64,000 nt of DNA, taken from NCBI GenBank assembly GCA_045863235.1, contig BTUM01000028.1, forward strand, positions 18,117-82,116, read 5' to 3'. The DNA is from Candidatus Xenobia bacterium. Lineage in GTDB: Bacteria > Vulcanimicrobiota > Xenobia > Xenobiales > QWHO01. Position numbers and translations under genes: made by a program. The number at the start of each line of letters is the position of its first letter. The first letter of the stretch is position 1. The notes under the pieces are model-generated. The model was given only the letters and a program-made list of their open reading frames with translations, did not search any database and was not told the DNA's origin. Below are positions 1-64,000 of this stretch, one piece after another.

Positions 1-1134
1 AACCCGGAGCGCATCCAACTGGTCCAGCCGGGGGTCGGCGACCTGACCGTGTGGGCCCGCGACATGATGGTGGGCCTGGAGTTCCCCGGCAGCCCCGATC
101 GCACCGCTCTGCTCGCCCAAAAGCCCCTGCATGACTGGCACGGAAATGACCGCGAGGTGCCCATCTTCCTTTCTCATGCCGCGCCGGGGGTGCACCTGAA
201 CATGGCCAAGCGGCTGGTCACCGATGGGGGCGATACCACTTCCAATCGCAGCGATAGCTTCGTGGGACACTATTCCATCGCGGCTACTGCCGAGCGCCTG
301 CAGCAGGCGTTCAGCGACGAGAGCGTGCGGATGGCGGGGATCCGTTACTTCGAGACCACCACCGGCAAGACGGTGGTCCCCGGCGCTCTTCCTTACAAGC
401 TGCAGCCGGTGGACACGGGCGACCTGCACCGCATGCCGATTCAGATCGTCGAGAATCCCACCTATCGCAAGCCCGACCTGAAGGAAGGCCAGGCCACCGA
501 GGGCGAGATGTACGAGTACCTGGCCGCCCGCATGTTCGAGCGCGAGTTCGGCAAGCCGGTCACCGTGCTGGGAGCCGACGACCCCAGCACTCCCGACCAC
601 CGCGAAGAGCCGGCCTGCGACCACATGGACATGGGCTTCACGCCTATCTCCGACAACGAGGTGTTGCTCGGCGATCCGGGCCTGGCTCGCCAGTTGCTCG
701 ACTCGATGACCCCGGCCGAGAAGAAGCAGGCCGAGGAGAAGCTCTCCGAAGTAGCCGGCAAGCCGGTCAGGCTGGAGGATTACTTCGGTCCCGGCCTTCG
801 CAATCGCGACAACCAGGAGGACTTCGAGGCCTACAAGCGCATCGCTGAGGAGAAGAACCTGTCGGTCACCCGCATGCCCCACCTCGAGCCCGGCGGCGGG
901 TTGCCCTACATCTCTTACAACAACTGCCTGATGGAGCGCTTCGAGAAGGATGGCCAGGAAGTGCGGCGCGTGTTCCTCCCGGTCTACGGGGTGGAGAAGC
1001 TGGATAACTATGCCATCACGACCTGGCAGTCCAAAGGCTTCGAGGTGATCCCCATGGAGCTGGGAGCCTTGAGCGCATACTGGGGCGCTCTGCGCTGCAT
1101 TTCGAACTGGATGGAGCGCTCGCCCAGCGCTTGA
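1..1134 (+). CDS. Pentein-fold (agmatine/peptidyl-arginine deiminase, amidinotransferase-like) protein, 5' end outside window
   Basis: Frame open from base 1; WARD, HMDM, YNNCL and C-terminal GALRC motifs match the pentein catalytic layout. Confidence 0.65.
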   Translation, partial: NPERIQLVQPGVGDLTVWARDMMVGLEFPGSPDRTALLAQKPLHDWHGNDREVPIFLSHAAPGVHLNMAKRLVTDGGDTTSNRSDSFVGHYSIAATAERLQQAFSDESVRMAGIRYFETTTGKTVVPGALPYKLQPVDTGDLHRMPIQIVENPTYRKPDLKEGQATEGEMYEYLAARMFEREFGKPVTVLGADDPSTPDHREEPACDHMDMGFTPISDNEVLLGDPGLARQLLDSMTPAEKKQAEEKLSEVAGKPVRLEDYFGPGLRNRDNQEDFEAYKRIAEEKNLSVTRMPHLEPGGGLPYISYNNCLMERFEKDGQEVRRVFLPVYGVEKLDNYAITTWQSKGFEVIPMELGALSAYWGALRCISNWMERSPSA

Positions 1135-1231
1135 ACTTCGTCGCGTTGACCGGGCCACCGAACGTGTCGTGGCCCGGGCGAGGAGACGAAGCGATTCATC
1201 GCACAGTCCATGCGATGGAGTATCGTCCTGC

Positions 1232-2629
1232 ATGAACGACACGATTGTCAAACCCGGGCCGGCGCCACGCCGGCCCATTCCGCTTTACGTGCGGGTCCTG
1301 ATCGGAGTGGTCAGTGGAGCCGCGCTGGGCGCCGCCGTGGGCACGCAGCCCCTCTCGCTGGGGCCGCTGCACCTGGGCAAACTGGAAGACCTTGAGAAGC
1401 TGGGAGCCCTGGTCATCCGCCTCCTGAAGGCCCTGGCCACCCCGCTCATCCTGTTCGCAATCCTGGACGCCTTCGCGCGCACCCGCATCAGCGGCAAGCA
1501 GGGCCTGCGGATGATCGGTATCTGCCTGGTCAACGTCAGCATGGCGATGATCCTGGGTTTGACCTTGATGAACACCCTTCAGCCCGGCCTGGCCTGGCGC
1601 GGGCACCTGAGCGAGTTGACCGCGGGCGTGGCAAGCGAGACCACGCTCAAGAGCCTGCCCCAGCACGAGAACGTGACCTTGAGCCCGCTCGAGAACCTCT
1701 CCGGCTACGTGCCCCAGAGTCTGGTGTCTCCCTTCCTGGACAACAACGTGATCACCATCGTGCTCTGCGCCATCCTGGCCGGGGCCGCCCTTCGCAGCCT
1801 CAAAGAGCGCCAACCCGGGGGCGGGGTGCACGTGCTCGAGCAGATGATCGCGGCCGTGCTGCAGATCCTCATCCAGATGCTGGAGTGGGTGATCCAGGCC
1901 GTTCCCATCGCCGTTTTCGGCGTCGTGGCGGCGGTGGTGGCCCGCTCGGGGCTGGGGGTCTTTCAGAAGCTCTGGGTCTTCCTGGCGGTCATGCTGCTCG
2001 GCCTGGCCATCCACTCGCTGATCTATTACCCGCTGGTGGCCTGGGTGGTGGGCAAGAAGAGCCCCCGCGAGTATGTGGGGAAAGGGGCCGACGCGATCGT
2101 GACCGGCCTTTCGACCAACTCCAGCCTGGCCACCGTGCCGGTGACCCTGCGGGTGCTCACCGAGCGCATGGGGGTATCGCAGCAGTCGGCCCGGCTGGCT
2201 GCCTGCGTGGGAACCAATCTGAACAACGACGGAATCACACTGTACGAGGCCATGGCTGCGCTCTTCCTGGCCCAGGCGGTGGGCTACGACCTGGGCCTGG
2301 GCCAGCAGTTCGGAGTGGTTCTGGCGGCTCTGATGGCCGGGATCGGCATCGCCGGCATCCCCGAGGCAGGGCTGATCGTGCTTCCCCTGGTGCTGGGGGC
2401 GGCCGGACTGCCCGAGTCGGTGGTGCTGACGGCCCTGCCTCTGATCATGACGGTGGACTGGATCATCGCCCGTTGCCGGTCGGGGGTCAACGTGATGAGC
2501 GACATGCTGGTGGCCATCCTGCTCGACGCTCTGCGCCCGGCGGGAGAGCGACCTGAAAGCCTGGAGGACATGGCCGGAGAAGGAGACCTGGCCCCCGAAG
2601 TGGCGGCCATCCTGGAGGGAAACACATGA
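1232..2629 (+). CDS. Dicarboxylate/amino acid:cation symporter (DAACS)
   Basis: STNSSLATVP, GTNLNNDG, GIPEAG and RSGVNVMSD motifs; many TM helices; ATG 5 nt after TATCGT. Confidence 0.93.
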   Translation: MNDTIVKPGPAPRRPIPLYVRVLIGVVSGAALGAAVGTQPLSLGPLHLGKLEDLEKLGALVIRLLKALATPLILFAILDAFARTRISGKQGLRMIGICLVNVSMAMILGLTLMNTLQPGLAWRGHLSELTAGVASETTLKSLPQHENVTLSPLENLSGYVPQSLVSPFLDNNVITIVLCAILAGAALRSLKERQPGGGVHVLEQMIAAVLQILIQMLEWVIQAVPIAVFGVVAAVVARSGLGVFQKLWVFLAVMLLGLAIHSLIYYPLVAWVVGKKSPREYVGKGADAIVTGLSTNSSLATVPVTLRVLTERMGVSQQSARLAACVGTNLNNDGITLYEAMAALFLAQAVGYDLGLGQQFGVVLAALMAGIGIAGIPEAGLIVLPLVLGAAGLPESVVLTALPLIMTVDWIIARCRSGVNVMSDMLVAILLDALRPAGERPESLEDMAGEGDLAPEVAAILEGNT

Positions 2630-4674
2630 TGAGATCCGTTCTGCTGATGCTGCTGGTCTGCCTTCTGGCGAGTTGCGGTCAGGAAGGTGCCACGCCCGTG
2701 GCGGCGACCGCTCCACCGGGTAACCTGGCGCCCCCGCCTCCCGCCGAGGCACTGGTCTTCCGTCTGGGTGGCCCGGGTGAGGACTCGGGACAGGCGGTGG
2801 TCGCTGATGCTGCCGGCAACCTCTTCGTGGCCGGCCACTTCACCCACCAGAACGAGCTGGCCACCAGCCAGGGCGGACAGGACGTCTTTCTGGCCCGCTA
2901 CGACGGCCAGGGGAACCTGGTCTGGTCGCTGGGTCTGGGCAGCGCGGGCCACGAGCAACTGGCAAACCTGCTCATGGACGAGGAGGGCAACCTCTATCTG
3001 GGCGGCACTTTCGAAGGCACGCTCGCCTTCGATCCCGCGACCGACGTGGTGGCAGCCGGTATGAGTGACGCCTTCCTGGCCAGCTACGACTCGGACGGCA
3101 AACTGCGCTGGGCCCGCACGCTGGGGGCGGCAGGGCAGACCACCCGGGCCCACGACCTGGCTCTGGGAGAGCGGGGCGCGCTCTACCTGACCGGCGACTT
3201 CACCGGGACCGTCCAGGGCCTGGTCTCCGCCGGCGACACCGATGGCCTGCTGGCTCGCTTCGACCTGGCCGGGCAGCCGGAATGGCTGCGCCGTTTCGGG
3301 GGACCGGGTTCGGACTCGGGTCGGGCCCTGGCAGCGGTGGCCGACACCGTCCTGGTTTGCGAGGGGTCACAGGTGACGCGCTGGAGTGCCGCGGGCGATC
3401 CGGGGCCGGAGGTGGCCCTGCCCGGCCAGGCCCACTCGATCGCCGGTGATGGTCTGGGGGGACATGTCGCGGTTGGGACTGGATTTCTGGCTCGCTTCGG
3501 GCCGGCCCTGGAGCAGCTGTGGAGTGTCAGCGTGTCGGGTGAAGGCTGGCTGACGGTGGGGGAGGGGGCCATCTACCTGGCCGGCAGCCGGCTCGAGCGC
3601 TTCGACCTGGACGGAAACAGGCTCTGGGAGGTCGTGCTGGGAGGTCCCGCGCAGGGGCTGGTCCTGGTGCGCGGCGATCATCCCACCGTGACGGGAGCCT
3701 TTCAGGGCCAGGCCAGCTTTCAGCAGGCCCGCACGGTAGCGAGCACCGGGGGAACCGATGGCTACGTGGCCCAGTACGACGGTCAGGGCCAGTTGACCTC
3801 GGTTGGGGCACGTCCGGTGGCCTATCAGCCTCCCGCGGTCACCTACAATGGACTGCACAAGGTGAGCAACCCCACCGCGGCCCAGGTCACCTCCGAGCTG
3901 GGGGTCGTCAAGCAGCACTTTGCCAGCCTGCGTACTTACTACCCGCAGTACGGCGGGGGCACGGTCGACCTGGGCAAGATCACCAACCAGCTCGGGCTGA
4001 AGGTCTATCTGGGATTGTTCCTCTTCCCGGGGCACAACGACTGGACGGCCGAGAACTACGCCAACTATGTCAAGCCAGCCGTCGCACGGGGCAACGTCTC
4101 GGCGCTGATCGTCGGCAACGAGGACCCGCAGGACCTGGCCCTGATCCTCAGCTATCTGGACAAAGCCCACACTGACTTCCCCAAGCTACCGGCCTCCAGC
4201 GCCCAGACCACCACTTTCTGGCTCACCGACTCGCGGGCCGCTCAGCTGGCCGACAAAGTCGACTTCATTGCAGTGAACATCTATCCGGGCTGGGACGGCG
4301 TCCCCTGGACCCAGATGAACCTGCAGCCGGTTATCGGGGGCAAGCCAGCCACACCGGCCGACTCCTTCAACTCGTTCAAGATCATCTATGGCAAGCTGGT
4401 GGCCAAATACCCGGGGCTGCCCATCGTGGTGACCGAAACCGGCTGGCCCACCACCTACGGCGCGCCAAGTCCGGCGCCGCCTCAGCCCAAGACCGGGATT
4501 GCCAACGCCAAAGCCTACCTGACCCTGGTGCAGAACTGGGCCATCAACAACAAGAAGAATGTCTTCATCTACGGAATGTATGACGACACCAACGCGGTCA
4601 ACACCAGCTCGCTGTTCAACTACCACTTCGGGCTGATGGACACCGACGGCAACAGCAAAGGGGTACTGTTCTAA
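2626..4674 (+). CDS. Lipoprotein: beta-propeller repeats fused to C-terminal GH17-like glycoside hydrolase
   Basis: Lipobox LASC; repeated DxFLARYD..G...W units; IVGNE and VTETGWPT catalytic Glu motifs. Confidence 0.8.
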   Translation: MMRSVLLMLLVCLLASCGQEGATPVAATAPPGNLAPPPPAEALVFRLGGPGEDSGQAVVADAAGNLFVAGHFTHQNELATSQGGQDVFLARYDGQGNLVWSLGLGSAGHEQLANLLMDEEGNLYLGGTFEGTLAFDPATDVVAAGMSDAFLASYDSDGKLRWARTLGAAGQTTRAHDLALGERGALYLTGDFTGTVQGLVSAGDTDGLLARFDLAGQPEWLRRFGGPGSDSGRALAAVADTVLVCEGSQVTRWSAAGDPGPEVALPGQAHSIAGDGLGGHVAVGTGFLARFGPALEQLWSVSVSGEGWLTVGEGAIYLAGSRLERFDLDGNRLWEVVLGGPAQGLVLVRGDHPTVTGAFQGQASFQQARTVASTGGTDGYVAQYDGQGQLTSVGARPVAYQPPAVTYNGLHKVSNPTAAQVTSELGVVKQHFASLRTYYPQYGGGTVDLGKITNQLGLKVYLGLFLFPGHNDWTAENYANYVKPAVARGNVSALIVGNEDPQDLALILSYLDKAHTDFPKLPASSAQTTTFWLTDSRAAQLADKVDFIAVNIYPGWDGVPWTQMNLQPVIGGKPATPADSFNSFKIIYGKLVAKYPGLPIVVTETGWPTTYGAPSPAPPQPKTGIANAKAYLTLVQNWAINNKKNVFIYGMYDDTNAVNTSSLFNYHFGLMDTDGNSKGVLF

Positions 4675-4713
4675 ACTCCCTCGCATAGACTGTGCGATGA
4701 ATTCCCAACAGGT

Positions 4714-5421
4714 TTAGTTCAATCCCGGCTCGACCAGCATGGGCCCGAACTGTAGCCCGGAATGGCCCGGCTGGTCGAACAGCGCCACGGGCTGCATCAC
4801 CATGGGGATCTTGAGGGCCCGGGCCACTTGGCGGGCCATGCCCATGGCCGCCTCGGAGCTCGAGAAGGGGTAGAGGGGAAGAAGTCGGCCGTCCTCCAGG
4901 TCGAGCTGCACCGAGAAGATCGAGCCTCGGGCGCTCTCGCCCTCGTGGATGCTGCGCACGGCAACCCGCAAGACGGCCGGGATGCTCAGGTGGATCTGCT
5001 GGTCGCCGAAAGTGAACACGGCATCTTGCGAGCCGATCGACCAGGCCAGCCAGCGCGACTGACGCGGGTTCATCCAGCGATTGATACGCTCGCTCATCGA
5101 GTTGCACAGATCGAGCACCAGGGCCCCGGCGGCGCCACCGGCGCTGATGGCCCTTACGGCCATGTCAGGACGTCGGGAGATGAGGGCTCCGGCCAGCATG
5201 GCGCCGGCGGTCACGGCCGCGCCCAGGGCGAACTTCTTGTTCTGCTTTCGTTCGCCAGGAAGCTGCCAGACCTCGAAGTTGAGCAAGATCCGGTCGTCGC
5301 CCGGCGTGAAGCTGTGCAGCGAGAACTGCGGTGCATCGACCTCGGCGGCATTGTCGCGGATCGTTTGCAGGGGATGATCGACGGGCTGAAAATAGGCGAT
5401 CAGCTCACTGGCAGACCACAA
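4714..5421 (-). CDS. Hypothetical membrane protein
   Basis: 235-aa ORF with two Ala/Gly-rich hydrophobic segments; start uncertain. Confidence 0.6.
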   Translation of the reverse strand: MWSASELIAYFQPVDHPLQTIRDNAAEVDAPQFSLHSFTPGDDRILLNFEVWQLPGERKQNKKFALGAAVTAGAMLAGALISRRPDMAVRAISAGGAAGALVLDLCNSMSERINRWMNPRQSRWLAWSIGSQDAVFTFGDQQIHLSIPAVLRVAVRSIHEGESARGSIFSVQLDLEDGRLLPLYPFSSSEAAMGMARQVARALKIPMVMQPVALFDQPGHSGLQFGPMLVEPGLN

Positions 5422-5474
5422 AGGCTCTCTCTCCCGGGAAAGTTTTCCCTATCATATCATACGTCCGGGAGGAT

Positions 5475-5504
5475 TTGACTCCCTGCGGCCGGATGTGCTA
5501 AAGT
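5475..5504 (+). promoter_or_regulatory. Sigma70-type promoter
   Basis: TTGACT-N18-TAAAGT with TGn extension, followed by AGGAGG RBS before 5541. Confidence 0.6.
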
Positions 5505-5540
5505 GGCGGGCATTCACAGTCCAGTTCAGGAGGTCGAGTC

Positions 5541-5873
5541 ATGTCCAAGGGATCCGCCAAGAAGCCCAAGCCCGCCAAGAGCCGCGGGTCGGGAACTCCG
5601 CTCGAGGGCCGCGCCTGGGTGCGCGTCGGCGGAGCTCGCTGGCTGCGCGAAGATGCGGAGAAAGCTGGCAAGTTCATTCCCAAAGAGTACCGCGAAGGCT
5701 ACGTCAAGCCCCTGAGTAAGAAGGCGGCCGAAGAGTTGGCCGCTTCCGCTGCCGCCGAAGCGGCGGCCGCCGAGGAAGCGGCTCTGGCCGCCAACGTTCC
5801 GGCCGAGTCGGCCGAGGCTCTGGAAGCTGCGCCCGACGCCGAGGACTTCGGCGAAGAGAACGAAGAGGCCTGA
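5541..5873 (+). CDS. Small protein, basic N-terminus and Ala/Glu-rich acidic tail
   Basis: Strong RBS, own promoter and terminator. Confidence 0.8.
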   Translation: MSKGSAKKPKPAKSRGSGTPLEGRAWVRVGGARWLREDAEKAGKFIPKEYREGYVKPLSKKAAEELAASAAAEAAAAEEAALAANVPAESAEALEAAPDAEDFGEENEEA

Positions 5874-5875
5874 CG

Positions 5876-5907
5876 AGAAGCCCGCCCCAACGGCGGGCTT
5901 CTTTGTT
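5876..5907 (+). terminator. Intrinsic terminator
   Basis: AGAAGCCCGCC-ccaac-GGCGGGCTTCT hairpin then T-rich tail. Confidence 0.8.
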
Positions 5908-5959
5908 GCAGGGGAAGGCGGGTCCGGGTCCAGAACCTCTTCTGGCGGGGGAGTTTGGA

Positions 5960-6808
5960 GTGAGCAGTTTGTCCGAGTTCCGTCGTTTTCAGGGGACCGA
6001 CAGCTATCTGACCGGCGAGGCCCTGGAGGCGGCCGTCAACTGTGCCCTGGCGCTGGAGCGTCCGCTGCTGGTGCGGGGCGAGCCGGGCACCGGCAAGACC
6101 CTGCTGGCTCGCGCCATCGCTGAAGGGCTGGGCCTGAAGATGCTGTCCTGGCACGTCAAGAGCACCACCCGGGCCCAGGACGGCCTTTACGTCTATGACA
6201 CGGTACAGCGCCTCTACGATTCTCGCTTTGGCGAGGGCAACGTCAAGGACATTCGCAGCTACATCAAGCTCGGCCCCCTGGGCCAGGCCTTCAGCTCTCC
6301 CGAGCCGGTGGTGCTGCTGATCGACGAAGTGGACAAAGCCGATCTCGAGTTCCCCAACGATCTGTTGCACGAGCTTGACCAGATGCGCTTTGTGATCCCC
6401 GAGACGGGAGACGAGGTCACTGCTGACCGGCGCCCGGTGGTGGTGATCACCTCCAACAACGAGAAGGAGCTGCCGGACGCTTTCTTGCGCCGCTGCGTCT
6501 TTCACTTCATTGACTTCCCCGAGCCCGAGTTCATGCGCCGCATCGTTGAGGTGCACCATCCCGGGCTCGAGCAAGAGCTGGCCAACCAGGCCATCGAGGC
6601 GTTCTTCAATCTGCGTGGGATGCAGCGCCTCAGGAAGCGACCCTCGACCAGCGAGCTGATCGACTGGATCGCCGCCCTCAAGGCCGCCGGGGTCACCCAT
6701 GTGGCCCTGGAGGCGGGCATGCCTTTCGTGGGCACGCTGCTGAAGAAGGAGCAAGACCTCGAGGCTCTGGCCGAGCATCTCGCTCGACGGCCCGGGTGGA
6801 GGAACTGA
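5960..6808 (+). CDS. MoxR-family AAA+ ATPase
   Basis: GEPGTGKT Walker A, LLIDEVDKAD Walker B, TSNNEKELPDAFLRRC. Confidence 0.93.
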   Translation: MSSLSEFRRFQGTDSYLTGEALEAAVNCALALERPLLVRGEPGTGKTLLARAIAEGLGLKMLSWHVKSTTRAQDGLYVYDTVQRLYDSRFGEGNVKDIRSYIKLGPLGQAFSSPEPVVLLIDEVDKADLEFPNDLLHELDQMRFVIPETGDEVTADRRPVVVITSNNEKELPDAFLRRCVFHFIDFPEPEFMRRIVEVHHPGLEQELANQAIEAFFNLRGMQRLRKRPSTSELIDWIAALKAAGVTHVALEAGMPFVGTLLKKEQDLEALAEHLARRPGWRN

Positions 6809-6810
6809 CC

Positions 6811-8001
6811 GTGTTCGTTCCCTTTCTGTACCAGCTGCGCCAGCGCGGAGTGCCGGTGGGAACCCAGGAGGCGGTGGCGCTGGCCTCGGCCCTCTCCAAG
6901 GGCCTGCACGGGAACTCGCTGAACGGGTTCTACCACGTGGCCAGGGCTCTGCTGGTGCACTCCGAGAACCACCTGGACGCCTTTGACGAGGCCTTTCTGG
7001 CTCACTTCAAGGGGGTCGAGGGCGAGTCTTTGAAGCTGCACAAGGAGCTGCTCGACTGGTTGCGCGAGGCGGCTCGGCGAGAGCGCACCCCCGAAGAGCA
7101 GCAGCTTTTCGACGAGCTCACCCTGGAAGAGCTGGAGAAGCTCTACGAGCAGCGCCTGCGCGAGCAGACCGAGCGACACGACCTGGGCAGTCACTGGATC
7201 GGCACCGGGGGTAGCTCTCCCTTCGGCCACAGCGGGGTAGGGCGACAGGGCTTCCGCATCGGGGGCCAGGGTGGGGCGCGCTCGGCCATTCGGGTGGCCG
7301 ATGCTCGCAACTACCGGGCCTACCGTGACGACCTCGTGCTAGACGTTCGTCAGTTTGCCATGGCCCTGCGCAGACTGCGCAGCTTCAGTCGCGAGGGCAA
7401 CGACCTGGAGCTCGACCTGGAAGGTACGATCGATGCCACTGCTCGGAACGCCGGTGAGCTGGAGGTCGTGGTCCGACCTCCTCGACGCACCAACGTGCGG
7501 GTCATCTTGATGATGGACGTGGGCGGCTCGATGGATCCTTACGCCCACACCGTCGAACAGCTCTTTTCGGCGGCTGCCCGGGCCACCCACTTCAAGGAGC
7601 TGCGTTCCTACTTCTTTCACAACTGCATCTATGGTCACGTCTACAGCACCGAAGGGCTGCGCAAGCGGGTCAGTCTGGACGAGCTGTTTCGCACCACCGG
7701 GCGCCACTACAAGCTGATCGTGGTCGGCGACGCGCTGATGGCACCTTACGAATTGCTGTCGGCCCGAGGGGGCTACACCATCAACCGCTCCGAGGGCAAG
7801 ACCGGGCTCGACTGGCTCACGGTCCTGGCCCAACACTACCCGCGCAGCGTCTGGCTCAATCCCGAGCGCCAGATCTACTGGAACGACCCCACCAGTACCC
7901 TGGCCGTCATCCGCACGGTCTTTCCCATGTATCCGCTCACCCTGCACGGTCTGGATCAGGCCGTGCGCTTTCTGTTGACCGGTCGACGGGAAGTGGCCTG
8001 A
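6811..8001 (+). CDS. VWA-domain protein (CoxE-like partner of MoxR)
   Basis: MIDAS-like DVGGSM, VGDA and WLNPE motifs; adjacent to MoxR; GGAGG RBS. Confidence 0.88.
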   Translation: MFVPFLYQLRQRGVPVGTQEAVALASALSKGLHGNSLNGFYHVARALLVHSENHLDAFDEAFLAHFKGVEGESLKLHKELLDWLREAARRERTPEEQQLFDELTLEELEKLYEQRLREQTERHDLGSHWIGTGGSSPFGHSGVGRQGFRIGGQGGARSAIRVADARNYRAYRDDLVLDVRQFAMALRRLRSFSREGNDLELDLEGTIDATARNAGELEVVVRPPRRTNVRVILMMDVGGSMDPYAHTVEQLFSAAARATHFKELRSYFFHNCIYGHVYSTEGLRKRVSLDELFRTTGRHYKLIVVGDALMAPYELLSARGGYTINRSEGKTGLDWLTVLAQHYPRSVWLNPERQIYWNDPTSTLAVIRTVFPMYPLTLHGLDQAVRFLLTGRREVA

Positions 8002-8008
8002 ACGGAGA

Positions 8009-8033
8009 AGGGCCGGCCCATCGGGCCGGCCCT
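8009..8033. terminator. GC-rich hairpin between convergent genes
   Basis: AGGGCCGGCCC-atc-GGGCCGGCCCT. Confidence 0.55.
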
Positions 8034-8097
8034 CGAGGCCGTTACACTTTGGTCTTTAGCCGTACTGACGAACGGCGCCGGACCATCTTTGTAACGT

Positions 8098-8547
8098 CTA
8101 AGGCTGCAGAACCAGACCTCGTCCGGGGGTGTATTGAGGATAGCCTGCCGCTACGCCCTGCAACAGAAGGTGATGGACCCCGTCGCACGACACGGTGTAG
8201 GCTTCCGCATTGGTCTCCAGCGTGTAGAAGTTCTGGCTGGAAGGACAACGCACTTCGCCTGGCTGAATGTATCGGCCCGTGAAGATCACGTGGCCGGGGT
8301 TGATGACTCCCGGCAACGGGTAGGTATCGTTCTCGGTCCGATAGGTTTCCAGGGCGCCCACGATGGCACGCTCATTGTTCATGCAGCTGCTCAGGTGAGC
8401 ACGGTACTTGGCTTTGATCCAGTTCGGCGTCATGATTGCGAACAGGATCGCGATGATAAAGACGACGATCATAATCTCCAGCAGGGTAAACCCGCCGGAA
8501 CGGGTCCTAGGGCCCGCTCGACGCGGAGCCCAGGCTTTGTAGCTCAT
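8098..8547 (-). CDS. Type IV pilin / type II secretion pseudopilin
   Basis: Prepilin motif G-FTLLEIMIVVFIIAIL; GGAGGG RBS. Confidence 0.88.
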   Translation of the reverse strand: MSYKAWAPRRAGPRTRSGGFTLLEIMIVVFIIAILFAIMTPNWIKAKYRAHLSSCMNNERAIVGALETYRTENDTYPLPGVINPGHVIFTGRYIQPGEVRCPSSQNFYTLETNAEAYTVSCDGVHHLLLQGVAAGYPQYTPGRGLVLQP

Positions 8548-8719
8548 CTTGTTCCCTCCAGCAGACTGATATTGCGGTCTGGACTGGCCGGAACGAGCAT
8601 GTACGGATGGAAAATGACGTAAACCTCTTCGGCCAGCCAGCCTGACCTGAGTGGAAAATTCGCCTTCCCTGGAGGAACTCATCCTTACGGTGATAAATTT
8701 ATTCTAGCGGGGAGTCCTT

Positions 8720-9187
8720 TTGACCTACACATATCATAGCTCGTCCAAGAAACTGGGGGCACTGGCGCTGGTGTTCCTGCCGATGGCTGGTTTTCTCGTC
8801 AAGATCGGCCTGGAGGGAAATCGCATCGTCCCGCCTCAGATGAAAGAGGACTTGATGCGATTCGTGGTCGTTTATTGCCCCTTCATCCTGGCCACTGTTC
8901 TGCTTGGGATGTATCTGTACATGCTGGCTACTCAGGCCGGCCGCCGACTTGACATCGGGTCGATCGGGGTCACCCTGACGGCCGGGAACAAGTCTACCAC
9001 GGTAGGCTGGGCCTCGATGGTGGTCAACCGGGCTCAGACCGGGAACATGACTTCCTCCAGCCTGATCTCCGACGGCCAGAGCAGTATCCGCATTCAGCGC
9101 TTCTTCTGGCCAGAACACGACGACATTCTCAATCGACTCGAGCGCACAGTCAAGCACAACCGCACCGCCAAAACGGTCAAGATGTAG
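8720..9187 (+). CDS. Hypothetical membrane protein (2 TM plus soluble domain)
   Basis: Two hydrophobic helices; GGGGAG RBS before TTG. Confidence 0.6.
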   Translation: MTYTYHSSSKKLGALALVFLPMAGFLVKIGLEGNRIVPPQMKEDLMRFVVVYCPFILATVLLGMYLYMLATQAGRRLDIGSIGVTLTAGNKSTTVGWASMVVNRAQTGNMTSSSLISDGQSSIRIQRFFWPEHDDILNRLERTVKHNRTAKTVKM

Positions 9188-10358
9188 CCGGGCGTCGCCT
9201 CTTCACCAGCGCGAAGAGCACGATCAGAATCAGGGTCCCCAGCAGGGTGATGCCGTCGCACAGGTGCAAAAACTCGTCCACTTTGCCCTGCTTGACGTAA
9301 ACGGCCATCCGGGTGGCCACCCAGGCGCACACCGCCCGGTCGAGTAGAGATTCTACCGAGAGCAGGCTGGCCCGGTAGCGCGAATCGGGAATGGCGTCGT
9401 TGAGCACCTGGCGCTGAATCGGGTAGCTGAAGCCAACGGCCAGTGCGAAGACGCTCAACCAGGCAACCGCTCCGGCCGGACCCGACCAGGCCATCAACGA
9501 GCAGCTGACGGCCATGATCAGGGTCATCAGGAAGACCGCGTTGAGGTCGCTCATGAAGCGTCGCAACCATCCAGGGTAGGCTGAACCGAGAGCCTCGAAG
9601 ATGGTGTTGAGGGACATGATCACGCCGTAGGCGCCCAGGGCGAACTTCTTGTCCTCCAGGATGGGGTTGAACAAGTTGACCTGCACGATGCGGGAGAGCA
9701 CGAAGATGCCCGTGCCCTGGGCGATCACCAGCAGCAGGTAGGGGCTCGAGAAGAGCAACTTGAGCACGATGGCGGGTTTGACCCGATCGCGCGGGTGCAC
9801 CGGCAGGCTGAATTCGGGCAGGCGCAGGGCGATCGCAAAGGCGATCAGGGCCGAGAGCGCGGTGAGCCAGTAGGGAAGCTCGAGCTTCCACTCCATCAGG
9901 TAGCCGATGCCGGCCCAGCCCACCACCTTGCCGACCAGCGAGTAGGAACGGGCCAGGCCCTCGGTGCTCTTGTAGTAGCCTTCCGCGCCCGACTCTTGCA
10001 GGTAGTTGTAGAGATAGGCGCTGGAAGCCCCCGAGATGAGAGAGCGGGAGAGGGCGACCAGCATCCAGTGACCCAGAAAGCCCCCGAAGGTGGGCACGAA
10101 GACCACCAGCAGGTTGGACACCACCAGCAAGAGGGCCCCCGAGATCATGCACTTGCGCTGGCTCCAGCGGTCGGCGAGATACCCGGTGGGCAGCTCCATC
10201 AGGCAGAAGGCGATGTAATACAGGCTCTGGATCTCGAAAATCTGCGCATCGCTCAGCCCCATCTTCTTCTGGTACTCGTAGAACACTGGCGCCCACAGTA
10301 AGAGCGAGAAGAAGAACTGGAAGCCGTAGAACAGCTTGATGACGCGGTGGGGATTCAT
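9177..10358 (-). CDS. MFS transporter
   Basis: About 12 TM; ELPTGYLADRWSQRK motif A. Confidence 0.9.
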   Translation of the reverse strand: MNPHRVIKLFYGFQFFFSLLLWAPVFYEYQKKMGLSDAQIFEIQSLYYIAFCLMELPTGYLADRWSQRKCMISGALLLVVSNLLVVFVPTFGGFLGHWMLVALSRSLISGASSAYLYNYLQESGAEGYYKSTEGLARSYSLVGKVVGWAGIGYLMEWKLELPYWLTALSALIAFAIALRLPEFSLPVHPRDRVKPAIVLKLLFSSPYLLLVIAQGTGIFVLSRIVQVNLFNPILEDKKFALGAYGVIMSLNTIFEALGSAYPGWLRRFMSDLNAVFLMTLIMAVSCSLMAWSGPAGAVAWLSVFALAVGFSYPIQRQVLNDAIPDSRYRASLLSVESLLDRAVCAWVATRMAVYVKQGKVDEFLHLCDGITLLGTLILIVLFALVKRRRPATS

Positions 10359-10391
10359 CCGGTCGGACGTATCACGGATCGACCCGTCGGG

Positions 10392-11060
10392 TCAATGCCA
10401 GCGGAAGGGGTTGAAGTCGGTGTCGCGATCGTAGACGTCCTGGTCCTCGGCCCGCTTGAGGAAGGCCACCACCTTGTAGGTGACCGGAGTCATGGCGATC
10501 TCGACCAGGCACTTGTAGAGGTATCCGGTCAGCGTGTAGCTCAGGATGCGGGCCGGCGAGAGGATGCCCCAGAAAGCGATGGTGCAAAAGAGCATCGTGT
10601 CCACCAGCTCGCCCACCAGGGTGGAGCCGATGGTCCGCTGCCACAGGTTGCGGCCCGACGCCGCCACCTTCATGCGGGCCAGCACGTACGAGTTGGCGAA
10701 CTCGCCCCAGAAGTAGCCGAGCAGCCCGGCCAGGGCGATGCGCGGGGAGACGCCCAGCACCTTGCGGAAGGCCTCCTGGCCCACGTTCTGGTTCCATTCC
10801 GGGTCGGGCGGCATGGCCACGCTCAGGGCCAGCACCAGGTTCATCACCAGCAGCCAGAAGAACCCCGTCCAGATGACCCGCCGGCTCTTTTGGTAGCCGT
10901 AGACCTCGGTCAGGATGTCGCCAAAGACGTAGCTGATGGGGAAGATGAAGGCCCCCCCGTCGAAGACCAGGCCCCCCACCTCGAAGACCTTGATGGCGGC
11001 GATGTTGCTGATCAAGAGCACGGCCACGAAGCTGGCCGTGATGAGGTCGAGGTAGCGCAT
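10392..11060 (-). CDS. yhhQ: Queuosine precursor transporter (YhhQ/DUF165 family)
   Basis: SNIAAIK, FPISYVFGDILTEVYG, RTIGSTLVGELVDT and C-terminal TDFNPF motifs. Confidence 0.9.
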   Translation of the reverse strand: MRYLDLITASFVAVLLISNIAAIKVFEVGGLVFDGGAFIFPISYVFGDILTEVYGYQKSRRVIWTGFFWLLVMNLVLALSVAMPPDPEWNQNVGQEAFRKVLGVSPRIALAGLLGYFWGEFANSYVLARMKVAASGRNLWQRTIGSTLVGELVDTMLFCTIAFWGILSPARILSYTLTGYLYKCLVEIAMTPVTYKVVAFLKRAEDQDVYDRDTDFNPFRWH

Positions 11061-11237
11061 CGGGTCGGCGATTCGGAATTGCCGGGGAGATGCCTTCAGG
11101 GGGGAAGCTGTGATTGCCAGGCCGCACTTCTATCGCAATCCACGCACTCGTGCCTCATCGCGAAGTCGCCGGGCTGAACCACCAGACCTGTCGGAGCCGG
11201 AGGAGCCACTGGCCTTCGACAGAATACGCTCCAGGCT

Positions 11238-11735
11238 GTGGACACGCGCGTTTTTCTCTGGGCCCTGGCGGGCTGGCTCATCTTTGGCCTTCTGGGGGCG
11301 CTGGCCCTGTTGGGCCAGCAGGCGCCCGCCCAGCAGCTGGCGGTGGGCTTTCTCATCCCGGGCGTGTTCGGCCTGATGGTGGGCGGCATGCTCGGCATGG
11401 TGCGCCGCCTCAAGGCGAACCAGCGCGAGCTTGGCCGCTTCCTGCTGACTGTCATCGGGGGCACAGTGGTGCTGGGCACCGTGTTCACTCAGCTTTGCCA
11501 CGCGCTCGGCTGGCCGGCCTGGGTGGCGGCCCTGGGGGCCGACCTGGGCGGTCTGGGGGGCCTGGTTCTCAGCCAGCGCCAGTTTCGCCGCCCCCTGGCT
11601 GCGGCCGAAGCGGGCCTGATGCTGACGGCCATGACCATTCTGGGCTATGACAGCTTTGGGCTCTTGATCGTGCCCATCCTGGTCATCTCGGCTGTGGCCC
11701 TCAACTACCACATCAAGAAGTCCAACAAGTGCTGA
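11238..11735 (+). CDS. Small polytopic membrane protein
   Basis: 5-6 hydrophobic segments; TACGCT 7 nt before GTG; overlaps next gene. Confidence 0.65.
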   Translation: MDTRVFLWALAGWLIFGLLGALALLGQQAPAQQLAVGFLIPGVFGLMVGGMLGMVRRLKANQRELGRFLLTVIGGTVVLGTVFTQLCHALGWPAWVAALGADLGGLGGLVLSQRQFRRPLAAAEAGLMLTAMTILGYDSFGLLIVPILVISAVALNYHIKKSNKC

Positions 11736-14700
11736 CCTGCCAGGATCCGGCCTGCCTGGGCTGGACGCTCTTGCCCACGGACTCGTTTTGCTCCTGGTGC
11801 GGCGGCAGGCTGGTCGAGCTCGAGGTGAGCTTCGAGTTCAAGCACGGCGAGGAGTGGATGGCGCTCGATCCCCCCGTGCTCAACCGCGAGCGACGGCCCG
11901 CCCTGCGGGTGCTGGTGCGCCACACGGGCGATGCGGGCTCGGCCCTGGTTCGCTCCGACGACGTGCGCTCGGAAGCTCCCTGGCTGGGTCTGGACACGCT
12001 CTCCTTGAAGCCCACCACCCTGGGCCCGGGCGAGTCGGTCAGCGTGGGCATCTCGCGCCTCAAGGTGCCGGGCAAGGAAGACTCGGTGCAGGAGGCGCGC
12101 ATACAGGTGGAGGTGCCCGGCTCGCCCGGGGTCGCCCCGCTGGCGGCCTCGCGGGTGCTCGAGTTCTCGCCCCCGCCCCAGTTCAGCCTGGATCTGGCCA
12201 CCCAGGAAGTCCTGCTTCTGCCCGACAGCCAACCGGTCATCGACGGGGTGCTGTTGCTCGTGCGCGGGCACGTCTGGCTGGAGGGGCCGCCCGAGTTCAC
12301 AGGCACCTGGGCCGACCTGGAGCTGGCCGAAACGCTCAGCTTTCCGCTCGAGCTGGACGCTCGCCGCCTGGCCCGCATTCCCATCCGCCTCAAAGTGCGC
12401 CCCGAGACAGCTCAGGATCTGCGCGAGTCGGCCAGCGCCGCGGCCGAGGGGCTGAAGCGCCGGGCCAGCCTGCGCTTGCGCTGCACCGACCGGGGCACCC
12501 GCAATCGCAGCGCCGAGGCTCTCCCCCTGGATGTGCCGCTGGAGGTCGGCTTCGTGCTTGGCCCCGAGCTCATGGTGGCCCCCTTCCCCGAGAGCCGCCG
12601 GCTCGACTACGACCTGCTGCGCCGGGTCTCGGACCATCGGCCGGTGCGCTTGCTCCTCTCCAACGGCCCGCCTCGGGCCCGGGGACGGCTCGAGCTGGTG
12701 GTCCACCAGCTCGAGATCGACGTCCCCTGGCTGAGCTGCCCCCAGGCTCCCCCTTTGCCCTGGCGCATCCCCACCGGCGAGTCGCTCGAGCTCTTGCTGC
12801 AGGTGGGCGCGGTGCAGGATGAGACGGCCACGTTGAGCTTCGTGTGCAACGATCCGCTGGCTCGCCCGTGCTATCTGCGCGTGCGCACCCGCGAGGCGGC
12901 CGAGTATCCAGGCTGGCTGGTGATCGACCTGGGCACCACCAACACCTGCGCCGCGCTGGTGGACGAGAACCGCCGCGTGGAGATGCTGGCTCTGGACGCC
13001 GAAGCCCGCCTGCTCGACGAGCAGCCCCTGGGGGCCGAGAGCGAGCCCCGAGGCCCCGAGACGATGCCCTCGGTGCTCTGCTACCTGGAGCTTGCCGCCG
13101 CCCATCGCTACCGGGCCGGCACCTGGGCCTGGGAGCAGGCCGGCCACGCCGCCGCTGCCCGGGCGGTGGTGTCGGGGGCCAAGCGGCGCCTGGGCGACAG
13201 CGAGTTCCGCTTCGAGGTGGTGCCGGTGGACGAGCCGGCCGAGACGGTGCTGCTCACCCCCGCCCAGGCCATGCGCGATCTCTACGCCCACGTGGTGGAG
13301 AAGGCGATGGAGCACCTGGCCGCCCAGGGGCGCTCCGACCTGGTGCTGCGCCGCTGCCTGATCACTCACCCCTCGCGCTTTTCCGTGCACCAGATCGAAG
13401 AGCTGAAGTCGGCCGTGCGCGAGGCCATGGAGGCCCAGCGCCAGCGCTTTGCGCCCCACTTCGAGCCCTGCGAGGAGCCGGCCACCCTGCACGAGCCGGT
13501 GGGAGCCGCTCTGCACTACCTCAACGACTGGCGAAGCCACGCTCCCCTGCACGAAGCGGCCGACCAGGACGAGCTGAGCTATCACCTGCTGGTGTTCGAC
13601 TACGGCGGCGGCACCCTGGACGTGACGTTGCTGCGCATCGTGTCACAGCGACGGCTGCGAGGCGGGGGGGGAACCGAGACACTCCAGGAGCGGCTGACGC
13701 GCCATTGCTGGGAGCGCTGCCAGGCGGTGTTGCGGCGCGAGACCGGCGTGCTGGTGGCCCTGCCCGGCGAGGACGAGGAGCTGGCCGCCGGCAACAGCTT
13801 CGTGCTGGGCCAGTTCGTGGACAGCTGCCTGCGGGCGGTCCCCTCCGGCGAGCCTCCCGACTGGAAGGCGTTGGCCCAGAGCGCCCAGGTCAACGAGAAG
13901 GTGATGCTCTGCTACCGGCTCAACGGCACGCCCCGCGAGCGAATCTTCTCGCGCGCCGAGCTGCTCTCGGGGCTCAGCGGCAAGGAGTCGGGCGAGCACG
14001 CCTACAGCTACGTGGTGACGCCCACCGTGCTGGGGGCCACCGGCCAGCGCTGGATGGGCGGCGAGGACGTGACCGCGGTGGTGCGCGAGCTACTCGTGCA
14101 GCGGCTGCTGCGGGCCGTGCGCCTGAGCGAGAGCGCCGGCAAGATCGAGCTGCCCACCGAGGACAGCAGCCTGGCTGCCCGCACCAATCGCAACTCGCTG
14201 CGGCTCTGGGCCGAGCGTTTGAAGGTGGCCCTGGCCTCGGGCGCGCCCGAGGACGAGCTGCGCACTACCTTCCAGAACCTCACCTTCGCCTTCGACGGCC
14301 AGGAGCGCATGCTGCCGGGCAGCCTGCTCTTCAAGCAGGCCGGGGCCCCCTCGCTGGACGAGGTGCAGGAGCCCATTCGTCCCCGCCTGCAAGAGACGGT
14401 GGAGGTGATCCGGCGCTTGCTCTCTTCTCATGCCCTGGAGCAGCCGGAGGTGCTGTTGCGGGTTGGCAAGGCCTCCAAGCTGCCGGTGGTGGACGAGGTG
14501 CTGCGCCAGGCCTTCCCGACCTCGCGCTACGTGACTCCCGAAGAGGCCAAGGAGTGCGTCGTCAAGGGCGCCAGCACCACCCACCTGCCCGGCCGGGTGG
14601 GCACGGGGGTGCAGATCGCTGCCGGCACGCAACGCCCCAGCGTGCGCGTGCGCCTGGCCCGCCACCAGCAGAGCCTGACGGCCACCACCAGCCGGTTGGG

Positions 14701-15079
14701 CATCAAGGTGTTCGAGGCTGGCCAGGCCTACTTTCACGAGCTGGTGGGAGCGGGCGTGGCTATCCCTCCTGAGGGCAAGACGGTCACGGTGTCGGGCCTG
14801 GTGCTGCACCCGGGCATGAACGTGCTGCCCGTGCTCGAGAACACCGGGCTGGTGGATCGCATGCTCGATGAGCTGGGCAAGTCCAATCCCGACATCCAGA
14901 GCATCCGGCAGTTCGAGATCGAGGTGCCCGAGGACATGGATCCCTTTGACCTCGAGGAGGTGGAGCTGACCTTCCGGGTTCTGCCCGACCTCTCGCTGCG
15001 CCTCAGCCTGGCCCTGGAGGGGCACGACCCCATGGAGCTCGAGCCCATCGCCGCCACCGACTATGGAAGGGGTTACTGA
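11729..15079 (+). CDS. Large Hsp70-fold protein with N-terminal Cys motif and beta-sandwich region
   Basis: IDLGTTNT, LHEPVGAA, FDYGGGTLDV, GGED and VGKASKLP motifs; N-terminal CxxxxC...CxxC. Confidence 0.85.
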   Translation: MLTCQDPACLGWTLLPTDSFCSWCGGRLVELEVSFEFKHGEEWMALDPPVLNRERRPALRVLVRHTGDAGSALVRSDDVRSEAPWLGLDTLSLKPTTLGPGESVSVGISRLKVPGKEDSVQEARIQVEVPGSPGVAPLAASRVLEFSPPPQFSLDLATQEVLLLPDSQPVIDGVLLLVRGHVWLEGPPEFTGTWADLELAETLSFPLELDARRLARIPIRLKVRPETAQDLRESASAAAEGLKRRASLRLRCTDRGTRNRSAEALPLDVPLEVGFVLGPELMVAPFPESRRLDYDLLRRVSDHRPVRLLLSNGPPRARGRLELVVHQLEIDVPWLSCPQAPPLPWRIPTGESLELLLQVGAVQDETATLSFVCNDPLARPCYLRVRTREAAEYPGWLVIDLGTTNTCAALVDENRRVEMLALDAEARLLDEQPLGAESEPRGPETMPSVLCYLELAAAHRYRAGTWAWEQAGHAAAARAVVSGAKRRLGDSEFRFEVVPVDEPAETVLLTPAQAMRDLYAHVVEKAMEHLAAQGRSDLVLRRCLITHPSRFSVHQIEELKSAVREAMEAQRQRFAPHFEPCEEPATLHEPVGAALHYLNDWRSHAPLHEAADQDELSYHLLVFDYGGGTLDVTLLRIVSQRRLRGGGGTETLQERLTRHCWERCQAVLRRETGVLVALPGEDEELAAGNSFVLGQFVDSCLRAVPSGEPPDWKALAQSAQVNEKVMLCYRLNGTPRERIFSRAELLSGLSGKESGEHAYSYVVTPTVLGATGQRWMGGEDVTAVVRELLVQRLLRAVRLSESAGKIELPTEDSSLAARTNRNSLRLWAERLKVALASGAPEDELRTTFQNLTFAFDGQERMLPGSLLFKQAGAPSLDEVQEPIRPRLQETVEVIRRLLSSHALEQPEVLLRVGKASKLPVVDEVLRQAFPTSRYVTPEEAKECVVKGASTTHLPGRVGTGVQIAAGTQRPSVRVRLARHQQSLTATTSRLGIKVFEAGQAYFHELVGAGVAIPPEGKTVTVSGLVLHPGMNVLPVLENTGLVDRMLDELGKSNPDIQSIRQFEIEVPEDMDPFDLEEVELTFRVLPDLSLRLSLALEGHDPMELEPIAATDYGRGY

Positions 15080-15080
15080 G

Positions 15081-15734
15081 ATGGACGAAGAGGTTCGTGA
15101 AGAGCTGTGGCGGATGCGTGAGGAGCTGTTCCACCTGCAAGAGGAGTTCCAGCGTGAGCTGGTGGAGCGCTTGCACGCTGAGAATCGCGCCCTGCGCGAG
15201 CGGCTGGAGGTGCTCGAGCGTCGGCTGGGAGCCGGGGAGGCGGCTCCGCCGACCGATCCCGAGCAGCGGCAGTTGTGGGACTCGGCCTGCCGCATCGAGC
15301 AAGCCACCCTGGCTCTGTTGGAGGAAGCCCCCGAATCGCTCCTGAGCCCGCTTGAGACGCTGCGCGGTGAAGCCCAGCGGGTGGCCATGGGCCAGGGGCC
15401 ACCCGAGGAGCTGCGCATGGCTTTGCTCAACCTGGTCACCCTGTTGGTGCCCGAGCTGGTGGAGCTGTGCGAGGCCGCCCGCCGTAGCGAGGATCCCGAC
15501 CTGCCCTTCTTCGCTACCCTGGATGCCCGCCTGGAGGAGCTCTCCCGGGCGGCCGGCCTGGAGGAGATCCGCCCCGGGCCCGGCAGCGCTTACGACCCTT
15601 CCGAGCAGAATGCGCTCAAAGTAGTGCGCAGCAGCGACCCCGCCCAGCGCGATCGAGTGGACCGCTGCGTCAGCCGGGGATTTCGCCACGCCGGCAAACT
15701 GCTCAAGAAGGCCGAAGTGGTGGTATATCTGTGA
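15081..15734 (+). CDS. GrpE-like nucleotide exchange factor
   Basis: Coiled coil followed by GSAYDPSEQNAL...RGFRHAGKLLKKAEVVV, resembling the GrpE head. Confidence 0.75.
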   Translation: MDEEVREELWRMREELFHLQEEFQRELVERLHAENRALRERLEVLERRLGAGEAAPPTDPEQRQLWDSACRIEQATLALLEEAPESLLSPLETLRGEAQRVAMGQGPPEELRMALLNLVTLLVPELVELCEAARRSEDPDLPFFATLDARLEELSRAAGLEEIRPGPGSAYDPSEQNALKVVRSSDPAQRDRVDRCVSRGFRHAGKLLKKAEVVVYL

Positions 15735-15804
15735 ACCTCTTTACAGGAAGGCGTCTGGCGGCAGGCGAATCCCCTTGTGAGCATTTTCATCGCCGGAGGC
15801 GCGC

Positions 15805-16434
15805 GTGAACGACGTGAACGACGTTCGAGATCAATTGTTGGCTGCAATGTATCGAAGCTTTTATGCCGATGAGGCCCGCTTTGACATCACACTCTGGTTG
15901 CGCAAGAACGACATGGGCCAGAGCGCCTTTGCGACCTCGCGCGACAAGCTCGAGCTCGACATCGGGCCGAACGGGCGCAACCTGATCGACTCCATGTCCA
16001 ACGCCAGCCTGATCGAAAAGCGCGTCGGCAGCGAGGCGGTCATCCTGCCGCTGGGGATCGACCGCTGCGAGGAGGACCAGCTCGTGGAGGCCGACATGGT
16101 GAAGACCATCCGGGATCGGCGTTTCCGGCTGCTCTCCACCATCCAGACCCTTCAGGCCCAGAGCAGCGATCAGAGCCGGGCCCAGACCGGTCGGGTGATG
16201 AACGAGACCCGGCTCAACCGCTTCGAGTGCGCGCCGGTCTTCAAGGAGTTCGAGAAGCGCGGCTGGACGGAAGCCCCCTCGGGCCAGAAGGAAGGCTGGG
16301 TGTGCATCACCTGGGAGGGGGCCCAGGCGCTCGAGCAGATGCGCGCTACCCGCCCCCCCGAGACCGACTCGGCCGCGCCCCAGACCGACTCGAGCGGGGC
16401 CACCCCGCTCTCGGCCATCAAGTTCTTCGACTGA
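15805..16434 (+). CDS. Hypothetical protein, possibly tandem winged-helix
   Basis: GGAGG RBS; wing-like ends (ILPLGI; ITWEG). Confidence 0.55.
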   Translation: MNDVNDVRDQLLAAMYRSFYADEARFDITLWLRKNDMGQSAFATSRDKLELDIGPNGRNLIDSMSNASLIEKRVGSEAVILPLGIDRCEEDQLVEADMVKTIRDRRFRLLSTIQTLQAQSSDQSRAQTGRVMNETRLNRFECAPVFKEFEKRGWTEAPSGQKEGWVCITWEGAQALEQMRATRPPETDSAAPQTDSSGATPLSAIKFFD

Positions 16435-16438
16435 GCTT

Positions 16439-17056
16439 CTACCAGTCGAACACGACTGGCTCGTGAACCGGCTGGTAGCGTAGATCGCAGATGCTGGCGT
16501 TGACATAGGTGGTGTGCTCGTCTCTGGTGACCCCGTAGCCCTCGTGGATGTGCCCGAAGAGGTGCAGGCGAGGGCGCACGATTTTCAGGCGCTCCTTGAG
16601 GTCGGCGCAGCCCACCGGGCGGCCGTCGAAGGTGCGGTCGCCGTGGCCCAGGGGAGGGCCGTGGGTGATCAAGACGTCCGTGTCCTCGGGGATTTTCGCC
16701 CACACGCGGGCCAGGGCAGGACCCCGGTCGAGGTTGAAGGCCCAGTCGCAAAAGCGCGGCTGCCAGGGGCTGCCATAGAGCTTGATCCCTTCCAGCTCCA
16801 GGGCCTCGTCCTGCAGGTAGTGGGCGGCGGTGATCAAAGCGCGGGCCGCCTCCAGCTCCCGCTCGAAGCAGAAATCGTGATTGCCCGCGATGACCACCTT
16901 GTGGCGGTGGGGAAGCTCTTGGAGCCAGCGGTTGAAGTGCCGCACGTCGGCGAGCGAGCCATGCACCGTCAGGTCGCCCGCGTGCAGCAAAAAATCTCCG
17001 TCGGGAACCTCGAAACGATGACGGCAGTGGGTATCGCTGACGAGAACCAGCCTCAC
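16439..17056 (-). CDS. Metallophosphoesterase (calcineurin-like)
   Basis: SDTH, HAGD, AGNHD, THGPP, FGHIHE; GTG overlaps upstream TGA. Confidence 0.92.
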   Translation of the reverse strand: MRLVLVSDTHCRHRFEVPDGDFLLHAGDLTVHGSLADVRHFNRWLQELPHRHKVVIAGNHDFCFERELEAARALITAAHYLQDEALELEGIKLYGSPWQPRFCDWAFNLDRGPALARVWAKIPEDTDVLITHGPPLGHGDRTFDGRPVGCADLKERLKIVRPRLHLFGHIHEGYGVTRDEHTTYVNASICDLRYQPVHEPVVFDW

Positions 17057-17634
17057 CAGCTCGCTTCGACCGCCAGCCCGATCTCGCCCAGGTCCTCGAA
17101 GGTGAGCAGGCGGGTCTTCAGTCCGGCCTTGCTGCACACCCCCAGAAAGTGGTTCATCTCCCCGGGCAGCTTCAGGCCGCGGTTGAGCCAGCGCGACAGG
17201 CCCGTGCGCTGGGCCAGCTGCTCGCGCACCGTGCGCACCCACTTGAGGGCCGGGCGAGGAGCGATGTCGGTCACCCCCAGCTCGGCCAGGATGTCGTGCA
17301 CCTGGCCGAAGTTGAGCGGCCCCAGGCCGCGCAGAGCCGGATAGCGGTCGTTGGCGGGGTCGCTCATGATCTGCCGCAAATCCTCGAGGATGGCCTGGCG
17401 CAGGTCATACGAGCAGCCCACCACCTGCAGCACCAGGACCGAGTCGTAGCCTCGCTGGGAGGCGTCACGCACCTTCCCCTGGAGGGCCTCCTCGGCCTCG
17501 GCGATCCAGGACGCCAGGGCGTCCTCGGCCATCAGCTCACGACGCCTGGCCGCGTTGCGCACCAGGTCGATCTTCTCGTGCATCAGCTGGTCTTTGGCCT
17601 TCTTGGCGCTCTTGCGCAGATCGTCCACGTCCAT
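17053..17634 (-). CDS. Hypothetical protein
   Basis: 193-aa ORF translationally coupled to the metallophosphoesterase. Confidence 0.7.
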   Translation of the reverse strand: MDVDDLRKSAKKAKDQLMHEKIDLVRNAARRRELMAEDALASWIAEAEEALQGKVRDASQRGYDSVLVLQVVGCSYDLRQAILEDLRQIMSDPANDRYPALRGLGPLNFGQVHDILAELGVTDIAPRPALKWVRTVREQLAQRTGLSRWLNRGLKLPGEMNHFLGVCSKAGLKTRLLTFEDLGEIGLAVEASW

Positions 17635-17799
17635 CAGAGCAAGCCTTTCGAGGCTTCCGGCCCGGGACCCTTGGTCGGGCGGTCGGGAATGGTTGCTGTT
17701 CCGGCCCTCAACTGGGGTTTCGGCAGGAGTTTCGCCTTCGTGAAAGACTTCAAAGAACCAGCTGGCGAGCTTTTCTCGTTCGGCCCGGACACCCTGAGA

Positions 17800-20700
17800 T
17801 CACACCAACGCAAAGACCTCTCTTCCCAGCGGCCTTGCATCCTGCAAGAGAAGGCAGCGGTGATAGCGCCCGGCCCGCTCCACCAGCCCGCTCACGATCA
17901 CCGCGCCCTCGCGCCCCACGATGGTCTTGAAGCGCTCGTAGACGGGCGGCGGCAGCACGCACTGGACCCGCTCGGTCTCGTCCTCCAGGAGCAGGAACAT
18001 CACCCCGTTGGCCGTGGGCGGGCGCTGGCGCAGCACCACCAGGCCGGCCAGGGTGATGCGGGCTTTGTCCTCGGCGCTGTGCAGGGCGGCGATGGGGGAG
18101 ATGCCCCGCTCCTGGAGCCAGGGGCGGTGGCGGGCCAGGGGATGCTCGCGGGGGCTGAAGCCCTGGGTGGAGTAGTCCCAGGTCAGGGCCAGCTCGGTCG
18201 GGAGTGGCTCCAGGGCGGGCAGCAGGGCGGGATCGACCAGCTCCACCACCAGCGGCAGCTGCTCGGGGCGCTCGGCGCGGGCGCGCAGGCGCCGGCTGCG
18301 GGCCGCGCGGGGGCCTCCGAAGGGCCCTCCCGGTTGCAGCCGGGGGGCCTCCACGAAGCGGCCCGAGGCCCGGGCCCGGAACAGGCCCACCCGCCACAGC
18401 GCCTCGCGCCGCTCGTGGCGCGCGTCGAAGGCGCCGGCCCGGGCCAGGCTCTCCCACAGGTCGACGGGCAGCTCCACCCGGGCCAGCAGCTCGTCCAGCG
18501 TGCCCGCCCGGCGGCGCACGAAGCGGGTGGCCAGCTCGGGCGAGAAGCCCGTGACCGCGGTCAGGGGCAGGCGGATGGCCGTTTTCCCCTGCCAGGGCTC
18601 CAGCGAGTAGCGCACCCCCGAGCGCCAGGCGTCCACCGGCAGGATGGGTACCCCCATGGGGCGGATCTCCTCGAGCACCGTGCTGCGCGGGAAAAAGCCC
18701 GGCAGGTGCTGCAAGAAGGCGGCCATGTAGGCGGCCGGATGGTGGCGCTTGAGGTAGGCCGAGTGGTAGACGGTGCGGGCGAAAGCAGCCGCGTGCGAAC
18801 GGCAGAAGCCGTAGCCCACGAAGGCCGAAACCTGGCGGAATACTTCCTCGGCCAGCTCGAGCGAGACGCCCTGCGTCTTGCGGGCCCCCTCCACGAAGGC
18901 TGCCCGCATCTCTTGCATGCTGCCCGGGTCGCGGAACTTGCTCATCAGGCGGCGGAACTCGTCCGCCTGATCGAGCGACATGCCCGCGAACTGGTGGGAG
19001 ATCTCCAGCACCTGCTCCTGGAACAGGATCACCCCGAAGGTGTCGGCCAGGATCGGTTCCAGGCTGGGATGGGGATAGCTCACCGGCTGGTTGCCGCAGA
19101 GCCGCTCGACGTAAGGGTTGACCATCTTGCCCTGGAGCGGCCCGGGGCGAAACAGGGCCACCTGGGCCACCAGGTCGCGGAACTTGCCCGGCTGGGTGCG
19201 CGAGATCAGGCTGACCTGGCCGGGGCTCTCGATCTGAAACAGGCTCAGCGTCTTGCCCGAGCGGATCAGCTCGAAGGTGGGCTCGTCGTCGAGGCTCAGC
19301 TCGTCTAAGGGGATCTCGGTGCCGTCGCAGGCGCGCTGCAGCTCGAGCGCCTCGGAGAGCACCGCCAGCATGCGCAGGCCCAGCACGTCGAACTTGATCA
19401 GCCCCAGCGCCTCGATGTCGTCCTTGTCGAACTGCAGCTGGCGCACCCCGCCCGAGGAGGTCTGCACGGGCGAGAAGCGGCTCAGGGGCTCGCGGGCCAG
19501 TACCACCCCGCCGCTGTGCAGGCCCAGGTGGCGTGGGCAGCCCTGCAGCTTCTCGACGAGGCGAAACAGCACCGCGATCATCGCTTCGCCCCCCAGCACG
19601 GCGGCCAGTTCGGCGCGCCGGCCGCGCAGGTCGTCGAGGTCATCCCAGTGCCCTACCAGCCGTCCGGCCCGGTCCACCTGCTCGGGGGTGTAGCCGAGCA
19701 CCTTGAGCATGTCGCGCATGGCCAGCTTGAGCCGGTAGGTGATGACATTGGCGGTCATGGCGCTGTGCTCGACCCCGAAGCGGCGCTCCATCCAGGCGAT
19801 CACCTCCTCGCGCCGTTCCGAGTCGAAGTCCACGTCGATGTCGGGCATGCCCTTGCGACCGCGGTGCAGGAAGCGCTCGAAGAGCAGGTTGTGGGCCAGC
19901 GGATCCACGGCCGTGATGCCCAGCAGGTAGGCGATGATGGAGTTGGCCGCCGAGCCTCGACCGGCGCAACGGATGCCCTGCGCGCGGGCAAAGTCGACCA
20001 CCTCGCGCACCACCAGGAAGAACTCCTCCAGCTCCAGGGCCCCCACCACCTCCAACTCGTGCTCGAGCTGGCGGCGGGCCGCCTCGCTGCGGGAGATCGC
20101 TTCGCCCTCTGTCTGTCTGGCGTAGAGCCGTTGCCAGCCCTGCAGGCAGAGCTCGCGCAGGTACTCGTCCGGCTTGCGGCCCGGGGGCAGGAGGGCGGTG
20201 GGAGGCGTGATCTCCTCGGCCAGAAGCTCCATCTGACAGCGCTCGGCCACCTCCAGGGTGTGCTCGAGGGCCTCGGGGTATGGCAGGAGCCGGGCCAGCT
20301 CGGAGGCGGGGCACAACCAGGCGCTGTCGTTCACCGGGCGCTCGCGGTGGGGATCGCCCACGCTCAGCCCCAGCCGCACGCAGGTGAGGGCGTCGTAGAC
20401 GGCATAGTCGTCGGCCTCGGCGTAGCGCACCGCGTTGCTGGCCACGGTGGGGAGGCCCAGCCGGGCGGCCAGGCGGTGCAGCCGGGCGGCCGCCTCGCCA
20501 TCGCCCGGCTGCTGGCGGTGGACCAGCTCGACGTAGAGCCGGTCGGGAAAGTGCTCGCGCAGTCGGGAGAGCCAGCGGTCGGCCTGCTCGCTCTGGCGCT
20601 GGCGCAGCAGGCGGTCGAGCTTGCCTTCGGGTCCGCCCGTCAGGCACAGCATCGAGCCCGTGCGCCCGGCCAGCTCCTCCAGGCTCAGCGAGCGGGGCTC

Positions 20701-21057
20701 TTGCTTGCCCGGGGGCACCAGCTCGGGAGCCCGGGCCAGCCGCTCGCCGGGCCTTTCCAACTGCTCGGCCGTGAACCCGTGCGCCAGGCTGCACAACTGG
20801 CAGAGCTGCTGGTAGCCCTGGCGGTCGGTCACCAGCAGCACCAGCAGAGCCTCCTCCACCCGCAGGCTGGCCCCGAAGATCGGCTGCACCTCGTGCTTGC
20901 GGCAGGCGGCCGCAAAGCGCACCAGCCCGTAGACCCCGAAGAGGTCGGTCAGGGCCAGCGCCGTCTGGCCCAGGCGCCGGGCCTGGCGCACCAGGGCCTC
21001 GGGCGACGAGCCCCCGGCCAGGAACGAGAACCAGCTACGGGCATGCAGGTGGACCAC
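17800..21057 (-). CDS. dnaE2: Error-prone DNA polymerase III alpha (DnaE2)
   Basis: Degenerate PHP domain, GRGSAANS, PDIDVDFD, IKFDVLGL, YGFCRSHA, C-terminal OB fold with RQRPPTANG. Confidence 0.88.
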   Translation of the reverse strand: MVHLHARSWFSFLAGGSSPEALVRQARRLGQTALALTDLFGVYGLVRFAAACRKHEVQPIFGASLRVEEALLVLLVTDRQGYQQLCQLCSLAHGFTAEQLERPGERLARAPELVPPGKQEPRSLSLEELAGRTGSMLCLTGGPEGKLDRLLRQRQSEQADRWLSRLREHFPDRLYVELVHRQQPGDGEAAARLHRLAARLGLPTVASNAVRYAEADDYAVYDALTCVRLGLSVGDPHRERPVNDSAWLCPASELARLLPYPEALEHTLEVAERCQMELLAEEITPPTALLPPGRKPDEYLRELCLQGWQRLYARQTEGEAISRSEAARRQLEHELEVVGALELEEFFLVVREVVDFARAQGIRCAGRGSAANSIIAYLLGITAVDPLAHNLLFERFLHRGRKGMPDIDVDFDSERREEVIAWMERRFGVEHSAMTANVITYRLKLAMRDMLKVLGYTPEQVDRAGRLVGHWDDLDDLRGRRAELAAVLGGEAMIAVLFRLVEKLQGCPRHLGLHSGGVVLAREPLSRFSPVQTSSGGVRQLQFDKDDIEALGLIKFDVLGLRMLAVLSEALELQRACDGTEIPLDELSLDDEPTFELIRSGKTLSLFQIESPGQVSLISRTQPGKFRDLVAQVALFRPGPLQGKMVNPYVERLCGNQPVSYPHPSLEPILADTFGVILFQEQVLEISHQFAGMSLDQADEFRRLMSKFRDPGSMQEMRAAFVEGARKTQGVSLELAEEVFRQVSAFVGYGFCRSHAAAFARTVYHSAYLKRHHPAAYMAAFLQHLPGFFPRSTVLEEIRPMGVPILPVDAWRSGVRYSLEPWQGKTAIRLPLTAVTGFSPELATRFVRRRAGTLDELLARVELPVDLWESLARAGAFDARHERREALWRVGLFRARASGRFVEAPRLQPGGPFGGPRAARSRRLRARAERPEQLPLVVELVDPALLPALEPLPTELALTWDYSTQGFSPREHPLARHRPWLQERGISPIAALHSAEDKARITLAGLVVLRQRPPTANGVMFLLLEDETERVQCVLPPPVYERFKTIVGREGAVIVSGLVERAGRYHRCLLLQDARPLGREVFALV

Positions 21058-21098
21058 CCGGTCAGCCGGAACAATACGTTAAGTTTCTCATTGTCGTG

Positions 21099-21128
21099 AG
21101 CATAGCAGTTTTCCTGGTTGTTCGTCAA
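21099..21128 (-). promoter_or_regulatory. Sigma70-type promoter of dnaE2
   Basis: TTGACG-N18-TATGCT with TGn and an AT-rich upstream tract. Confidence 0.6.
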
Positions 21129-21290
21129 ATTTAATAATATTTTTGGCTGCAAAAGGGGCGACTGCTATACTCATGCCGCATGGGACTCGGCGCCTCGGTC
21201 ATGTGCCAGTGCTTCCGGCTTGGTCTTTGCTCTACGCCTCCCGTGGATGCGAGTCGGATCCGGCGAAACCGGAAATCCCGTGCGCTGGTG

Positions 21291-22430
21291 CTAACTCTCC
21301 AGACGGGCAGCCAGGTCGCCCAACCCGATGAAACGAATCGGCAGGCCACCCATGGTGTGCTGGAAGGCAGGGTCGACATCCGAGGCTACCACCAGGTTCT
21401 CGCCCTCAGGATACTGCTGGCGAAAAGCACGCAGATTCCTGACATCGTAACCCCGGCTCGACCACTTGCACTCCAGGGCCGTCACCTGGTTGTGGCGGCC
21501 GGGCAAGACGAAGTCGACCTCATGCCCGCGCTTATCGCGCCAGTAGTGAACCCGAGTGCGCCGGGAACGCGCGTGGATCTCGTTAAATACGTAGTGCTCC
21601 CAGAGGTTGCCGAGATCCTCCGGGCGTAGCTCGCCCCAGCCCCTATAGTGGCAAACGAATCCCGTGTCGAATCCGTAGACTTTCGGGGCCGAGACGATCT
21701 CCGTACTGCGCCGCGTCGAGAACGGTCGCACCAGATGAACGACGTTCGTCGCATCCAGGACATCCAGGTAGTTGGTCACGGTAGGACGGCTGATCTCGCA
21801 GGGAGCGGCGAAGCGAGTGGCCTCGAACACCCCTCCACTTTGAGTGAGCAAGAGCTCCATCAAGCGTTGAAAGCCCCACCGCCGCTCCAGCCGAAAAAGC
21901 TCCTGAATGTCGCGCGCCCAGAAGGATTCCAGCCATTCCTCAAAATCGTGCTCGGCCCGTCCCGAGCTCAGAAAGAAGGGCGGCAACCCGCCCCGACCAA
22001 GCCTCCGCTTCAGGTCCGTCTCGCCAAAGTCGACCAGGTCCGCGCTCATCATCGGAGTGAGCCAGACATCGCTCTTGCGTCCTGTGAGCGTGTCGCGGAA
22101 CCTGGTGGATGCCTGCAGGGTGGATGACCCGGTGGCGATGACCCGGGTATCGGGGTAGTGATCGGCGGCAATCTTCAGCATTTCCGAAGGGTTCTGCAGG
22201 CGCTGGATCTCGTCCAGGACGACCTTTTTGCCTCGCAGCGAGCCAAGAAACGACTCCGGGTCCTCCAGCATGCGTCGGACTCGAGCAAGCTCGCAATCAA
22301 AGTACTCGACCTCGGGCAGGCTCTGGCAGAGCACGGTCTTGCCTGAGCGCCGCACGCCATGCAGCCAGACCACCGACCGTCTCTCCAGGGCCCGCTCGAG
22401 GGCTTGGAGCCAGAACGAGCGGATCTTCAT
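21291..22430 (-). CDS. AAA_14 ATPase with DUF4143 / PD-(D/E)xK C-terminus
   Basis: GVRRSGKT, VLDEIQ, TGSS, KVYGFDTG, EVDFV..LECK. Confidence 0.9.
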   Translation of the reverse strand: MKIRSFWLQALERALERRSVVWLHGVRRSGKTVLCQSLPEVEYFDCELARVRRMLEDPESFLGSLRGKKVVLDEIQRLQNPSEMLKIAADHYPDTRVIATGSSTLQASTRFRDTLTGRKSDVWLTPMMSADLVDFGETDLKRRLGRGGLPPFFLSSGRAEHDFEEWLESFWARDIQELFRLERRWGFQRLMELLLTQSGGVFEATRFAAPCEISRPTVTNYLDVLDATNVVHLVRPFSTRRSTEIVSAPKVYGFDTGFVCHYRGWGELRPEDLGNLWEHYVFNEIHARSRRTRVHYWRDKRGHEVDFVLPGRHNQVTALECKWSSRGYDVRNLRAFRQQYPEGENLVVASDVDPAFQHTMGGLPIRFIGLGDLAARLES

Positions 22431-22440
22431 GTAATCAGTA

Positions 22441-22465
22441 TTGCATAAAGTGCTACTCAATGCAA
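22441..22465. promoter_or_regulatory. Inverted repeat overlapping the ATPase promoter
   Basis: TTGCAT-N13-ATGCAA; minus strand reads TTGCAT-N17-AATACT 6 nt before ATG. Confidence 0.5.
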
Positions 22466-22640
22466 AAGTGTTTTCACTCGGCCCAAGTTGAAAGCATTCC
22501 TGAAGCGGTGGGCTGCTCCTGGGCTGGGCTCCCGGCTGCTCGTAGGCGACCTGGTCGCAGGTGTGAATGCTGGCTCTCTTTGGTGTTGGTATTGGGCGCC
22601 CGCGTAGGGGTCACACCACCGCACAGGGAAATCTACTCCC

Positions 22641-23162
22641 ATGAGTCTGGCCCTGCCCACCGGAGTTGACCGCTTTGAGATCGTGCGAGGAGAAGTCGTT
22701 GCTTTGAGCCCCACTGGAGGCACCCATGGTCAGGTAGAATGCAATGCCCTGCTGGTTCTTGCTGGCCCGGTCAAGGCGCAGAGATTGGGCAGGCTCTATG
22801 TCGGGGAAGTCGGGGTGGTCATCGAGCAAGACCCTCTGACCGTTCGAGGAGCCGACGTGGCTTTCGTTCACCGCGACCAGGGACCGGTCGCAACCAGCCC
22901 GGAAGGCTATCTTCTGACTCCTCCGGCCCTGGTGGTCGAAGTGCTGTCTCCCAATGACCGCGCCAGTGAGGTCGAGGGCAAGGTCCAGGAATACCTGCAG
23001 GCCGGGGTCCAGGTCGTTCTGCTGCTCGATCCACAGAACCTGTGCGCAACGCTGGCTCGCCCCAATTCTACCAGGCTTGTTCTGCAAGCCAACGAGCGTC
23101 TCGAGCTGCCCGAGTTGCTGCCCGACTGGTCGGTGGCGGTGGGGGAGTTCTTCGAGGAGTAG
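22641..23162 (+). CDS. Uma2-family (DUF820) endonuclease
   Basis: EIVRGEV, H, DVAFV, LVVEVLSP, KxxEY..AGV motifs. Confidence 0.9.
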   Translation: MSLALPTGVDRFEIVRGEVVALSPTGGTHGQVECNALLVLAGPVKAQRLGRLYVGEVGVVIEQDPLTVRGADVAFVHRDQGPVATSPEGYLLTPPALVVEVLSPNDRASEVEGKVQEYLQAGVQVVLLLDPQNLCATLARPNSTRLVLQANERLELPELLPDWSVAVGEFFEE

Positions 23163-23292
23163 CCTCGAGCCTGGGAACCACCTGGCCCGGGCCGCTCTGG
23201 CAAGTGGGTAGACCGACCTCTCAGCCCTTCGGAGGCAGAAACCTCTTCACGCCAGGAGTGACCATCCCTTACGGCGTCGAAGCTTGCTGTCC

Positions 23293-24618
23293 ATGGCGCG
23301 CCTTTTCATCCTGCTGGTCCTGCTCGTCTCCATCGCCCGAGCCGAGTCCCAGCTCGACCCGGTGCAGATCAAGATCCTCACCGATCCCCCCGGGGCCGAA
23401 GTCATTCTCGAGCGTCGCGGGGCGCTCGACCCCAACGACCGCACCTCGGTGGGAACGAGCGGCACCAGGCCTCTGATCCTGCGAGTGCCCCGCGAGCAGA
23501 AGACCGTGACCCTGCACCTGGAGCACTGGCTGTGCGAGCCGCGCATCGTCACCCTGGAGCTCGACCCCTACCGGGCCAACCTCAAAGATACCTACGGGCC
23601 CGAGAAGCTGCAGTACCGCTCCTGGGCCCACGCTCTGCTCGACAAGCTGCAGTCCTGGGTGACCGCCCTGCTGGCCCTGGTGCTGGTGGCCGTGGGGCTG
23701 TACGTGCGCCAGTGGCGTCAGGCGGACCGGATGCGCCGTCAGGCCGCCCTCGATTCGGCCCGGGCCGGCGAGATCCTCAACCTCATCGTGCCCGCCGCCG
23801 GTGACCCGATGGTGGGGGCGCGGCTGGACGTCTACCGGCTCACCGAGAAGCTGGGCCAGGGCGGCATGGCTCGCGTCTACAAAGGGCAGCCTGAGGGCGG
23901 GAGCGAGCACGAGGCGGTGGCCATCAAGATCCTGGACGCCGAGCTGGCCACCGAGGAGCAGTTCGTGCGCCGTTTCAACCGCGAGAAGGACGTCTACGCC
24001 GACCTCAACCACCCCAACATCGTGCGCGTGTTGGGTTTTGGAACCTTCCAGGAGCACTATTACCTGGTGATGGAGCTGATTCGCGGCACAACTCTGCGCA
24101 AGCACATCACCGGGCAGGGGATTCCCCCGGACAAGGTCCTGCGCTACCTGCGCCCGGTCTTCCAGGCCGTGGCCTACGCCCACTCGCGAGGAATCGTGCA
24201 CCGTGACCTCAAGCCTGAGAACATCATGGTGACCGACGGCGGGCGCATCAAGGTCATGGACTTCGGCATGGCCGCCGGGCAGGCATATTCGGCCGTCACG
24301 GTGACCGGCTCGCTGCTGGGCACCCCGGTCTATATGGCCCCCGAGCAGGCTCAGGGGCAGCTGGATCCGCGCTCGGACCAGTACGCGCTGGGCATCATGG
24401 TGTACGAGATGCTCACCGGCAAGCCACCCTTTTTGGACGATAACCCCGTCAATATCGTGCTCAAGCACCTGGGCGAGGAGCCCCCCTCGCTGGCCGAGAT
24501 CCGACCCGAATTCGAGGGGGTGGCCCCGGTGGTGCAGCGCATGCTGGCCAAGTCGCCCGACGATCGCTACCCCGATGTCGAGCAGGCCCTGGCCGCGCTC
24601 GAGAAGGTGCTCCGATGA
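23293..24618 (+). CDS. Hanks Ser/Thr kinase with signal peptide, PEGA-like ectodomain and TM before the kinase
   Basis: [25 protein letters not shown]-terminal signal and TDPPGAEV. Confidence 0.92.
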
Positions 24619-25283
24619 CCCGTCGAGCCTACTCGCTGATCGAGATCATCTTCTCTCTGGCCCTGATCGGGCTGGTCGCGGGGCTCAGCCTGGGCTTTCT
24701 GTTCCCGGCCTTGCGCGCTTCGGTGCGGGGCACGCTGCGGGTGGAGATGCAGCAGCAGGCGGTCACGGCCCTCAACCGGCTGTGCGGCGACGTGCGCCGC
24801 ACCTCGGTGGCGGGCTTGAGCCTGCGAAGCGGCACTCCTCCCATCGCCGTGGCCGCTTGCCCGGTCAGCGGACCCGACCTGCGGCTCGGGCAGGCCGGCC
24901 CCCTGCAGCCGGACGGAACGGTGGTCTGGAGCGACTTTTTCATCCTCTACTACCTGGACGAGACCAGCCGCAAGCTCATGCGCCGCGAGTGGCCCCCCGG
25001 TCCTCCGGCCGCCACCACCGAGGAGACGACCATCGTCAAGCCGCGCCGGCTCTCCCCGGCCCGGCTGGCCCAGATTGTGGCCCAGCCCGGGAGCAATGAG
25101 ATGGTGCTGGCCACCGAGGTGACGCGCTTTGAGATCGAGCATGCTCCCGGAGGCAGCGATGGCGAGGTGAAGCAGCCCATTCGGTTCCGCCTGGTGCTCG
25201 AGCGGCGAGGCAACACCGGGCACCAGAGCCAGGAGCGCTTTATCTATACCCGCTCGGTCTTCTTGAGGAACCAGAAGACGTGA
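24615..25283 (+). CDS. Minor pilin/pseudopilin (PilW-like)
   Basis: RRA-YSLIEII prepilin-type N-terminus; ATGA overlap with kinase. Confidence 0.78.
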   Translation: MTRRAYSLIEIIFSLALIGLVAGLSLGFLFPALRASVRGTLRVEMQQQAVTALNRLCGDVRRTSVAGLSLRSGTPPIAVAACPVSGPDLRLGQAGPLQPDGTVVWSDFFILYYLDETSRKLMRREWPPGPPAATTEETTIVKPRRLSPARLAQIVAQPGSNEMVLATEVTRFEIEHAPGGSDGEVKQPIRFRLVLERRGNTGHQSQERFIYTRSVFLRNQKT

Positions 25284-25705
25284 GCCGACGGGGCGTCTCG
25301 CTGGTCGAGCTGATCTTCACGGCCACCTTGTTGTCGCTGGTCTTCCTGGTGCTGCTGAGCCTGCTGCCCAGCAGCCTGATGAGCGTGCGCCAGGGCGAGC
25401 ACCGCCTGCACGCCAACGCGCTGGCCCAGGCCATTCTGGACGAGTGCGCCTCGGGTCCCTTCGCCGATCTGGAGGTGGACCGGACCTACCTGCCCTCCTC
25501 TCCCGGGCCTCTGGGTCAGATGCTGCAGCGACAGCAGCTTCGGCTCGACGACGGCACGGTCTTCGAGCCCACGCTGGAGGTATCCGGCGTCCCTGGAATC
25601 GCCCGCACCAGCCTGGCCCACGTGCGCATCACGCTGACCTGGAAGGAGAAGACCAGCCGACCGGTCGTGGTGCGCGAGCTGGACATCTCCAGCATCCTGC
25701 GCTGA
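25280..25705 (+). CDS. Minor pilin/pseudopilin (PilV-like)
   Basis: RRG-VSLVELI prepilin-type N-terminus; GTGA overlap. Confidence 0.78.
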   Translation: MSRRGVSLVELIFTATLLSLVFLVLLSLLPSSLMSVRQGEHRLHANALAQAILDECASGPFADLEVDRTYLPSSPGPLGQMLQRQQLRLDDGTVFEPTLEVSGVPGIARTSLAHVRITLTWKEKTSRPVVVRELDISSILR

Positions 25706-25708
25706 AGC

Positions 25709-27151
25709 TCACGGATCAGGCAGAAATCCGCGCTGGCCGGTCGGGTTGAGCTCTCGGCCCTGAGGCCGGGGACGGAAGACCAGCGACCAGAGGAAGTGTG
25801 TCCTCAGCTCGTTCTCAAACTCGGGATCGTCGTCTGGAATCGTCCCCCGGTGCACGGGAAAGGAATCCTGTGGCCCGCTGGCGGTCCAGCCGGCTTGCTG
25901 GTGGCAACCCATGCAGTTGCTCAGGGGGCCGAGGGCAAAGCCGGCCTCCAGGTAGGGGTTGAAGGTCACCCGTGGGCTCTGGTCGCTCTCCCTGGGCAGG
26001 TCGGCGCTCAAGGTCGTGTTCATGCGGAACTGGTCGAACGGAGGGGCAACCGAGGCCGGAACGTCTACTCCGTACGGCCCTCGGGGCTCGTCGTGCCACC
26101 AGAAAGTGGCCCACACCCAGTCGGACGCTTCCCGGGTGGTGACGTGGACCGCCACCAGCGCCAGGGAGTCCTCCTGGGTGAGCGGCCGACCCCAGAAGCT
26201 CCTTGCCACCTGCCCCATAAGCCCCTGGTTCAGCCGCTCCACCGTGTTCGCATCGTTGAGCTGCAGCAGGAAGAACCGGTCGAGGGGCACTACGCGGGCC
26301 TGGCGGGTGACAAGGCGCTGATAGCTCAGGTCCTCGGGGTCGAAGAAGGCGACCTCGGTGGTGAGACCGGGGGGCAAGCTGGAAGTGGGATCGATGGCCA
26401 CCACCCGGCGAAACACGCCCCACTCGTTGCCGTGCTTCTCGTGGCTCTTCAGCTCGGCCGCCTGTTCCGGGGAGAGCGTTCCAAAGAATCCGCGGTCCAC
26501 CAGCTGGCCCACCCCGGTCCCCCAATCGAGCGGTCGGGTGGGCTCGTTGTCCCAGACCGGGAAAGCGGTCAGTCCGTCGTGTCGCACAGGCCACCACACG
26601 GTCTTGACGGCCATCGCCTCGGGCGGGAAGTCGACCACATTGGAGGCTTTGCCCACCAGGGCCTGCAAGGTGTCCCGCCACTGGTAACCATGGGCTCGCA
26701 CGTGGTCGCGGTAGGCCTGGTTGTACACGTTGCACTCGGTGGGCGGATTGCCGTCCCCAAACGAATCCGGACCGCCTACCAGGATGCGGGGAGTGAGGAC
26801 CCGCGGATTCTGGAGCGTGCCTTCCCCGAAGATCTCGGCATTCTGGTACCAGGTCAAGAAGACCGGGAGCCCGGAATTGCTCTGGGCGGTCAGAGCGGCC
26901 CAGGCACTCCAGGCATGGCGTCGGATCGACGCCTCATCGCCGCGGGCCAGGTAGCCGTAAAGGGTCTCCTGCGACTCCGGGAATCCCGTCACCGGGCCCG
27001 GAGGAGCATACTCGACCGGGCTGCCGAAGCGAGCCGTTATCCGCGGAGCGGGAGGGGGAGGCTCGGCCGTGGTGCTGACCTGTGACCCACCGCACCCTCC
27101 CAGGACAAGGATCGACCCGAGCAAGAGAATACAGTGGGGCAGGTTGCGCAT
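25709..27151 (-). CDS. Monoheme c-type cytochrome lipoprotein
   Basis: Lipobox LGGC; single CMGCH near C-terminus. Confidence 0.7.
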   Translation of the reverse strand: MRNLPHCILLLGSILVLGGCGGSQVSTTAEPPPPAPRITARFGSPVEYAPPGPVTGFPESQETLYGYLARGDEASIRRHAWSAWAALTAQSNSGLPVFLTWYQNAEIFGEGTLQNPRVLTPRILVGGPDSFGDGNPPTECNVYNQAYRDHVRAHGYQWRDTLQALVGKASNVVDFPPEAMAVKTVWWPVRHDGLTAFPVWDNEPTRPLDWGTGVGQLVDRGFFGTLSPEQAAELKSHEKHGNEWGVFRRVVAIDPTSSLPPGLTTEVAFFDPEDLSYQRLVTRQARVVPLDRFFLLQLNDANTVERLNQGLMGQVARSFWGRPLTQEDSLALVAVHVTTREASDWVWATFWWHDEPRGPYGVDVPASVAPPFDQFRMNTTLSADLPRESDQSPRVTFNPYLEAGFALGPLSNCMGCHQQAGWTASGPQDSFPVHRGTIPDDDPEFENELRTHFLWSLVFRPRPQGRELNPTGQRGFLPDP

Positions 27152-27220
27152 TCGAGTGTCGTTCGACTCACAGGCTCGAACTCTTCCCCACAAAGCTTGA
27201 CGCGACGAGAGTTCGGTGCC

Positions 27221-28279
27221 CTATCGCGGCTGAGGAGCCGGCACCTTCTGCGGAACCACCTCGCGCACCAGCTTGCGCTTCCCCCCGCTTATCTCGACCA
27301 GGAAGACGCTCTTGCGCGGGATGCGCTGGCCTTCGTCATACGCAAGCCGGCCGGTCAGCCCGCTGAACTCGCGCGTATCGGCCATCGCCTTGCGGATGCG
27401 CTCGGGCTCGAACGATCCGGCCCGCACCATGGCGCTGGCCAGCAGCATCATCGTGTCGTAGCCCAGGGCCGAGAAAGCATCCGGCGGCTCGCCGTAGACC
27501 TCGGTATAGCGCTGCACGAACTCCGGATGCCGATCGAGGAAGGCATGGGTGGTGAAGTAGACCTGGTCGACCTGCCAGCCTGCCAGGTCCAGGCTGTCCC
27601 CGCCCAGGATGGGTCCGCTGAAGCCGGCGGAGCGCAGCTCGGCGGCCTTGCTCTGGGCCGCCTCGGGCCCAACGGCCAGAAAGACCAGGTCGGCCCCATC
27701 CTCGGTCAGCTGGCCTCCCAGCTCGACAAAACGCGCTTTGAAATAGCCTGAGAGGAGGCGCGTGTACTCCATCTCTTCATCCACCACCAGGCGCACCTTG
27801 CGGTGGCCCTGCTCGTAAGCCCACTCGGCCGCCGCGGCGGCCTGCACGTTGTCGCCGAAACAGGCCAGGTAGAGGTAGGTGGGCACCTGCTCGGGCAGCC
27901 GGGGCGAGGTGGCCCCCGAGGTCACAAACAACCGCTTGAAGGCAGCCGCCTCGGGAGCGGCGGCCAGCACCATGTCCGTATCCGACAGGCCGATCAGGGC
28001 CCGGGTGTGGCCGTCGTCATGCAAGATGTCCCGGGTCTTGCGGGCGATCACGGCCGGGTCGGACTGCCCGTCCTCCAGGCGCAGGCGCAGCCTGTGGCCG
28101 CGGATGCCGCCTCCGGCGTTGAGGTCGGACACGGCCAGGCGGGCTCCCCGGGCCGAGGGCACGTCCAGACCGGCCTGCGAGCCGGTCAGGTTGTAGACAG
28201 CCCCGATCACGATCGGGTCGGCTCGGGCGGCCCAGGCCACCAGAGTGAGAGCCAGCACCATCAGCAGCACGCGCTTCAT
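27221..28279 (-). CDS. ABC substrate-binding protein, LivJ/LivK family
   Basis: Signal peptide; IGAVYNLTG, NAGGGIRG, SGATSP, GYD, GLTG. Confidence 0.88.
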   Translation of the reverse strand: MKRVLLMVLALTLVAWAARADPIVIGAVYNLTGSQAGLDVPSARGARLAVSDLNAGGGIRGHRLRLRLEDGQSDPAVIARKTRDILHDDGHTRALIGLSDTDMVLAAAPEAAAFKRLFVTSGATSPRLPEQVPTYLYLACFGDNVQAAAAAEWAYEQGHRKVRLVVDEEMEYTRLLSGYFKARFVELGGQLTEDGADLVFLAVGPEAAQSKAAELRSAGFSGPILGGDSLDLAGWQVDQVYFTTHAFLDRHPEFVQRYTEVYGEPPDAFSALGYDTMMLLASAMVRAGSFEPERIRKAMADTREFSGLTGRLAYDEGQRIPRKSVFLVEISGGKRKLVREVVPQKVPAPQPR

Positions 28280-29535
28280 GGCTTGCTCTTCTGGCGTCCG
28301 ATGATCAGGCGCACCCCCCACTTCCAGGTCAGATACGACCATGTCCAGCGGGCAAAGACCAGGGCCCGATTCTGCAGATCGGCGATGCGGAAAAGGTGCA
28401 GCCAGAGCCAGGCCAGCCAGGCTGGGAGGCCGGTCAGCTGCAGCCATCCCCACTGGAAGACGGCGGCCGAGCGGCCCAGCGTGGCGATGTGCTCGCGCTC
28501 GCGGTAGCGGAAGGGAATTGGCTCTTGTCCTTTGATCTCTCGCAGCACGTTGCGGGCCGCGTGGGCGCCCTGGGCCATGGCCACCGGGGCCATCCCGGGC
28601 AGTCCGTTGAGCGAGGTCATGTCGCCGGCGCAGTAGACTCGGTCCGAAAGGCGCAGGTCGGGAGCGATCTGCACCCTACCCACCCGGTCGTGCTCGCTCG
28701 GCAGCGTGCGGGTCAGCTCGGTGGCCTGCACGCCGGCCGTCCAGACCACCGTCCGGGCCTCCACCGAGCGGCTCCGGGTGGCCACCCGGCCTTCCTCCAC
28801 CGACTCCACCCGCTCCCCCAGCCACACCTCTACCCCCAGCCTCTCGAGGTGCTTGCGGGCGCTGGCCGAGAGCTTGCTCGAATAGCCCGAGAGAATGCGC
28901 TCCCCGGCCTCGATCAGCACCACCCGGGCCTGCTCCGGGCGAATCTGGCGAAAATCCCAGCGCAGCACGTGGCGACGAAGCTCGGCGAAGGCGCCGGCCA
29001 GCTCCACCCCGGTGGGGCCGCCTCCTACCACCACCGTGGTCATGAGCTTCTCGCGCATGGCTGGATCCTTCTCCCCCTCGGCCTTCTCAAAGCCGAGCAG
29101 CACGCTCTCGCGAATGGTCACCGCCTCGGCCGCCGACTTGAGGCCCGGGGCGTGGACCGCCCACTCGGGATGGCCAAAGTACGAGCTCTTGACCCCCACG
29201 GCCAGGATCAGGTAGTCGTACTCGAGCCGGGTGTGACCGTCCAGCATCAGGGCGCGCTCGTCACTCAAGACAGCGGTGACCTCGCCCATGCGCACGCTCG
29301 CGTTCTTCTGCTTGCCCAGCAGGGCCCGAACGGGCGTGGCCACCTCGGCCGGGCTGAGGCCGGCCGAGGCCACCTGGTAGAGCAGGGCCTGGAACAGGTG
29401 ATGATTGGTGCGGTCCACCACCACCACCTCGAGGTTCTCGTTCTTCAGGGCCCGGGCGGCCGACAGTCCCGCGAACCCGGCCCCCACGATCACGACGCGC
29501 GTCACGCCGGCGGGTTTCGGTTGCGCCCGAGCCAT
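28276..29535 (-). CDS. ndh: Type II NADH dehydrogenase
   Basis: GAGFAG, HLFQALLYQVA, GGGPTGVELAG, WTAGV, GD, AMAQG. Confidence 0.9.
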   Translation of the reverse strand: MARAQPKPAGVTRVVIVGAGFAGLSAARALKNENLEVVVVDRTNHHLFQALLYQVASAGLSPAEVATPVRALLGKQKNASVRMGEVTAVLSDERALMLDGHTRLEYDYLILAVGVKSSYFGHPEWAVHAPGLKSAAEAVTIRESVLLGFEKAEGEKDPAMREKLMTTVVVGGGPTGVELAGAFAELRRHVLRWDFRQIRPEQARVVLIEAGERILSGYSSKLSASARKHLERLGVEVWLGERVESVEEGRVATRSRSVEARTVVWTAGVQATELTRTLPSEHDRVGRVQIAPDLRLSDRVYCAGDMTSLNGLPGMAPVAMAQGAHAARNVLREIKGQEPIPFRYREREHIATLGRSAAVFQWGWLQLTGLPAWLAWLWLHLFRIADLQNRALVFARWTWSYLTWKWGVRLIIGRQKSKP

Positions 29536-29565
29536 TCCTCCGTTTTGTCTGCTAAACTCTAAGCC

Positions 29566-31365
29566 ATGAGATCCAGACCCCGGGGAGCCACCCTGGCGAC
29601 CGCACTGATGGTCATCAGCCTGGCCCTGGTGGCCGCCTTCACGGTGGCGGCCAGCGCCTCGGCCAACCTGCAGGTGGCCCAGAGGGTCGAGAACACCCAG
29701 ATCGCCTCGCAGCTGGCCGAGTCGGCCGTGCAGCGGGCCATGGCCCGGGTGATGGGCAACGCCGGCTGGGTGGGCGACATCAACCTGAACGGGCCGGTTC
29801 CCCAGTCCACCGGGCGGCTCACCTTCACCCCTGGCGCTGTCCCCTTCTCCACGAACAATGCCGGCAGTACCCGCCCCAACGGGTGGGCCGGCTCGCGCTG
29901 TCTGCCCGGAGGTGCCGTTCCCCCCAAACGCGTGCACCTGGTGGGGGTAGGCCGCTGTCGCAACGTGACCCGCACCGTCGAGGCGGTGCTCTATGTGCCC
30001 GATTTTACCGTGTCCATCGCCTCCAACGGGCAGGTCCGTCTCGAGAACAGCCTGGTGGGCTCGCTGGAGGAGGCGGCTGACGTGAGCCGCCTGGCGGCCG
30101 AGCCCGAGTTGCTCGGCCCGGCCGACCTGGCCACCAACTCGGCCGTTCCCAACGCCATCAGCCTGCAACGTCGCAGCCGCGTGACCGGCAACGTGCAAGC
30201 CTGTGGCTCGGTCGACATCTCGGCCGACTCGAGCTTTGGAGGCGAACTGCGCGCTCCCTGGACGCCGGCCGACCTGCCCGACTTCGATCTCGACGACTAC
30301 GACCCGGCCACCGGCGACACGTTGAACTTTCAGAGCCTGCCCACCGGCATCCTGAGCTCGCAGAGCCTGGTGGGACTGGTCCGCTGCGACGGAGACGCCG
30401 CCATTCAGGGCGACATGGTGCTCGACAACGCCATGGTCTACGTGGACGGCGACCTCGTGGTGGAAGGGGGAGTGCGGGGCACGGGAGCCATCATGGTCAA
30501 GGGCTCGGCCACCGTCAAAGGGGGCGGCAACCTGACCAGCGACGACTCCATCGCCCTGTTGTGCGATGGAGATGTGAGCATGATCGGCGATCGGCCCAAC
30601 ACCTACCAGTTCCAGGGGCTGATCTACACCCGTGGCAACTTCGTGGCCCGCAACTTCACCGTCATCGGAGCCTTCATCGCCAACGGGACCGGGCCGGGCA
30701 CAGGCAACGTCAACCTGTACGACTCGCAGGCCTACTTCACCTCGCTGTCCAACAAGGTTCCCATCTACTACCCGCGCCAGCTGGTGCTGCAGATCGCGAG
30801 CGCCAACGATCCCACGCAGAAAGTCATCAACCTGCCCGACGGCAACACGATTCCCTACGGGATGTTCCCGGGCTCGGACGTGGCCCAGCAGTATGACATT
30901 CCCTGGAAGACTCCCGCCCAGGCGGCCGCCCACGTGAACGGCCAGCCCTACAATGGCTGGGAGGGGGCCGATGGCGGGCCCTGGCACTGGTACGATACCG
31001 TCCTGCTCGAAGTGCGCAAGGAGAACAACGCCTACGTTTACGAGCTGCGCTATCAACCCAACCCGATCCCGGGCGCGGCCAGCTACCCCGAGCGCTTTAC
31101 CGACCTGCAGTCGCTGAGCGCTCGTCTGGCTGACATCTGCGCCACCATGTGCCCCGACTACAACGACGGCGTCGATCCCAGCGGCCCGAACCCGCGCGAG
31201 TCAACCGAGTTCCGTCGCGACACCTTCTACCCCCAGCTCTTCGCCAGCTGGAACTTCAACCCGCCCCCCCCGGGAGACCCGGTGCAGGTCAACTTCTCGC
31301 TCGATCCCAACCGGTTTCTCAACCAGCAGGACAAGGTGCGCGTGGTCACCTGGCTGGAATACTGA
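29566..31365 (+). CDS. PilX-like pilus-associated protein with beta-helix region
   Basis: RG-ATLATALMVISLAL N-terminus, AESAV motif, repeated GD/GN-L-x-V strands. Confidence 0.72.
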   Translation: MRSRPRGATLATALMVISLALVAAFTVAASASANLQVAQRVENTQIASQLAESAVQRAMARVMGNAGWVGDINLNGPVPQSTGRLTFTPGAVPFSTNNAGSTRPNGWAGSRCLPGGAVPPKRVHLVGVGRCRNVTRTVEAVLYVPDFTVSIASNGQVRLENSLVGSLEEAADVSRLAAEPELLGPADLATNSAVPNAISLQRRSRVTGNVQACGSVDISADSSFGGELRAPWTPADLPDFDLDDYDPATGDTLNFQSLPTGILSSQSLVGLVRCDGDAAIQGDMVLDNAMVYVDGDLVVEGGVRGTGAIMVKGSATVKGGGNLTSDDSIALLCDGDVSMIGDRPNTYQFQGLIYTRGNFVARNFTVIGAFIANGTGPGTGNVNLYDSQAYFTSLSNKVPIYYPRQLVLQIASANDPTQKVINLPDGNTIPYGMFPGSDVAQQYDIPWKTPAQAAAHVNGQPYNGWEGADGGPWHWYDTVLLEVRKENNAYVYELRYQPNPIPGAASYPERFTDLQSLSARLADICATMCPDYNDGVDPSGPNPRESTEFRRDTFYPQLFASWNFNPPPPGDPVQVNFSLDPNRFLNQQDKVRVVTWLEY

Positions 31366-33003
31366 CTAGGGATTGAAGAAGCGCTCGATCTGACCGTCCT
31401 GGTAGAGGGTGCGGTAGAACAGTCCCACCTCTTCATCCCCCGTGGCGGCTGACTTCCAGGTAATCCTTATGGTATAGCTGCGCCCGATGTAAGCTCCGTC
31501 GCAGCGCAAGGTATACTCGGTGTCGCCGTTGTCCTGAAACCACGTGTTGTTCCAGCGGTTGGAGTAGTTGCCATACTCCTGCACATCGATGCGCGAGACG
31601 TAGTAGCGGTCTCCTCCGGTGAACCAGGGCTTGCCGGTCACGAAGAGCACGCCGCGCGCCTGTTCCGAGCCGCTCCCTCCCGAGGAGCCCCCGCCCTGGA
31701 GGGGGGAGAGCTCGACGAGCAGCGAGCGGCTGTCGCCCGCGGCGAAGGTGATCAGTCCCACGCCGCGCTTGAAGCCCAGGGCTTGAGCAAAGATCAGGTG
31801 CTCGCCGGCGGGAATTCCGCTCAGCGAGAAGGTTCCATCGGCGGCGGTCAGGGTGGCCTGGCCCGTGTCTACGGCTACCTGGGCCCCGGCCAGCGGCACG
31901 CCCGCCACCGAGCGCACCAGCCCTGTCATCTGAGCGGTGCCGGTGCCGGTTCCACCGACGTTGAGGACCACCGGATTGGACGGATAGCGGTTGACGAACA
32001 CCACCACCGGACCGGTGCGGGCGTTGTTGGGCACGATCAGCTCGATGCGCGTATCGCTCCAGCTCACGATCGAGGTGGGCGCGATCGGGATGCCGCCCAC
32101 GGTGAGATAGCCCTGCTCGAGCGTGGAGAACCCGCTGCCGCTCAAGATCAGAGTCTGGCCGGCATTGGCCGCGCTGGCCGAGAGCCCGGTCAGCAGCGGG
32201 GGCGGCACCGGGGCCACCACGTTCAAGTTGAGCTCGCAGTCGGCGAACGCGAACACCCAGCGGGCGCTGAAGGGGGGCAGGGCGCCCGGGGAAGTGATGT
32301 CCTCACTGATCAGCTGTCCGTCCGGCGAAAGACCGTAGATGGCGTTGGAGAGCCACACGTCTCCGCTGGTCTGGCTGAAGCCAGCCACCTCGGCCAGAGT
32401 CCGGGTGACCCCCAACTGGCTCACGCTCATGTTGGAGAACAGGAGCTGGCTCTCGCTGGGGCACCCGATCAGGTTCCAGCCCTGGTTGAGGGGGAGGACG
32501 TTGACCTGACCGTCGTTGGAATCGCCCTGCACGGTCACGGTGCTGGCGGCGTCAGCGTAGGCGAAGTAGCTCAGGCGCGTGTCCACCGCCTGGGGACTGT
32601 TCACCGGATCGACGGCAAAGAAGTTTCCTTGCGAATAGCCGTAGAGCTGATAACGAAAGCCAGAGGCGGCCGTCAGGCGGCCCATCGGGAACGAGAGCAC
32701 GTTCCAGCCCGCGCTCAGGTTGTACTGGGCGCCCACGACGCGCTGCTGGCCGCGGGGAGAGCCGCTCACCAGCGGGGGAGGATTGGCCGGCAGGCCGGGA
32801 GGGGTGGCGCTGTTGAGGGCGGCTTGCAGCGAGTTGCCCGGGTCGGCCCCGGCGTTGGGGTCGGGGGCAGGAGGACCGGGGGCGGGAGGGGCAGGATTCA
32901 AGCCCGGCACCGGCCCGGCATCCACCGTGCCCGGGCCACCTCCCGAGCAGGCGATGGCCAGCAGAGCAACCAGCAGGCAAAGGATCACATTCAAGCGTTT
33001 CAT
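31366..33003 (-). CDS. Surface lipoprotein with IPT/TIG and carboxypeptidase-regulatory-like domains
   Basis: Lipobox AIAC, Pro linker, two GWN repeats, SWSDTRI, GLVR..G.PLAGA. Confidence 0.78.
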   Translation of the reverse strand: MKRLNVILCLLVALLAIACSGGGPGTVDAGPVPGLNPAPPAPGPPAPDPNAGADPGNSLQAALNSATPPGLPANPPPLVSGSPRGQQRVVGAQYNLSAGWNVLSFPMGRLTAASGFRYQLYGYSQGNFFAVDPVNSPQAVDTRLSYFAYADAASTVTVQGDSNDGQVNVLPLNQGWNLIGCPSESQLLFSNMSVSQLGVTRTLAEVAGFSQTSGDVWLSNAIYGLSPDGQLISEDITSPGALPPFSARWVFAFADCELNLNVVAPVPPPLLTGLSASAANAGQTLILSGSGFSTLEQGYLTVGGIPIAPTSIVSWSDTRIELIVPNNARTGPVVVFVNRYPSNPVVLNVGGTGTGTAQMTGLVRSVAGVPLAGAQVAVDTGQATLTAADGTFSLSGIPAGEHLIFAQALGFKRGVGLITFAAGDSRSLLVELSPLQGGGSSGGSGSEQARGVLFVTGKPWFTGGDRYYVSRIDVQEYGNYSNRWNNTWFQDNGDTEYTLRCDGAYIGRSYTIRITWKSAATGDEEVGLFYRTLYQDGQIERFFNP

Positions 33004-33148
33004 GCCCCGCAGTGTAGCTGAATTCGGCCGGAACGTGGTTGCCAAAATGTTATCCCCACTTGTTCGGGAAGAAAACTCTTCACGGCGAAAGGCGCTTTGG
33101 CATGGCCGTCGAACGTCTGGCAATTCCATCGAACACTGGGAGGGAACA

Positions 33149-33358
33149 GTGGCAGATAACCTTGAGGCGCTCGACGCCAAGATCAAATCACTTGAAGAAA
33201 CCATGGGTCCCTTGCTGAACCTGGAGCTGCCCGCCGGCGCCACGATCAGCTTCGGCGACCAGCCCGGTATGGCCGTGCTGTTCAGCGTCTGCTTGCGTCG
33301 AATGGTGCTGGAAATCCAACGTCAGGGCGAGCTGACCCGGGCAGCGATCAAGAAGTAA
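33149..33358 (+). CDS. Small hypothetical protein (69 aa)
   Basis: GGAGGG RBS before GTG; terminator downstream. Confidence 0.55.
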   Translation: MADNLEALDAKIKSLEETMGPLLNLELPAGATISFGDQPGMAVLFSVCLRRMVLEIQRQGELTRAAIKK

Positions 33359-33428
33359 AGCTTAAAGCCGTCGTTTCGATCGCGCTTTTTCGTTCTCTTC
33401 TTCGATACGTTCGCGAGTCCGCGGCGGC

Positions 33429-33472
33429 AAAAAAAGAAGGCTTCCTCGACCCCGAGGAAGCCTTCTTTTTTG
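33429..33472. terminator. Bidirectional intrinsic terminator
   Basis: A-tract-GAAGGCTTCCTCG-accc-CGAGGAAGCCTTC-T-tract between convergent genes. Confidence 0.92.
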
Positions 33473-33476
33473 CCTG

Positions 33477-34607
33477 CTACTTCTTGGGCACGAGCTTGTA
33501 GAGAAAGAGCTCGCTGGGGGACATCGGATCTTTCTTGGTGGTGATGGCCGCCATGGTGCGAGTGCGGTTGATGGACATCGACTGCATCGGCAACACGGTC
33601 TCGTTGACCGTGTCCAGGATCTTCAGGCCTTCCTTGCGGGTCGGCACCAGGAACTGGGCGGCGGTCTTGTAGGGGTTCCCGGTGATGTCCCAGGTCAGCA
33701 CCTCGAAACCCCAGAAGGGCTTGCCCAGATAGCGCGGCTCCCAGCCCACGGCCAGTTGCTCGAGCTCGTGGTTGGCCGAGTACTTGCCGGTGACGCTGTC
33801 CACCAGCATCACGCCCGCCCTGGAGGCCGGGGGCAGGTTCCAGTAGCACACCAACAGGTAGTCGCCGCCCCACTCCCAGCGCACCCGGAAGAACGTCATC
33901 TTGCCTTCGACCTTCTTGTCGGCCGGAACATCGTTGAGGAGTGGCGTGACCTTGCCACTGTCGATGTTGATGATGCCGGCCACGTCTTTCCACTTCGTGT
34001 CGGCCCCCATCAGGGGCTTGGCGTAGGCCAGCAGGCGCACCTTGGGCTGCTTGGGAGGGGTGTATTCCAGCCAGTCCACCGAGCACACCGGCACGTCCGG
34101 CACGAAGCTCTTCAGTTTCTTATTCGCCTTGAGGTCCCACAGGTGGATGCCCTTGTAGGTGGCCACGGCCACCAGATTCTGGTCGGGGCTGAAGCTGTAG
34201 TCGAGGATTTTCTTGGGATCGGCCGCGATGGCCAGCTCGCGGGTCACTTTGGCGTTCTTCCAGTCCAGCCAGCGCAGCGGCTGGATGTTGCGCAGCAAGA
34301 TCAGGTGCGTGCCGTCGTGGCTGAACTCGAGCCCGTCGATGGAGTCGAGCTGGTGCACGTCGGGGCCGATCTCTTTGAGCACCTGCCCGCTGGTCACGTC
34401 CCACACGGTGAGCATCTTGCTGCCGTTGAAGAAGCCGGCCAGCACCTTGCCGTCGGGCGAGAAGGTGGGGCGCTCGATCCAGTAAGGATCCGAGCCCGGC
34501 AGCTGCTTGTCGAGCACGAAGTCGGGCGGGGTGGGGATGATCTCGTCTTTGGCCAGCGCCGGCAAGACGGTCAGAAGGAGGATGAGAATGGAGAAAATCC
34601 TGCGCAT
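33477..34607 (-). CDS. Secreted WD40-like beta-propeller protein
   Basis: Signal peptide; FSPDG...VWD, FSHDG, FSPDQ...LWD repeats. Confidence 0.8.
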   Translation of the reverse strand: MRRIFSILILLLTVLPALAKDEIIPTPPDFVLDKQLPGSDPYWIERPTFSPDGKVLAGFFNGSKMLTVWDVTSGQVLKEIGPDVHQLDSIDGLEFSHDGTHLILLRNIQPLRWLDWKNAKVTRELAIAADPKKILDYSFSPDQNLVAVATYKGIHLWDLKANKKLKSFVPDVPVCSVDWLEYTPPKQPKVRLLAYAKPLMGADTKWKDVAGIINIDSGKVTPLLNDVPADKKVEGKMTFFRVRWEWGGDYLLVCYWNLPPASRAGVMLVDSVTGKYSANHELEQLAVGWEPRYLGKPFWGFEVLTWDITGNPYKTAAQFLVPTRKEGLKILDTVNETVLPMQSMSINRTRTMAAITTKKDPMSPSELFLYKLVPKK

Positions 34608-34704
34608 TGGAGCCCCCTGCTTGGGAAGTTGGTGGGGCCGCTTTCGAAGCGGGAGTCAGCTTCCTCCTGCCAGGAGGTCGGGCCGGGCGCAAGAAGGTCT
34701 CCTC

Positions 34705-35322
34705 GTGGACGTGCACCTTCGGTTGCGGCGGGGGCTTCAGATGGTGATGGTGGGGATGCTCCTGAGCTGCCTGCCCTACGTCAGCTACCTCCTCGTTCTC
34801 GGGGTCGACTTTCTTCCCTATGCTTTGGTCGGGTCGGGCACCATTCTCCAGCTCTTGCCCTGGGCGGGAATGGCCGGCTTTGCCCTGCTGGTGGGGGGAC
34901 TTTATCAGTGCCTCAAAGCACCTCCCGAGTCGGACTCGCGGAACCTGCTGCTGTTTGCCGGGGCGACTCTGGTCGCACTGCGGTTCGTGGCCATTCCATC
35001 GGTTCGGATGGGTCCGCTGGGCTGGCTCATCCCGCCCCTGAACCTGGCGGTCGATCTGGCCCTGCTGCTGGCTTTATGTCGCCTGGCCGTGTATTACCGT
35101 CGGCGCGATCTTCTCGGGAGTTTCTTCGTTGGGGCCGGGCTGGCCTTGATCCAGACCCTGATCGCCCTTCCTCTCTCCGTCGGATGGCTGGCAGGACTCA
35201 CCACCGCCTTGCTGTTGCTGACGATCGGATGCGTCGCCCTCTCCACGGTGCTGGTCTCGGTGGCGGTGGGTCGGCTGGCTGTCTCAGCGGGGGAGGGCCC
35301 GCCCAGGGAGGATTTCCTCTAG
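34705..35322 (+). CDS. Hypothetical polytopic membrane protein
   Basis: About 6 TM segments; start uncertain. Confidence 0.6.
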   Translation: MDVHLRLRRGLQMVMVGMLLSCLPYVSYLLVLGVDFLPYALVGSGTILQLLPWAGMAGFALLVGGLYQCLKAPPESDSRNLLLFAGATLVALRFVAIPSVRMGPLGWLIPPLNLAVDLALLLALCRLAVYYRRRDLLGSFFVGAGLALIQTLIALPLSVGWLAGLTTALLLLTIGCVALSTVLVSVAVGRLAVSAGEGPPREDFL

Positions 35323-35493
35323 AAGCCCAGGCCTTCCCCGGGCACCACGTAGCTCACGCCATCGATGAGCACTCCGTAGCTGCCCGACGAAGTGCAGCCG
35401 TAAATGTGGTTGTTGAGACCGCTCGGAGCGTTGGGGCCAGATTGTCCTGGGCTCCGAGGCCATAGATGGTCGTGGTTCCGCTGGTGGGGGGCC

Positions 35494-36093
35494 TTACTGG
35501 GCAGGGCGCTGTTGGACCGTCATCGCCTCAGGGTCAAGGATGGTAAGCGTTCCGTCCGGGTTGGTCACCTGCACCGTCTTGTCCGGGTTGACCGTGACGG
35601 GGAGCGGCACTCTCGTCGTGACAGTCTTCGGGTCCATCATCATCATCAGGGGGGTCGCGGCATAGGCGCGAAAAGTCTCCTGCAGGGGCGAGCCCGACTT
35701 GAAGCTGGTTGGACTCACGTCTCTCCAGACTTCGGTGCCGCCGGGCAAAGAGAACTTGGTGATGGAGCCGCCCATGAAGCCAGGGGTTTGAGACGAAAAG
35801 ACGCCGGACTCCTGGTTGATCGACATTTGTCCCCCCAGTTGGGGCATCATCGCTAACCCACACGCAGAGGCCACCATGGTCGTTTCGAGGGCGTGCGCGG
35901 TGAGCCTGACCAGCAAATCCCCGTTGATGCTCGGACGGGGCGTGGCAACACCCGGGTCGGCAGCGGACGGGGTCCAGGCTTCGGTTTGCTGCGGGATGCC
36001 GGAACCTTCGCCACTCAATGCCCCCGAAGCCCGCGTGGGGGTCTTGGCGAGGGCAACCTGAGCGTTCGCTTGGATCCCGGGCATTCCGTTCAT
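35494..36093 (-). CDS. Hypothetical protein with low-complexity N-terminus (3' end possibly frameshifted)
   Basis: GGAGG RBS before ATG 36093; coding-like startless tail to 35319. Confidence 0.6.
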   Translation of the reverse strand: MNGMPGIQANAQVALAKTPTRASGALSGEGSGIPQQTEAWTPSAADPGVATPRPSINGDLLVRLTAHALETTMVASACGLAMMPQLGGQMSINQESGVFSSQTPGFMGGSITKFSLPGGTEVWRDVSPTSFKSGSPLQETFRAYAATPLMMMMDPKTVTTRVPLPVTVNPDKTVQVTNPDGTLTILDPEAMTVQQRPAQ

Positions 36094-36113
36094 CGTGTGA
36101 CCTCCGAGCTTGG

Positions 36114-37676
36114 TCATTTGAAATTCTGCGCCGGTGATGGGACTCCTGTGGTTTGGTGCTGCCTGGTAGGCAGGCGAACACTTCCGACCACCACCTGACC
36201 CTGGCGTTCTTCCACGCCCCCGCGGCTACTTCGCCCCACCTGCTCCAGGGCCGAGGCCACGGCCCGCTCGGGCTGGCTCTGATCAAAGAGCCTGGACTCG
36301 GCCTGGCGATTCAGGTTCTGGCACAGGATGTCGACCGCTTCCAACAAGCTCTTGCCTGCCAGCGCTCCGCCGGTCTGGCGCTCGAGTCGTAGGCGCTGCA
36401 GACACTCCACTTCCTGCCAGCCCCGGCCGCGCGGATTGAGGCGACGCAGGCTGGCCTGCAGACGGTCGTGGGCCTGCCGGGCGACGGGCAGGTCGCCGGT
36501 TGCCCGCAACTCGCTCCAGACGGCGCGGGTGGCCGCCATGTCGCGCTGGCAGTCCGAGTAGATGCGGGCCAGGGCCAGCTCGCGTTCCTCGCGCGTTTCG
36601 CTGCCGCAGGCCGATCGGGCCAGGAGGTGGCTGGTGAGGTGACGCCACTTGATGCGCTGCCAGCCGGCCCGGAGCTGGACTTCCTCGGACCGAAGTCTGT
36701 CGACCGCTGGATTTTCCTGGAGCTGGCGGGCTGACCAGTCGGGATCGCCCGAGAGGGCCAGCAGACGCAGGAAGTCTTCTCTTGGACCGCCCTCGCGCAG
36801 GCGAACGAGGGCGTCCCGGCAGCCGAAGGGCTCGGCACCAGGCCCCAGAGCCTGCTTGATCGCCTCGAGCTCGGAGTCGCCGTGGTCGAGTAGCTGCTGG
36901 TAGAGCTCGAAGTGCCCAAAGCGCCCGGGGGCAAATTCGAAGGCCTGCACCGCCGCCTCCAGGCGAGCACTCATCGGATGCTCGCAGTCGCGCTGCACGG
37001 CCCGGTGAGCGGCGTCAGCCAGGGCCGGGTCCTTCAGCTCGCGCGTCAGCCGGTTGAGCGGCTCGAGCCGGGCCATGACGGCCTGGTCGTCAACGAGCTC
37101 CGAGGGCTTGAAGGTGAGACCGGCCAGGCGCACCTCGTCGCTTGCCCCTCGGTAGAGGGCCATGGCCACCGTCTGGCTCGATTCGGGCAAGCCTCGGGTG
37201 AGGGTCCGACCGGTGTCGCACAGGGCCTTGAGCGAGCGGGCCAGGGCGGGTTGGGCCAGCTCCTGGTCTTTGGCACCGAGGCCGTTGAGGTAGGAGGCCA
37301 GCTTGAGCTCGTCCAGGTTGCTCACCACCAGCACGCTCTGGTCGGGCCGCGCGCGAAAGGACACGCGTTGGCCCTGGCTGAGGCGGGCGTAAGTCTCGGG
37401 CAGCTTGTTGCCCAACTGGCCTTTCAGCTGCAGGACCGTGGCCGCAAGCTCGCCGGGCGGGTCCGCCTCGAGGGCCTCCAGGGCGGTCAGCTCCTCGGGA
37501 CGGAACAGAGTCTGGTAGCCCTCCCGCGTGCGAGCCTCGACGCTCTTGCCCCGCGACAAGAGCTCGTGGGCCTCCTCGGCTTCCACCGGCCTTGTCTTGC
37601 CGCTGCCATACCAGGGGCCGAGCTCGCCGTAAGTGGCAGCCCGGGAAGGCATATCAGGACGGATCAAGGCCATCAT
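36114..37676 (-). CDS. Hypothetical helical protein with shared C-terminal motif
   Basis: 520-aa ORF; repeats resembling 43068 protein; VEERQGQVVVGSVRLPTR. Confidence 0.75.
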   Translation of the reverse strand: MMALIRPDMPSRAATYGELGPWYGSGKTRPVEAEEAHELLSRGKSVEARTREGYQTLFRPEELTALEALEADPPGELAATVLQLKGQLGNKLPETYARLSQGQRVSFRARPDQSVLVVSNLDELKLASYLNGLGAKDQELAQPALARSLKALCDTGRTLTRGLPESSQTVAMALYRGASDEVRLAGLTFKPSELVDDQAVMARLEPLNRLTRELKDPALADAAHRAVQRDCEHPMSARLEAAVQAFEFAPGRFGHFELYQQLLDHGDSELEAIKQALGPGAEPFGCRDALVRLREGGPREDFLRLLALSGDPDWSARQLQENPAVDRLRSEEVQLRAGWQRIKWRHLTSHLLARSACGSETREERELALARIYSDCQRDMAATRAVWSELRATGDLPVARQAHDRLQASLRRLNPRGRGWQEVECLQRLRLERQTGGALAGKSLLEAVDILCQNLNRQAESRLFDQSQPERAVASALEQVGRSSRGGVEERQGQVVVGSVRLPTRQHQTTGVPSPAQNFK

Positions 37677-37681
37677 GGCTC

Positions 37682-37713
37682 AGATTACGCCCTGGCTCTG
37701 AAAGGCCCCTGAA
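37682..37713 (-). promoter_or_regulatory. Direct-repeat box promoter
   Basis: TTCAG-N6-TTCAG-N10-TAATCT-N5-ATG. Confidence 0.65.
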
Positions 37714-37771
37714 GTCTCAATTCGTACCGCAAAAGCAGGGGACTGCCCCGAGAGCGCGTAACGGGCCCGGC

Positions 37772-38260
37772 ATGAGTCTGGGAATTGCTTTCAAGAGTTT
37801 CTTCAAAGCGCTGCAGGACAAGGAGTTCGCGGCCCGGGTGGGCGAGCTTTTGGCCGGGGGCAAGACCGAGAAGGTCCCTCCACCCCCCACCGCCGGGCAA
37901 CTGCTGGCCGTGCTGCAGCGCGAGGGCCGTTTCGTGGACTTCTTGCAGGAAGACCTCAAGGGCATCGGCGACGCTCAGATCGGCGCGGTGGCCCGCACTC
38001 TGCATGAAGGCTGCCGCAAGGTGGCCACCCAGTATCTGACTTTGGAACCCGTGCGCTCCGAGGAAGAAGGCGCCGCCGTCACGGTCGAGCCGGGCTTCGA
38101 CCCGGCCGAGGTGCGGCTGGTGGGCAACGTGGTGGGCGACCCTCCCTTCAACGGGACCCTGCGCCACCACGGCTGGAAGCTCACCCGGGCCGAGCTGCCT
38201 GAAGCTGCCGCCACGCCCGAGCGCACCGTGCTGGTTCCCGCGGAGGTAGAGCTTTCATGA
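37772..38260 (+). CDS. DUF2760-like protein (Hsp70-associated)
   Basis: QLLAVLQREGRFVDFLQED, VRLVGNVVG, LRHHGW, VPAEVEL; coupled to Hsp70. Confidence 0.8.
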   Translation: MSLGIAFKSFFKALQDKEFAARVGELLAGGKTEKVPPPPTAGQLLAVLQREGRFVDFLQEDLKGIGDAQIGAVARTLHEGCRKVATQYLTLEPVRSEEEGAAVTVEPGFDPAEVRLVGNVVGDPPFNGTLRHHGWKLTRAELPEAAATPERTVLVPAEVELS

Positions 38261-40011
38261 CCGAATCCACGTACATGGTCGGGATCGACCTGGGCACCAC
38301 CAACTCGGCGGTGGCCTTCATCAAGGCCGGCGATCCGCCCGAGAAGGGCGACTTTCCCGTGCAGCAGTTGGTGGGGCCCGGGCAACTGGAGGAGCGGCCC
38401 ACTCTGCCCAGCTTCCTCTACCTGCCCAGCGAGCACGAGTTTCCTCTCGATCAGCTCGAGCTGCCCTGGGATGAGGTGGCCACCTTCGCAGTGGGCGTCT
38501 TCGCCCGCGACGAGGGCGGCAAGGTGCCCCACCGCCTGATCTCCAGCGCCAAGTCGTGGCTCTCGCAAGAGGGCACCGACCGCCGGGCTGCCATCCTGCC
38601 CTGGAAGGCTCCTGAGGACGTGCCCCTGATGTCCCCGGTGCAGGCCTCGGCGAGCTACCTCAAGCACCTGCGCGACGCCTGGCGCTTCTATCATCCCGGC
38701 GAGCCGCTCAAGGAGCAGGAGGTGGTGCTCACGGTGCCCGCCTCCTTCGATGCGGTGGCCCGCGAATTGACCGCTGAGGCGGCCCGCATCGCTGACCTGG
38801 TCAACCTGACGTTGCTCGAGGAGCCGCAGGCCGCGTTTTACGCCTGGCTGGAGGCTACCGGCGACGAGTGGCGCTCGCAGGTGGGGGTGGGCGACCTGAT
38901 CCTGGTGTGCGACATCGGGGGCGGCACCACCGACTTCTCGCTCATCACGGTGGTGGACGCCGAGGGCGACCTGGGCCTGGAGCGCGTGGCGGTGGGCGAC
39001 CACCTGCTGCTCGGGGGCGACAACCTCGACCTGGCCCTGGCTGTGGCCGTGCAGGCCCGCCTGAAGGCGGAAGGCACGAAGATCGATACCTGGCAGTTCC
39101 AGGTGCTGACTCACGCCTGTCGCGCGGCCAAGGAAGCCCTGCTCGGAGCCGATCCCCCCGATGAGGTGGCCATCACCATTCCCGGGCGCGGCAGCAAGCT
39201 GATCGGGGGCTCGGTGCAGACCGCCCTCAAGCTCTCCGACGTCAAGACGCTGCTCGACGGCTTCTTCCCCAAGGTGAAGGCCAACGATCACGCCGAGCGG
39301 CGGCGCTCGCTGGGTCTGACCGAGCTGGGCCTGCCTTACGAGTCCGACCCGGCCATCACCCGTCAGCTGGCCCGTTTCCTGGATGGCCAGAAGCCTACCG
39401 CGGTGCTCTTCAACGGAGGCGTGCTCAAGGCCGACAGTATCCGCCAGCGCATCCTGACCGTGCTCAACTCCTGGCTCAAAGAGCCGGTGCGCGAGCTCGA
39501 GGGGGGCGACCTGGAGCTTTCGGTGGCCCGGGGCGCGGCCCGATTCGCCCTGACCCGTCGCGGCCAGGGCATCCGCATCCGGGGTGGACTTTCGCGCGCG
39601 TACTACATCGGCGTGGAGATCCCCCGGCCGGCCGTGCCGGGAGTGCCGCCGCCCATCAAGGCCGTGTGCGTGGCCCGTAAGGGCATGGAGGAGGGCACCC
39701 GGGTCGAGGTGCCCGTAGCCCGCTTCGGGCTGGTCGTGGGTCAGACGGTGGAGTTCCCCTTCCTGGCCTCGGCCCGCGAGGACGAGGTGGGCGCTCAGCT
39801 CGAGGACTGGGAGGACGAAGGCGTGGAGGAGATCTCCAAGGTCAGCGCCAGCCTCAAGGCCGACGAGCACACCCCCGGCGTGGTGCCAGTGAGCCTTGAG
39901 ACGGTGGCCACCGAGATCGGCACGTTGGAGCTGTGGTGCCACGAGCGCGAGGGCGAGGGGCGCTGGAAGCTCGAGTTCGAGGTGCGCGAAGAAGCGTCGG
40001 CCAGGGCCTGA
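38257..40011 (+). CDS. Hsp70-family protein (non-DnaK)
   Basis: GIDLGTTNS, TVPASF, EEPQAA, DIGGGTTD, LGGDN, FNGG. Confidence 0.9.
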   Translation: MTESTYMVGIDLGTTNSAVAFIKAGDPPEKGDFPVQQLVGPGQLEERPTLPSFLYLPSEHEFPLDQLELPWDEVATFAVGVFARDEGGKVPHRLISSAKSWLSQEGTDRRAAILPWKAPEDVPLMSPVQASASYLKHLRDAWRFYHPGEPLKEQEVVLTVPASFDAVARELTAEAARIADLVNLTLLEEPQAAFYAWLEATGDEWRSQVGVGDLILVCDIGGGTTDFSLITVVDAEGDLGLERVAVGDHLLLGGDNLDLALAVAVQARLKAEGTKIDTWQFQVLTHACRAAKEALLGADPPDEVAITIPGRGSKLIGGSVQTALKLSDVKTLLDGFFPKVKANDHAERRRSLGLTELGLPYESDPAITRQLARFLDGQKPTAVLFNGGVLKADSIRQRILTVLNSWLKEPVRELEGGDLELSVARGAARFALTRRGQGIRIRGGLSRAYYIGVEIPRPAVPGVPPPIKAVCVARKGMEEGTRVEVPVARFGLVVGQTVEFPFLASAREDEVGAQLEDWEDEGVEEISKVSASLKADEHTPGVVPVSLETVATEIGTLELWCHEREGEGRWKLEFEVREEASARA

Positions 40012-40080
40012 GCCTGGTAGAGGCCCCCGGGCGCGGGTTGTCGTATCTACTGGAAGCGACTTTTCGCTCGAGGGGGTTTC

Positions 40081-40968
40081 ATGCGCCTGTCGGTTCTCAC
40101 GCTCACCCTGGCCGCCTCAGTTCAGTTGGCCACAGCTCAGATGCCCGGCGGACCGTGCGGGCCCTGCGCCCCCTGCGGTCCGGCCCCGGCTGGCCCCATG
40201 GGACCTCAGACCATCATCGTGAATCCGGATGGTCCGATGGACCGCGGAATGCTCGACGATTCCTCTGACCCTGACCGGCCTGGCTATCGGGGTCCGGCTC
40301 CCGAGGGTCCCCCGGTCAATCCACTCGACCAGCGGGGCGCTGAGGATGCAACGCTGGGTCAGGTGCTCTCTCAGCTCAATCCCAACGAGCGCCAGCAGCT
40401 CGAGCAGATTCTTCAGAGCTACCAGAACGACATGAACGCCTACATCGCGAGTCATCCTCGGGCCTCCGACGCCATCGGTGTCAATGGGACGATCATGAAC
40501 GTCATCGAGAGCTTTCGAAGCACCACCGGTATTGGCACAAACGAGCGGGGCTGTGACCCGGTCTCCACCGCGGCCGGAAACATGATCGCCCCTCTCACCG
40601 GCCAGCCTGGCTCTTCCTGGCGAGTCCACGAGTATGAGTACGTGCCCAATCCCGACGCCACCGTCTCGGGGCACCTCGGGCGTCTTGTCGTGGCCGTTGG
40701 TGTTCCAGCCGTGGCCGGCAGCCTGGCCACAGGGGGGCCATGGGGTGGAATCGGCGGAGCTGTAGCCGGTGGGGCGGGTTGGGCCATCACCAGCTTCGAG
40801 CACAACATGGTCGTGCTGGTCAACAATCGCGACCCGAACTTGACAGTCGTGCTCGACCCACACGGAGCTCAGAGCGGAAACATCGACTCCGTGCACGGCC
40901 CCGGCCACTATTCAGGGGCCCGGATCGATGCGCAGTACCGCCCTCCGACCAGCACCGCACGCCCGTGA
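40081..40968 (+). CDS. Secreted protein with glycine-zipper hairpin and putative Cys-His-Asp triad
   Basis: Signal peptide; GCD, EHN and VLDP motifs. Confidence 0.6.
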   Translation: MRLSVLTLTLAASVQLATAQMPGGPCGPCAPCGPAPAGPMGPQTIIVNPDGPMDRGMLDDSSDPDRPGYRGPAPEGPPVNPLDQRGAEDATLGQVLSQLNPNERQQLEQILQSYQNDMNAYIASHPRASDAIGVNGTIMNVIESFRSTTGIGTNERGCDPVSTAAGNMIAPLTGQPGSSWRVHEYEYVPNPDATVSGHLGRLVVAVGVPAVAGSLATGGPWGGIGGAVAGGAGWAITSFEHNMVVLVNNRDPNLTVVLDPHGAQSGNIDSVHGPGHYSGARIDAQYRPPTSTARP

Positions 40969-41720
40969 GGCTCCACTTCTGGTTGGGTCTGCTCGCCTGC
41001 GCCCTGCTGGCCGCGGGGCCGGCTCAGAAATTGCAGCTGCGCTGTCGATTGGCTCAGGGCACGGCCTGGATCACCCGGGGCACCATGGTGGTCACCACCT
41101 CGGTCAGTGAAAAGGGTCAGACTGCCAGCAAGGAATCCAGCAGCAACATCGTCTGGCAGGAGAAGGTGGTGGAGTCTGACTCCATCCGCGGCGTCACGAA
41201 GGAGACCACCGTGGTCGAGCCCGAGCCGACCGTGCTCCGGTACCTCATCTCGCCGCGGCTCGAGCAAAGGGTCGTGAAGGTGGGCGAAGAGACCGTGACC
41301 CAGGTGGGCGCCTTGATGGCCCAACCGGCTCTCTTCCCGCTGCAGCCGGTGGCCGTGGGCGACAGCTGGGAGATTCAGGTCTCCGACAAGCTTTTCTTGC
41401 GGGGCGAGAGGGCGGCCGTCCCGGCCGACTTTGCCGTCAAGGGGACCGGCACGCTGCAGAAGATTGAGAACGGCCTGGCCGTTCTGAGCTTCGACCTCGG
41501 CTCGGAGCTGCGCGGTGTGCAGCCCGATGCCGAGGGTGCCTTGACGTACCTGACGACGACGACCATGAAGTGGACGATGGGGGTCGATCCTGCTACTGGC
41601 TTTGTGACCTGGCAGGAGATGCAGTCGACCTCGGATCAGTCGGTGCTACGCTCCACCGTGGCGGTGGGGCCGACCGTCCGCATCCTCACGAGCATGAGCC
41701 TCAAGAGCGAGAAGCTGTAG
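40965..41720 (+). CDS. Secreted beta-rich protein
   Basis: Signal peptide; GTGA overlap; FPLQPVAVGDSW motif. Confidence 0.65.
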   Translation: MRLHFWLGLLACALLAAGPAQKLQLRCRLAQGTAWITRGTMVVTTSVSEKGQTASKESSSNIVWQEKVVESDSIRGVTKETTVVEPEPTVLRYLISPRLEQRVVKVGEETVTQVGALMAQPALFPLQPVAVGDSWEIQVSDKLFLRGERAAVPADFAVKGTGTLQKIENGLAVLSFDLGSELRGVQPDAEGALTYLTTTTMKWTMGVDPATGFVTWQEMQSTSDQSVLRSTVAVGPTVRILTSMSLKSEKL

Positions 41721-41738
41721 TCAATCGCCAAGCCGGCG

Positions 41739-42104
41739 CTATGACTTTTTGGGGGGCATGGTGCCGGAAGCCGTGTAGTTGACCACTGCTTTCGAGGACT
41801 TGCCCATCCCGTAGCTCGCCTGCACGGTCAGCTCGATCGGAGCTCCCTCTTTGAGCTGGTTGGGCAGCGGAACCTGCCAGTTCCCCTTGGAGTCAGCTGT
41901 GGTGGTGGCGCTCAGAGTTCCCGTGACCTCAATCTGGGAGCCGGGAGTCGCCGTCCCCTTCAGGAGGAAGAGCTGGCTCACCTTGGAGCCCAGAGAGGGA
42001 AAGTCGACTTTTACGTTGACGCTTTCTCCCTGGGCGTTCGTTCCTTGGGAGCTGAGAATGAGCACCGACAGTGCGATCAGAATGCTGAGTCCTAAACGTT
42101 TCAT
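41739..42104 (-). CDS. Small secreted Ig-like protein
   Basis: Signal peptide; GTATPGS and ADSKGNW motifs; GGAGG RBS. Confidence 0.7.
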   Translation of the reverse strand: MKRLGLSILIALSVLILSSQGTNAQGESVNVKVDFPSLGSKVSQLFLLKGTATPGSQIEVTGTLSATTTADSKGNWQVPLPNQLKEGAPIELTVQASYGMGKSSKAVVNYTASGTMPPKKS

Positions 42105-42234
42105 GGGGCCTCCCGTTGGTGTCCTTGGTGGCCCTTGCTTTGATTTGAGAGGAGCCACCTCCTGCTCTGGAGGCGCGGCCGGAAAGGCCGTGCCGATCAA
42201 CACGTTGTGCTCGACCGACCGATTGAGCTTGAGC

Positions 42235-43002
42235 TCACTGCGCCGTCCAGCCTCCGTCCACTGAGAGGGCGGCCCCGGTGATGCTGTTTCCACCCGGGCC
42301 GCACAGGAACAACACCAGCTCGGCCAGCTCCTCGGGGCTCACGAAGCGCAGGCTGGGTTGCTTCTCGGCCAGCAGGTCGTGGCGAGCCACCTCTTCGCTG
42401 ACCCCCTCCTCAAGCTGGCGGCGGTCGATCTGGGCCTGCACCAGCGGGGTCAACACCCAGCCCGGGCAGATGGCGTTGCAGGTCACGCCGGTGCGGGCGT
42501 TCTCCAGGGCCACCACTTTGGTCAGTCCCACCAGGCCGTGCTTGGCGGCCACGTAGGCGGCTTTGTTCACCGAGGCCACCTTGCCGTGGGCCGAGGCCAC
42601 GTTGACGATCCGGCCCCAGCCCTTCTCTTTCATGCCGGGCAGCACCATGCGGATGGCGTGGAAGGCGGCCGACAGGTGCAGGGCCAGCAAGTCATCCCAC
42701 TTTTCGGGCGGAAAGTCCTCGACCGGGGCCACGTGCTGCACCCCGGCATTATTGACCAGAATGTCGATCTCGCCCAGATCGCGGCAGGTCTGCTCGATCA
42801 TGGCCTCCACCTCGGCGGGGCGCCGCAGGTCGTGCTGGGAGTACCCGTGGCGCACGCCCAGGGAGGAGAGCTCGGCTTGCAGCTGACTCAGCCCTTCGGG
42901 GTGGATCATCCCGCACAGCATCACGTCGTGACCCCGAAGGGCCAGGGCCTTGAGGATGGACCAGCCGATCCCGCTGGTGGATCCGGTGATGAGTGCGACC
43001 AT
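42235..43002 (-). CDS. bdhA: 3-hydroxybutyrate dehydrogenase (SDR)
   Basis: TGSTSGIG, NNAGVQHVAP, SAHG, AYVAAKHG, CPGWVLTPLV, EKQPS, DGGWTAQ. Confidence 0.92.
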   Translation of the reverse strand: MVALITGSTSGIGWSILKALALRGHDVMLCGMIHPEGLSQLQAELSSLGVRHGYSQHDLRRPAEVEAMIEQTCRDLGEIDILVNNAGVQHVAPVEDFPPEKWDDLLALHLSAAFHAIRMVLPGMKEKGWGRIVNVASAHGKVASVNKAAYVAAKHGLVGLTKVVALENARTGVTCNAICPGWVLTPLVQAQIDRRQLEEGVSEEVARHDLLAEKQPSLRFVSPEELAELVLFLCGPGGNSITGAALSVDGGWTAQ

Positions 43003-43028
43003 GGGTCAGCGGCCTTTGACCTTCTGCT

Positions 43029-43061
43029 TTCACGTTCCTTTCAGCTCCGCCGGGCTAGACT
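43029..43061 (+). promoter_or_regulatory. Direct-repeat box promoter
   Basis: TTCAC-N6-TTCAG-N11-TAGACT-N6-GTG. Confidence 0.65.
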
Positions 43062-43067
43062 CTCATC

Positions 43068-46000
43068 GTGGACATTCAGCGCCTACCGATCTCCTCTGCC
43101 TCGAGTCGCCCCGAGCATCTGGGGGCGGCCCGCGAGCTGGTGGCCCGCGGGCACACCCTGGAGCGCTTCGAGAAGTCGTTCTGGCGAGGCGAGCGCTGGA
43201 CCTCGGCCACCCCCCAGCAGGCCGCCGAGGCGCTGGCCGACCGGTCTCCCGTGCGCCTCAAGACCGACCAGGGCAAGACTCTGACCATCGCCAGCGGAGA
43301 GGACCTGCTCGAAGCCCACGCCCTGTGCGCCAACGGGCCGCTCCAGAGCCTGCCCTCTCCCGCCCTGGCAGCCGGACTCCAGGCTTTGGAGCGGTCCGGC
43401 CGCCTGCTGCGCGAGCAAGAGCCGGTCACCGCCTACGAGGCCTACAACCAGTTGACCGGCGATCCCAACCATCCCGGGAACGGTCTTTTGACGTTCGAGC
43501 AGGGCGGAGTCAGGGTTTCCCTGGCCAGTTCCGAGGTGGTGGCCACCACGGCCTACCTGGCGGCAGACTTCGGCGATGGCAAGGGGGTGCCACCCGAGGC
43601 CGCCCAGCTGGTGGCCTGGAAGAAGGGGGGTTACCAGCTCCCCTCGCTGCTCACCGCTTTTCATCAGGACGCTCCCCTGGAGCTGAGCTACCGCGGCTTG
43701 TCTCTGGCCCGGCTGGCCCGTCAGGACTGGGCCCGCCCCGAGACCAGCGCCACCCTCACGCAACTGCGAGAGCAGGTGGACGCCACCACTCGCGAGCTGG
43801 GCCGGCCGCCTTCCCCCCCGCAGTGGCAGTTGCTGCAGCTCGAGCCGACCAGGCCCTTTCAGGAGAGGCTCGAGCTCTTCAAAGAGCTGCCCGACCCGGA
43901 CCACTATCGCCTGGCACTCTCTCGCGCCGAAGCCGATCAGCCTTTGCTCGAGACTGCCCGCCCGGTGCAGCAGGCCCTGGCGGCGCTGGGGGCTCAGGCT
44001 CCCCTCGAGAGCCTGGAGCAGGCCTTCACCCATCTGGCCGGCTTGCAGGAAGAGGAGCGACCCGCCTATCTCAGTCTGCTGAAGGCCGGTGCCGCTCCCC
44101 CTCTGGCCTTGCACGCCCTGGCCTCGCGCGTGGGCCCGGAGATCGCCGAGCGCTGGCTGCGCGCCCTGCCCGAGCGAGAGTCGGCGGGGCTGCTGGCAGC
44201 CGCCAGCGAGATTCCCGCGGCGGTCGAGGCCGGGCCCTGGCTGGAAGGACAGCTCAACCGGCTTACCCGGGCCGGACTGCAGCCGGCCGAGGGGGCCCAG
44301 CTCTTGATGGTGCTGCTGGGCCGTCGCCAGTATGATCAAGCCGAGGCTCTGCAGGAGAGAGCGGCCGAGCTGCCTCACGCCGAGCTGCTGGCCGCCGCTA
44401 CCGCCGCAGGCCGGCTGTCCAGCGACGGGCCTTTGCTGAGGCTGGCCGCCGGCCAGGAGCAACCGGTGCCGGCCTACCGGACCCTGGCCGCCCAGATCCT
44501 CCCCGAGAACCAGGAGGCATTTCTGCAGTTGCACGAGCAGTGCGGACCGCTGGAGAAGTCGCTGGCGGCCTGGGAGGCCGTCAGCTCCGATCCGGCTCGT
44601 CTGTGCGAGCGCCAGCAAGCCTGGTCGCAGCTCAACCAGGCCGTCAAGTCCGAACAGGCTACCCATATCTTGAGCCAGCTGGGGCCCCAGGCGGACCCGG
44701 TGGCCTCGGTGCGCGACCTGCTGGCCCTGCTGCCGGCCGTGGGAGGGGATCTGGAGCAGGCCCGGGCGGCCTGGGACAAGCTGCAGGGAAACTCGTTCGC
44801 GGCTCAGCTCTTCGGCGTGACTCCCGAGGCCGAGCAAGCCTTGCTGGCGGCTCGCTACGTGGAGCGACGCGACCTGCCCTGCGCTCAACAGCCTCTGGAG
44901 GACCGCCAGCAGGCGTTGCTGGCCCTGGCTCGGGCCCACCGCGGGGATCTCCGCTCGGCCACGCAGGACTACCTGTTCATCGCCTCCGGCCTGGAGGATC
45001 CCGAGGCGCTGCCTCAGGCGGCCCACCTCATGCAGGACCTGATCGCGGCGACCGGCTCGAGCCGAGAGGCCCGGCTGGCTTATGAGCAGCTCTCCCGGCT
45101 CGATCCCGAGCAGGGTCCGGCATTGTACCCGGCTCTGCGGACGGCGCTGGCGTCGGCCGGCAGCGTGACCGAAGCCTGGCCCCTGTGGGAGGGCATCCGC
45201 AAGCTGACTCCCGAGGAAGCCCGCCAGCGCACCGCACCCCTCGACGACCCCGCTTTCAGCGCGCTTCCGGCCCGGGCTCGGGCCACTCTGGCGGCCGGAC
45301 AGCTCAGCGCGCCGCTCGGGCCCCAGGGAATCAAAGCCCTCAAAGAGATGGTTGGCAAGCTCTCGGGCCTGAGCTGGCAGGCCACCGGCTCGTGGGTCCG
45401 CCAGGACGGCTCCTACGTCCTCAGCCGGGCCAGCGCCGGAGGGGACGTGCTGGTTTCCGGTCCTATCGACCTGCCCGCCGACGGTCAGTTCGAAGCCAGG
45501 CTCTTCGCCAGTTGGGCTCTGCCCGAAGGAGCTCGCGTCAACTGGGATGTCAGCGCCGACGATGGCGTGACCTGGAAACCGGTGGTCTATGCCGAGAAGT
45601 CCAACGCCATCAAGGGAGAGCAAGGGTATTCCTTGAACGCCTATGCCGGCAAGAGAGTGCGCTTTCAGATCGCGCTCGCGAACGCGCAACCGGGCGCTGA
45701 AGCTCAATTCAAGCTCGATGGCTTGCGCCTGGATGAGACCAAGGTCCTCTCCCACGAGACCATCGGCACCAGTCAGCTCACCCAGACCGGCTCGCCAGCC
45801 GTCAAGGGGGAGGCGACCTGGACCTCGCCTCTGCTGACCATTCCAAAGGGCGCTGATTCCACGCTTCAGGTGCAGCAGATGACCTACAATCGCTCGCCCT
45901 TCAACGACATCGAGCTTCAGATCCAGGGCTCGAGCGGAGCCTGGGAGCAGGCTTCGTTCTTCTACAGCGACAGCTATGAGTCGTCCACTCGAGCCATCTC

Positions 46001-47009
46001 CCTGGAGAAGTATGCCGGTCAGACCATCCGTTATCGCTATCGCATGAACGTGAGCAAGACCGGGTCGGCCAGTTACGAGCAGCCCCACCTGAGCATCTAC
46101 GATGCCCAGCTGATCCACAAGAAGAAGGATCAGTCCGGGGCCCTGCACGAGGATCTCTTCCATCGCGAGCATCTCGACCCCATGACCGTGGCCCGCCTGG
46201 CGGCTGATCCGGCTGTGGCGGCATCGACTCGCGAGCGCCTGCTGCAGGGCTTGCAGGCTCTGGTCGAGAGTACGGGCCATTCGGGCAAAGCCTGGTCGGC
46301 TCTCGAGAGCTTGCGCTCGCAAGCCGACCAGCCCGATTTCGTGGACCGTTGTCGCGCCTACGGATACCTGATGGGCGGCGAGAAACCCGCCGAGAGGCTG
46401 GAGGAGCTGGTGGCGCACCTTCGTCCGGGCGACCGCCTGGAGGATCTGGCCCGCATCGCCAGCGTGCGCTCCGTGGAGCAACTGCTCGAGCTGCGTCGGC
46501 GTCTGGATGCCGAAGGAGCTCAGTCCGACAGCCTGGGCTTCGTGGCCCGGGCTGCCGGGCGGGGGATCGCTCCGGAATCGGCCTGGTCGGCCGCCGCTCC
46601 CCCCGTGGTCGGGTGCGAGCTGGCTCAGCGTCAGCAGCTGATCGAGAACCTGACGGAGAGTTTCGCGGCCGATGGGATTGGACTTTGGAACGAGCTCACC
46701 GCCTGGCGCGAGCCGGCCGACAACCCGGCCCGGACGGTGCGGGCCCTGACCCAGCTCGGAAAGCTGGTCCAGCCGCCTCAGCTGCTCGAGGCCCTGCAGG
46801 CCCTGCAGAAGGCTCGCCGGGAGGGCCAGACTTCCCGCTCGCTCCACGGCCTGGTAGAGGGGGTGGCCAACAAGATGCTGATGGAGGGTGGTGGCGACCT
46901 GGCGGCAGTGGTCCAGGCCACCCTGCTCGAGCGCGAGTCAGGCAGCCAGATCCTGGAAGAAGCCAACCGGATCATCTTGCCCGGCACCACTGTGGCCCGG
47001 CGCGCCTGA
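43068..47009 (+). CDS. Large helical-repeat protein with two jelly-roll domains and shared C-terminal motif
   Basis: 1313 aa; two SxxxYAGxxxR beta-sandwich units; ends ILEEANRIILPGTTVARRA. Confidence 0.78.
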   Translation: MDIQRLPISSASSRPEHLGAARELVARGHTLERFEKSFWRGERWTSATPQQAAEALADRSPVRLKTDQGKTLTIASGEDLLEAHALCANGPLQSLPSPALAAGLQALERSGRLLREQEPVTAYEAYNQLTGDPNHPGNGLLTFEQGGVRVSLASSEVVATTAYLAADFGDGKGVPPEAAQLVAWKKGGYQLPSLLTAFHQDAPLELSYRGLSLARLARQDWARPETSATLTQLREQVDATTRELGRPPSPPQWQLLQLEPTRPFQERLELFKELPDPDHYRLALSRAEADQPLLETARPVQQALAALGAQAPLESLEQAFTHLAGLQEEERPAYLSLLKAGAAPPLALHALASRVGPEIAERWLRALPERESAGLLAAASEIPAAVEAGPWLEGQLNRLTRAGLQPAEGAQLLMVLLGRRQYDQAEALQERAAELPHAELLAAATAAGRLSSDGPLLRLAAGQEQPVPAYRTLAAQILPENQEAFLQLHEQCGPLEKSLAAWEAVSSDPARLCERQQAWSQLNQAVKSEQATHILSQLGPQADPVASVRDLLALLPAVGGDLEQARAAWDKLQGNSFAAQLFGVTPEAEQALLAARYVERRDLPCAQQPLEDRQQALLALARAHRGDLRSATQDYLFIASGLEDPEALPQAAHLMQDLIAATGSSREARLAYEQLSRLDPEQGPALYPALRTALASAGSVTEAWPLWEGIRKLTPEEARQRTAPLDDPAFSALPARARATLAAGQLSAPLGPQGIKALKEMVGKLSGLSWQATGSWVRQDGSYVLSRASAGGDVLVSGPIDLPADGQFEARLFASWALPEGARVNWDVSADDGVTWKPVVYAEKSNAIKGEQGYSLNAYAGKRVRFQIALANAQPGAEAQFKLDGLRLDETKVLSHETIGTSQLTQTGSPAVKGEATWTSPLLTIPKGADSTLQVQQMTYNRSPFNDIELQIQGSSGAWEQASFFYSDSYESSTRAISLEKYAGQTIRYRYRMNVSKTGSASYEQPHLSIYDAQLIHKKKDQSGALHEDLFHREHLDPMTVARLAADPAVAASTRERLLQGLQALVESTGHSGKAWSALESLRSQADQPDFVDRCRAYGYLMGGEKPAERLEELVAHLRPGDRLEDLARIASVRSVEQLLELRRRLDAEGAQSDSLGFVARAAGRGIAPESAWSAAAPPVVGCELAQRQQLIENLTESFAADGIGLWNELTAWREPADNPARTVRALTQLGKLVQPPQLLEALQALQKARREGQTSRSLHGLVEGVANKMLMEGGGDLAAVVQATLLERESGSQILEEANRIILPGTTVARRA

Positions 47010-47139
47010 GCCCCCCGCAAAGTCATCCCCACCTGTGAAGGGCAGAGCTCGCGGAAGGCGCGGAGAGACCCCATCCGAAGAACGTGTGTGAGAATGCCGG
47101 CGCCCCCCGCCGCGCCAGGAGTGTTCAACGCGCGGCGCC

Positions 47140-48111
47140 TTAAGGCTTGGCGGTGCGGGCCTCGATGGCCGCCTCGCGGGCCCGGGCTTCCTCCGCTCGC
47201 AGGGCCTGACGGCGCTCGTATTCGGCGTCGAACTTGCCCTTCACGATCTCGTGGAAGATCTTCCGGTTGATCCCCTGGTCCTTGAGGAATTGCTCCTCGG
47301 TGATCTGTCCCAGGGCAAAGGCTTTCACGCCCGGGTCCTGCCAGCAATGGGGCTCGCGGCCCGTGGTCTCATAGATCAGCTTCTCCCACTTGCGGAAGAA
47401 GTGGGTTTTCGTCATCAGGGGGTTCCACATCCCGTTCACGATGCAGTAGTTGTCGGCCCAGGGCATCCGGTGATGGATGGCGTGGTCCTCCTTGGATTGG
47501 ATGACGTGCAGTTTCTGCATGAGCTTGGCGATGGCCGGGGGATTCTTCTGGTGGCTCCAGCGATGCGAGCCCTGGGCCACGAAGCCGGCGGCCGAAAATC
47601 CCAGGGTGAAGGCCTGCGCCGCCCAATGGGGCCCGGCGGCAGCGACGGCGGCCATGGGGACCCACATGTACTTCCCCGCGTCGGACATGTTGGTCCAGAC
47701 GGTCTTCTCCTGCAGTTCCTGCATCTTGTGATGGTGGACCTGGAATTCGTAGGCCAGGTCGCCCACGATGGGGGTCTTGTAAGTCGGGTAGTTGTCGATC
47801 CAGTGGTGGAACATGCCGCTGGCCAGGTCGGCGGTCACGTGCCCGGCTGCCATGGCCACCAGCGAGCCGGCGACCACGCCGACCGCGCCCGGAACGCTGC
47901 CGGTGGCGGCGGCCTGAAGCGCGATGTTGGCTCCCAGCCAGAGCCCGGACCCGATCACGGCCCCGCAGGCCAGCTTGTCTTTCAGGGGGGTGGTGTACTC
48001 CCTGGTCACCTTGAGGTCCACCGGATCAGGCGCAGCGGCCTGTGCAGGTTTGTCGGGGGCAGCGCGGCCCGGCAGCCCGGGGCTGAAAGTGGTGAGGGTG
48101 GGGATCATCAT
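47140..48111 (-). CDS. CarF/TMEM189/FAD4-family membrane lipid desaturase
   Basis: DLASGMFHHWIDNY, FQVHHH, SHRWSH, HAIHH, NYCIVNGMWNP; GGAGG RBS. Confidence 0.85.
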   Translation of the reverse strand: MMIPTLTTFSPGLPGRAAPDKPAQAAAPDPVDLKVTREYTTPLKDKLACGAVIGSGLWLGANIALQAAATGSVPGAVGVVAGSLVAMAAGHVTADLASGMFHHWIDNYPTYKTPIVGDLAYEFQVHHHKMQELQEKTVWTNMSDAGKYMWVPMAAVAAAGPHWAAQAFTLGFSAAGFVAQGSHRWSHQKNPPAIAKLMQKLHVIQSKEDHAIHHRMPWADNYCIVNGMWNPLMTKTHFFRKWEKLIYETTGREPHCWQDPGVKAFALGQITEEQFLKDQGINRKIFHEIVKGKFDAEYERRQALRAEEARAREAAIEARTAKP

Positions 48112-48148
48112 CTCGGGGGTCCTCCAGTGGCGATATCTGTGCGCGCTC

Positions 48149-48203
48149 AGGTTACCCCATCGAGCTTGAATCGCACTGGGGAGAACCTTGACCAGGCCTT
48201 GAC
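48149..48203 (-). promoter_or_regulatory. Direct-repeat box promoter (extended)
   Basis: TCAA-N7-TCAA-N18-TCAA-N11-TAACCT (11-bp phasing). Confidence 0.5.
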
Positions 48204-48252
48204 CACCCATATCAGGAGAGGTTGATCTTCTCTGACCCCGAACTGCCCACGA

Positions 48253-49509
48253 ATGGCCTCGGTGGGACGTTTTCGCGAGCAGATGCTGACCTATCTCACG
48301 GTCGGGGCCGAGCTCGAGCATGCCCTTTGCTGCCAGTATCTTTTTGCTGCCTTCTCGCTTAAGAGGAGTGTCCAGGAAGGCCTTTCCTGGGCCGAGCTCG
48401 AGACCGTGCGCGAGTGGACCGCGGCGCTCTTGCTGGTGGCTCGCCAGGAGATGGAGCACCTGGGCTACGTCTGCAACCTGATGACGGCGCTGGGCGGCAC
48501 GCCTTACCTGGAACGGGCCAGCTTCCCCTACGCCCAGGGCTACTGGCCCACCCACCTGCGCTTCGAGCTCAAGCCTTTCTCGGTCGAGTCCTTGACCACG
48601 TTCGTGGAGTACGAGCGTCCCCAGGGCGTTCGCGACGAGTTCTCGCGCCCGGTGGAGCGTTTTCCTCACCCTCCCAGCGCCTCCCAGCGGTTCACCGACA
48701 TGCCCATGGAGTTCGAGGCGGTGGGAGACCTCTACGCGCAGATCCTGCGGCGGCTGGAGAGCTGTCCCTACGCCGACGAGGTGCTCTTCGTCGGGCCGCG
48801 TCGGGCCCAGATCGACAACGAACTGCTGGGCAACGATCGGCGCGGGTATGCGGGAGTGAACGTCAATCCCGTGGTCGATCGGGCCTCGGCCCTGGCGGCC
48901 GTGGCCCAGATCATCGAGGAGGGGGAGGGAGCCACCGCCGTCTGCCCCACCGGGCATTACCAGATTTTCCTCGACATCCTGCGCGATCTGGCGTCCCGCC
49001 CCGCTGGCTTCGCCCCGGCCCGACCGGTGGCCGACAACCCCTGCGTGCGTCCCGCGGCGCTGGCGGGGGGAGCGCAAGTCATTTCGGATCCCTTCACCGC
49101 CCGGCTGGCCGACCTCTTTGACGGCTGCTACGAGCTGATGTTGAGCATGCTGTACCGCTTCTCCATCCAGTCCGAGGAGAGCCCCCAGGAGATGGCCTTC
49201 CTGCAGCGGATGACCTTCTTCCCTCTGATGACCCAGGTCATCCGTCCCCTGGGAGAGCTGTTGACCGAGCTGCCCATGGGCCCCGACCATCCCGGCCTGA
49301 ACGCCGGTCCCACCTTCGAGCGCCCCCGTCTGGCCCTGGTGAGCAGCCACCACCAGGGGGCCTGGACCATGATCCGCGAGCGTTTCCAGGACCTGAGCCT
49401 CAGCTGCCAGGCACTGGCCGACCGGCGAAGCGATCTCGAGCGATTGCAGCTGTTGGCTCAGGTTCTCAGGCGATTGTCCATGCTCTGTCAGGGAGTGGGA
49501 GCGTGCTGA
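48253..49509 (+). CDS. Ferritin-like di-iron protein (VioB/RebD C-terminal type)
   Basis: ELEH..QYL.AAFS, EMEHL...NLM.ALGG, QIIEEGEG, HY motifs. Confidence 0.8.
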   Translation: MASVGRFREQMLTYLTVGAELEHALCCQYLFAAFSLKRSVQEGLSWAELETVREWTAALLLVARQEMEHLGYVCNLMTALGGTPYLERASFPYAQGYWPTHLRFELKPFSVESLTTFVEYERPQGVRDEFSRPVERFPHPPSASQRFTDMPMEFEAVGDLYAQILRRLESCPYADEVLFVGPRRAQIDNELLGNDRRGYAGVNVNPVVDRASALAAVAQIIEEGEGATAVCPTGHYQIFLDILRDLASRPAGFAPARPVADNPCVRPAALAGGAQVISDPFTARLADLFDGCYELMLSMLYRFSIQSEESPQEMAFLQRMTFFPLMTQVIRPLGELLTELPMGPDHPGLNAGPTFERPRLALVSSHHQGAWTMIRERFQDLSLSCQALADRRSDLERLQLLAQVLRRLSMLCQGVGAC

Positions 49510-50321
49510 TCGTCTGCTTTGAGGGATGGTTTCAGGTGCGCCTGGCCACCGACCCCGACCCCGCCGACGAGCCTCGGGGAGTCAGCGGCACAACCTTCGC
49601 CGTGGCAGGCGAGCCGGATTTCGACCGGATCGTGCGCTTTCACGATCCGGTCGCCCCGCGCAGCTTCGGCCAGCCGGTAGGGGTGTTCGTCCACCAGGTC
49701 TCGCTCGAGGGACAGCTCCAAGCGGAGCATCCGCTGCTGGGGGCAAAGGTGGAGATGCTCGACGACCCCATCTTCATGAACCACAACAACGTGGTCACCA
49801 TCTCCGAGACCGAGCCGATGGACCCCTTTCACATCAAGCTTTGGCGGGGGCGGCTGAGCTTGGAGCGCAACGACTACTGGGACCCGTCCCGGCCCGAGCT
49901 GACCGCCTTCGAGGCCCCTCCCGAGCTCATGCAGCGGCGCCTCGGGGTGCTGAGCAAGGATTCAGTCAAAGTGGGACTGACCACCGGGATCACCGACTAT
50001 GCCGCTTACCGACTGGAGCGTCGCCGCAACCTGGAGGAGGAGCTGGCTCGAACCCGCGACGAGGTGGCCTGCCTGGCACTGAGCAAGCGCATCAAGGAGT
50101 TGTCGCGAGAGGATGATACCTTTCCCCGCGAGCGTCTGGGCTACTGCATGACCTACCGCTTCGCCCTCAACGGCCGGGCGCTCGTGGAGGACCCGGACGG
50201 GCAACTGGGAGGTACTCCCGATCTCGAGCGCGACTGGCCGCTCGAGCTGTGGATGGGGGCCTACGATTCGGACACCCTGTGCGGCTTCACCACCGGCATT
50301 CTCCAGGTGCCTCTCCGATGA
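49503..50321 (+). CDS. Hypothetical protein coupled to the ferritin-like gene
   Basis: Overlapping start; FEGWFQVRLATDPDP N-terminus. Confidence 0.7.
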   Translation: MLIVCFEGWFQVRLATDPDPADEPRGVSGTTFAVAGEPDFDRIVRFHDPVAPRSFGQPVGVFVHQVSLEGQLQAEHPLLGAKVEMLDDPIFMNHNNVVTISETEPMDPFHIKLWRGRLSLERNDYWDPSRPELTAFEAPPELMQRRLGVLSKDSVKVGLTTGITDYAAYRLERRRNLEEELARTRDEVACLALSKRIKELSREDDTFPRERLGYCMTYRFALNGRALVEDPDGQLGGTPDLERDWPLELWMGAYDSDTLCGFTTGILQVPLR

Positions 50322-50623
50322 GGCTTTTTCCCGTCGATCAGCCGGTGGACACCCCCTTCAAGCGGGGGGTGGACAAAGCGGCCTACCTGGCCGCCCTGCT
50401 CGGCCCCATGACCACCGTGCCCCAGATCGTCCAGATCTACCAGACGCGCAGCGCCGAGGATATCAGCATCCTGGCCTGGGCCGGGTTTTCGGTTTACTCC
50501 GCCTTTTGGGTTCTTTACGGCTGGGTCCATCGCGACCTGCCGCTGACGCTCGCCAACCTGCTCTGGACCCTCCTGCAAGGGATGGTCCTGGTGGGAGCCA
50601 TACTCTGGGGAGGTACCCTGTGA
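50318..50623 (+). CDS. SemiSWEET/PQ-loop transporter
   Basis: PQIVQIY..RSAEDIS, W..YG, LANL; 3 TM. Confidence 0.85.
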   Translation: MRLFPVDQPVDTPFKRGVDKAAYLAALLGPMTTVPQIVQIYQTRSAEDISILAWAGFSVYSAFWVLYGWVHRDLPLTLANLLWTLLQGMVLVGAILWGGTL

Positions 50624-53268
50624 AGAAGACTCTGACCACGTTGCTGCTGGCCGCTTGCCTGCTCTCGGCCTGCAGTTCGCCCGCGCCTCAGGCCGCCACG
50701 CCCACCAACCCCGACATTCCCGGTCTTCCTTTCCCGCTGCCAAGCACCGTGTCTCGCGACGAGTTTCAGCCCAGGCTGTACAAGTTTCTCACCGACCTGA
50801 CCTATCGCAACCTGCCCGGCTGGCGCAAAGACAAGGGGGTGCGGGATACCGGTCCTTTTCTGGACGGGGTCTACTACGGCACCCATCCGGCCGTGCGCAC
50901 CTACTACTCGCCCGAGGTCTTTGCCTGGATGAAGGCGGGTCGGGTCGGGAAGATCCCCGATGGGGCGATGATCATCAAGGAGATGTACAATCCGCCGGCG
51001 GCCCGCTACGCCGGGCTCAATCCGGATACCTCGCTGCCCATGCCGACCTGGACCTGCATGATCAAGGACAGCGCCGGCTCGAAGGATGGTTGGTACTGGG
51101 TCTACTTCGACTCCAACCCCAACGGCACCACCCCACCCACACCCCAGCCGGTGGACTCGGACGGCCCTCCCTTCTCCTACCCCAACTCCGGTTTCGGCTC
51201 TTACTGCGTGCAGTGCCACACCTCGGCTGACGGCGAGGAGTTCACCTTTGCCGCCCTGGAGAACGTCGCAGGCGAGCCGGGTACGCCCATCACCTATGAA
51301 GATGACGGCTCCTGGCGTCAGATGAAGGATTATCAGTTCAAATTCATGGCTCGCGTGCACACCCCGCTGGACGGGTCGGTTGATTCACCGGCTGACCCCG
51401 GCTATGTCAACGAAGAGTTCGTGGCCCAGTTCAACACTTTCGGAGATGCCGCCAACGGGCCGATCCAACCCATCCCCGGGGTCACCACCGATCGCTCGGT
51501 TGCTCAGGCGCATCGCCAGTTCGTCAGCTCGGATCAGTGTATGTCCTGCCACGCCGGAGACAGCTCTCCGTTCGGACCCAACATGTTCTTCCCCAACGAG
51601 GGCAAGGACGGGGTGGACGTCTCGCCCTTCGCCGAGTGGAGCTGGTCCATGATGGGCCTGGCCGGACGCGATCCCATTTTTCACGCCCAGCTCGAAGGGG
51701 AGGTGGCCACCCATCCGGCTCAGGGCCAGCTCACTCCCGAGAGCATTCAAAACCTCTGCTTTTCCTGCCACGGGGTCATGGGTGAGCGTCAGCTCAAACT
51801 TGACGATCCGCATGCCAATTTCACCCAGAGTCGAACCCAGGATCCCAACGACCCGTACGGCAAACTGGCCCGCGACGGGGTCTCGTGCGCCCTGTGCCAC
51901 CAGATCCAGGACAATCGGCACGTCCCGCTGGTGGACGTGCAGACTGGCCGCTTCAGCCTCAACCCGCGGAACCCGCAGGGCGAGCTGGTTCTCAACGGTC
52001 CCTTCGATCATCCCGTGACCTTCCCCATGGGCAAGAGTCTCAACGCCGAGCCCGTTCACAGCTCCTTCATCTCCGACTCGAGGCTGTGCGCGAGCTGTCA
52101 CACGGTGTTCCTGCCCGTGCTGGATGCCCAGAACAACGTGGTGGACAATCGTTACGAGCAGGCCACTTACCTCGAGTGGCTCAACTCCAGCTTCCGTGAC
52201 GGCGGCCCCAGCCCTCAGAGTTGCCAGCAGTGCCACATGCCTGATACTGCCTTCGGCCAGTTGCTCAACAACTTCAAGATCGCCAACATCCAGGACCAGG
52301 ATTATCCCATCACCTCGAACCTCTCGCCCCTGAACCTCATCACCGTGCTCAAACGCCCGGGATTCCGCCGCCATACCCTGTTGGGCATCAACCAGTTCGG
52401 GCTGGAGTTCTTCCAGCACTTCCCGGCTCTGCTCGGCATCAGCAAGGTCAACTTCATGTCCGGTACGACGGACGGTCTGACCAGGGCCATTCAAAACAGC
52501 CAGGAGCTGGCCCGCGAGAAGAGCGCCCGGGTGGAGCTGTCCGGTGTGCAGAGGGCGGGCAACGCGCTCTCGGCCCAGGTGAAAGTCACCAACCTGACCG
52601 GCCATCGTTTCCCCAGTGGAGTCGGCTTCCGCCGCGCCTTCCTCCTCTTCGAGGTGCGCGACGGAGCGGGCCAGGTCGTCTGGGCCTCGGGTCGAACCAA
52701 CTCGATCGGCGTGATCGTCGGCCCCGACGGTCAGCCTCTGCCCAGCGAGTTCCACGACGTCGATCCGGCCACCGGACAACAAGCCTTCCAGCCGCACTTC
52801 CAGACCATTACCTCGGAGAACCAGGTGCAGGTCTATGAGGAGATCGTGGCCGACCTGCAGGGCAAGTTCACCACCAGTTTCCTCAACCGGGCCACCGACA
52901 TCAAGGACAACCGCCTGATGCCCCTGGGCTGGACCTTCCCGGGTCCACCCGGCTTTGCGCCTGAGTTCGCCGAGGCCACCGCCCCCTTCGGCGGTGCGGC
53001 CAATGACGCCGACTTCACCGATGGCACCGGCTCGGACACGCTCAGCTACCAGGTCACCCTGCCGGCCGGCGCGGTGGGCCCCTTCTCGGTGCGGGCCGAG
53101 CTGTTCTACCAGGCCATCCCGCCTTACTACCTCCAGGACCGGTTCACCGACTCGCAGGGCCCGGCATCGCTGCGGCTCTACTCCATGGCCAGCAAGCTCG
53201 ACACCCTGAAGACCAACTTCCCCAACTGGAAGTTGCCCATCGCCGAGGCCACCGGTCAGGTTCCCTGA
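50620..53268 (+). CDS. Hexaheme c-type cytochrome lipoprotein with N-terminal cytochrome P460-like domain
   Basis: Lipobox LSAC; PDGAMIIKE..MIKD..GWYW..CVQCH plus CMSCH, CFSCH, CALCH, CASCH, CQQCH; GHRFPSG. Confidence 0.85.
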   Translation: MKKTLTTLLLAACLLSACSSPAPQAATPTNPDIPGLPFPLPSTVSRDEFQPRLYKFLTDLTYRNLPGWRKDKGVRDTGPFLDGVYYGTHPAVRTYYSPEVFAWMKAGRVGKIPDGAMIIKEMYNPPAARYAGLNPDTSLPMPTWTCMIKDSAGSKDGWYWVYFDSNPNGTTPPTPQPVDSDGPPFSYPNSGFGSYCVQCHTSADGEEFTFAALENVAGEPGTPITYEDDGSWRQMKDYQFKFMARVHTPLDGSVDSPADPGYVNEEFVAQFNTFGDAANGPIQPIPGVTTDRSVAQAHRQFVSSDQCMSCHAGDSSPFGPNMFFPNEGKDGVDVSPFAEWSWSMMGLAGRDPIFHAQLEGEVATHPAQGQLTPESIQNLCFSCHGVMGERQLKLDDPHANFTQSRTQDPNDPYGKLARDGVSCALCHQIQDNRHVPLVDVQTGRFSLNPRNPQGELVLNGPFDHPVTFPMGKSLNAEPVHSSFISDSRLCASCHTVFLPVLDAQNNVVDNRYEQATYLEWLNSSFRDGGPSPQSCQQCHMPDTAFGQLLNNFKIANIQDQDYPITSNLSPLNLITVLKRPGFRRHTLLGINQFGLEFFQHFPALLGISKVNFMSGTTDGLTRAIQNSQELAREKSARVELSGVQRAGNALSAQVKVTNLTGHRFPSGVGFRRAFLLFEVRDGAGQVVWASGRTNSIGVIVGPDGQPLPSEFHDVDPATGQQAFQPHFQTITSENQVQVYEEIVADLQGKFTTSFLNRATDIKDNRLMPLGWTFPGPPGFAPEFAEATAPFGGAANDADFTDGTGSDTLSYQVTLPAGAVGPFSVRAELFYQAIPPYYLQDRFTDSQGPASLRLYSMASKLDTLKTNFPNWKLPIAEATGQVP

Positions 53269-53300
53269 TTCAGGGATCTGTCAGCTTGCCGAGCTAGACT
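53269..53300 (+). promoter_or_regulatory. Direct-repeat box promoter
   Basis: TTCAG-N6-GTCAG-N10-TAGACT-N6-ATG. Confidence 0.65.
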
Positions 53301-53306
53301 CGGGCC

Positions 53307-54128
53307 ATGATCGCGCCACTGGCCCTGGGAGGGCATATCCAGCCCTGGGAGCGCGAGCCGCTGGAGCGTCTGGCCGAGCAGCTCGATCGCTACCAGTCGC
53401 TGGCGCGTAGCGAACGCGAGGCGCGTAAGTATGCCGACCAGCAGCAGACTCTGCGGGCGCTGGTGGCCGACCCGAGCCTCTCGTCCAGGGCCCGCGGTTC
53501 GGTGCTGGCCGGCTGGTCGAGCACTCCCGCTCCGGGATACTGGCTCAACCACTGGGAGCAGCTCACCGGTGCCCCTCGTGAAGAGCTGTACTGTCAGGCG
53601 GACAAGTTGCTCTCGGGAGAGCCCCCCAAAGTGCGCGAAGCTCTCTCGCAGCTGCCCGCCGAGTGTTTGGTGCGAGCCTGTCAGAGCTCTCTGGGTGCCG
53701 ACTTCACCCCCCCGCAGGACGCTACCGCCGGCGAGCTGGCGGCCGCCGCCCAGGCTGCTCAGTCGAGCAGGGGGTTGTTCCACAGCGAGCGGACCGCCCG
53801 CATGCTGAGGGGCCTCTTCCAGGCCGAGCTGGCTCCGACCGAGCGCCAGCGAGGTTTCGAGCTGGTGGGTGACCGGCTGCACGCTCTGCGGATGAGCGAT
53901 GCCACCGGCTATGTGGCCCAGGTCTCCGAGTTGATCACCCGACCCGAGCTGACCTCGACCGTGCGCCTGGGAGCGTTGCTCCACCTGGGTCCGGAGACCG
54001 AGTTGGAGCACGCTGTCGAGGCCGCTCGACTGACCAGCGCCCTGGAGCCCGCCCTGACTGCGGTGAGCGAAACGCTGGGATTCGTTCAGTTCAACGGGGT
54101 GGTGCTGCGCAAGCGCGTCAACTCCTGA
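53307..54128 (+). CDS. Hypothetical helical protein with shared C-terminal motif
   Basis: 273 aa; ends VSETLGFVQFNGVVLRKRVNS. Confidence 0.7.
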   Translation: MIAPLALGGHIQPWEREPLERLAEQLDRYQSLARSEREARKYADQQQTLRALVADPSLSSRARGSVLAGWSSTPAPGYWLNHWEQLTGAPREELYCQADKLLSGEPPKVREALSQLPAECLVRACQSSLGADFTPPQDATAGELAAAAQAAQSSRGLFHSERTARMLRGLFQAELAPTERQRGFELVGDRLHALRMSDATGYVAQVSELITRPELTSTVRLGALLHLGPETELEHAVEAARLTSALEPALTAVSETLGFVQFNGVVLRKRVNS

Positions 54129-56109
54129 GGGCCCGCTCGTGCCAGGCGTCCAGAACCTGGCTCAAAGCCTCGAAGTCGATCGGCTTGGTCAACACGTCGT
54201 CCACTCCCGCTTCGACCAGCGCCCCTCTCTGTCCCACGCTGGCGGTGAAGGCCACCAGGTAAGGCTGGCGCTCGGGGGGGAGCTTGCGGATCGAGCGGGC
54301 TACCTCCAGGCCGTCCAGGGTAGGCAGGTTCAGGTCCAGGAAGACCAGCTCGAAGGCCCTTTCCTCCAGCAGGCTCAGGCCCTGAGGGCCATCCTCGGCC
54401 CAGACCGAGGGGTGACCGAGCTCTCGCAGCATGCAGGAAAGCACTTTGTAGTTGATGGGGGTATCCTCGATGATCAGGGCGGTGGCCCGAGCCGCCAGCT
54501 GGACGGCCGGCCCCGGACTCTGGACCGGCTGGCTCAGGCGCTCCACCGCGTTGCGCAAGGCGGCCCGGTGGGCCGGGAGAATCAGGCTTCCGGCCGCGCC
54601 GTTGCGGGTGGACTGGCCCATGGGATGGAGATCGAGCCAGAGGGCCCCATTCTCGGGTGGGCTGGCTTGCGGTCCCAAGAGCAGAAGGTCGGACCGGAGG
54701 TCGACCTGATCGGGCCCCGTCAGGCGATAGCCCGCTCGCTGGACGGCTGACTCCATCCCGCGCCGAGTTTCCGGGCCCAGGCCCAGCAAGAGCATGGCCG
54801 GGGAGTCGGGATCGGGGGCCGCTGGCGGGGGGCTGGTGGCCGGGAGGGGAAGGGTGAGGGTGAAGGTGGATCCCTGCCCTTGCTGGCTCTCAACCTTGAG
54901 CTGACCTTCCATCAAGAGCGCCAGGCGCGAGCAGATGGCCAGCCCGAGTCCGCTGCCGCCGTACTTGCGGGTGGTGGAGGCGTCCAGCTGGTGAAAGGGT
55001 TGGAAGAGCTCTGCCTGGCGAGATGGGGGGATTCCCGCCCCAGTGTCTTTCACGTCCATGCGAAAGCCCAGGGGCAGGGGGCTCAGCTCGACCACCACCG
55101 AGCCCTGGCCGGTGAACTTGACCGCGTTGGAGAGTAGATTGCAGGTGATCTGGCGAAACCGGAAGGGGTCGCCGAGGTAGCTCTCGGACAGCCCCGGGTG
55201 CACCACCAGAGCCAGTTCGAGCCCCTTGTTGTAAGCCGGCGCGGCAAAGAGCTCGAGGCACTCCTCGGCGGCCGTCTCGGGCGAGAAGGGTGCCCGCTCG
55301 AGCACCACCCCGTTCTCCGATTCCAGGCGCGAGAAGTCGAGCACGTCGTCGAGCACCGACTTGAGGAGCTTGCCACTCTTGATCAGGGCATCCACCATGT
55401 CGCGCTGCTCGGCGTCGAGGCGGGTGCGGGCCAGAAGCTCGGCCATCCCGGTGACCCCCTGAAGGGGCGTGCGGATCTCGTGGCTCATGGTGGCCACGAA
55501 CTGAGACTTGAGCGCCTCGGCTGCCACTGCCTCGTCGCGCGCTTGCTCCAGGACCCTGGCTTGCGCCGCCAGCAGACTCACGTGGTGGTCCATTCCCCGC
55601 CTCAGCCCCACGCCAAAGATGAGGATCATCAGCGTGATCACGATCTGGGACATGGCCACCTGCCATCCACGGGCCACGAATTCGGGTTGGATCGGGTAGA
55701 GGGTCGAGCTGGCGTGGATGCCGGCGATCATCAGGATCGAGAGAGCGGCCCAGATCAGCCCCCAACGCCAACCCAGCAGGTAGGCTGCGTAGAGGGGCGA
55801 GAGCACCAGACCCCAGACTCCCACCGCCTGGCCCTGCCCGGTCAAGAGCGCCCCGAGCAAAGAGACCAGGCAGGCGATGGCCACGATGAAGTGGGCCACC
55901 ACTTTCGTCTGGCCCAGATCGCGGGCCTTCCATCCGGCCCAGAAGAGGGCGAACATGACCGCGCAGGCGGTGGAGTAGAGCAGCGAGGTCATCGGTCGGC
56001 CCATCAGGGAGTTGCGCACGGCAAAGGGCAGGAAGGCCAGGCTGACGGTCGAGGCCAGGATCTTGAAGCGGATCCGGTAGGCCCGGTCCTCGGCCGACTG
56101 CTCAGTCAC
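54118..56109 (-). CDS. Hybrid sensor histidine kinase (TM-HisKA-HATPase-REC)
   Basis: MSHEIRTPL, NLLSNAVKFT, DTGAG, GSGLGL, FLDLNLP. Confidence 0.93.
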   Translation of the reverse strand: MTEQSAEDRAYRIRFKILASTVSLAFLPFAVRNSLMGRPMTSLLYSTACAVMFALFWAGWKARDLGQTKVVAHFIVAIACLVSLLGALLTGQGQAVGVWGLVLSPLYAAYLLGWRWGLIWAALSILMIAGIHASSTLYPIQPEFVARGWQVAMSQIVITLMILIFGVGLRRGMDHHVSLLAAQARVLEQARDEAVAAEALKSQFVATMSHEIRTPLQGVTGMAELLARTRLDAEQRDMVDALIKSGKLLKSVLDDVLDFSRLESENGVVLERAPFSPETAAEECLELFAAPAYNKGLELALVVHPGLSESYLGDPFRFRQITCNLLSNAVKFTGQGSVVVELSPLPLGFRMDVKDTGAGIPPSRQAELFQPFHQLDASTTRKYGGSGLGLAICSRLALLMEGQLKVESQQGQGSTFTLTLPLPATSPPPAAPDPDSPAMLLLGLGPETRRGMESAVQRAGYRLTGPDQVDLRSDLLLLGPQASPPENGALWLDLHPMGQSTRNGAAGSLILPAHRAALRNAVERLSQPVQSPGPAVQLAARATALIIEDTPINYKVLSCMLRELGHPSVWAEDGPQGLSLLEERAFELVFLDLNLPTLDGLEVARSIRKLPPERQPYLVAFTASVGQRGALVEAGVDDVLTKPIDFEALSQVLDAWHERALRS

Positions 56110-56154
56110 CAGGGCGGATTTCGGACCCGGCTCGACCGCGCCCTTCCCGTCAGG

Positions 56155-56829
56155 TCAGACGACGAACCGGTAGCCGTTGCCGCGCACCGCGCACAGGGGC
56201 CTCCAGCCCGGCTTGGCCTGAGAGATTTTGCGGCGCAGGCTGGAGACGTGGGTGTCCAGTGTCTTCAGGGATCCGGAGTAGTCGCGGCCCCAGATCTCGT
56301 CAAGCAAGGTGTCGCGGGAGGTGGTCTGGCCACGGGCGGCCATCAATCGGCGCAACAGCTCGAATTCGATGCGGGTCAGCTTGAGGTCGTTGCCATCGCA
56401 AATAACTCGGTAGCCGGTCGGATCGAGGGTCAGGCAACCGGCCCGAAGCACCGACTCGGTCTGCCCCAGGTCGGGGCGACGGAGCAGCGCCTCGACCCGC
56501 ACGAGGAGCTCGGCCGGCTCGTAAGGCTTGGTCACGTAGTCGTCGGCTCCCAGCCGGAACAAGGTCACCTTGTCCAGGGTGGTGGTGCGCCCCGACAAGA
56601 TCAGAATAGGAACGTCGCTGTGCTGCCGCAATCGGCTGCAAAGCTCGGCACCGTCTGCGTCCGGCAACATCAAGTCGAGCACCACCAGGTGCGGTCGCGT
56701 GCGCCGGAAGACTTCGCTGAGGGTGCGCCCCTCGGTCATCCAGGTGACCTCGAAACCGTGGCAAGAGAACAGCTCTTGCACAGCCCGGCCGCAGACCGCA
56801 TCATCTTCGACCAGGATTAACCGATGCAA
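56155..56829 (-). CDS. OmpR/PhoB-family response regulator
   Basis: LVEDD, LDLMLP, GADDYVTKPY, LDTHVSSLRRKI, VRGNGYR. Confidence 0.93.
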   Translation of the reverse strand: MHRLILVEDDAVCGRAVQELFSCHGFEVTWMTEGRTLSEVFRRTRPHLVVLDLMLPDADGAELCSRLRQHSDVPILILSGRTTTLDKVTLFRLGADDYVTKPYEPAELLVRVEALLRRPDLGQTESVLRAGCLTLDPTGYRVICDGNDLKLTRIEFELLRRLMAARGQTTSRDTLLDEIWGRDYSGSLKTLDTHVSSLRRKISQAKPGWRPLCAVRGNGYRFVV

Positions 56830-57061
56830 CCGCTTTGCCTCCTCCCCCCGGGCGCCTCAGGCCAGTTCCCATTCACTCAAGTTGGCTCTGCGACAAAGTG
56901 TAGCACACACAAAGATCGAGGGCTGACCCCGCTGGCTCGTTCATAAACTGTTAACATCGTTCTGAACTTTCTGGATGCTCCAGGCCTCAAGACCGGGCAT
57001 AGTAGACATGGCTTCCGCGGGCTCCATGATGTCGTCTCCCGTGGGAGCCATTTTCTTTCTG

Positions 57062-57466
57062 TCAGCGATTGAGCACGGTGGGCAAGACCACCCCGCGCAA
57101 CACGGCAAAGGTGGCTGCGGTAGCCAGGGCTCCGGGCCAGCCAAACTGGGCCCCGGCGGCCGCAGCCGCCAACCCTACGCCGGCTCCGATGGCTGCTCCC
57201 GCGACCTTGCTCTTGCCCAGCGACTCGGCCATCTGCATCCCGATGCTGGCGCCGATGAATCCGTCCATTCCATAGGCCACCGCCGGCGAGTAGCCCAGAC
57301 TGGTGAAGCTGTTGGCTCCGCCAGCCATGACCAGGCCCACGAAGCCGGCTGCCAGGCCTCCTCCGGTATCCACCACGAAGCGGTCTTTGGGCTCCGGCGC
57401 CGCGGGCGGGGGGGTACTCGCTCCCTGCGGTCGAGCGTAGCGCACGGTGGCTTCTGTAATCTGCAT
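57062..57466 (-). CDS. Small glycine-zipper membrane protein with Pro-rich N-terminus
   Basis: AAGGGGA RBS; GxxxG-rich helices. Confidence 0.7.
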   Translation of the reverse strand: MQITEATVRYARPQGASTPPPAAPEPKDRFVVDTGGGLAAGFVGLVMAGGANSFTSLGYSPAVAYGMDGFIGASIGMQMAESLGKSKVAGAAIGAGVGLAAAAAGAQFGWPGALATAATFAVLRGVVLPTVLNR

Positions 57467-57519
57467 GGTCGTCCCCTTCTTGCTCTGGTCGAGCGATCGC
57501 GCAGATCGCCATGCCTTGC

Positions 57520-57551
57520 AGGGTATTGCGGGGCGCTGAAACTTCCTTGAA
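57520..57551 (-). promoter_or_regulatory. Direct-repeat box promoter
   Basis: TTCAA-N6-TTCAG-N10-TACCCT. Confidence 0.6.
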
Positions 57552-57553
57552 AA

Positions 57554-57567
57554 CTGATCTGAATCAG
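57554..57567. promoter_or_regulatory. FNR/CRP-like palindrome
   Basis: CTGAT-N4-ATCAG, about -41.5 from the start predicted by TATCCT at 57589-57594. Confidence 0.55.
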
Positions 57568-57604
57568 GGCAGGGTTGGCTGGCCCTGGTATCCTACTAAG
57601 CACG

Positions 57605-58885
57605 ATGAGTTGGATGGATCGAGCAGTCGAGCCCTCGGAGGTGGTGGCGCCCCTCAAGAGTGGCAATCGCGTTTTCCTTCATGGCGCCTGTGCCACTTCC
57701 ACCCCGCTGATTGAGGCTCTGGCCGCTCGTAGCGACCTTGAGAATGTCAGCCTTTACCACATTCACCTCAACGGTTCTCTCCCCACGGCAGAGCCAGCCA
57801 TGGCCGGCCGTTTCCGCCACGTTTCCCTGTTCACCGGGCACAATCTGCGGAAGGCGAGCGCCGAGGGCAGGGCCGATTTTACGCCCATCTTTCTCTCTGA
57901 TATCCCCTGGCTGTTTCTCAGCGGGAAAGTGGCCCTGGACGCCGCCATCGTGCAGTTGTCTCCCCCCGACCGGCACGGATTCTGCACCCTGGGGCCTTCG
58001 GTGGACTGCGCCCGGGCGGCCGTGGATACCGCCCCTCTGGTGCTGGCCGAGATCAACAACAAGATGCCCCGCACGCACGGCAACAGCTTCGTGCACATCG
58101 ACAAGGTCGCCCGCTTCACGGTCACCGACCGCCCTCTGCTCGAGTTCCCGCCCGACGTCCCGGGCGAGGCCGAACAGGCCATCGCTCGCCAGATCGCCGG
58201 CCTGATCGAGAACGGCTCGACCTTGCAGATGGGTATCGGGGCCATCGCCGAGTCGGTCCTGACCGAGCTCTCCGGGCACTCGGACCTGGGCATCCACACC
58301 GAGCTCTTGCCCGAGGGGGTGGTGAAGCTGGTGGAGGAGGGGGTGGTGACCAACCGGAAAAAGTCGATCGGTGCCGGACGGATCATCACCAGCTTTGCCA
58401 GCGGAACCCGCCGACTGTTTGACTTTCTGGATGACAACCCGCTCGTCGAGTTCCATGGTTGCGACAAGACCAACGACACCCACACCATCCGCCAGCACGA
58501 CCGCATGGTGGCTGTCAACGGAGCGCTGGAAATCGATCTGACGGGCCAGGTCTGCGCTGACTCGATCGGAAGCCAGATCTACAGCGGCATCGGCGGCCAG
58601 ATGGACTTCATCCGCGGGGCCGCACTGGCTCGCGAGGGCAAGCCCATCATCGCCCTGCCGGCCACGGCCAAGAAGGGACAGATGTCCCGCATCGTTCCCG
58701 TGCTGAAACCGGGGGCCGGGGTGGTGACCACCCGCGGGCACGTGCACTGGGTGGTGACCGAGTTCGGGGCCGTCAACCTCCACGGCATGAACCTGCGCGA
58801 GCGGGGCGAGGCGCTGATCGGGCTGGCCCACCCGGATTTTCGAGCCGAGCTGACCCGCGAGCTCAAGGAGCTAAGACACTTCTAG
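57605..58885 (+). CDS. Acetyl-CoA hydrolase/transferase (4-hydroxybutyrate CoA-transferase-like)
   Basis: TLQMGIG, GIHTE, SGIGGQMDFIRGA, VVTEFG, AHPDFR. Confidence 0.92.
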   Translation: MSWMDRAVEPSEVVAPLKSGNRVFLHGACATSTPLIEALAARSDLENVSLYHIHLNGSLPTAEPAMAGRFRHVSLFTGHNLRKASAEGRADFTPIFLSDIPWLFLSGKVALDAAIVQLSPPDRHGFCTLGPSVDCARAAVDTAPLVLAEINNKMPRTHGNSFVHIDKVARFTVTDRPLLEFPPDVPGEAEQAIARQIAGLIENGSTLQMGIGAIAESVLTELSGHSDLGIHTELLPEGVVKLVEEGVVTNRKKSIGAGRIITSFASGTRRLFDFLDDNPLVEFHGCDKTNDTHTIRQHDRMVAVNGALEIDLTGQVCADSIGSQIYSGIGGQMDFIRGAALAREGKPIIALPATAKKGQMSRIVPVLKPGAGVVTTRGHVHWVVTEFGAVNLHGMNLRERGEALIGLAHPDFRAELTRELKELRHF

Positions 58886-58944
58886 GCGCGCGACTGTTGA
58901 AAACGGCGCCTGGTCTTGCCCATAGCGCGCAGTCATTTCTGAGT

Positions 58945-59583
58945 TCAAGGCTTGGGGAGCAGGCCGGCCTGCCAGGCGTGAACTGCGATCTGTGTGCGGC
59001 TCTTGACTCCGAGCTTGGAGAGCAGGCGGCTGACGTGGGTCTTGACCGTGCTCTCCTGGATGGTGAGTGAGTCAGCGATCTGCTGGTTGGAGTGACCGGC
59101 CGCCACCAGCTTCAGGACGTCCATCTCCCGCTCGGTCAGGCCGATATCGTTGGCCTTCGGGTGGGGGCGGATCTCGCGCACGAGGCGCGCGGCTGCCTCG
59201 GGAGACAGCTGCACCCGCCCCTGGGCGGCCGCCTTGATGGAATTGCACAGGTCCAGAGCCTGGGTATCCTTGAGCAGGTAGCCGATGGCCCCGGACTTGA
59301 TGGCCTGCACCACGGAAGCGTCTTCGAGCACGCTGGTGAGCGCAATCACCTCGATCTCGGGCAGACGCTCGCGCATTTCTCCGATGGCGGTCAACCCGTC
59401 CATGACGGGCATCAACAGGTCCATTAGCACGACGTCCGGCTTGAGCTGCTCGGCCTTCTCGAGGGCCTCCTGGCCGTTCCCGGCTTCGCCCACCACCTCC
59501 AGCTCGGGGTCCTGGCTCAAGAGCAATCTCAACCCCTGGCGCACCAGGGCATGATCATCGGTTAGCAGCACGCGGACGGCCAT
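58945..59583 (-). CDS. NarL/LuxR-family response regulator
   Basis: TDDH, LMDLLMP, GYLLKD, LTEREMDVL, TVKTHVS. Confidence 0.93.
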   Translation of the reverse strand: MAVRVLLTDDHALVRQGLRLLLSQDPELEVVGEAGNGQEALEKAEQLKPDVVLMDLLMPVMDGLTAIGEMRERLPEIEVIALTSVLEDASVVQAIKSGAIGYLLKDTQALDLCNSIKAAAQGRVQLSPEAAARLVREIRPHPKANDIGLTEREMDVLKLVAAGHSNQQIADSLTIQESTVKTHVSRLLSKLGVKSRTQIAVHAWQAGLLPKP

Positions 59584-59734
59584 GGCCAAGAGTTCCCCCG
59601 TCCCCCTTCAGCTCCCTCCTCCTTTCGGAGGACACGGATCATCCGTCTCGGGTCGGACCCAAAAGACCTCTCGCGAGGGTCTTCGCCAGGCCGCAGCGCG
59701 ACTATTCTGGAGTCAGAAACGACTGGAGGCCAGC

Positions 59735-60355
59735 ATGAATCTCAGCGACATCCAGGAACTGTGCGAATGGACTCACTCTCGAGCCTGCCCTCCGGGCCAG
59801 ACATTGGTATTCGAGGGCGAGCAGCCTCGCACGATCTACCAGGTCGCGCGCGGAGTCGTCAAGTTGACCCGCTGCTCCACCAACGGGCGCGAGATCATCG
59901 TCGGCCTGGTTTGTCCGGGAGAGTACCTGGACGTGGTGGCCATTCTAGACGGCAGTCCGCACGGCGTGACGGCTTCGGCCCTGGCCGGGAGCGAGGTCGA
60001 GGTGGTCGCGGTATCCCGCGAGCTGGCCCTGCGCTGCACCGATTTGCTTCATTTCTTGGAGAAGGCCGCTCTGCAGGAGTTGAGGGTCCAGCGCGACTGG
60101 ACGGTGGCCATGGCCCTCGAGCGCGTGGAGACGCGCGCGATGCGGGCCCTCACCATGCTTGGCGAGCGCCTGGGCGCGCGCCTCGAGAGGGGTTTTGAGC
60201 TGCCCTTGATGTTGAACCGGCAGGAGTTCGCCGAGTTGATCGGCACCACCACCGAGACTGCCATCCGGGTGCTCAGTATGTTTCGTCGTCGGGGGATTAC
60301 GCTGGAGAGGGGCGGGTGGTTGAATGTTCTCGAGCCCGACGTCAGTCTGGCCTGA
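59735..60355 (+). CDS. Crp/Fnr-family transcriptional regulator
   Basis: cNMP-like domain (GVVKL, GREII); HTH RQEFAELIGTTTETAIR. Confidence 0.9.
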   Translation: MNLSDIQELCEWTHSRACPPGQTLVFEGEQPRTIYQVARGVVKLTRCSTNGREIIVGLVCPGEYLDVVAILDGSPHGVTASALAGSEVEVVAVSRELALRCTDLLHFLEKAALQELRVQRDWTVAMALERVETRAMRALTMLGERLGARLERGFELPLMLNRQEFAELIGTTTETAIRVLSMFRRRGITLERGGWLNVLEPDVSLA

Positions 60356-60356
60356 C

Positions 60357-60680
60357 ATGTCCCGACTACAACCAAAAACGCGCGTGTTGCTGCTGAGCCC
60401 GGATCTGGCCGTGCGCTCCAGCCTGGCCCGCCTGCTCGAGCAAGAGCCGGACCTGGAGGTTTCCGAGAGAGGCGGTGTGGTTGACCCGGACGTTGTCGTC
60501 GTGACCGTCACCGATCCCGATCAGGCGGCCCGGCTTCGCCGACAATATCCCAATAGCCGCATCCTGGGTCAGGTGTCGGTGCTGCGTCCCGAGCTTCGTC
60601 TCAACGGTCACATCGATCGGGTGGTGGACAGCGTGGCTCCTTACGAAGTCTTGCTGAAAGCCATTCGCGAGCTGAGCTAA
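60357..60680 (+). CDS. Degenerate receiver-like small protein
   Basis: RVLLL..D..VR..L..LLEQEPDLEV, PDVVVV, LLKAIR; phospho-Asp not evident. Confidence 0.55.
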   Translation: MSRLQPKTRVLLLSPDLAVRSSLARLLEQEPDLEVSERGGVVDPDVVVVTVTDPDQAARLRRQYPNSRILGQVSVLRPELRLNGHIDRVVDSVAPYEVLLKAIRELS

Positions 60681-60786
60681 TGTGCTCGCACTGTGGTCTG
60701 GCACCTTAGCGCAGCTCGCCGGACCTGTCACCATAGGCCCGGGGCTTCGGCGCCAGGGAGACGAAAGAGGCTTCTCGCGCATTGCT

Positions 60787-62139
60787 CTAATCGTTGCAGA
60801 TGGGCACCTCGGCTCGGACCCGGGTGCCCTTGCCGAGCGTGCTGTCGAGTTGGAACACGCCGCCGATGGCCGCCACCCGCTCGCGCATGGACTGTAAGCC
60901 GACCCGGGTGGGGGCCACCTGGTCTTCCGTAAACCCCTTCCCGTCGTCCTCCACCTCGAGCACCAGCCGCTCGCCCCGGGGCATCACCCGCAGGGTCAGC
61001 TGGCTGGCCTCGGCGTGCTTGATCACGTTGTGCATCGCCTCCATGGCCACCCGGTAGCACTGGTGCTTGTGCTCGATCCGCATCTGGGGCTCGTGGCCCA
61101 GGTCCAGGGTCAGCTGCAGCCGGTAGCGCCGGGCCAGGGCGCGCACCTGGCGAGCCAGGCTACCCGTCAGCCCTTCCGATTCGAGCGACTCGGGTCGAAG
61201 CTCCAGGATGAGAGCCCGCATCTCGGCCAGCCCCGACTCGGCAAGGGAGAGCACGTAGTCGAGGGCTTCTCGAGCCCGGGCCGGGTGATCGATGGCATTC
61301 AGGGCCGCCTGAGTGCCCAGTACGATGCCGAAGAGGGCCTGCGAGACCGAGTCGTGCAACTCGCGCGAGAGGAACTTGCGCTCTTCTTGCATCACCGTCG
61401 TGCGCACTTCTTCCTCACGCTGGGCATATTCGGTCTCGCGCCGGTGGATCTCGATGCGCAGCTCGACCACGTCGGAAATGTCGCGCACGAAGCCGGTGAA
61501 CTGGCGGCGGTCACCCAGCTTGAGCTCGCTGACGGCCAGGTGGGCCGGAAACAGGCTGCCGTCCTTGCGCCTGGCGGTTACCTGGCGCCCGAGCCCGATG
61601 ATGCGTGGCTGGCCGGATTCGAGATAGCGTCGCATGTACATGTCGTGCTCGGCCCGATAAGGGTCGGGCATCAGGATCTTGACGTTCTGACCGAGCAGCT
61701 CCGGGTTGGAATAGCCAAAGAGCTTTTCGGTGGCCAGGTTGGCTGATTGGATGATGCCTCTCTCGTCGATGGTGAGAATGGCGTCCACTGCCATGTCCAG
61801 GATCGTTTGTCCCGCGGTCGCCTGCTCGAGCAACTGGCGACGCATGACTTCGCAATCCGCCGCGGTGCCCAGCACCATGGCCGCCATCGTCACCCGCTCG
61901 CGCAGGACCTCGCTGGTGGCTCCATAGACGCGGATTCGGCCTACCGCCCGGCCTTGCTCGTGAATCTGGTGCTCGAAGGCGCATTCCCCACTGATCCCTC
62001 CCCGGGTGTCGGAGCGTCCTCGGAACTCGATTTCCAAGCCCACTTCAGGATGATCGAAGTGAAGCCGATCCAGCAGTTCGTCGGGGGCAGACTCGATCTC
62101 CATCTCGTGGGTCCAGAGGCGGCGGGCAAGCTCGATCAT
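60787..62139 (-). CDS. FixL-type heme-PAS / HisKA_3 sensor kinase
   Basis: ILMPDPYRAEHDMY..RY..G..RIIG..RRKDGS PAS; RELHDSVSQ; EAMHNVIKHA; DDGKGF. Confidence 0.9.
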   Translation of the reverse strand: MIELARRLWTHEMEIESAPDELLDRLHFDHPEVGLEIEFRGRSDTRGGISGECAFEHQIHEQGRAVGRIRVYGATSEVLRERVTMAAMVLGTAADCEVMRRQLLEQATAGQTILDMAVDAILTIDERGIIQSANLATEKLFGYSNPELLGQNVKILMPDPYRAEHDMYMRRYLESGQPRIIGLGRQVTARRKDGSLFPAHLAVSELKLGDRRQFTGFVRDISDVVELRIEIHRRETEYAQREEEVRTTVMQEERKFLSRELHDSVSQALFGIVLGTQAALNAIDHPARAREALDYVLSLAESGLAEMRALILELRPESLESEGLTGSLARQVRALARRYRLQLTLDLGHEPQMRIEHKHQCYRVAMEAMHNVIKHAEASQLTLRVMPRGERLVLEVEDDGKGFTEDQVAPTRVGLQSMRERVAAIGGVFQLDSTLGKGTRVRAEVPICND

Positions 62140-62184
62140 GGCCGGCCAGTTCTGGGTCTACCTGCTGAAATCTTGCCAGGTTCC

Positions 62185-62289
62185 TCAGGTGAGCCACAGC
62201 CAGCCCAGAAGACCGAGCTTGAGCGCCGTCTTGATGGCCACCAGGGTGAGCAGGTGACGACTCTTCCACCAGGGTGTCTTGGTTTCCAT
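62185..62289 (-). CDS. Putative 34-aa membrane peptide
   Basis: METKTPWWKSRHLLTLVAIKTALKLGLLGWLWLT; TACACT 7 nt before ATG. Confidence 0.4.
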   Translation of the reverse strand: METKTPWWKSRHLLTLVAIKTALKLGLLGWLWLT

Positions 62290-62575
62290 GCAACCGAGTG
62301 TAGCCGGGGGTTGTAAAGAAAATTCCAGGAGCCCTTTGCTGGATGGCAATCGGCAAGATTTGGGCGCTTGCCTGAGAGAGCCAGCCTGAGCGTTTGCGCC
62401 GTTCTTTGCGTGACTTCTGATGGCCTCGCTCAGCATGTTGAGTAGCGCCTCGTCAAAGCGGCATGCCTTCTCGCTTGAGCCGGAAACTGGCTGCTTCTCC
62501 GGTCACCGGTGCGTTGCATACTATCGTGCGCGACTCTTTCCAGGAGATTCCTGGGCTGGTGCCAACATCCGTTTC

Positions 62576-63256
62576 ATGGACGAAAGGCTTCAGCGGCTTC
62601 TGGAGGACGAGCGCTGGGAGGAACTTGGGCGATCAATTCACGCAGAGCTGCCCCAGGGTGATCTCGACGAGTTGCTCTTTTGTCTAATGTTCCACCAACA
62701 ACCTGGCTTGGTTGAACGTCTCCTCGCACTGGGCGCCAACCCCAACCAGCCTGGCTTTTGGGGAGACTGCTTTCCGAACTATACCGCTTTGACCGTGGCG
62801 GAGGCCCCCTCTCTGGTGCGCACCCTCATTGGCGCTGGCGCTCTCGTGAAGGTGGAGTGCTGTGGCGAGGTTCACTCCACGTCGGTTCACGAGGCGTGCG
62901 AGAATGGCCAACTGGAGCGACTGCGAGTCCTGGTCGAGGAGGGCGATGGTGAATTGGCATTTGAGTGCCCTGATTACATAGGCCGGTATCCCTTACATGT
63001 CGCAGCTGCAGAAGGTCGTGCTGAAGTTGTTGGGTACCTCATCGAACGTGGTGTTGATGTGAATGCGATCTGTGAGGAAAAGATTGGTGAGACGGCTGTT
63101 GCATGGGCTCTAATGAACGGTCACGTCGACGTCGCCCGGCTCCTGATTAGGCATGGGGCCGATCCGACACTCGCGATCGGTTTGAACTCTCCTCCAATCC
63201 AACCGGACCGACTCCAAGAATGGCTGGACGCTCCAGAGCTGGACGTGTCAAGTTGA
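62576..63256 (+). CDS. Ankyrin-repeat protein
   Basis: GANPN, PLHVAA..G..EVV.YL...GVDVN, GHVDVARLL..HGADP. Confidence 0.88.
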   Translation: MDERLQRLLEDERWEELGRSIHAELPQGDLDELLFCLMFHQQPGLVERLLALGANPNQPGFWGDCFPNYTALTVAEAPSLVRTLIGAGALVKVECCGEVHSTSVHEACENGQLERLRVLVEEGDGELAFECPDYIGRYPLHVAAAEGRAEVVGYLIERGVDVNAICEEKIGETAVAWALMNGHVDVARLLIRHGADPTLAIGLNSPPIQPDRLQEWLDAPELDVSS

Positions 63257-63478
63257 TGGAATGGCTCCACTGAGACCGATTCACTCGTTTTACGCGAAGC
63301 CGATCACCGATTCACTCTGAAGCTGGTCTCTTGCTCGGCGGCTCCGTGGCGAAATCTGGCGACCCTGAGGGAGTCCTTCAGAACGGAAAAAGAGAAGCGC
63401 CGTGTGCGGAGAGCCCCGCACCACCAGAGCCCCAGCAGACCGACGAGGGCCAGCGAGCCGACTACGTTATCCAGGCCT

Positions 63479-63567
63479 TCCGAGTTCCGGTCCTGGGAGA
63501 TTCTGGCGGCACCGACCCGGCTGAATCCGAAGCTTGAAGAGTAGATCTCCCAGGACCGGAACTCGGA
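63479..63567. repeat. Perfect 23-bp inverted repeat with 43-nt spacer
   Basis: TCCGAGTTCCGGTCCTGGGAGAT (63479-63501) / ATCTCCCAGGACCGGAACTCGGA (63545-63567). Confidence 0.9.
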
Positions 63568-63918
63568 GTTGAACTCGGGTCACTCCGCCAGGATCTCCCA
63601 CTCGCGGCCCTGATTCTTCTCCACAGCTTTCCGCAAAGCCGGCCGGCCCCAGGGCGGCCTCCGCGTCGGATTGCGCCGTAATTATTTTTGGCTGCCTCGG
63701 CAGTCGCTCGTCAGTGAGACCCGGCTCCCGGCACCCACCCCCTGCACGCAGAATCCACCCATCCTGGCCTTCCAGAGGGCATCGAGCGATTTTCCCCTCC
63801 CACACCCCTCAAAAGCCCGGAAAACACACTTCTAACGAGTCGTTTGATTGGCTTGGTTAAGCCATTATTCACCCCTGCTCGATTGGACACGCCAGCCTAT
63901 CCCGGGTATACTTGAATT

Positions 63919-64000
63919 ATGCTCTACGTGCTCGAGCCATCCCCCGCGGTCGAGCCTGGCGCCCTCGAGGTGCCGGACCGGCAGACCATGCGCGGCATCG
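63919..64000 (+). CDS. 5' end of a probable leaderless gene running out of the window
   Basis: TGGACA-N17-TATACT-N6-ATG; frame open to window end. Confidence 0.45.
   Translation, partial: MLYVLEPSPAVEPGALEVPDRQTMRGI

Follow-up and report, generated by a model that had tools for sequence, protein, structure and literature searches.

A portable 18-residue module stands at or near the C-terminus of about 190 mostly unrelated, co-regulated proteins in the genome of a bacterium of the class Xenobia (Ca. Eremiobacterota). The genome measures 8.36 Mb, with 65.8% GC and an estimated completeness of 97.6%; the assembly yielded no 16S gene. Three of the carriers are encoded in the stretch of 64,000 nucleotides analysed here, hereafter the window. 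The tail is real and apparently undescribed, as no paper dealing with the motif, with its regulon or with a type III system of Xenobia was found in the open-access literature. Together with its promoter, it provides a sequence marker by which about 190-320 candidate secreted proteins can be picked out in each genome of an uncultured lineage.

The tail, its carriers and their promoter

The three window tails align without gaps and translate exactly as given in the preliminary description. They are located at 36162..36215 on the reverse strand (38 bits; 36 held out), 46950..47003 on the forward strand (26 bits; 22 held out) and 54063..54116 on the forward strand (35 bits; 33 held out); they lie 15, 1 and 3 residues from the stop codon in a 520-aa gene (36114..37676, reverse), a 1313-aa gene (43068..47009, forward) and a 273-aa gene (53307..54128, forward), respectively, in agreement with the position at or near the C-terminus reported for them. 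The claim that the proteins are otherwise divergent also holds, nothing significant being shared outside the tail (best BLAST E 0.10). The 520-aa protein has no paralogue in the genome, the 1313-aa protein falls in the largest tail-bearing cluster (38 proteins), and a Pfam scan of all three window carriers gave no match over the cut-off. Contigs of the 1313-aa gene occur in RNA libraries of four studies, although DNA carry-over is possible at their low depth of about 2-6, and contigs alone are silent on starts, strand and transcription.

Genome-wide, a loose regular expression gave 37 matches, 35 of them within 15 aa of the stop, and an iterated PSSM applied to all six-frame ORFs gave 190 matches of at least 18 bits in 189 ORFs; removal of one short overlapping ORF left the set of 188 tail proteins. 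The positional bias is strong, as evident from the 177 of 190 PSSM matches lying within 20 aa of the stop (17% expected) and from the single match obtained on reversed sequences. When the PSSM was trained on odd contigs, 96 matches were recovered on even contigs, and 89 of these are C-terminal against a background of 16.8% (p 3e-60). It had been anticipated that a profile of the three window tails would find C-terminal matches on many unrelated proteins of the proteome; this was observed with a marked bias of position, 47 of the top 50 non-window ORFs matching such a PSSM within 20 aa of the stop. The motif noticed in the window is thus real, but the pattern first written for it requires revision: the genome consensus is [VI]xE-x4-[VLI]x[VIL]GG[V]R[VLI][RKP][RK]R, and the window tails are atypical at its GG turn, reading GS, PG and NG instead.

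Thirteen matches are non-terminal, six of them at 22-29 aa and seven at 173-321 aa from the protein end. Each of these seven internal copies is followed by another domain or by a second tail, so that the motif does not need a free C-terminus. Extensions of 0-29 aa after the tail are common, and some proteins carry two copies. The roughly 188 carriers have a median length of 471 aa and form 92 clusters after removal of the tail. Pfam coverage among the 188 extends to 92 carriers and the three window carriers; the 92 comprise 14 beta-propellers, two InhA-like MAM proteins, one HD_5 protein and 75 proteins of no family. The carriers, most of which match no known family, point to a large and so far undescribed group of candidates for secretion.

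The tail genes are also linked by a promoter of the form TTCAG-N6-TTCAG-N10-TAnnCT, with the ATG or GTG mostly 6-7 nt downstream. The direct-repeat promoter attributed to the three window genes was confirmed, the repeat plus TAnnCT standing 5-6 nt before the start codon in each case. It reads TTCAG-N6-TTCAG-N10-TAATCT at 37682..37713 (reverse; 27 bits), 5 nt before the ATG of the 520-aa gene; TTCAC-N6-TTCAG-N11-TAGACT at 43029..43061 (forward), 6 nt before the GTG of the 1313-aa gene and with a spacer of 11 rather than 10 nt; and TTCAG-N6-GTCAG-N10-TAGACT at 53269..53300 (forward; 28 bits), 6 nt before the ATG of the 273-aa gene. A fourth copy of the same promoter (57520..57551, reverse; 25 bits) precedes a small gene without a tail. 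Judged by this geometry of promoter and start, the three window carriers are probably leaderless. There are 120 of the 188 tail genes among the 316 promoter-class genes, out of 7259 genes in all (odds ratio 62). Among regulon genes of at least 150 aa, the tail is present on 116 of 230 leaderless genes as compared to 4 of 61 SD-led ones (p 5e-11), and about half of the leaderless regulon of this genome is without it.

OmpR/PhoB-type activators are known to use a direct repeat beside the −10 element, and the 11-bp repeat adjoining the −10 element here would suit that geometry. PhoP boxes are described, in a passage of PMC4832192, as 7-bp repeats with a 4-bp spacer. By family, the promoter pattern was found in 4 of 4 genomes of f1, 16 of 16 of f3, 3 of 3 of f4 and 1 of 19 of f2, and almost never in the reversed control.

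Predicted fold, conservation and the acidic form

AlphaFold2 modelling of 108 aligned tails predicted three short strands at positions 14-17, 20-23 and 26-29 of a 33-mer (pLDDT 75-80). In the model of the full 273-aa protein, the predicted beta tail is separate from an all-helical body, which it follows after a low-confidence linker. The beta structure expected by the preliminary description is retained in these models, whereas its plain hairpin is replaced by a predicted three-stranded meander. From the strand register, the five conserved aliphatic residues would share one face, and a three-stranded sheet with a single hydrophobic face would need a packing partner. Five orthologues of the 273-aa protein (52-56% identity) display 72% identity in the tail core, 56% in the body and 10% in the variable linker.

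The module had not been recognised as a named family in the preliminary description, and no Pfam, NCBIfam or PDB family match was obtained. Nothing significant was returned by the PDB sequence search, by NCBIfam (0 matches for 99 tails), by Foldseek with the full protein or the tail, or by VIA-align. The closest likenesses were weak (uL24, E 0.8; VIA, Z 2.0; Foldseek, E 3 or worse); a 33-residue model is too small to exclude a family, and the uL24/KOW likeness was provisionally treated as that of a generic hairpin.

The profile of the basic tail matched in 24 of 201 genomes of the phylum, 13 of them with at least three matches; these belong to families f1, f4, f10 and f18 and to genera g8 and g9 of family f2. 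The 120 genomes of f14 gave only 8 single weak matches. In the fetched loci of relatives, 18 of 19 tail matches are C-terminal, and a search of 1.84 billion representatives gave 21 sequences passing E 0.001, with the match at the end in 19. Ten of the 21 were looked up; three carry names, all of them hypothetical proteins of Eremiobacterota.

A charge-reversed version of the tail was found in genus g6, in which propellers with a non-Sec leader bear an acidic tail and those with ordinary signals bear none; the reading that family f3 is devoid of the tail was ruled out by this form. The basic and acidic profiles align (hhalign probability 92, E 7e-7) in spite of net charges of +3.1 and −1.4, and the acidic profile gives 34 and 19 matches in two g6 genomes. 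The basic end, part of the tag as first proposed, is therefore not the signal, since a homologous acidic form exists in a related genus. The pair of versions offers a natural swap for finding the partner of the tail. Tail-like ends were observed on 11 of 27 sampled leaderless genes in genome G057 and on 0 of 19 in genus g4 and 0 of 22 in g5, the zeros being obtained with a regular expression that recovers 89 of the 188 tails of the window's own genome, so that a further-diverged tail is possible there.

The packing surface that a three-stranded sheet with five aliphatic residues on one predicted face wants may be another tail. Two or three copies would then join through their hydrophobic faces and bring the carriers into oligomers, much as the foldon acts as a C-terminal oligomerisation module. 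The basic form, which begins acidic and ends basic, and the proteins with two copies are in line with such self-association. However, complementary charges are missing from the acidic form, an oligomeriser common to 190 co-expressed proteins would produce mixed complexes, and the tie of the tail to non-Sec leaders would be left unexplained, which makes this explanation unlikely.

The predicted fold also bears on the suggestion that the tail marks proteins for degradation or quality control, by which unexported and potentially toxic substrates would be removed via Lon or Clp. In most lineages it is basic, and it is terminal and unstructured alone; lon adjoins the pilin/export locus both here and in genome G067; and the tail genes are not followed by any recurring immunity gene, neither an immunity nor a chaperone family recurring among the neighbours of the 188. 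A linear degron, however, would hardly show the conserved turn and periodicity that fit a fold, nor would it tolerate loss of the free end, as in the common extensions and the internal copies described above. A degradation tag is accordingly considered quite improbable.

Export machinery and the proposed role of the tail

A Sec- or TM-type N-terminal signal was detected on 0 of 116 leaderless carriers as compared to 1606 of 6423 called genes, by a crude test that assesses signal peptides by hydropathy alone. The start M-x-[IVL] is found in 69% of leaderless carriers and in 20% of genes, and the first 25 residues of these carriers are rich in S and P. In composition, such a leader resembles T3SS signals. 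The same association is displayed by propellers of relatives, as the tail is found on those with a non-Sec leader and is absent where the N-terminus is of the signal/TM or kinase type.

The likely machine for the carriers, judged by gene content, is a flagellum-derived type III system. The genome contains a flagellar-type export and basal-body cluster, flgBC-fliEFGHIJK-fliMNOPQR-flhBA, of which FlhA, FlhB, FliP/Q/R, FliI/H/J and FliF/G/M/N score over the Pfam cut-offs. Relatives of its FlhA at 96-99% identity are listed under Ca. Eremiobacterota/Vulcanimicrobiota, and more distant ones under Xenobia, UBP9 and Bruticola; several records are otherwise labelled, including two 100% matches labelled Burkholderiales. 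Flagellin was not found in the genome, nor were FliD, FlgD, FlgH, FlgI, FliS and MotA in a tblastn search with the flagellar genes of two relatives (the names being those that the analyst assigned to the query proteins), and a single MotB query matched a partial domain only. Three gene copies located just downstream of the export cluster encode the same 81-aa protein, which has no Pfam match and is nearest to HrpA/HrpE pilin clusters in language-model features (0.91, 180 shared features). The promoter precedes one copy of this putative pilin gene (27 bits), and an AT-rich variant of 13 bits was noted for flgB.

Markers of several other routes were also searched. For VirD4 (PF02534), no match was obtained in a genome that is 97.6% complete (control positive in 5 of 14), and the same holds for the phage-type sheath PF04984 and VipB PF05943 (controls positive in 3 of 14 and 1 of 14). 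Encapsulin (PF04454) was not found in this genome (control positive in 3 of 14); it is present in 6 of 29 genomes, unrelated to the presence of the tail. A CesT profile search gave no match, and its control was equally silent. Secretins of T2SS and type IV pilus systems are present, and two tail genes lie directly beside the T2SS cluster. The latter, along with the C-terminal position of signals typical of T1SS and T4SS, would favour the tail as the signal of another route, whether T1SS, the local T2SS/T4P systems or an unknown machine. Nevertheless, T2SS requires substrates exported by Sec or Tat, and such signals were not detected on the carriers; VirD4, sheath and VipB are missing from the matches; and both N-termini and promoter point to the type III locus. 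Among the explanations considered, this one is regarded as the least probable.

The phylogenetic profile of tail and secretion machinery, proposed earlier as a check, gave a divided answer. All 15 genomes with at least three tails have the putative pilin, but so do 33 others (48 of 201 in total), and export-type FlhA is present across the whole clade; genus g4 has the leaderless regulon and the pilin, and g5 the leaderless regulon. The nesting of the tail within the pilin's range is compatible with a link and is confounded by kinship. With a clade-wide machine, a pilin in 48 genomes and multiple tails in only 15, the tail is unnecessary for export in general.

The findings on tail position, promoter, N-termini and export genes, together with the predicted fold and analogy to known exporters, suggest that the tail may act at the C-terminus of type III substrates as an accessory targeting module, a reading to which a little less than an even chance is given. 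The tag of the preliminary description stands in so far as the tail is a portable C-terminal module on co-regulated, secreted-looking proteins; the secretion role itself remains conjectural, and a role after delivery is possible. As envisaged, an OmpR/PhoB- or SARP-type activator would turn on some 300-400 genes, including one copy of the pilin, and the N-terminal leader would be the actual export signal. The tail of the finished protein would pack its aliphatic face onto a cytoplasmic partner (a putative chaperone or gate-associated adaptor), and this binding would make substrates of low abundance, translated from leaderless mRNAs, dock at a higher rate; the protein would then lose its fold and be passed along the pilus into a cell of the prey or host. 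Terminal charge, variable among lineages, would set the fit to the partner rather than being the signal. The tie of the tail to leaderless genes would be explained by lower protein output, if such genes yield less, as assumed here; the abstract of 10.1101/2020.05.06.081141 does not state a lower output. For marine relatives, secretion systems are mentioned and predation is suggested in passages of PMC9259500, while PMC11484240 holds no passage on secretion.

Targeting is opposed by the leaderless regulons of g4 and g5, which yet lack sampled tail-like ends, by the tail-less half of the genome's own leaderless regulon and by the seven copies far from the protein end. Moreover, no partner emerged from the export loci, the neighbouring genes or the YbjN-fold candidates, and the known flagellar C-terminal signals are helical D0 segments and not beta modules. 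YbjN/T3SS-chaperone-fold proteins are present in the genome as candidates for the tail chaperone; they are acidic in both tail types, occur in the tail-less g5 and do not track the tail. Nor do paralogues of FlhA-C track it, tail-bearing g8 having no more FlhA-like matches than tail-less g2. In the loci of 10 relatives, no export-locus protein showed a charge shift matching the acidic tails.

The type of protein that bears the tail is in accord with a role after export, in which the carriers would still be type III substrates and the tail would serve localisation, anchoring or adaptor binding, either inside the prey or host cell or at the tip of the pilus. The tail occurs mainly on propellers, helical-repeat and MAM-domain proteins, and enzyme-like members of the regulon, with enzymes judged by eye, are mostly without it; it is also retained in cases where a further domain or a TM helix follows. 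Between lineages its charge is reversed with no such change in the export apparatus, a pattern that a switch of host would account for, and many lineages that possess the machine have no tail. Such a role alone, however, leaves the tie to leaderless genes unexplained, and it would be asking much of one localisation signal to serve 92 unrelated clusters, for which reasons it is thought rather unlikely, if well ahead of an oligomeriser or a degron.

If the accessory targeting module is accepted, a wider proposal can be formulated, tentatively and at a lower probability than targeting as such: Xenobia would possess an independently evolved, flagellum-derived injection pilus, whose 300-400 substrates carry a two-ended code. 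The leader would grant export, and a lineage-matched partner would read the 18-residue beta tail and thereby prioritise the substrates of leaderless mRNAs. A code of this kind, if true, would be the first case of type III effectors that share a C-terminal module, and further effectors would evolve as the core is exchanged within a constant frame of promoter-leader and tail. A common C-terminal module on unrelated type III substrates would also extend the rules of substrate selection.

Comparison with known secretion signals

The address of a type III effector normally lies at the N-terminus alone, and to our knowledge both the known T3SS signals and the beta-motif sites of class I chaperones are N-terminal. 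Effectors of non-flagellar T3SS have an S/P-rich, non-cleaved N-terminus, a common promoter box and a scattered regulon. The present system resembles these in its S/P-rich N-termini, its regulon promoter, its putative HrpA-like pilin and its YbjN/T3SS-chaperone-fold proteins, and differs in that the apparatus retains the flagellar FliO, FliM/N, FliE and FlgBC.

The analogy drawn earlier with T4SS and T9SS signals was not sustained, as VirD4 was not found and the carriers have no Sec signal peptides. Proteins with a T9SS CTD, PEP-CTERM or GlyGly-CTERM need a Sec signal peptide, sorting tails need a TM helix in addition, and the Por/Gld machinery of T9SS is known from Bacteroidota. One C-terminal tag on many unrelated proteins is common to those systems and the present tail, but the 116 leaderless carriers have no Sec signal peptide and the tail has no TM helix. 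In a test for a sortase-like tail (PEP-CTERM, GlyGly-CTERM or LPXTG), charged residues were found between strands of four residues, and no TM helix precedes the basic end. The C-terminal signals of T4SS have a positively charged end, whereas the tail is positive in its basic form and negative in the acidic homologue. The XVIPCD of T4SS effectors in Xanthomonadales, described in PMC8740702 as a domain of about 120 aa with a Gln-rich tail that binds VirD4, is likewise a portable folded C-terminal domain on diverse proteins, to which the predicted fold of the tail may be likened; it differs from the tail in length (18 aa here) and in its receptor, VirD4 not being found in this genome.

Flagellar export provides the precedent. 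The C-termini of late substrates are reported in PMC8527033 to be bound by FlgN, FliT and FliS and piloted to FlhA-C, a use of the C-terminal region similar to the cytoplasmic docking site proposed for the tail. Those chaperones, as described there, serve one structural substrate each and bind disordered or helical ends, and FliS with its substrates was not found here. For the early subunits FlgE, FlgC and FlgG, passages of PMC10936197 describe a C-terminal signal for initial targeting, the loss of which is offset by higher expression and which is absent from some substrates (FlgD). The likeness consists in an N-terminal export signal and a C-terminal targeting signal on a flagellar-type machine. 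There is no sequence likeness between the two signals, and the carriers are not flagellar subunits. The flagellar signal, as far as that account goes, is a D0 segment of homologous structural subunits, whereas the tail is a separable beta module on about 190 unrelated, non-structural proteins.

Regulon genes and their neighbours in the window

The gene carrying a lipid-desaturase domain (PF10520; 47143-48111, reverse strand) encodes a non-Sec S/P-rich leader and no tail, and its promoter box is weak (8 bits). A forward-strand run of genes (48253-53265) encodes a ferritin-like protein, an unknown partner, a small membrane protein and a multihaem cytochrome with P460/c7 matches; it extends right up to the promoter that precedes the 273-aa tail gene. 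Also on the forward strand, a GrpE-like gene comes after one whose 1116-aa product matches no Pfam family (11729-15731), and a small unknown gene is followed by an Hsp70-like gene (37772-40008). A response regulator, of OmpR type by eye, adjoins a tail-less regulon gene (56158-57466, reverse strand); it is a possible activator of the regulon, and just one among several candidates.

Composition of the export cluster and its paralogues

The export cluster of the source genome (G000:C27:60723-79219) contains two fliQ-like and two fliG-like genes. Its hook position is occupied by a short FlgE/F/G-type gene. Upstream of flgB, on the same contig, the box takes the AT-rich form TTAAC-N6-TTAAC-N10-TAnnnT (13 bits); comparable AT-rich boxes at C3:176108 and C27:56809 are placed upstream of another regulon gene and of a pilin-like copy, respectively. 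Among the relatives, flhB adjoins flhA in 43 of 51 loci, and one genome (G051) has a separate flagellum for motility, whose FliI reaches only 55% identity. Five proteins of the source genome, on contigs C80, C3, C1, C106 and C107 (loci L007-L011), possess the cytoplasmic FlhA domain only; inspection by eye suggested fusion to FliG-like helical parts in two of the five and to an FlhB-C-like part in one.

Internal tails and putative leader-binding proteins

The tail is not always terminal, as it precedes a repeat domain of 170-220 aa (YNP-x-x-G-x-V-x-W type) at G000:C3:76161, C3:123379, C32:68044 and C135:163, and at locus L119, an order conserved in the relative G099. Three acidic paralogues of YbjN/T3SS-chaperone fold (L265:3124-3585, L266:3650-4084 and L267:3567-4001), a family with ~70% identity across f3 genomes, are candidates for binding the N-terminal leader.

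Distribution and affinity of the pilin-like family

The leaderless regulon persists in genus g5 (G047, G065, G071, G079, G093 and G101), and so does the export cluster. Two family queries gave no pilin match there, and no tail was seen in 22 sampled leaderless genes, using a regular expression that recovers only 89 of the 188 tails of the source genome itself. The pilin-like family is present in 48 of 201 phylum genomes, with nine matches in the source genome. Beside the export cluster, three tandem genes (L005:13987-15052, equivalent to G000:C27:55989-57052) all encode one identical 81-aa Gln-rich protein, and the gene after them (L005:12349-13770) encodes a 473-aa protein with the same domain at its C-terminus. 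Comparison of language-model features places the 81-aa protein closest to the HrpA/HrpE pilins.

Follow-up and report, generated by a model that had tools for sequence, protein, structure and literature searches.

Legionella PmrA, rhizobial TtsI with its tts box, and Xanthomonas HrpX with its PIP box govern dispersed effector regulons. The HilA and MprA boxes were also weighed as possible closer matches to the element described here and were not retained. A further documented layout is the CiaR site, NTTAAG-N5-TTTAAG with 10 nt to the −10 hexamer (PMC3091779). With regard to the machinery, the transition from flagellum to injectisome is treated as a single event by Abby and Rocha, for whom flgB, flgC, and fliE are flagellum-specific markers, missing from the Myxococcales system (PMC3459982). 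Buchnera and Sneabacter keep a basal body without a filament, for which effector secretion has been proposed (bioRxiv 10.1101/719211). In the same phylum as the bacterium studied here, the marine Candidatus Eudoremicrobiaceae have large genomes, are predicted predators, and received the TXSScan call "T3SS_putative, no_decision"; the relevant sections of that account describe no regulon, substrate set, or flagellum-derived system (PMC9259500).

We analyzed a window of 64 kb, that is, the whole stretch of DNA under study, from a Xenobia (Vulcanimicrobiota) genome; positions are numbered along this stretch. The first-pass annotation claimed five genes with a shared promoter architecture, and four of these sites are present exactly as it wrote them. 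On the minus strand at 37682..37714, boxes at 37714-37709 and 37703-37698 are followed by N10 and the −10 hexamer TAATCT (37687-37682), with a matrix score of 26.2; the ATG of the gene starting at 37676 lies 5 nt past the −10 and the gene is predicted to be leaderless. On the plus strand, the site at 43028..43061 (boxes 43028-43033 and 43039-43044, −10 at 43056-43061) has the rarer N11 and scores 31.2 with the spacer extended by one, and the site at 53268..53300 (boxes 53268-53273 and 53279-53284, −10 at 53295-53300) scores 26.1; both precede predicted leaderless genes, with a GTG at 43068 and an ATG at 53307, each 6 nt past the −10. The fourth site, on the minus strand at 57520..57552 (boxes 57552-57547 and 57541-57536, −10 at 57525-57520; score 24.1), is separated from the gene starting at 57466 by a 53-nt leader with a ribosome-binding site. 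The fifth site, proposed at 48149..48203 (minus strand) for a desaturase gene starting at 48111, has the letters described and a −10, yet its box matches are poor; because its matrix score is 1.2 against a membership cut-off of 18, the desaturase is not supported as a regulon member. The strict pattern matches four times in the window versus a mean of 0.03 in Markov-3 resamples (maximum 1 in 60); at the density seen across the genome, 2.7 sites would be expected in 64 kb, and the window is therefore not special. Four RNA runs, all of them assembled contigs, which cannot show starts or co-expression, gave flat coverage over the stretch.

For the four uncharacterized proteins encoded at these sites, no Pfam or NCBIfam family was found. 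The 520-aa protein (36114..37676, minus strand) is likely cargo, has no paralog in its own genome, and carries a GGV-type C-terminal tail at residues 475-506 (36159..36254, minus strand; 19.1 bits). The 1313-aa protein (43068..47009, plus strand) is related to the regulon proteins C5:16680, C44:35855, and C9:46710, the first two of which bear canonical GGV tails; its own tail (residues 1283-1312; 46914..47003, plus strand) is degenerate, at only 2.8 bits. The 273-aa protein (53307..54128, plus strand) has a predicted all-helical body (model pLDDT 87.9), nine homologs, none with a Pfam domain, and a GGV-type tail (54045..54116, plus strand; 12.9 bits) predicted to form a β-hairpin behind a flexible linker, whose basic end is kept in 10 of 10 homologs. 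A C-terminal motif had been claimed for three of the window's proteins; it is clear in the 520-aa and 273-aa proteins, weak in the 1313-aa protein, and not present in the other two. One of these is the 134-aa protein (57062..57466, minus strand), which has a typical regulon N-terminus and Gly/Ala-rich hydrophobic segments; the other is the CarF/FAD4-type lipid desaturase (47140..48111, minus strand; PF10520 at residues 92-257), which has a Pro/Ala-rich N-terminal extension and is one of seven paralogs, three of the other six being under strong sites.

Genome-wide, the element reads tTTCAG-N5-TTTCAG-N10-TAnnnT, a direct hexamer repeat with an 11-bp period and with 10 nt between the end of box 2 and a sigma-70 −10 hexamer, and it occurs at 351 sites with a score of at least 18, versus 30–45 at six shifted spacers. 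The genome scan that the first-pass annotation called for, run with the strict pattern, returned 80 matches at spacing 6/10 and 0–4 at each of 79 other spacings. Frequent occurrence inside coding sequences had been named as evidence against a regulon; boxes are intragenic in just 27 of the 351 cases in a genome that is 91% coding. The dispersed set of sites is real, on a scale of about 350 rather than five. Predicted leaderless genes are opened by 224 of the sites, and for 169 an ATG or GTG start codon lies at +6/+7, so transcription is predicted to begin 6–8 nt past the −10, often at the start codon itself. The element resembles the CiaR sites of streptococci in its two hexamers 5 nt apart, the relaxed first T of box 1, and the 10 nt to the −10 (PMC3091779), and differs in its box (TTTCAG rather than TTTAAG) and number (about 350 sites versus 15 CiaR promoters), as well as in its mostly leaderless sites and in targets without Sec signals.

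The 335 regulon products form 248 families, 207 of them singletons, and 90 of the 134 products scanned had no Pfam match. Candidate cargo classes include lipid-remodeling enzymes, proteases, nucleases, β-propellers, and many unknowns; several enzyme domains begin 50–190 residues into the protein. A predicted enrichment before genes with the C-terminal motif was borne out: the GGV tail is found in 85 of the 335 products versus 40 of 6981 other proteins (odds ratio 59, p = 4e-87). It is predicted to be a β-hairpin, is spread over 60 unrelated families, and gave no usable Atlas match and no solved-structure match below E 0.08. We considered the tail as a universal export signal and rejected this role because it is limited to some lineages; in family f2, which has both motif and machine, it is nearly missing (3 of 16 genomes, a single weak match each). 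Most likely, it is a lineage-specific sorting or target-membrane tag.

The same genome encodes a flagellum-derived cluster comprising flgBC, fliEFGHIJ, fliK, fliMNOPQR, and flhBA, in which the export apparatus, MS ring, C ring, and rod are present and all core export genes homologous to sctJNQRSTUV were found. FlhA is matched in 39 of 41 genomes, and the cluster is syntenic in four of the five relatives' clusters read. In contrast to a bacterial flagellum, searches of this 97.6%-complete genome found no flagellin, hook cap, or cap and junction proteins and no match to FlgK, FlgL, FliD, FliS, FlgA/H/I, or MotA/B, and no markers of a motor or of L/P rings; the single MotA/ExbB match adjoins an ExbD-like gene. 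Similar to nonflagellar type III systems, the cluster has the full export core with its ATPase and a FliK ruler and is accompanied by a candidate pilin-like subunit but by neither motor nor flagellin; unlike them, it retains flgB, flgC, and fliE, its FlhA scores 814.6 bits with the FlhA profile (cut-off 772) and 616.5 with the SctV profile (below the cut-off of 692), and no secretin lies inside the cluster. That FlhA is 43–45% identical to a true flagellar FlhA. The pilin-like protein, a small helical protein of 81 aa encoded beside flhA, is modeled as one long helix and has Atlas features scoring 0.91/0.90 to clusters with 23–24% HrpA members; it has no Pfam or Foldseek match. Three such genes lie in tandem, only one of which carries the regulon motif, and in genus g4 no member of the family turned up (0 of 6). 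For the 273-aa window protein, fold searches likewise gave no significant match (Foldseek best E 0.08; wide search best Z 8.4, to designed helical repeats). The blanks for these two proteins and for the tail do not show new folds.

Like Buchnera and Sneabacter, this bacterium has basal-body genes without filament genes. Unlike in those reduced endosymbionts, whose cargo is not known, the cluster occurs across the class in genomes of 2–9 Mb, is joined by what may be a new filament subunit and by candidate substrates numbering in the hundreds, and in 8 of 41 genomes sits beside a true flagellum; flagellin and FlgD are confined to these eight, which carry a second FlhA (~45% identical). As in the PmrA, TtsI, and HrpX regulons, a single cis-element precedes many scattered, unrelated candidate-substrate genes, although the box is different, the machine is flagellar in origin, and the apparatus has a repeat of its own. 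The motif had been expected before secretion-apparatus genes; this expectation failed, since the apparatus operon lacks the motif, a different direct repeat being located upstream of its genes. Three translocon candidates under this second repeat have no Pfam family.

The features observed directly in the sequence are the motif and its spacing, its position just ahead of start codons, the N-terminal signature common to the products, their GGV tail where present, and the export cluster, together with the missing flagellar and T4SS/T6SS markers. Our preferred reading, with a probability of roughly 65%, is that a regulon which formerly served the envelope has been redirected to activate cargo genes of a secretion system derived from the flagellum. 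We propose that a phosphorylated response-regulator dimer would bind both boxes head-to-tail, replacing the −35 element, and recruit sigma-70 polymerase. The mostly signal-peptide-free products would be exported by the conserved type III machine, which has no filament or motor genes; the second direct repeat would turn on the apparatus genes, making a two-tier cascade; the small helical protein encoded beside flhA may build the conduit; and the cargo may act on a prey or host cell.

The regulon could instead be real while its products are retained in the cytoplasm or released through type I export, vesicles, lysis, or the type II secretion system (T2SS) or pilus machines, the cluster exporting its own structural parts only. 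In keeping with this, the genome has operons for a T2SS and a type IV pilus, and the two full secretins sit in them, a gene context that gives no support to either as the outer-membrane channel of the machine; FlgH is missing, the apparatus has its different upstream repeat, and small gut genomes of genus g3 keep the apparatus with zero sites, so that motif and machine can come apart. T2SS cargo, however, requires Sec or Tat signals. The first-pass annotation described products without a Sec signal, and the genome agrees: Sec-like N-termini occur at 3.6% among the 224 leaderless products and at 6.3% among the 111 leadered ones, versus 25.1% of 6952 other proteins, an approximately six-fold depletion, with 15 of the 335 products having one. 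Families that are normally exported (endonuclease I, clostripain, and PQQ-type propellers) are here mostly without Sec signals, and no TssC, VirB4, or sheath marker of T4SS or T6SS was found in five of five genomes. Finally, the signature of the regulon products occupies the very start of the protein, the location of flagellar type III signals (PMC8983047). We consider export by another route, or none, unlikely.

A second alternative is an expanded stress or developmental regulon, in which the N-terminal bias would be no secretion signal but a side effect of translating leaderless messages and of genes that are young and disordered. Two thirds of the sites are leaderless, most families are singletons, and some members resemble housekeeping proteins (MFS, AdoMet decarboxylase, HrpB helicase). 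The ancestral targets also fit, being envelope proteins and a regulator-kinase operon. The motif is conserved in 24 of 41 relatives (reversed controls, 0–1), and in distant classes it precedes a few Sec-exported envelope genes, an older use that would predate the cargo role. Nevertheless, the bias extends to leadered members: Ile or Val occupies position 2 or 3 in 70% of leaderless and 48% of leadered products versus 21% of others, commonly with a Ser/Pro/Ala-rich N-terminus, and Sec-like N-termini are reduced in leadered products too (6% versus 25%). A classifier using the N-terminus only reaches an AUC of 0.87, and still 0.84 with gene-caller starts; it fails on one third of members, and FlgB, FlgC, and an FlgE/G-like protein score low. 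Its 10% false-positive threshold is passed by 22 of 40 tail-bearing proteins that have no site. Trained on this genome, the model recognizes 14 of 25 targets from other genera and 1 of 14 from distant classes, while Sec-like N-termini are found in 0 of 25 targets in other Xenobia versus 12 of 14 in distant classes. A by-product of this kind is thus quite improbable, and the hydrophobic residue at position 2–3 together with the Ser/Pro/Ala-rich stretch is probably a type III export signal.

The first-pass annotation assigned the element to the OmpR/PhoB type, and the 11-bp direct repeat with ten nt to the −10 matches the CiaR geometry. Its proposal of one activator for a non-Sec, probably secreted set is also supported genome-wide, by the fixed spacing, intergenic location, Sec depletion, common N-terminus and tail, and the presence of a suitable export machine. 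We predict that the motif is probably bound by an OmpR-family activator. Just three OmpR-family regulators (C4:32828, C4:205130, and C14:98097) are class-wide, and G037 has these three alone and keeps the motif; the window's own OmpR gene (56155-56829) and nine others, which are not class-wide, were set aside. In G006, a motif-less 2.4-Mb small gut genome in which no diverged motif was found in 420 kb, only the ortholog of C4:32828 has an altered recognition helix, and the helices of the WalR-like and KdpE-like regulators are unchanged. The gene at C4:32828-33514, adjoining a kinase gene, is thus our candidate, to which we give about an even chance. The closest homolog of its product in G180 has a site directly upstream, and in two distant genomes the motif immediately precedes OmpR-family genes that belong to the same broad clade; in this genome, no site lies directly upstream of C4:32828 itself, G014 keeps the candidate's recognition helix yet has no motif excess (4 versus 4), and the sites next to the regulator in five g2 genomes go back to a single inherited arrangement. 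C22:57818 first fitted by presence/absence and was rejected, having a variable helix and no sites nearby and being missing from the motif-bearing G030, G037, and G039. That a non-OmpR factor reads the element, with which the cargo reading could still hold, is very improbable: candidates are offered by the sigma-28-like genes C11:113983 and C74:3-302, the latter truncated at a contig end, and by large proteins with weak winged-helix matches, 12 in all, but a direct repeat that stops 10 nt ahead of a TAnnnT hexamer is the arrangement documented for CiaR (PMC3091779), and the motif precedes OmpR-family genes in the two distant genomes.

If cargo of a flagellum-derived secretion system is indeed switched on by this motif, Xenobia would represent a second flagellum-to-secretion transition, class-wide, rod-retaining, and filament-less, with a cargo list attached; each of several hundred candidate substrates would be marked by a computationally findable promoter, and the system would point to a so far undescribed means by which one cell attacks or manipulates another. 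We tentatively suggest, at somewhat less than even odds, that Xenobia evolved an injectisome of its own from the flagellum, with an origin separate from that of every known type III injectisome, with the rod kept, a new small pilin in place of hook and filament, an old envelope-stress regulator co-opted, and 300 or more effectors, many of them hairpin-tagged; it would then have one of the largest type III repertoires, and the motif would be an effector catalog of a probably predatory class. Such a system makes it possible to test how an uncultured class found in wastewater, soil, the ocean, and animal guts lives, and it offers about 250 mostly uncharacterized protein families together with a terminal tag that is new. 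Even without a link to secretion, the growth of an activator site from a handful of copies to about 350 promoters, most of them leaderless, would be an unusual regulon expansion.

The first-pass annotation described one promoter architecture upstream of five genes in the window; four of these sites, preceding 36114–37676 (−), 43068+, 53307+, and 57466−, are confirmed letter for letter, and the fifth, before the desaturase gene (−), is rejected with a matrix score of 1.2 against at least 18 for members. The strict pattern has four matches in the window versus a Markov-3 mean of 0.03. In the whole assembly (8.36 Mb, 97.6% complete; the window lies on contig C28), it has 80 matches at spacing 6/10 versus 0–4 at each other spacing. 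The TTTCAG repeat holds the top rank in a de novo genome scan, and an iterated matrix converges on tTTCAG-N5-TTTCAG-N10-TAnnnT. At our membership cut-off, a score of 18, there are 351 sites genome-wide versus 30–45 with the spacer shifted, so approximately one-tenth of the sites may be background. Coding sequence makes up 91% of the genome, but the boxes fall within it at only 27 of the 351 sites. An ATG or GTG occurs 6 or 7 nt past the −10 element at 169 of the 351 sites; classified with a custom gene caller rather than a standard program, the sites comprise 224 leaderless, 110 leadered, 4 restart, and 2 internal cases, and the other 11 have no gene nearby. The desaturase (47140–48111) is one of seven CarF/FAD4-type lipid desaturase paralogs, the others being on six other contigs, and strong sites precede three of those six. 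At C133:499–2833, a pair of 71-aa genes have matching ends, and two tandem motif sites lie upstream of each.

Within the window, a 207-aa gene of no family (35494–36117, −) has a 4-bp overlap with the end of the 36114 gene and is probably cotranscribed with it. Divergent from the site at 37713, DUF2760 and Hsp70-like genes are followed by two uncharacterized genes (37772–41720, +). In run X1, one contig is missing 510 bases that contain the small Ig-domain gene (41719–42230), suggesting a related strain that lacks this gene. The operon at 48253–53268 (+) encodes a ferritin-like protein, two small uncharacterized proteins, and a multi-haem cytochrome of 880–920 aa with a P460 domain.

The motif geometry matches that of the CiaR site (NTTAAG-N5-TTTAAG, 10 nt to the −10) as described in the accessible portion of PMC3091779, in agreement with the OmpR/PhoB-type layout initially proposed. 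We consider it likely that an OmpR-family activator reads the motif. The window encodes such a regulator with a hybrid kinase between two regulon genes (54118–56829, −), which is unlikely to be the activator because it is not class-wide. The genome encodes 13 full OmpR-family regulators, three of which are common to all five genomes compared, and one relative (G037) keeps the motif with only these three. Among them, the ortholog of the C4:32828 gene product has an altered recognition helix in the motif-less genome G006 and three other genomes of genus g3; the recognition helices of the other two common regulators are unchanged in G006. Motif sites adjoin the C4:32828 ortholog in G013 and five genomes of genus g2 (one inherited arrangement), a site precedes its closest homolog in G180, and another in G182 precedes an OmpR gene placed in that broad clade on a long branch (support 99/97). 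Counting against this candidate are the absence of a motif site directly upstream of C4:32828 in its own genome and the retention of its helix type in G014 without a motif excess. We place the chances that C4:32828 encodes the activator at even.

The exact motif is present in 24 of 41 relatives (reversed controls, 0–1), with 25–56 copies in the genus of this bacterium, 3–52 in all 16 genomes of family f2, and occurrences in 2 of 19 genomes of family f3; across 201 genomes of the phylum, there are 0–4 copies outside families f1, f2, and f4. With one mismatch allowed, the larger f3 genomes have 2–10 sites versus 0 in controls, G014 shows no excess (4 vs. 4), and G006 has no sites.

The 335 regulon products form 248 families, 207 of which are singletons. 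Among 134 products scanned, 90 have no Pfam match at E 1e-5, and the 44 matches include 12 PQQ-type and 2 other β-propellers, proteases (M48 twice, C1, C11, C26, and C92), endonuclease I, GDPD, amylase, three acyltransferases, two MGDG-synthase-like enzymes, one desaturase, an MFS transporter, AdoMet decarboxylase, PilZ, and HrpB. Several of the enzyme domains start only at residue 50–190. By a simple hydropathy rule, not SignalP, Sec-like N-termini occur in 3.6% of leaderless products, 6.3% of leadered products, and 25.1% of the remaining proteome; Ile or Val at position 2 or 3 occurs in 70%, 48%, and 21%, respectively. A classifier using the first 40 residues reaches an AUC of 0.87 (0.84 with caller-chosen starts) and recovers 68% of members at 10% false positives. 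With this genome as the training set, the classifier flags 14 of 25 targets from genus g2 and family f4, and no Sec-like N-terminus occurs among these targets; in distant classes, it flags 1 of 14, and 12 of the 14 are Sec-like, the targets there being lipoproteins, a YceI protein, and a regulator-kinase operon (5 and 2 sites, respectively, without an ORF of at least 90 aa are excluded from these counts).

The C-terminal motif, noted initially in three proteins, is V-x-E-x4-V-x-V-G-G-V-x-V-[RK]-x-R; this GGV tail occurs on 85 of 335 regulon proteins, spread over 60 unrelated families, and on 40 of the 6981 other proteins (odds ratio 59). In the 53307 protein, it is kept in 10 of 10 aligned homologs and is modeled as a β-hairpin after a low-confidence linker. 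There are 83–149 tails per genome in the same genus, 15 in G040, and 0–4 in genera g8 and g9; they are nearly absent from f2 and g3, and this lineage-limited occurrence rules the tail out as the general export signal. Four regulon proteins (C135:163, C3:76161, C3:123379, and C32:68044) have the motif internally, followed by a common repeat-rich domain of 170–220 aa found nowhere else in the proteome, and the C10:924 protein has two motifs.

A candidate export route is encoded at C27:60720–79252 by flgB, flgC, fliE, fliF, two fliG, fliH, fliI, fliJ, a lytic transglycosylase, fliK, a short FlgE/G-like gene, fliM, two fliN, fliO, fliP, two fliQ, fliR, flhB, and flhA; a second locus contains flgF, flgG, a FlgJ rod-binding domain, and a sigma-28-like gene. 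The components score as flagellar, and the gene order of the cluster is preserved in G013, G007, G006, and G040; in G009, FlhA is solitary within the stretch read. FlhA has a match in 39 of 41 relatives, most best matches being 75–100% identical, and FlhA of several other classes is 66–79% identical. Flagellin and FlgD are confined to the same 8 of 41 genomes, and precisely these 8 encode an extra FlhA (~45% identity). Queries from the true flagellum of G013 have no match in this genome for FliW, FlgL, FlgK, FlgM, FlgA, FlgH, FlgI, FliC, FliD, FliS, MotA, or MotB; TssC, VirB4, and sheath were found in none of five genomes searched, and both full secretins of this genome sit in T2SS and type IV pilus operons. 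With no filament, hook cap, stator, or rings, the system does not qualify as a flagellum; by the criteria of PMC3459982, it does not qualify as an injectisome either, since it retains flgB/flgC/fliE and has no linked secretin. Its closest counterparts are the basal bodies that Buchnera and Sneabacter have repurposed (bioRxiv 10.1101/719211). Five paralogs consisting of only the FlhA cytoplasmic domain (C80:28012, C3:26973, C1:377631, C106:14866, and C107:13658; stretches L161–L165) could be adaptors for sorting or docking. In genus g4, an additional full-length, stand-alone FlhA (62–68% identity) is encoded outside any cluster (L099:16641–18758, L097/L098).

The motif is absent from the apparatus promoters. 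The flgB and FlgE/G-like promoters have a second 11-bp-period direct repeat (GTT[AC]AC-type) in four of five genomes read (stretches L089, L090, and L096), in this genome at C27:69615–69631 and C27:79436–79452 (L006). This repeat, with 35 copies genome-wide versus 1–12 at other spacers, is likely an earlier tier of the cascade. It also lies upstream of several large uncharacterized proteins that could be translocon parts (e.g., C34:65650 and C38:69369).

After flhA come three tandem genes for an 81-aa protein that is likened to HrpA-pilin clusters by Atlas features alone and modeled as a single helix. Members of this family vary at the start and are conserved at the end; 44 of 201 genomes encode them, and none was detected in genus g4. 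The family is also found in two records titled Acidobacteria (L083:5659–6204 and L087:5896–6144), with no export genes within the 12 kb read. A 505-aa protein with a pilin-like segment at its end (L005:1349–2866) and the product of a conserved 104-aa gene that, in several genomes, separates flhA from the pilin genes (L005:4163–4477) are a possible tip protein and chaperone.

We propose that a head-to-tail activator dimer occupying roughly −39 to −23 recruits sigma-70 polymerase, with transcripts starting mostly at the start codon, and that an N-terminal signal would take the products into the FlhA/FlhB/FliPQR gate, from which they would cross the rod and perhaps a pilus built from the 81-aa protein. 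Such a signal would agree with the hydrophobic N-terminal one that PMC8983047 describes for early flagellar substrates. We assign this mechanism, activator-driven promoters feeding export through a flagellar-type gate, a probability of roughly 0.65, and we infer the steps past the sequence anatomy. The genomic data support the first-pass interpretation of one putative activator controlling a predicted secreted-substrate regulon. Legionella PmrA, TtsI, and HrpX control dispersed effector regulons, and the Xenobia regulon would work in a similar manner. The literature we searched contains no paper describing this regulon or system; Ji et al. 2021, the main Xenobia paper, may bear on novelty, and so may subscription papers. 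The accessible portions of PMC11484240, bioRxiv 10.1101/2024.12.05.626484, and PMC13277936 do not treat it, and that of PMC9758169 concerns a member in culture that belongs to a different class. According to the available text of PMC9259500, marine representatives of the phylum are predicted predators; the predicted lipid-remodeling and hydrolytic cargo of the Xenobia regulon suggests action on another cell.
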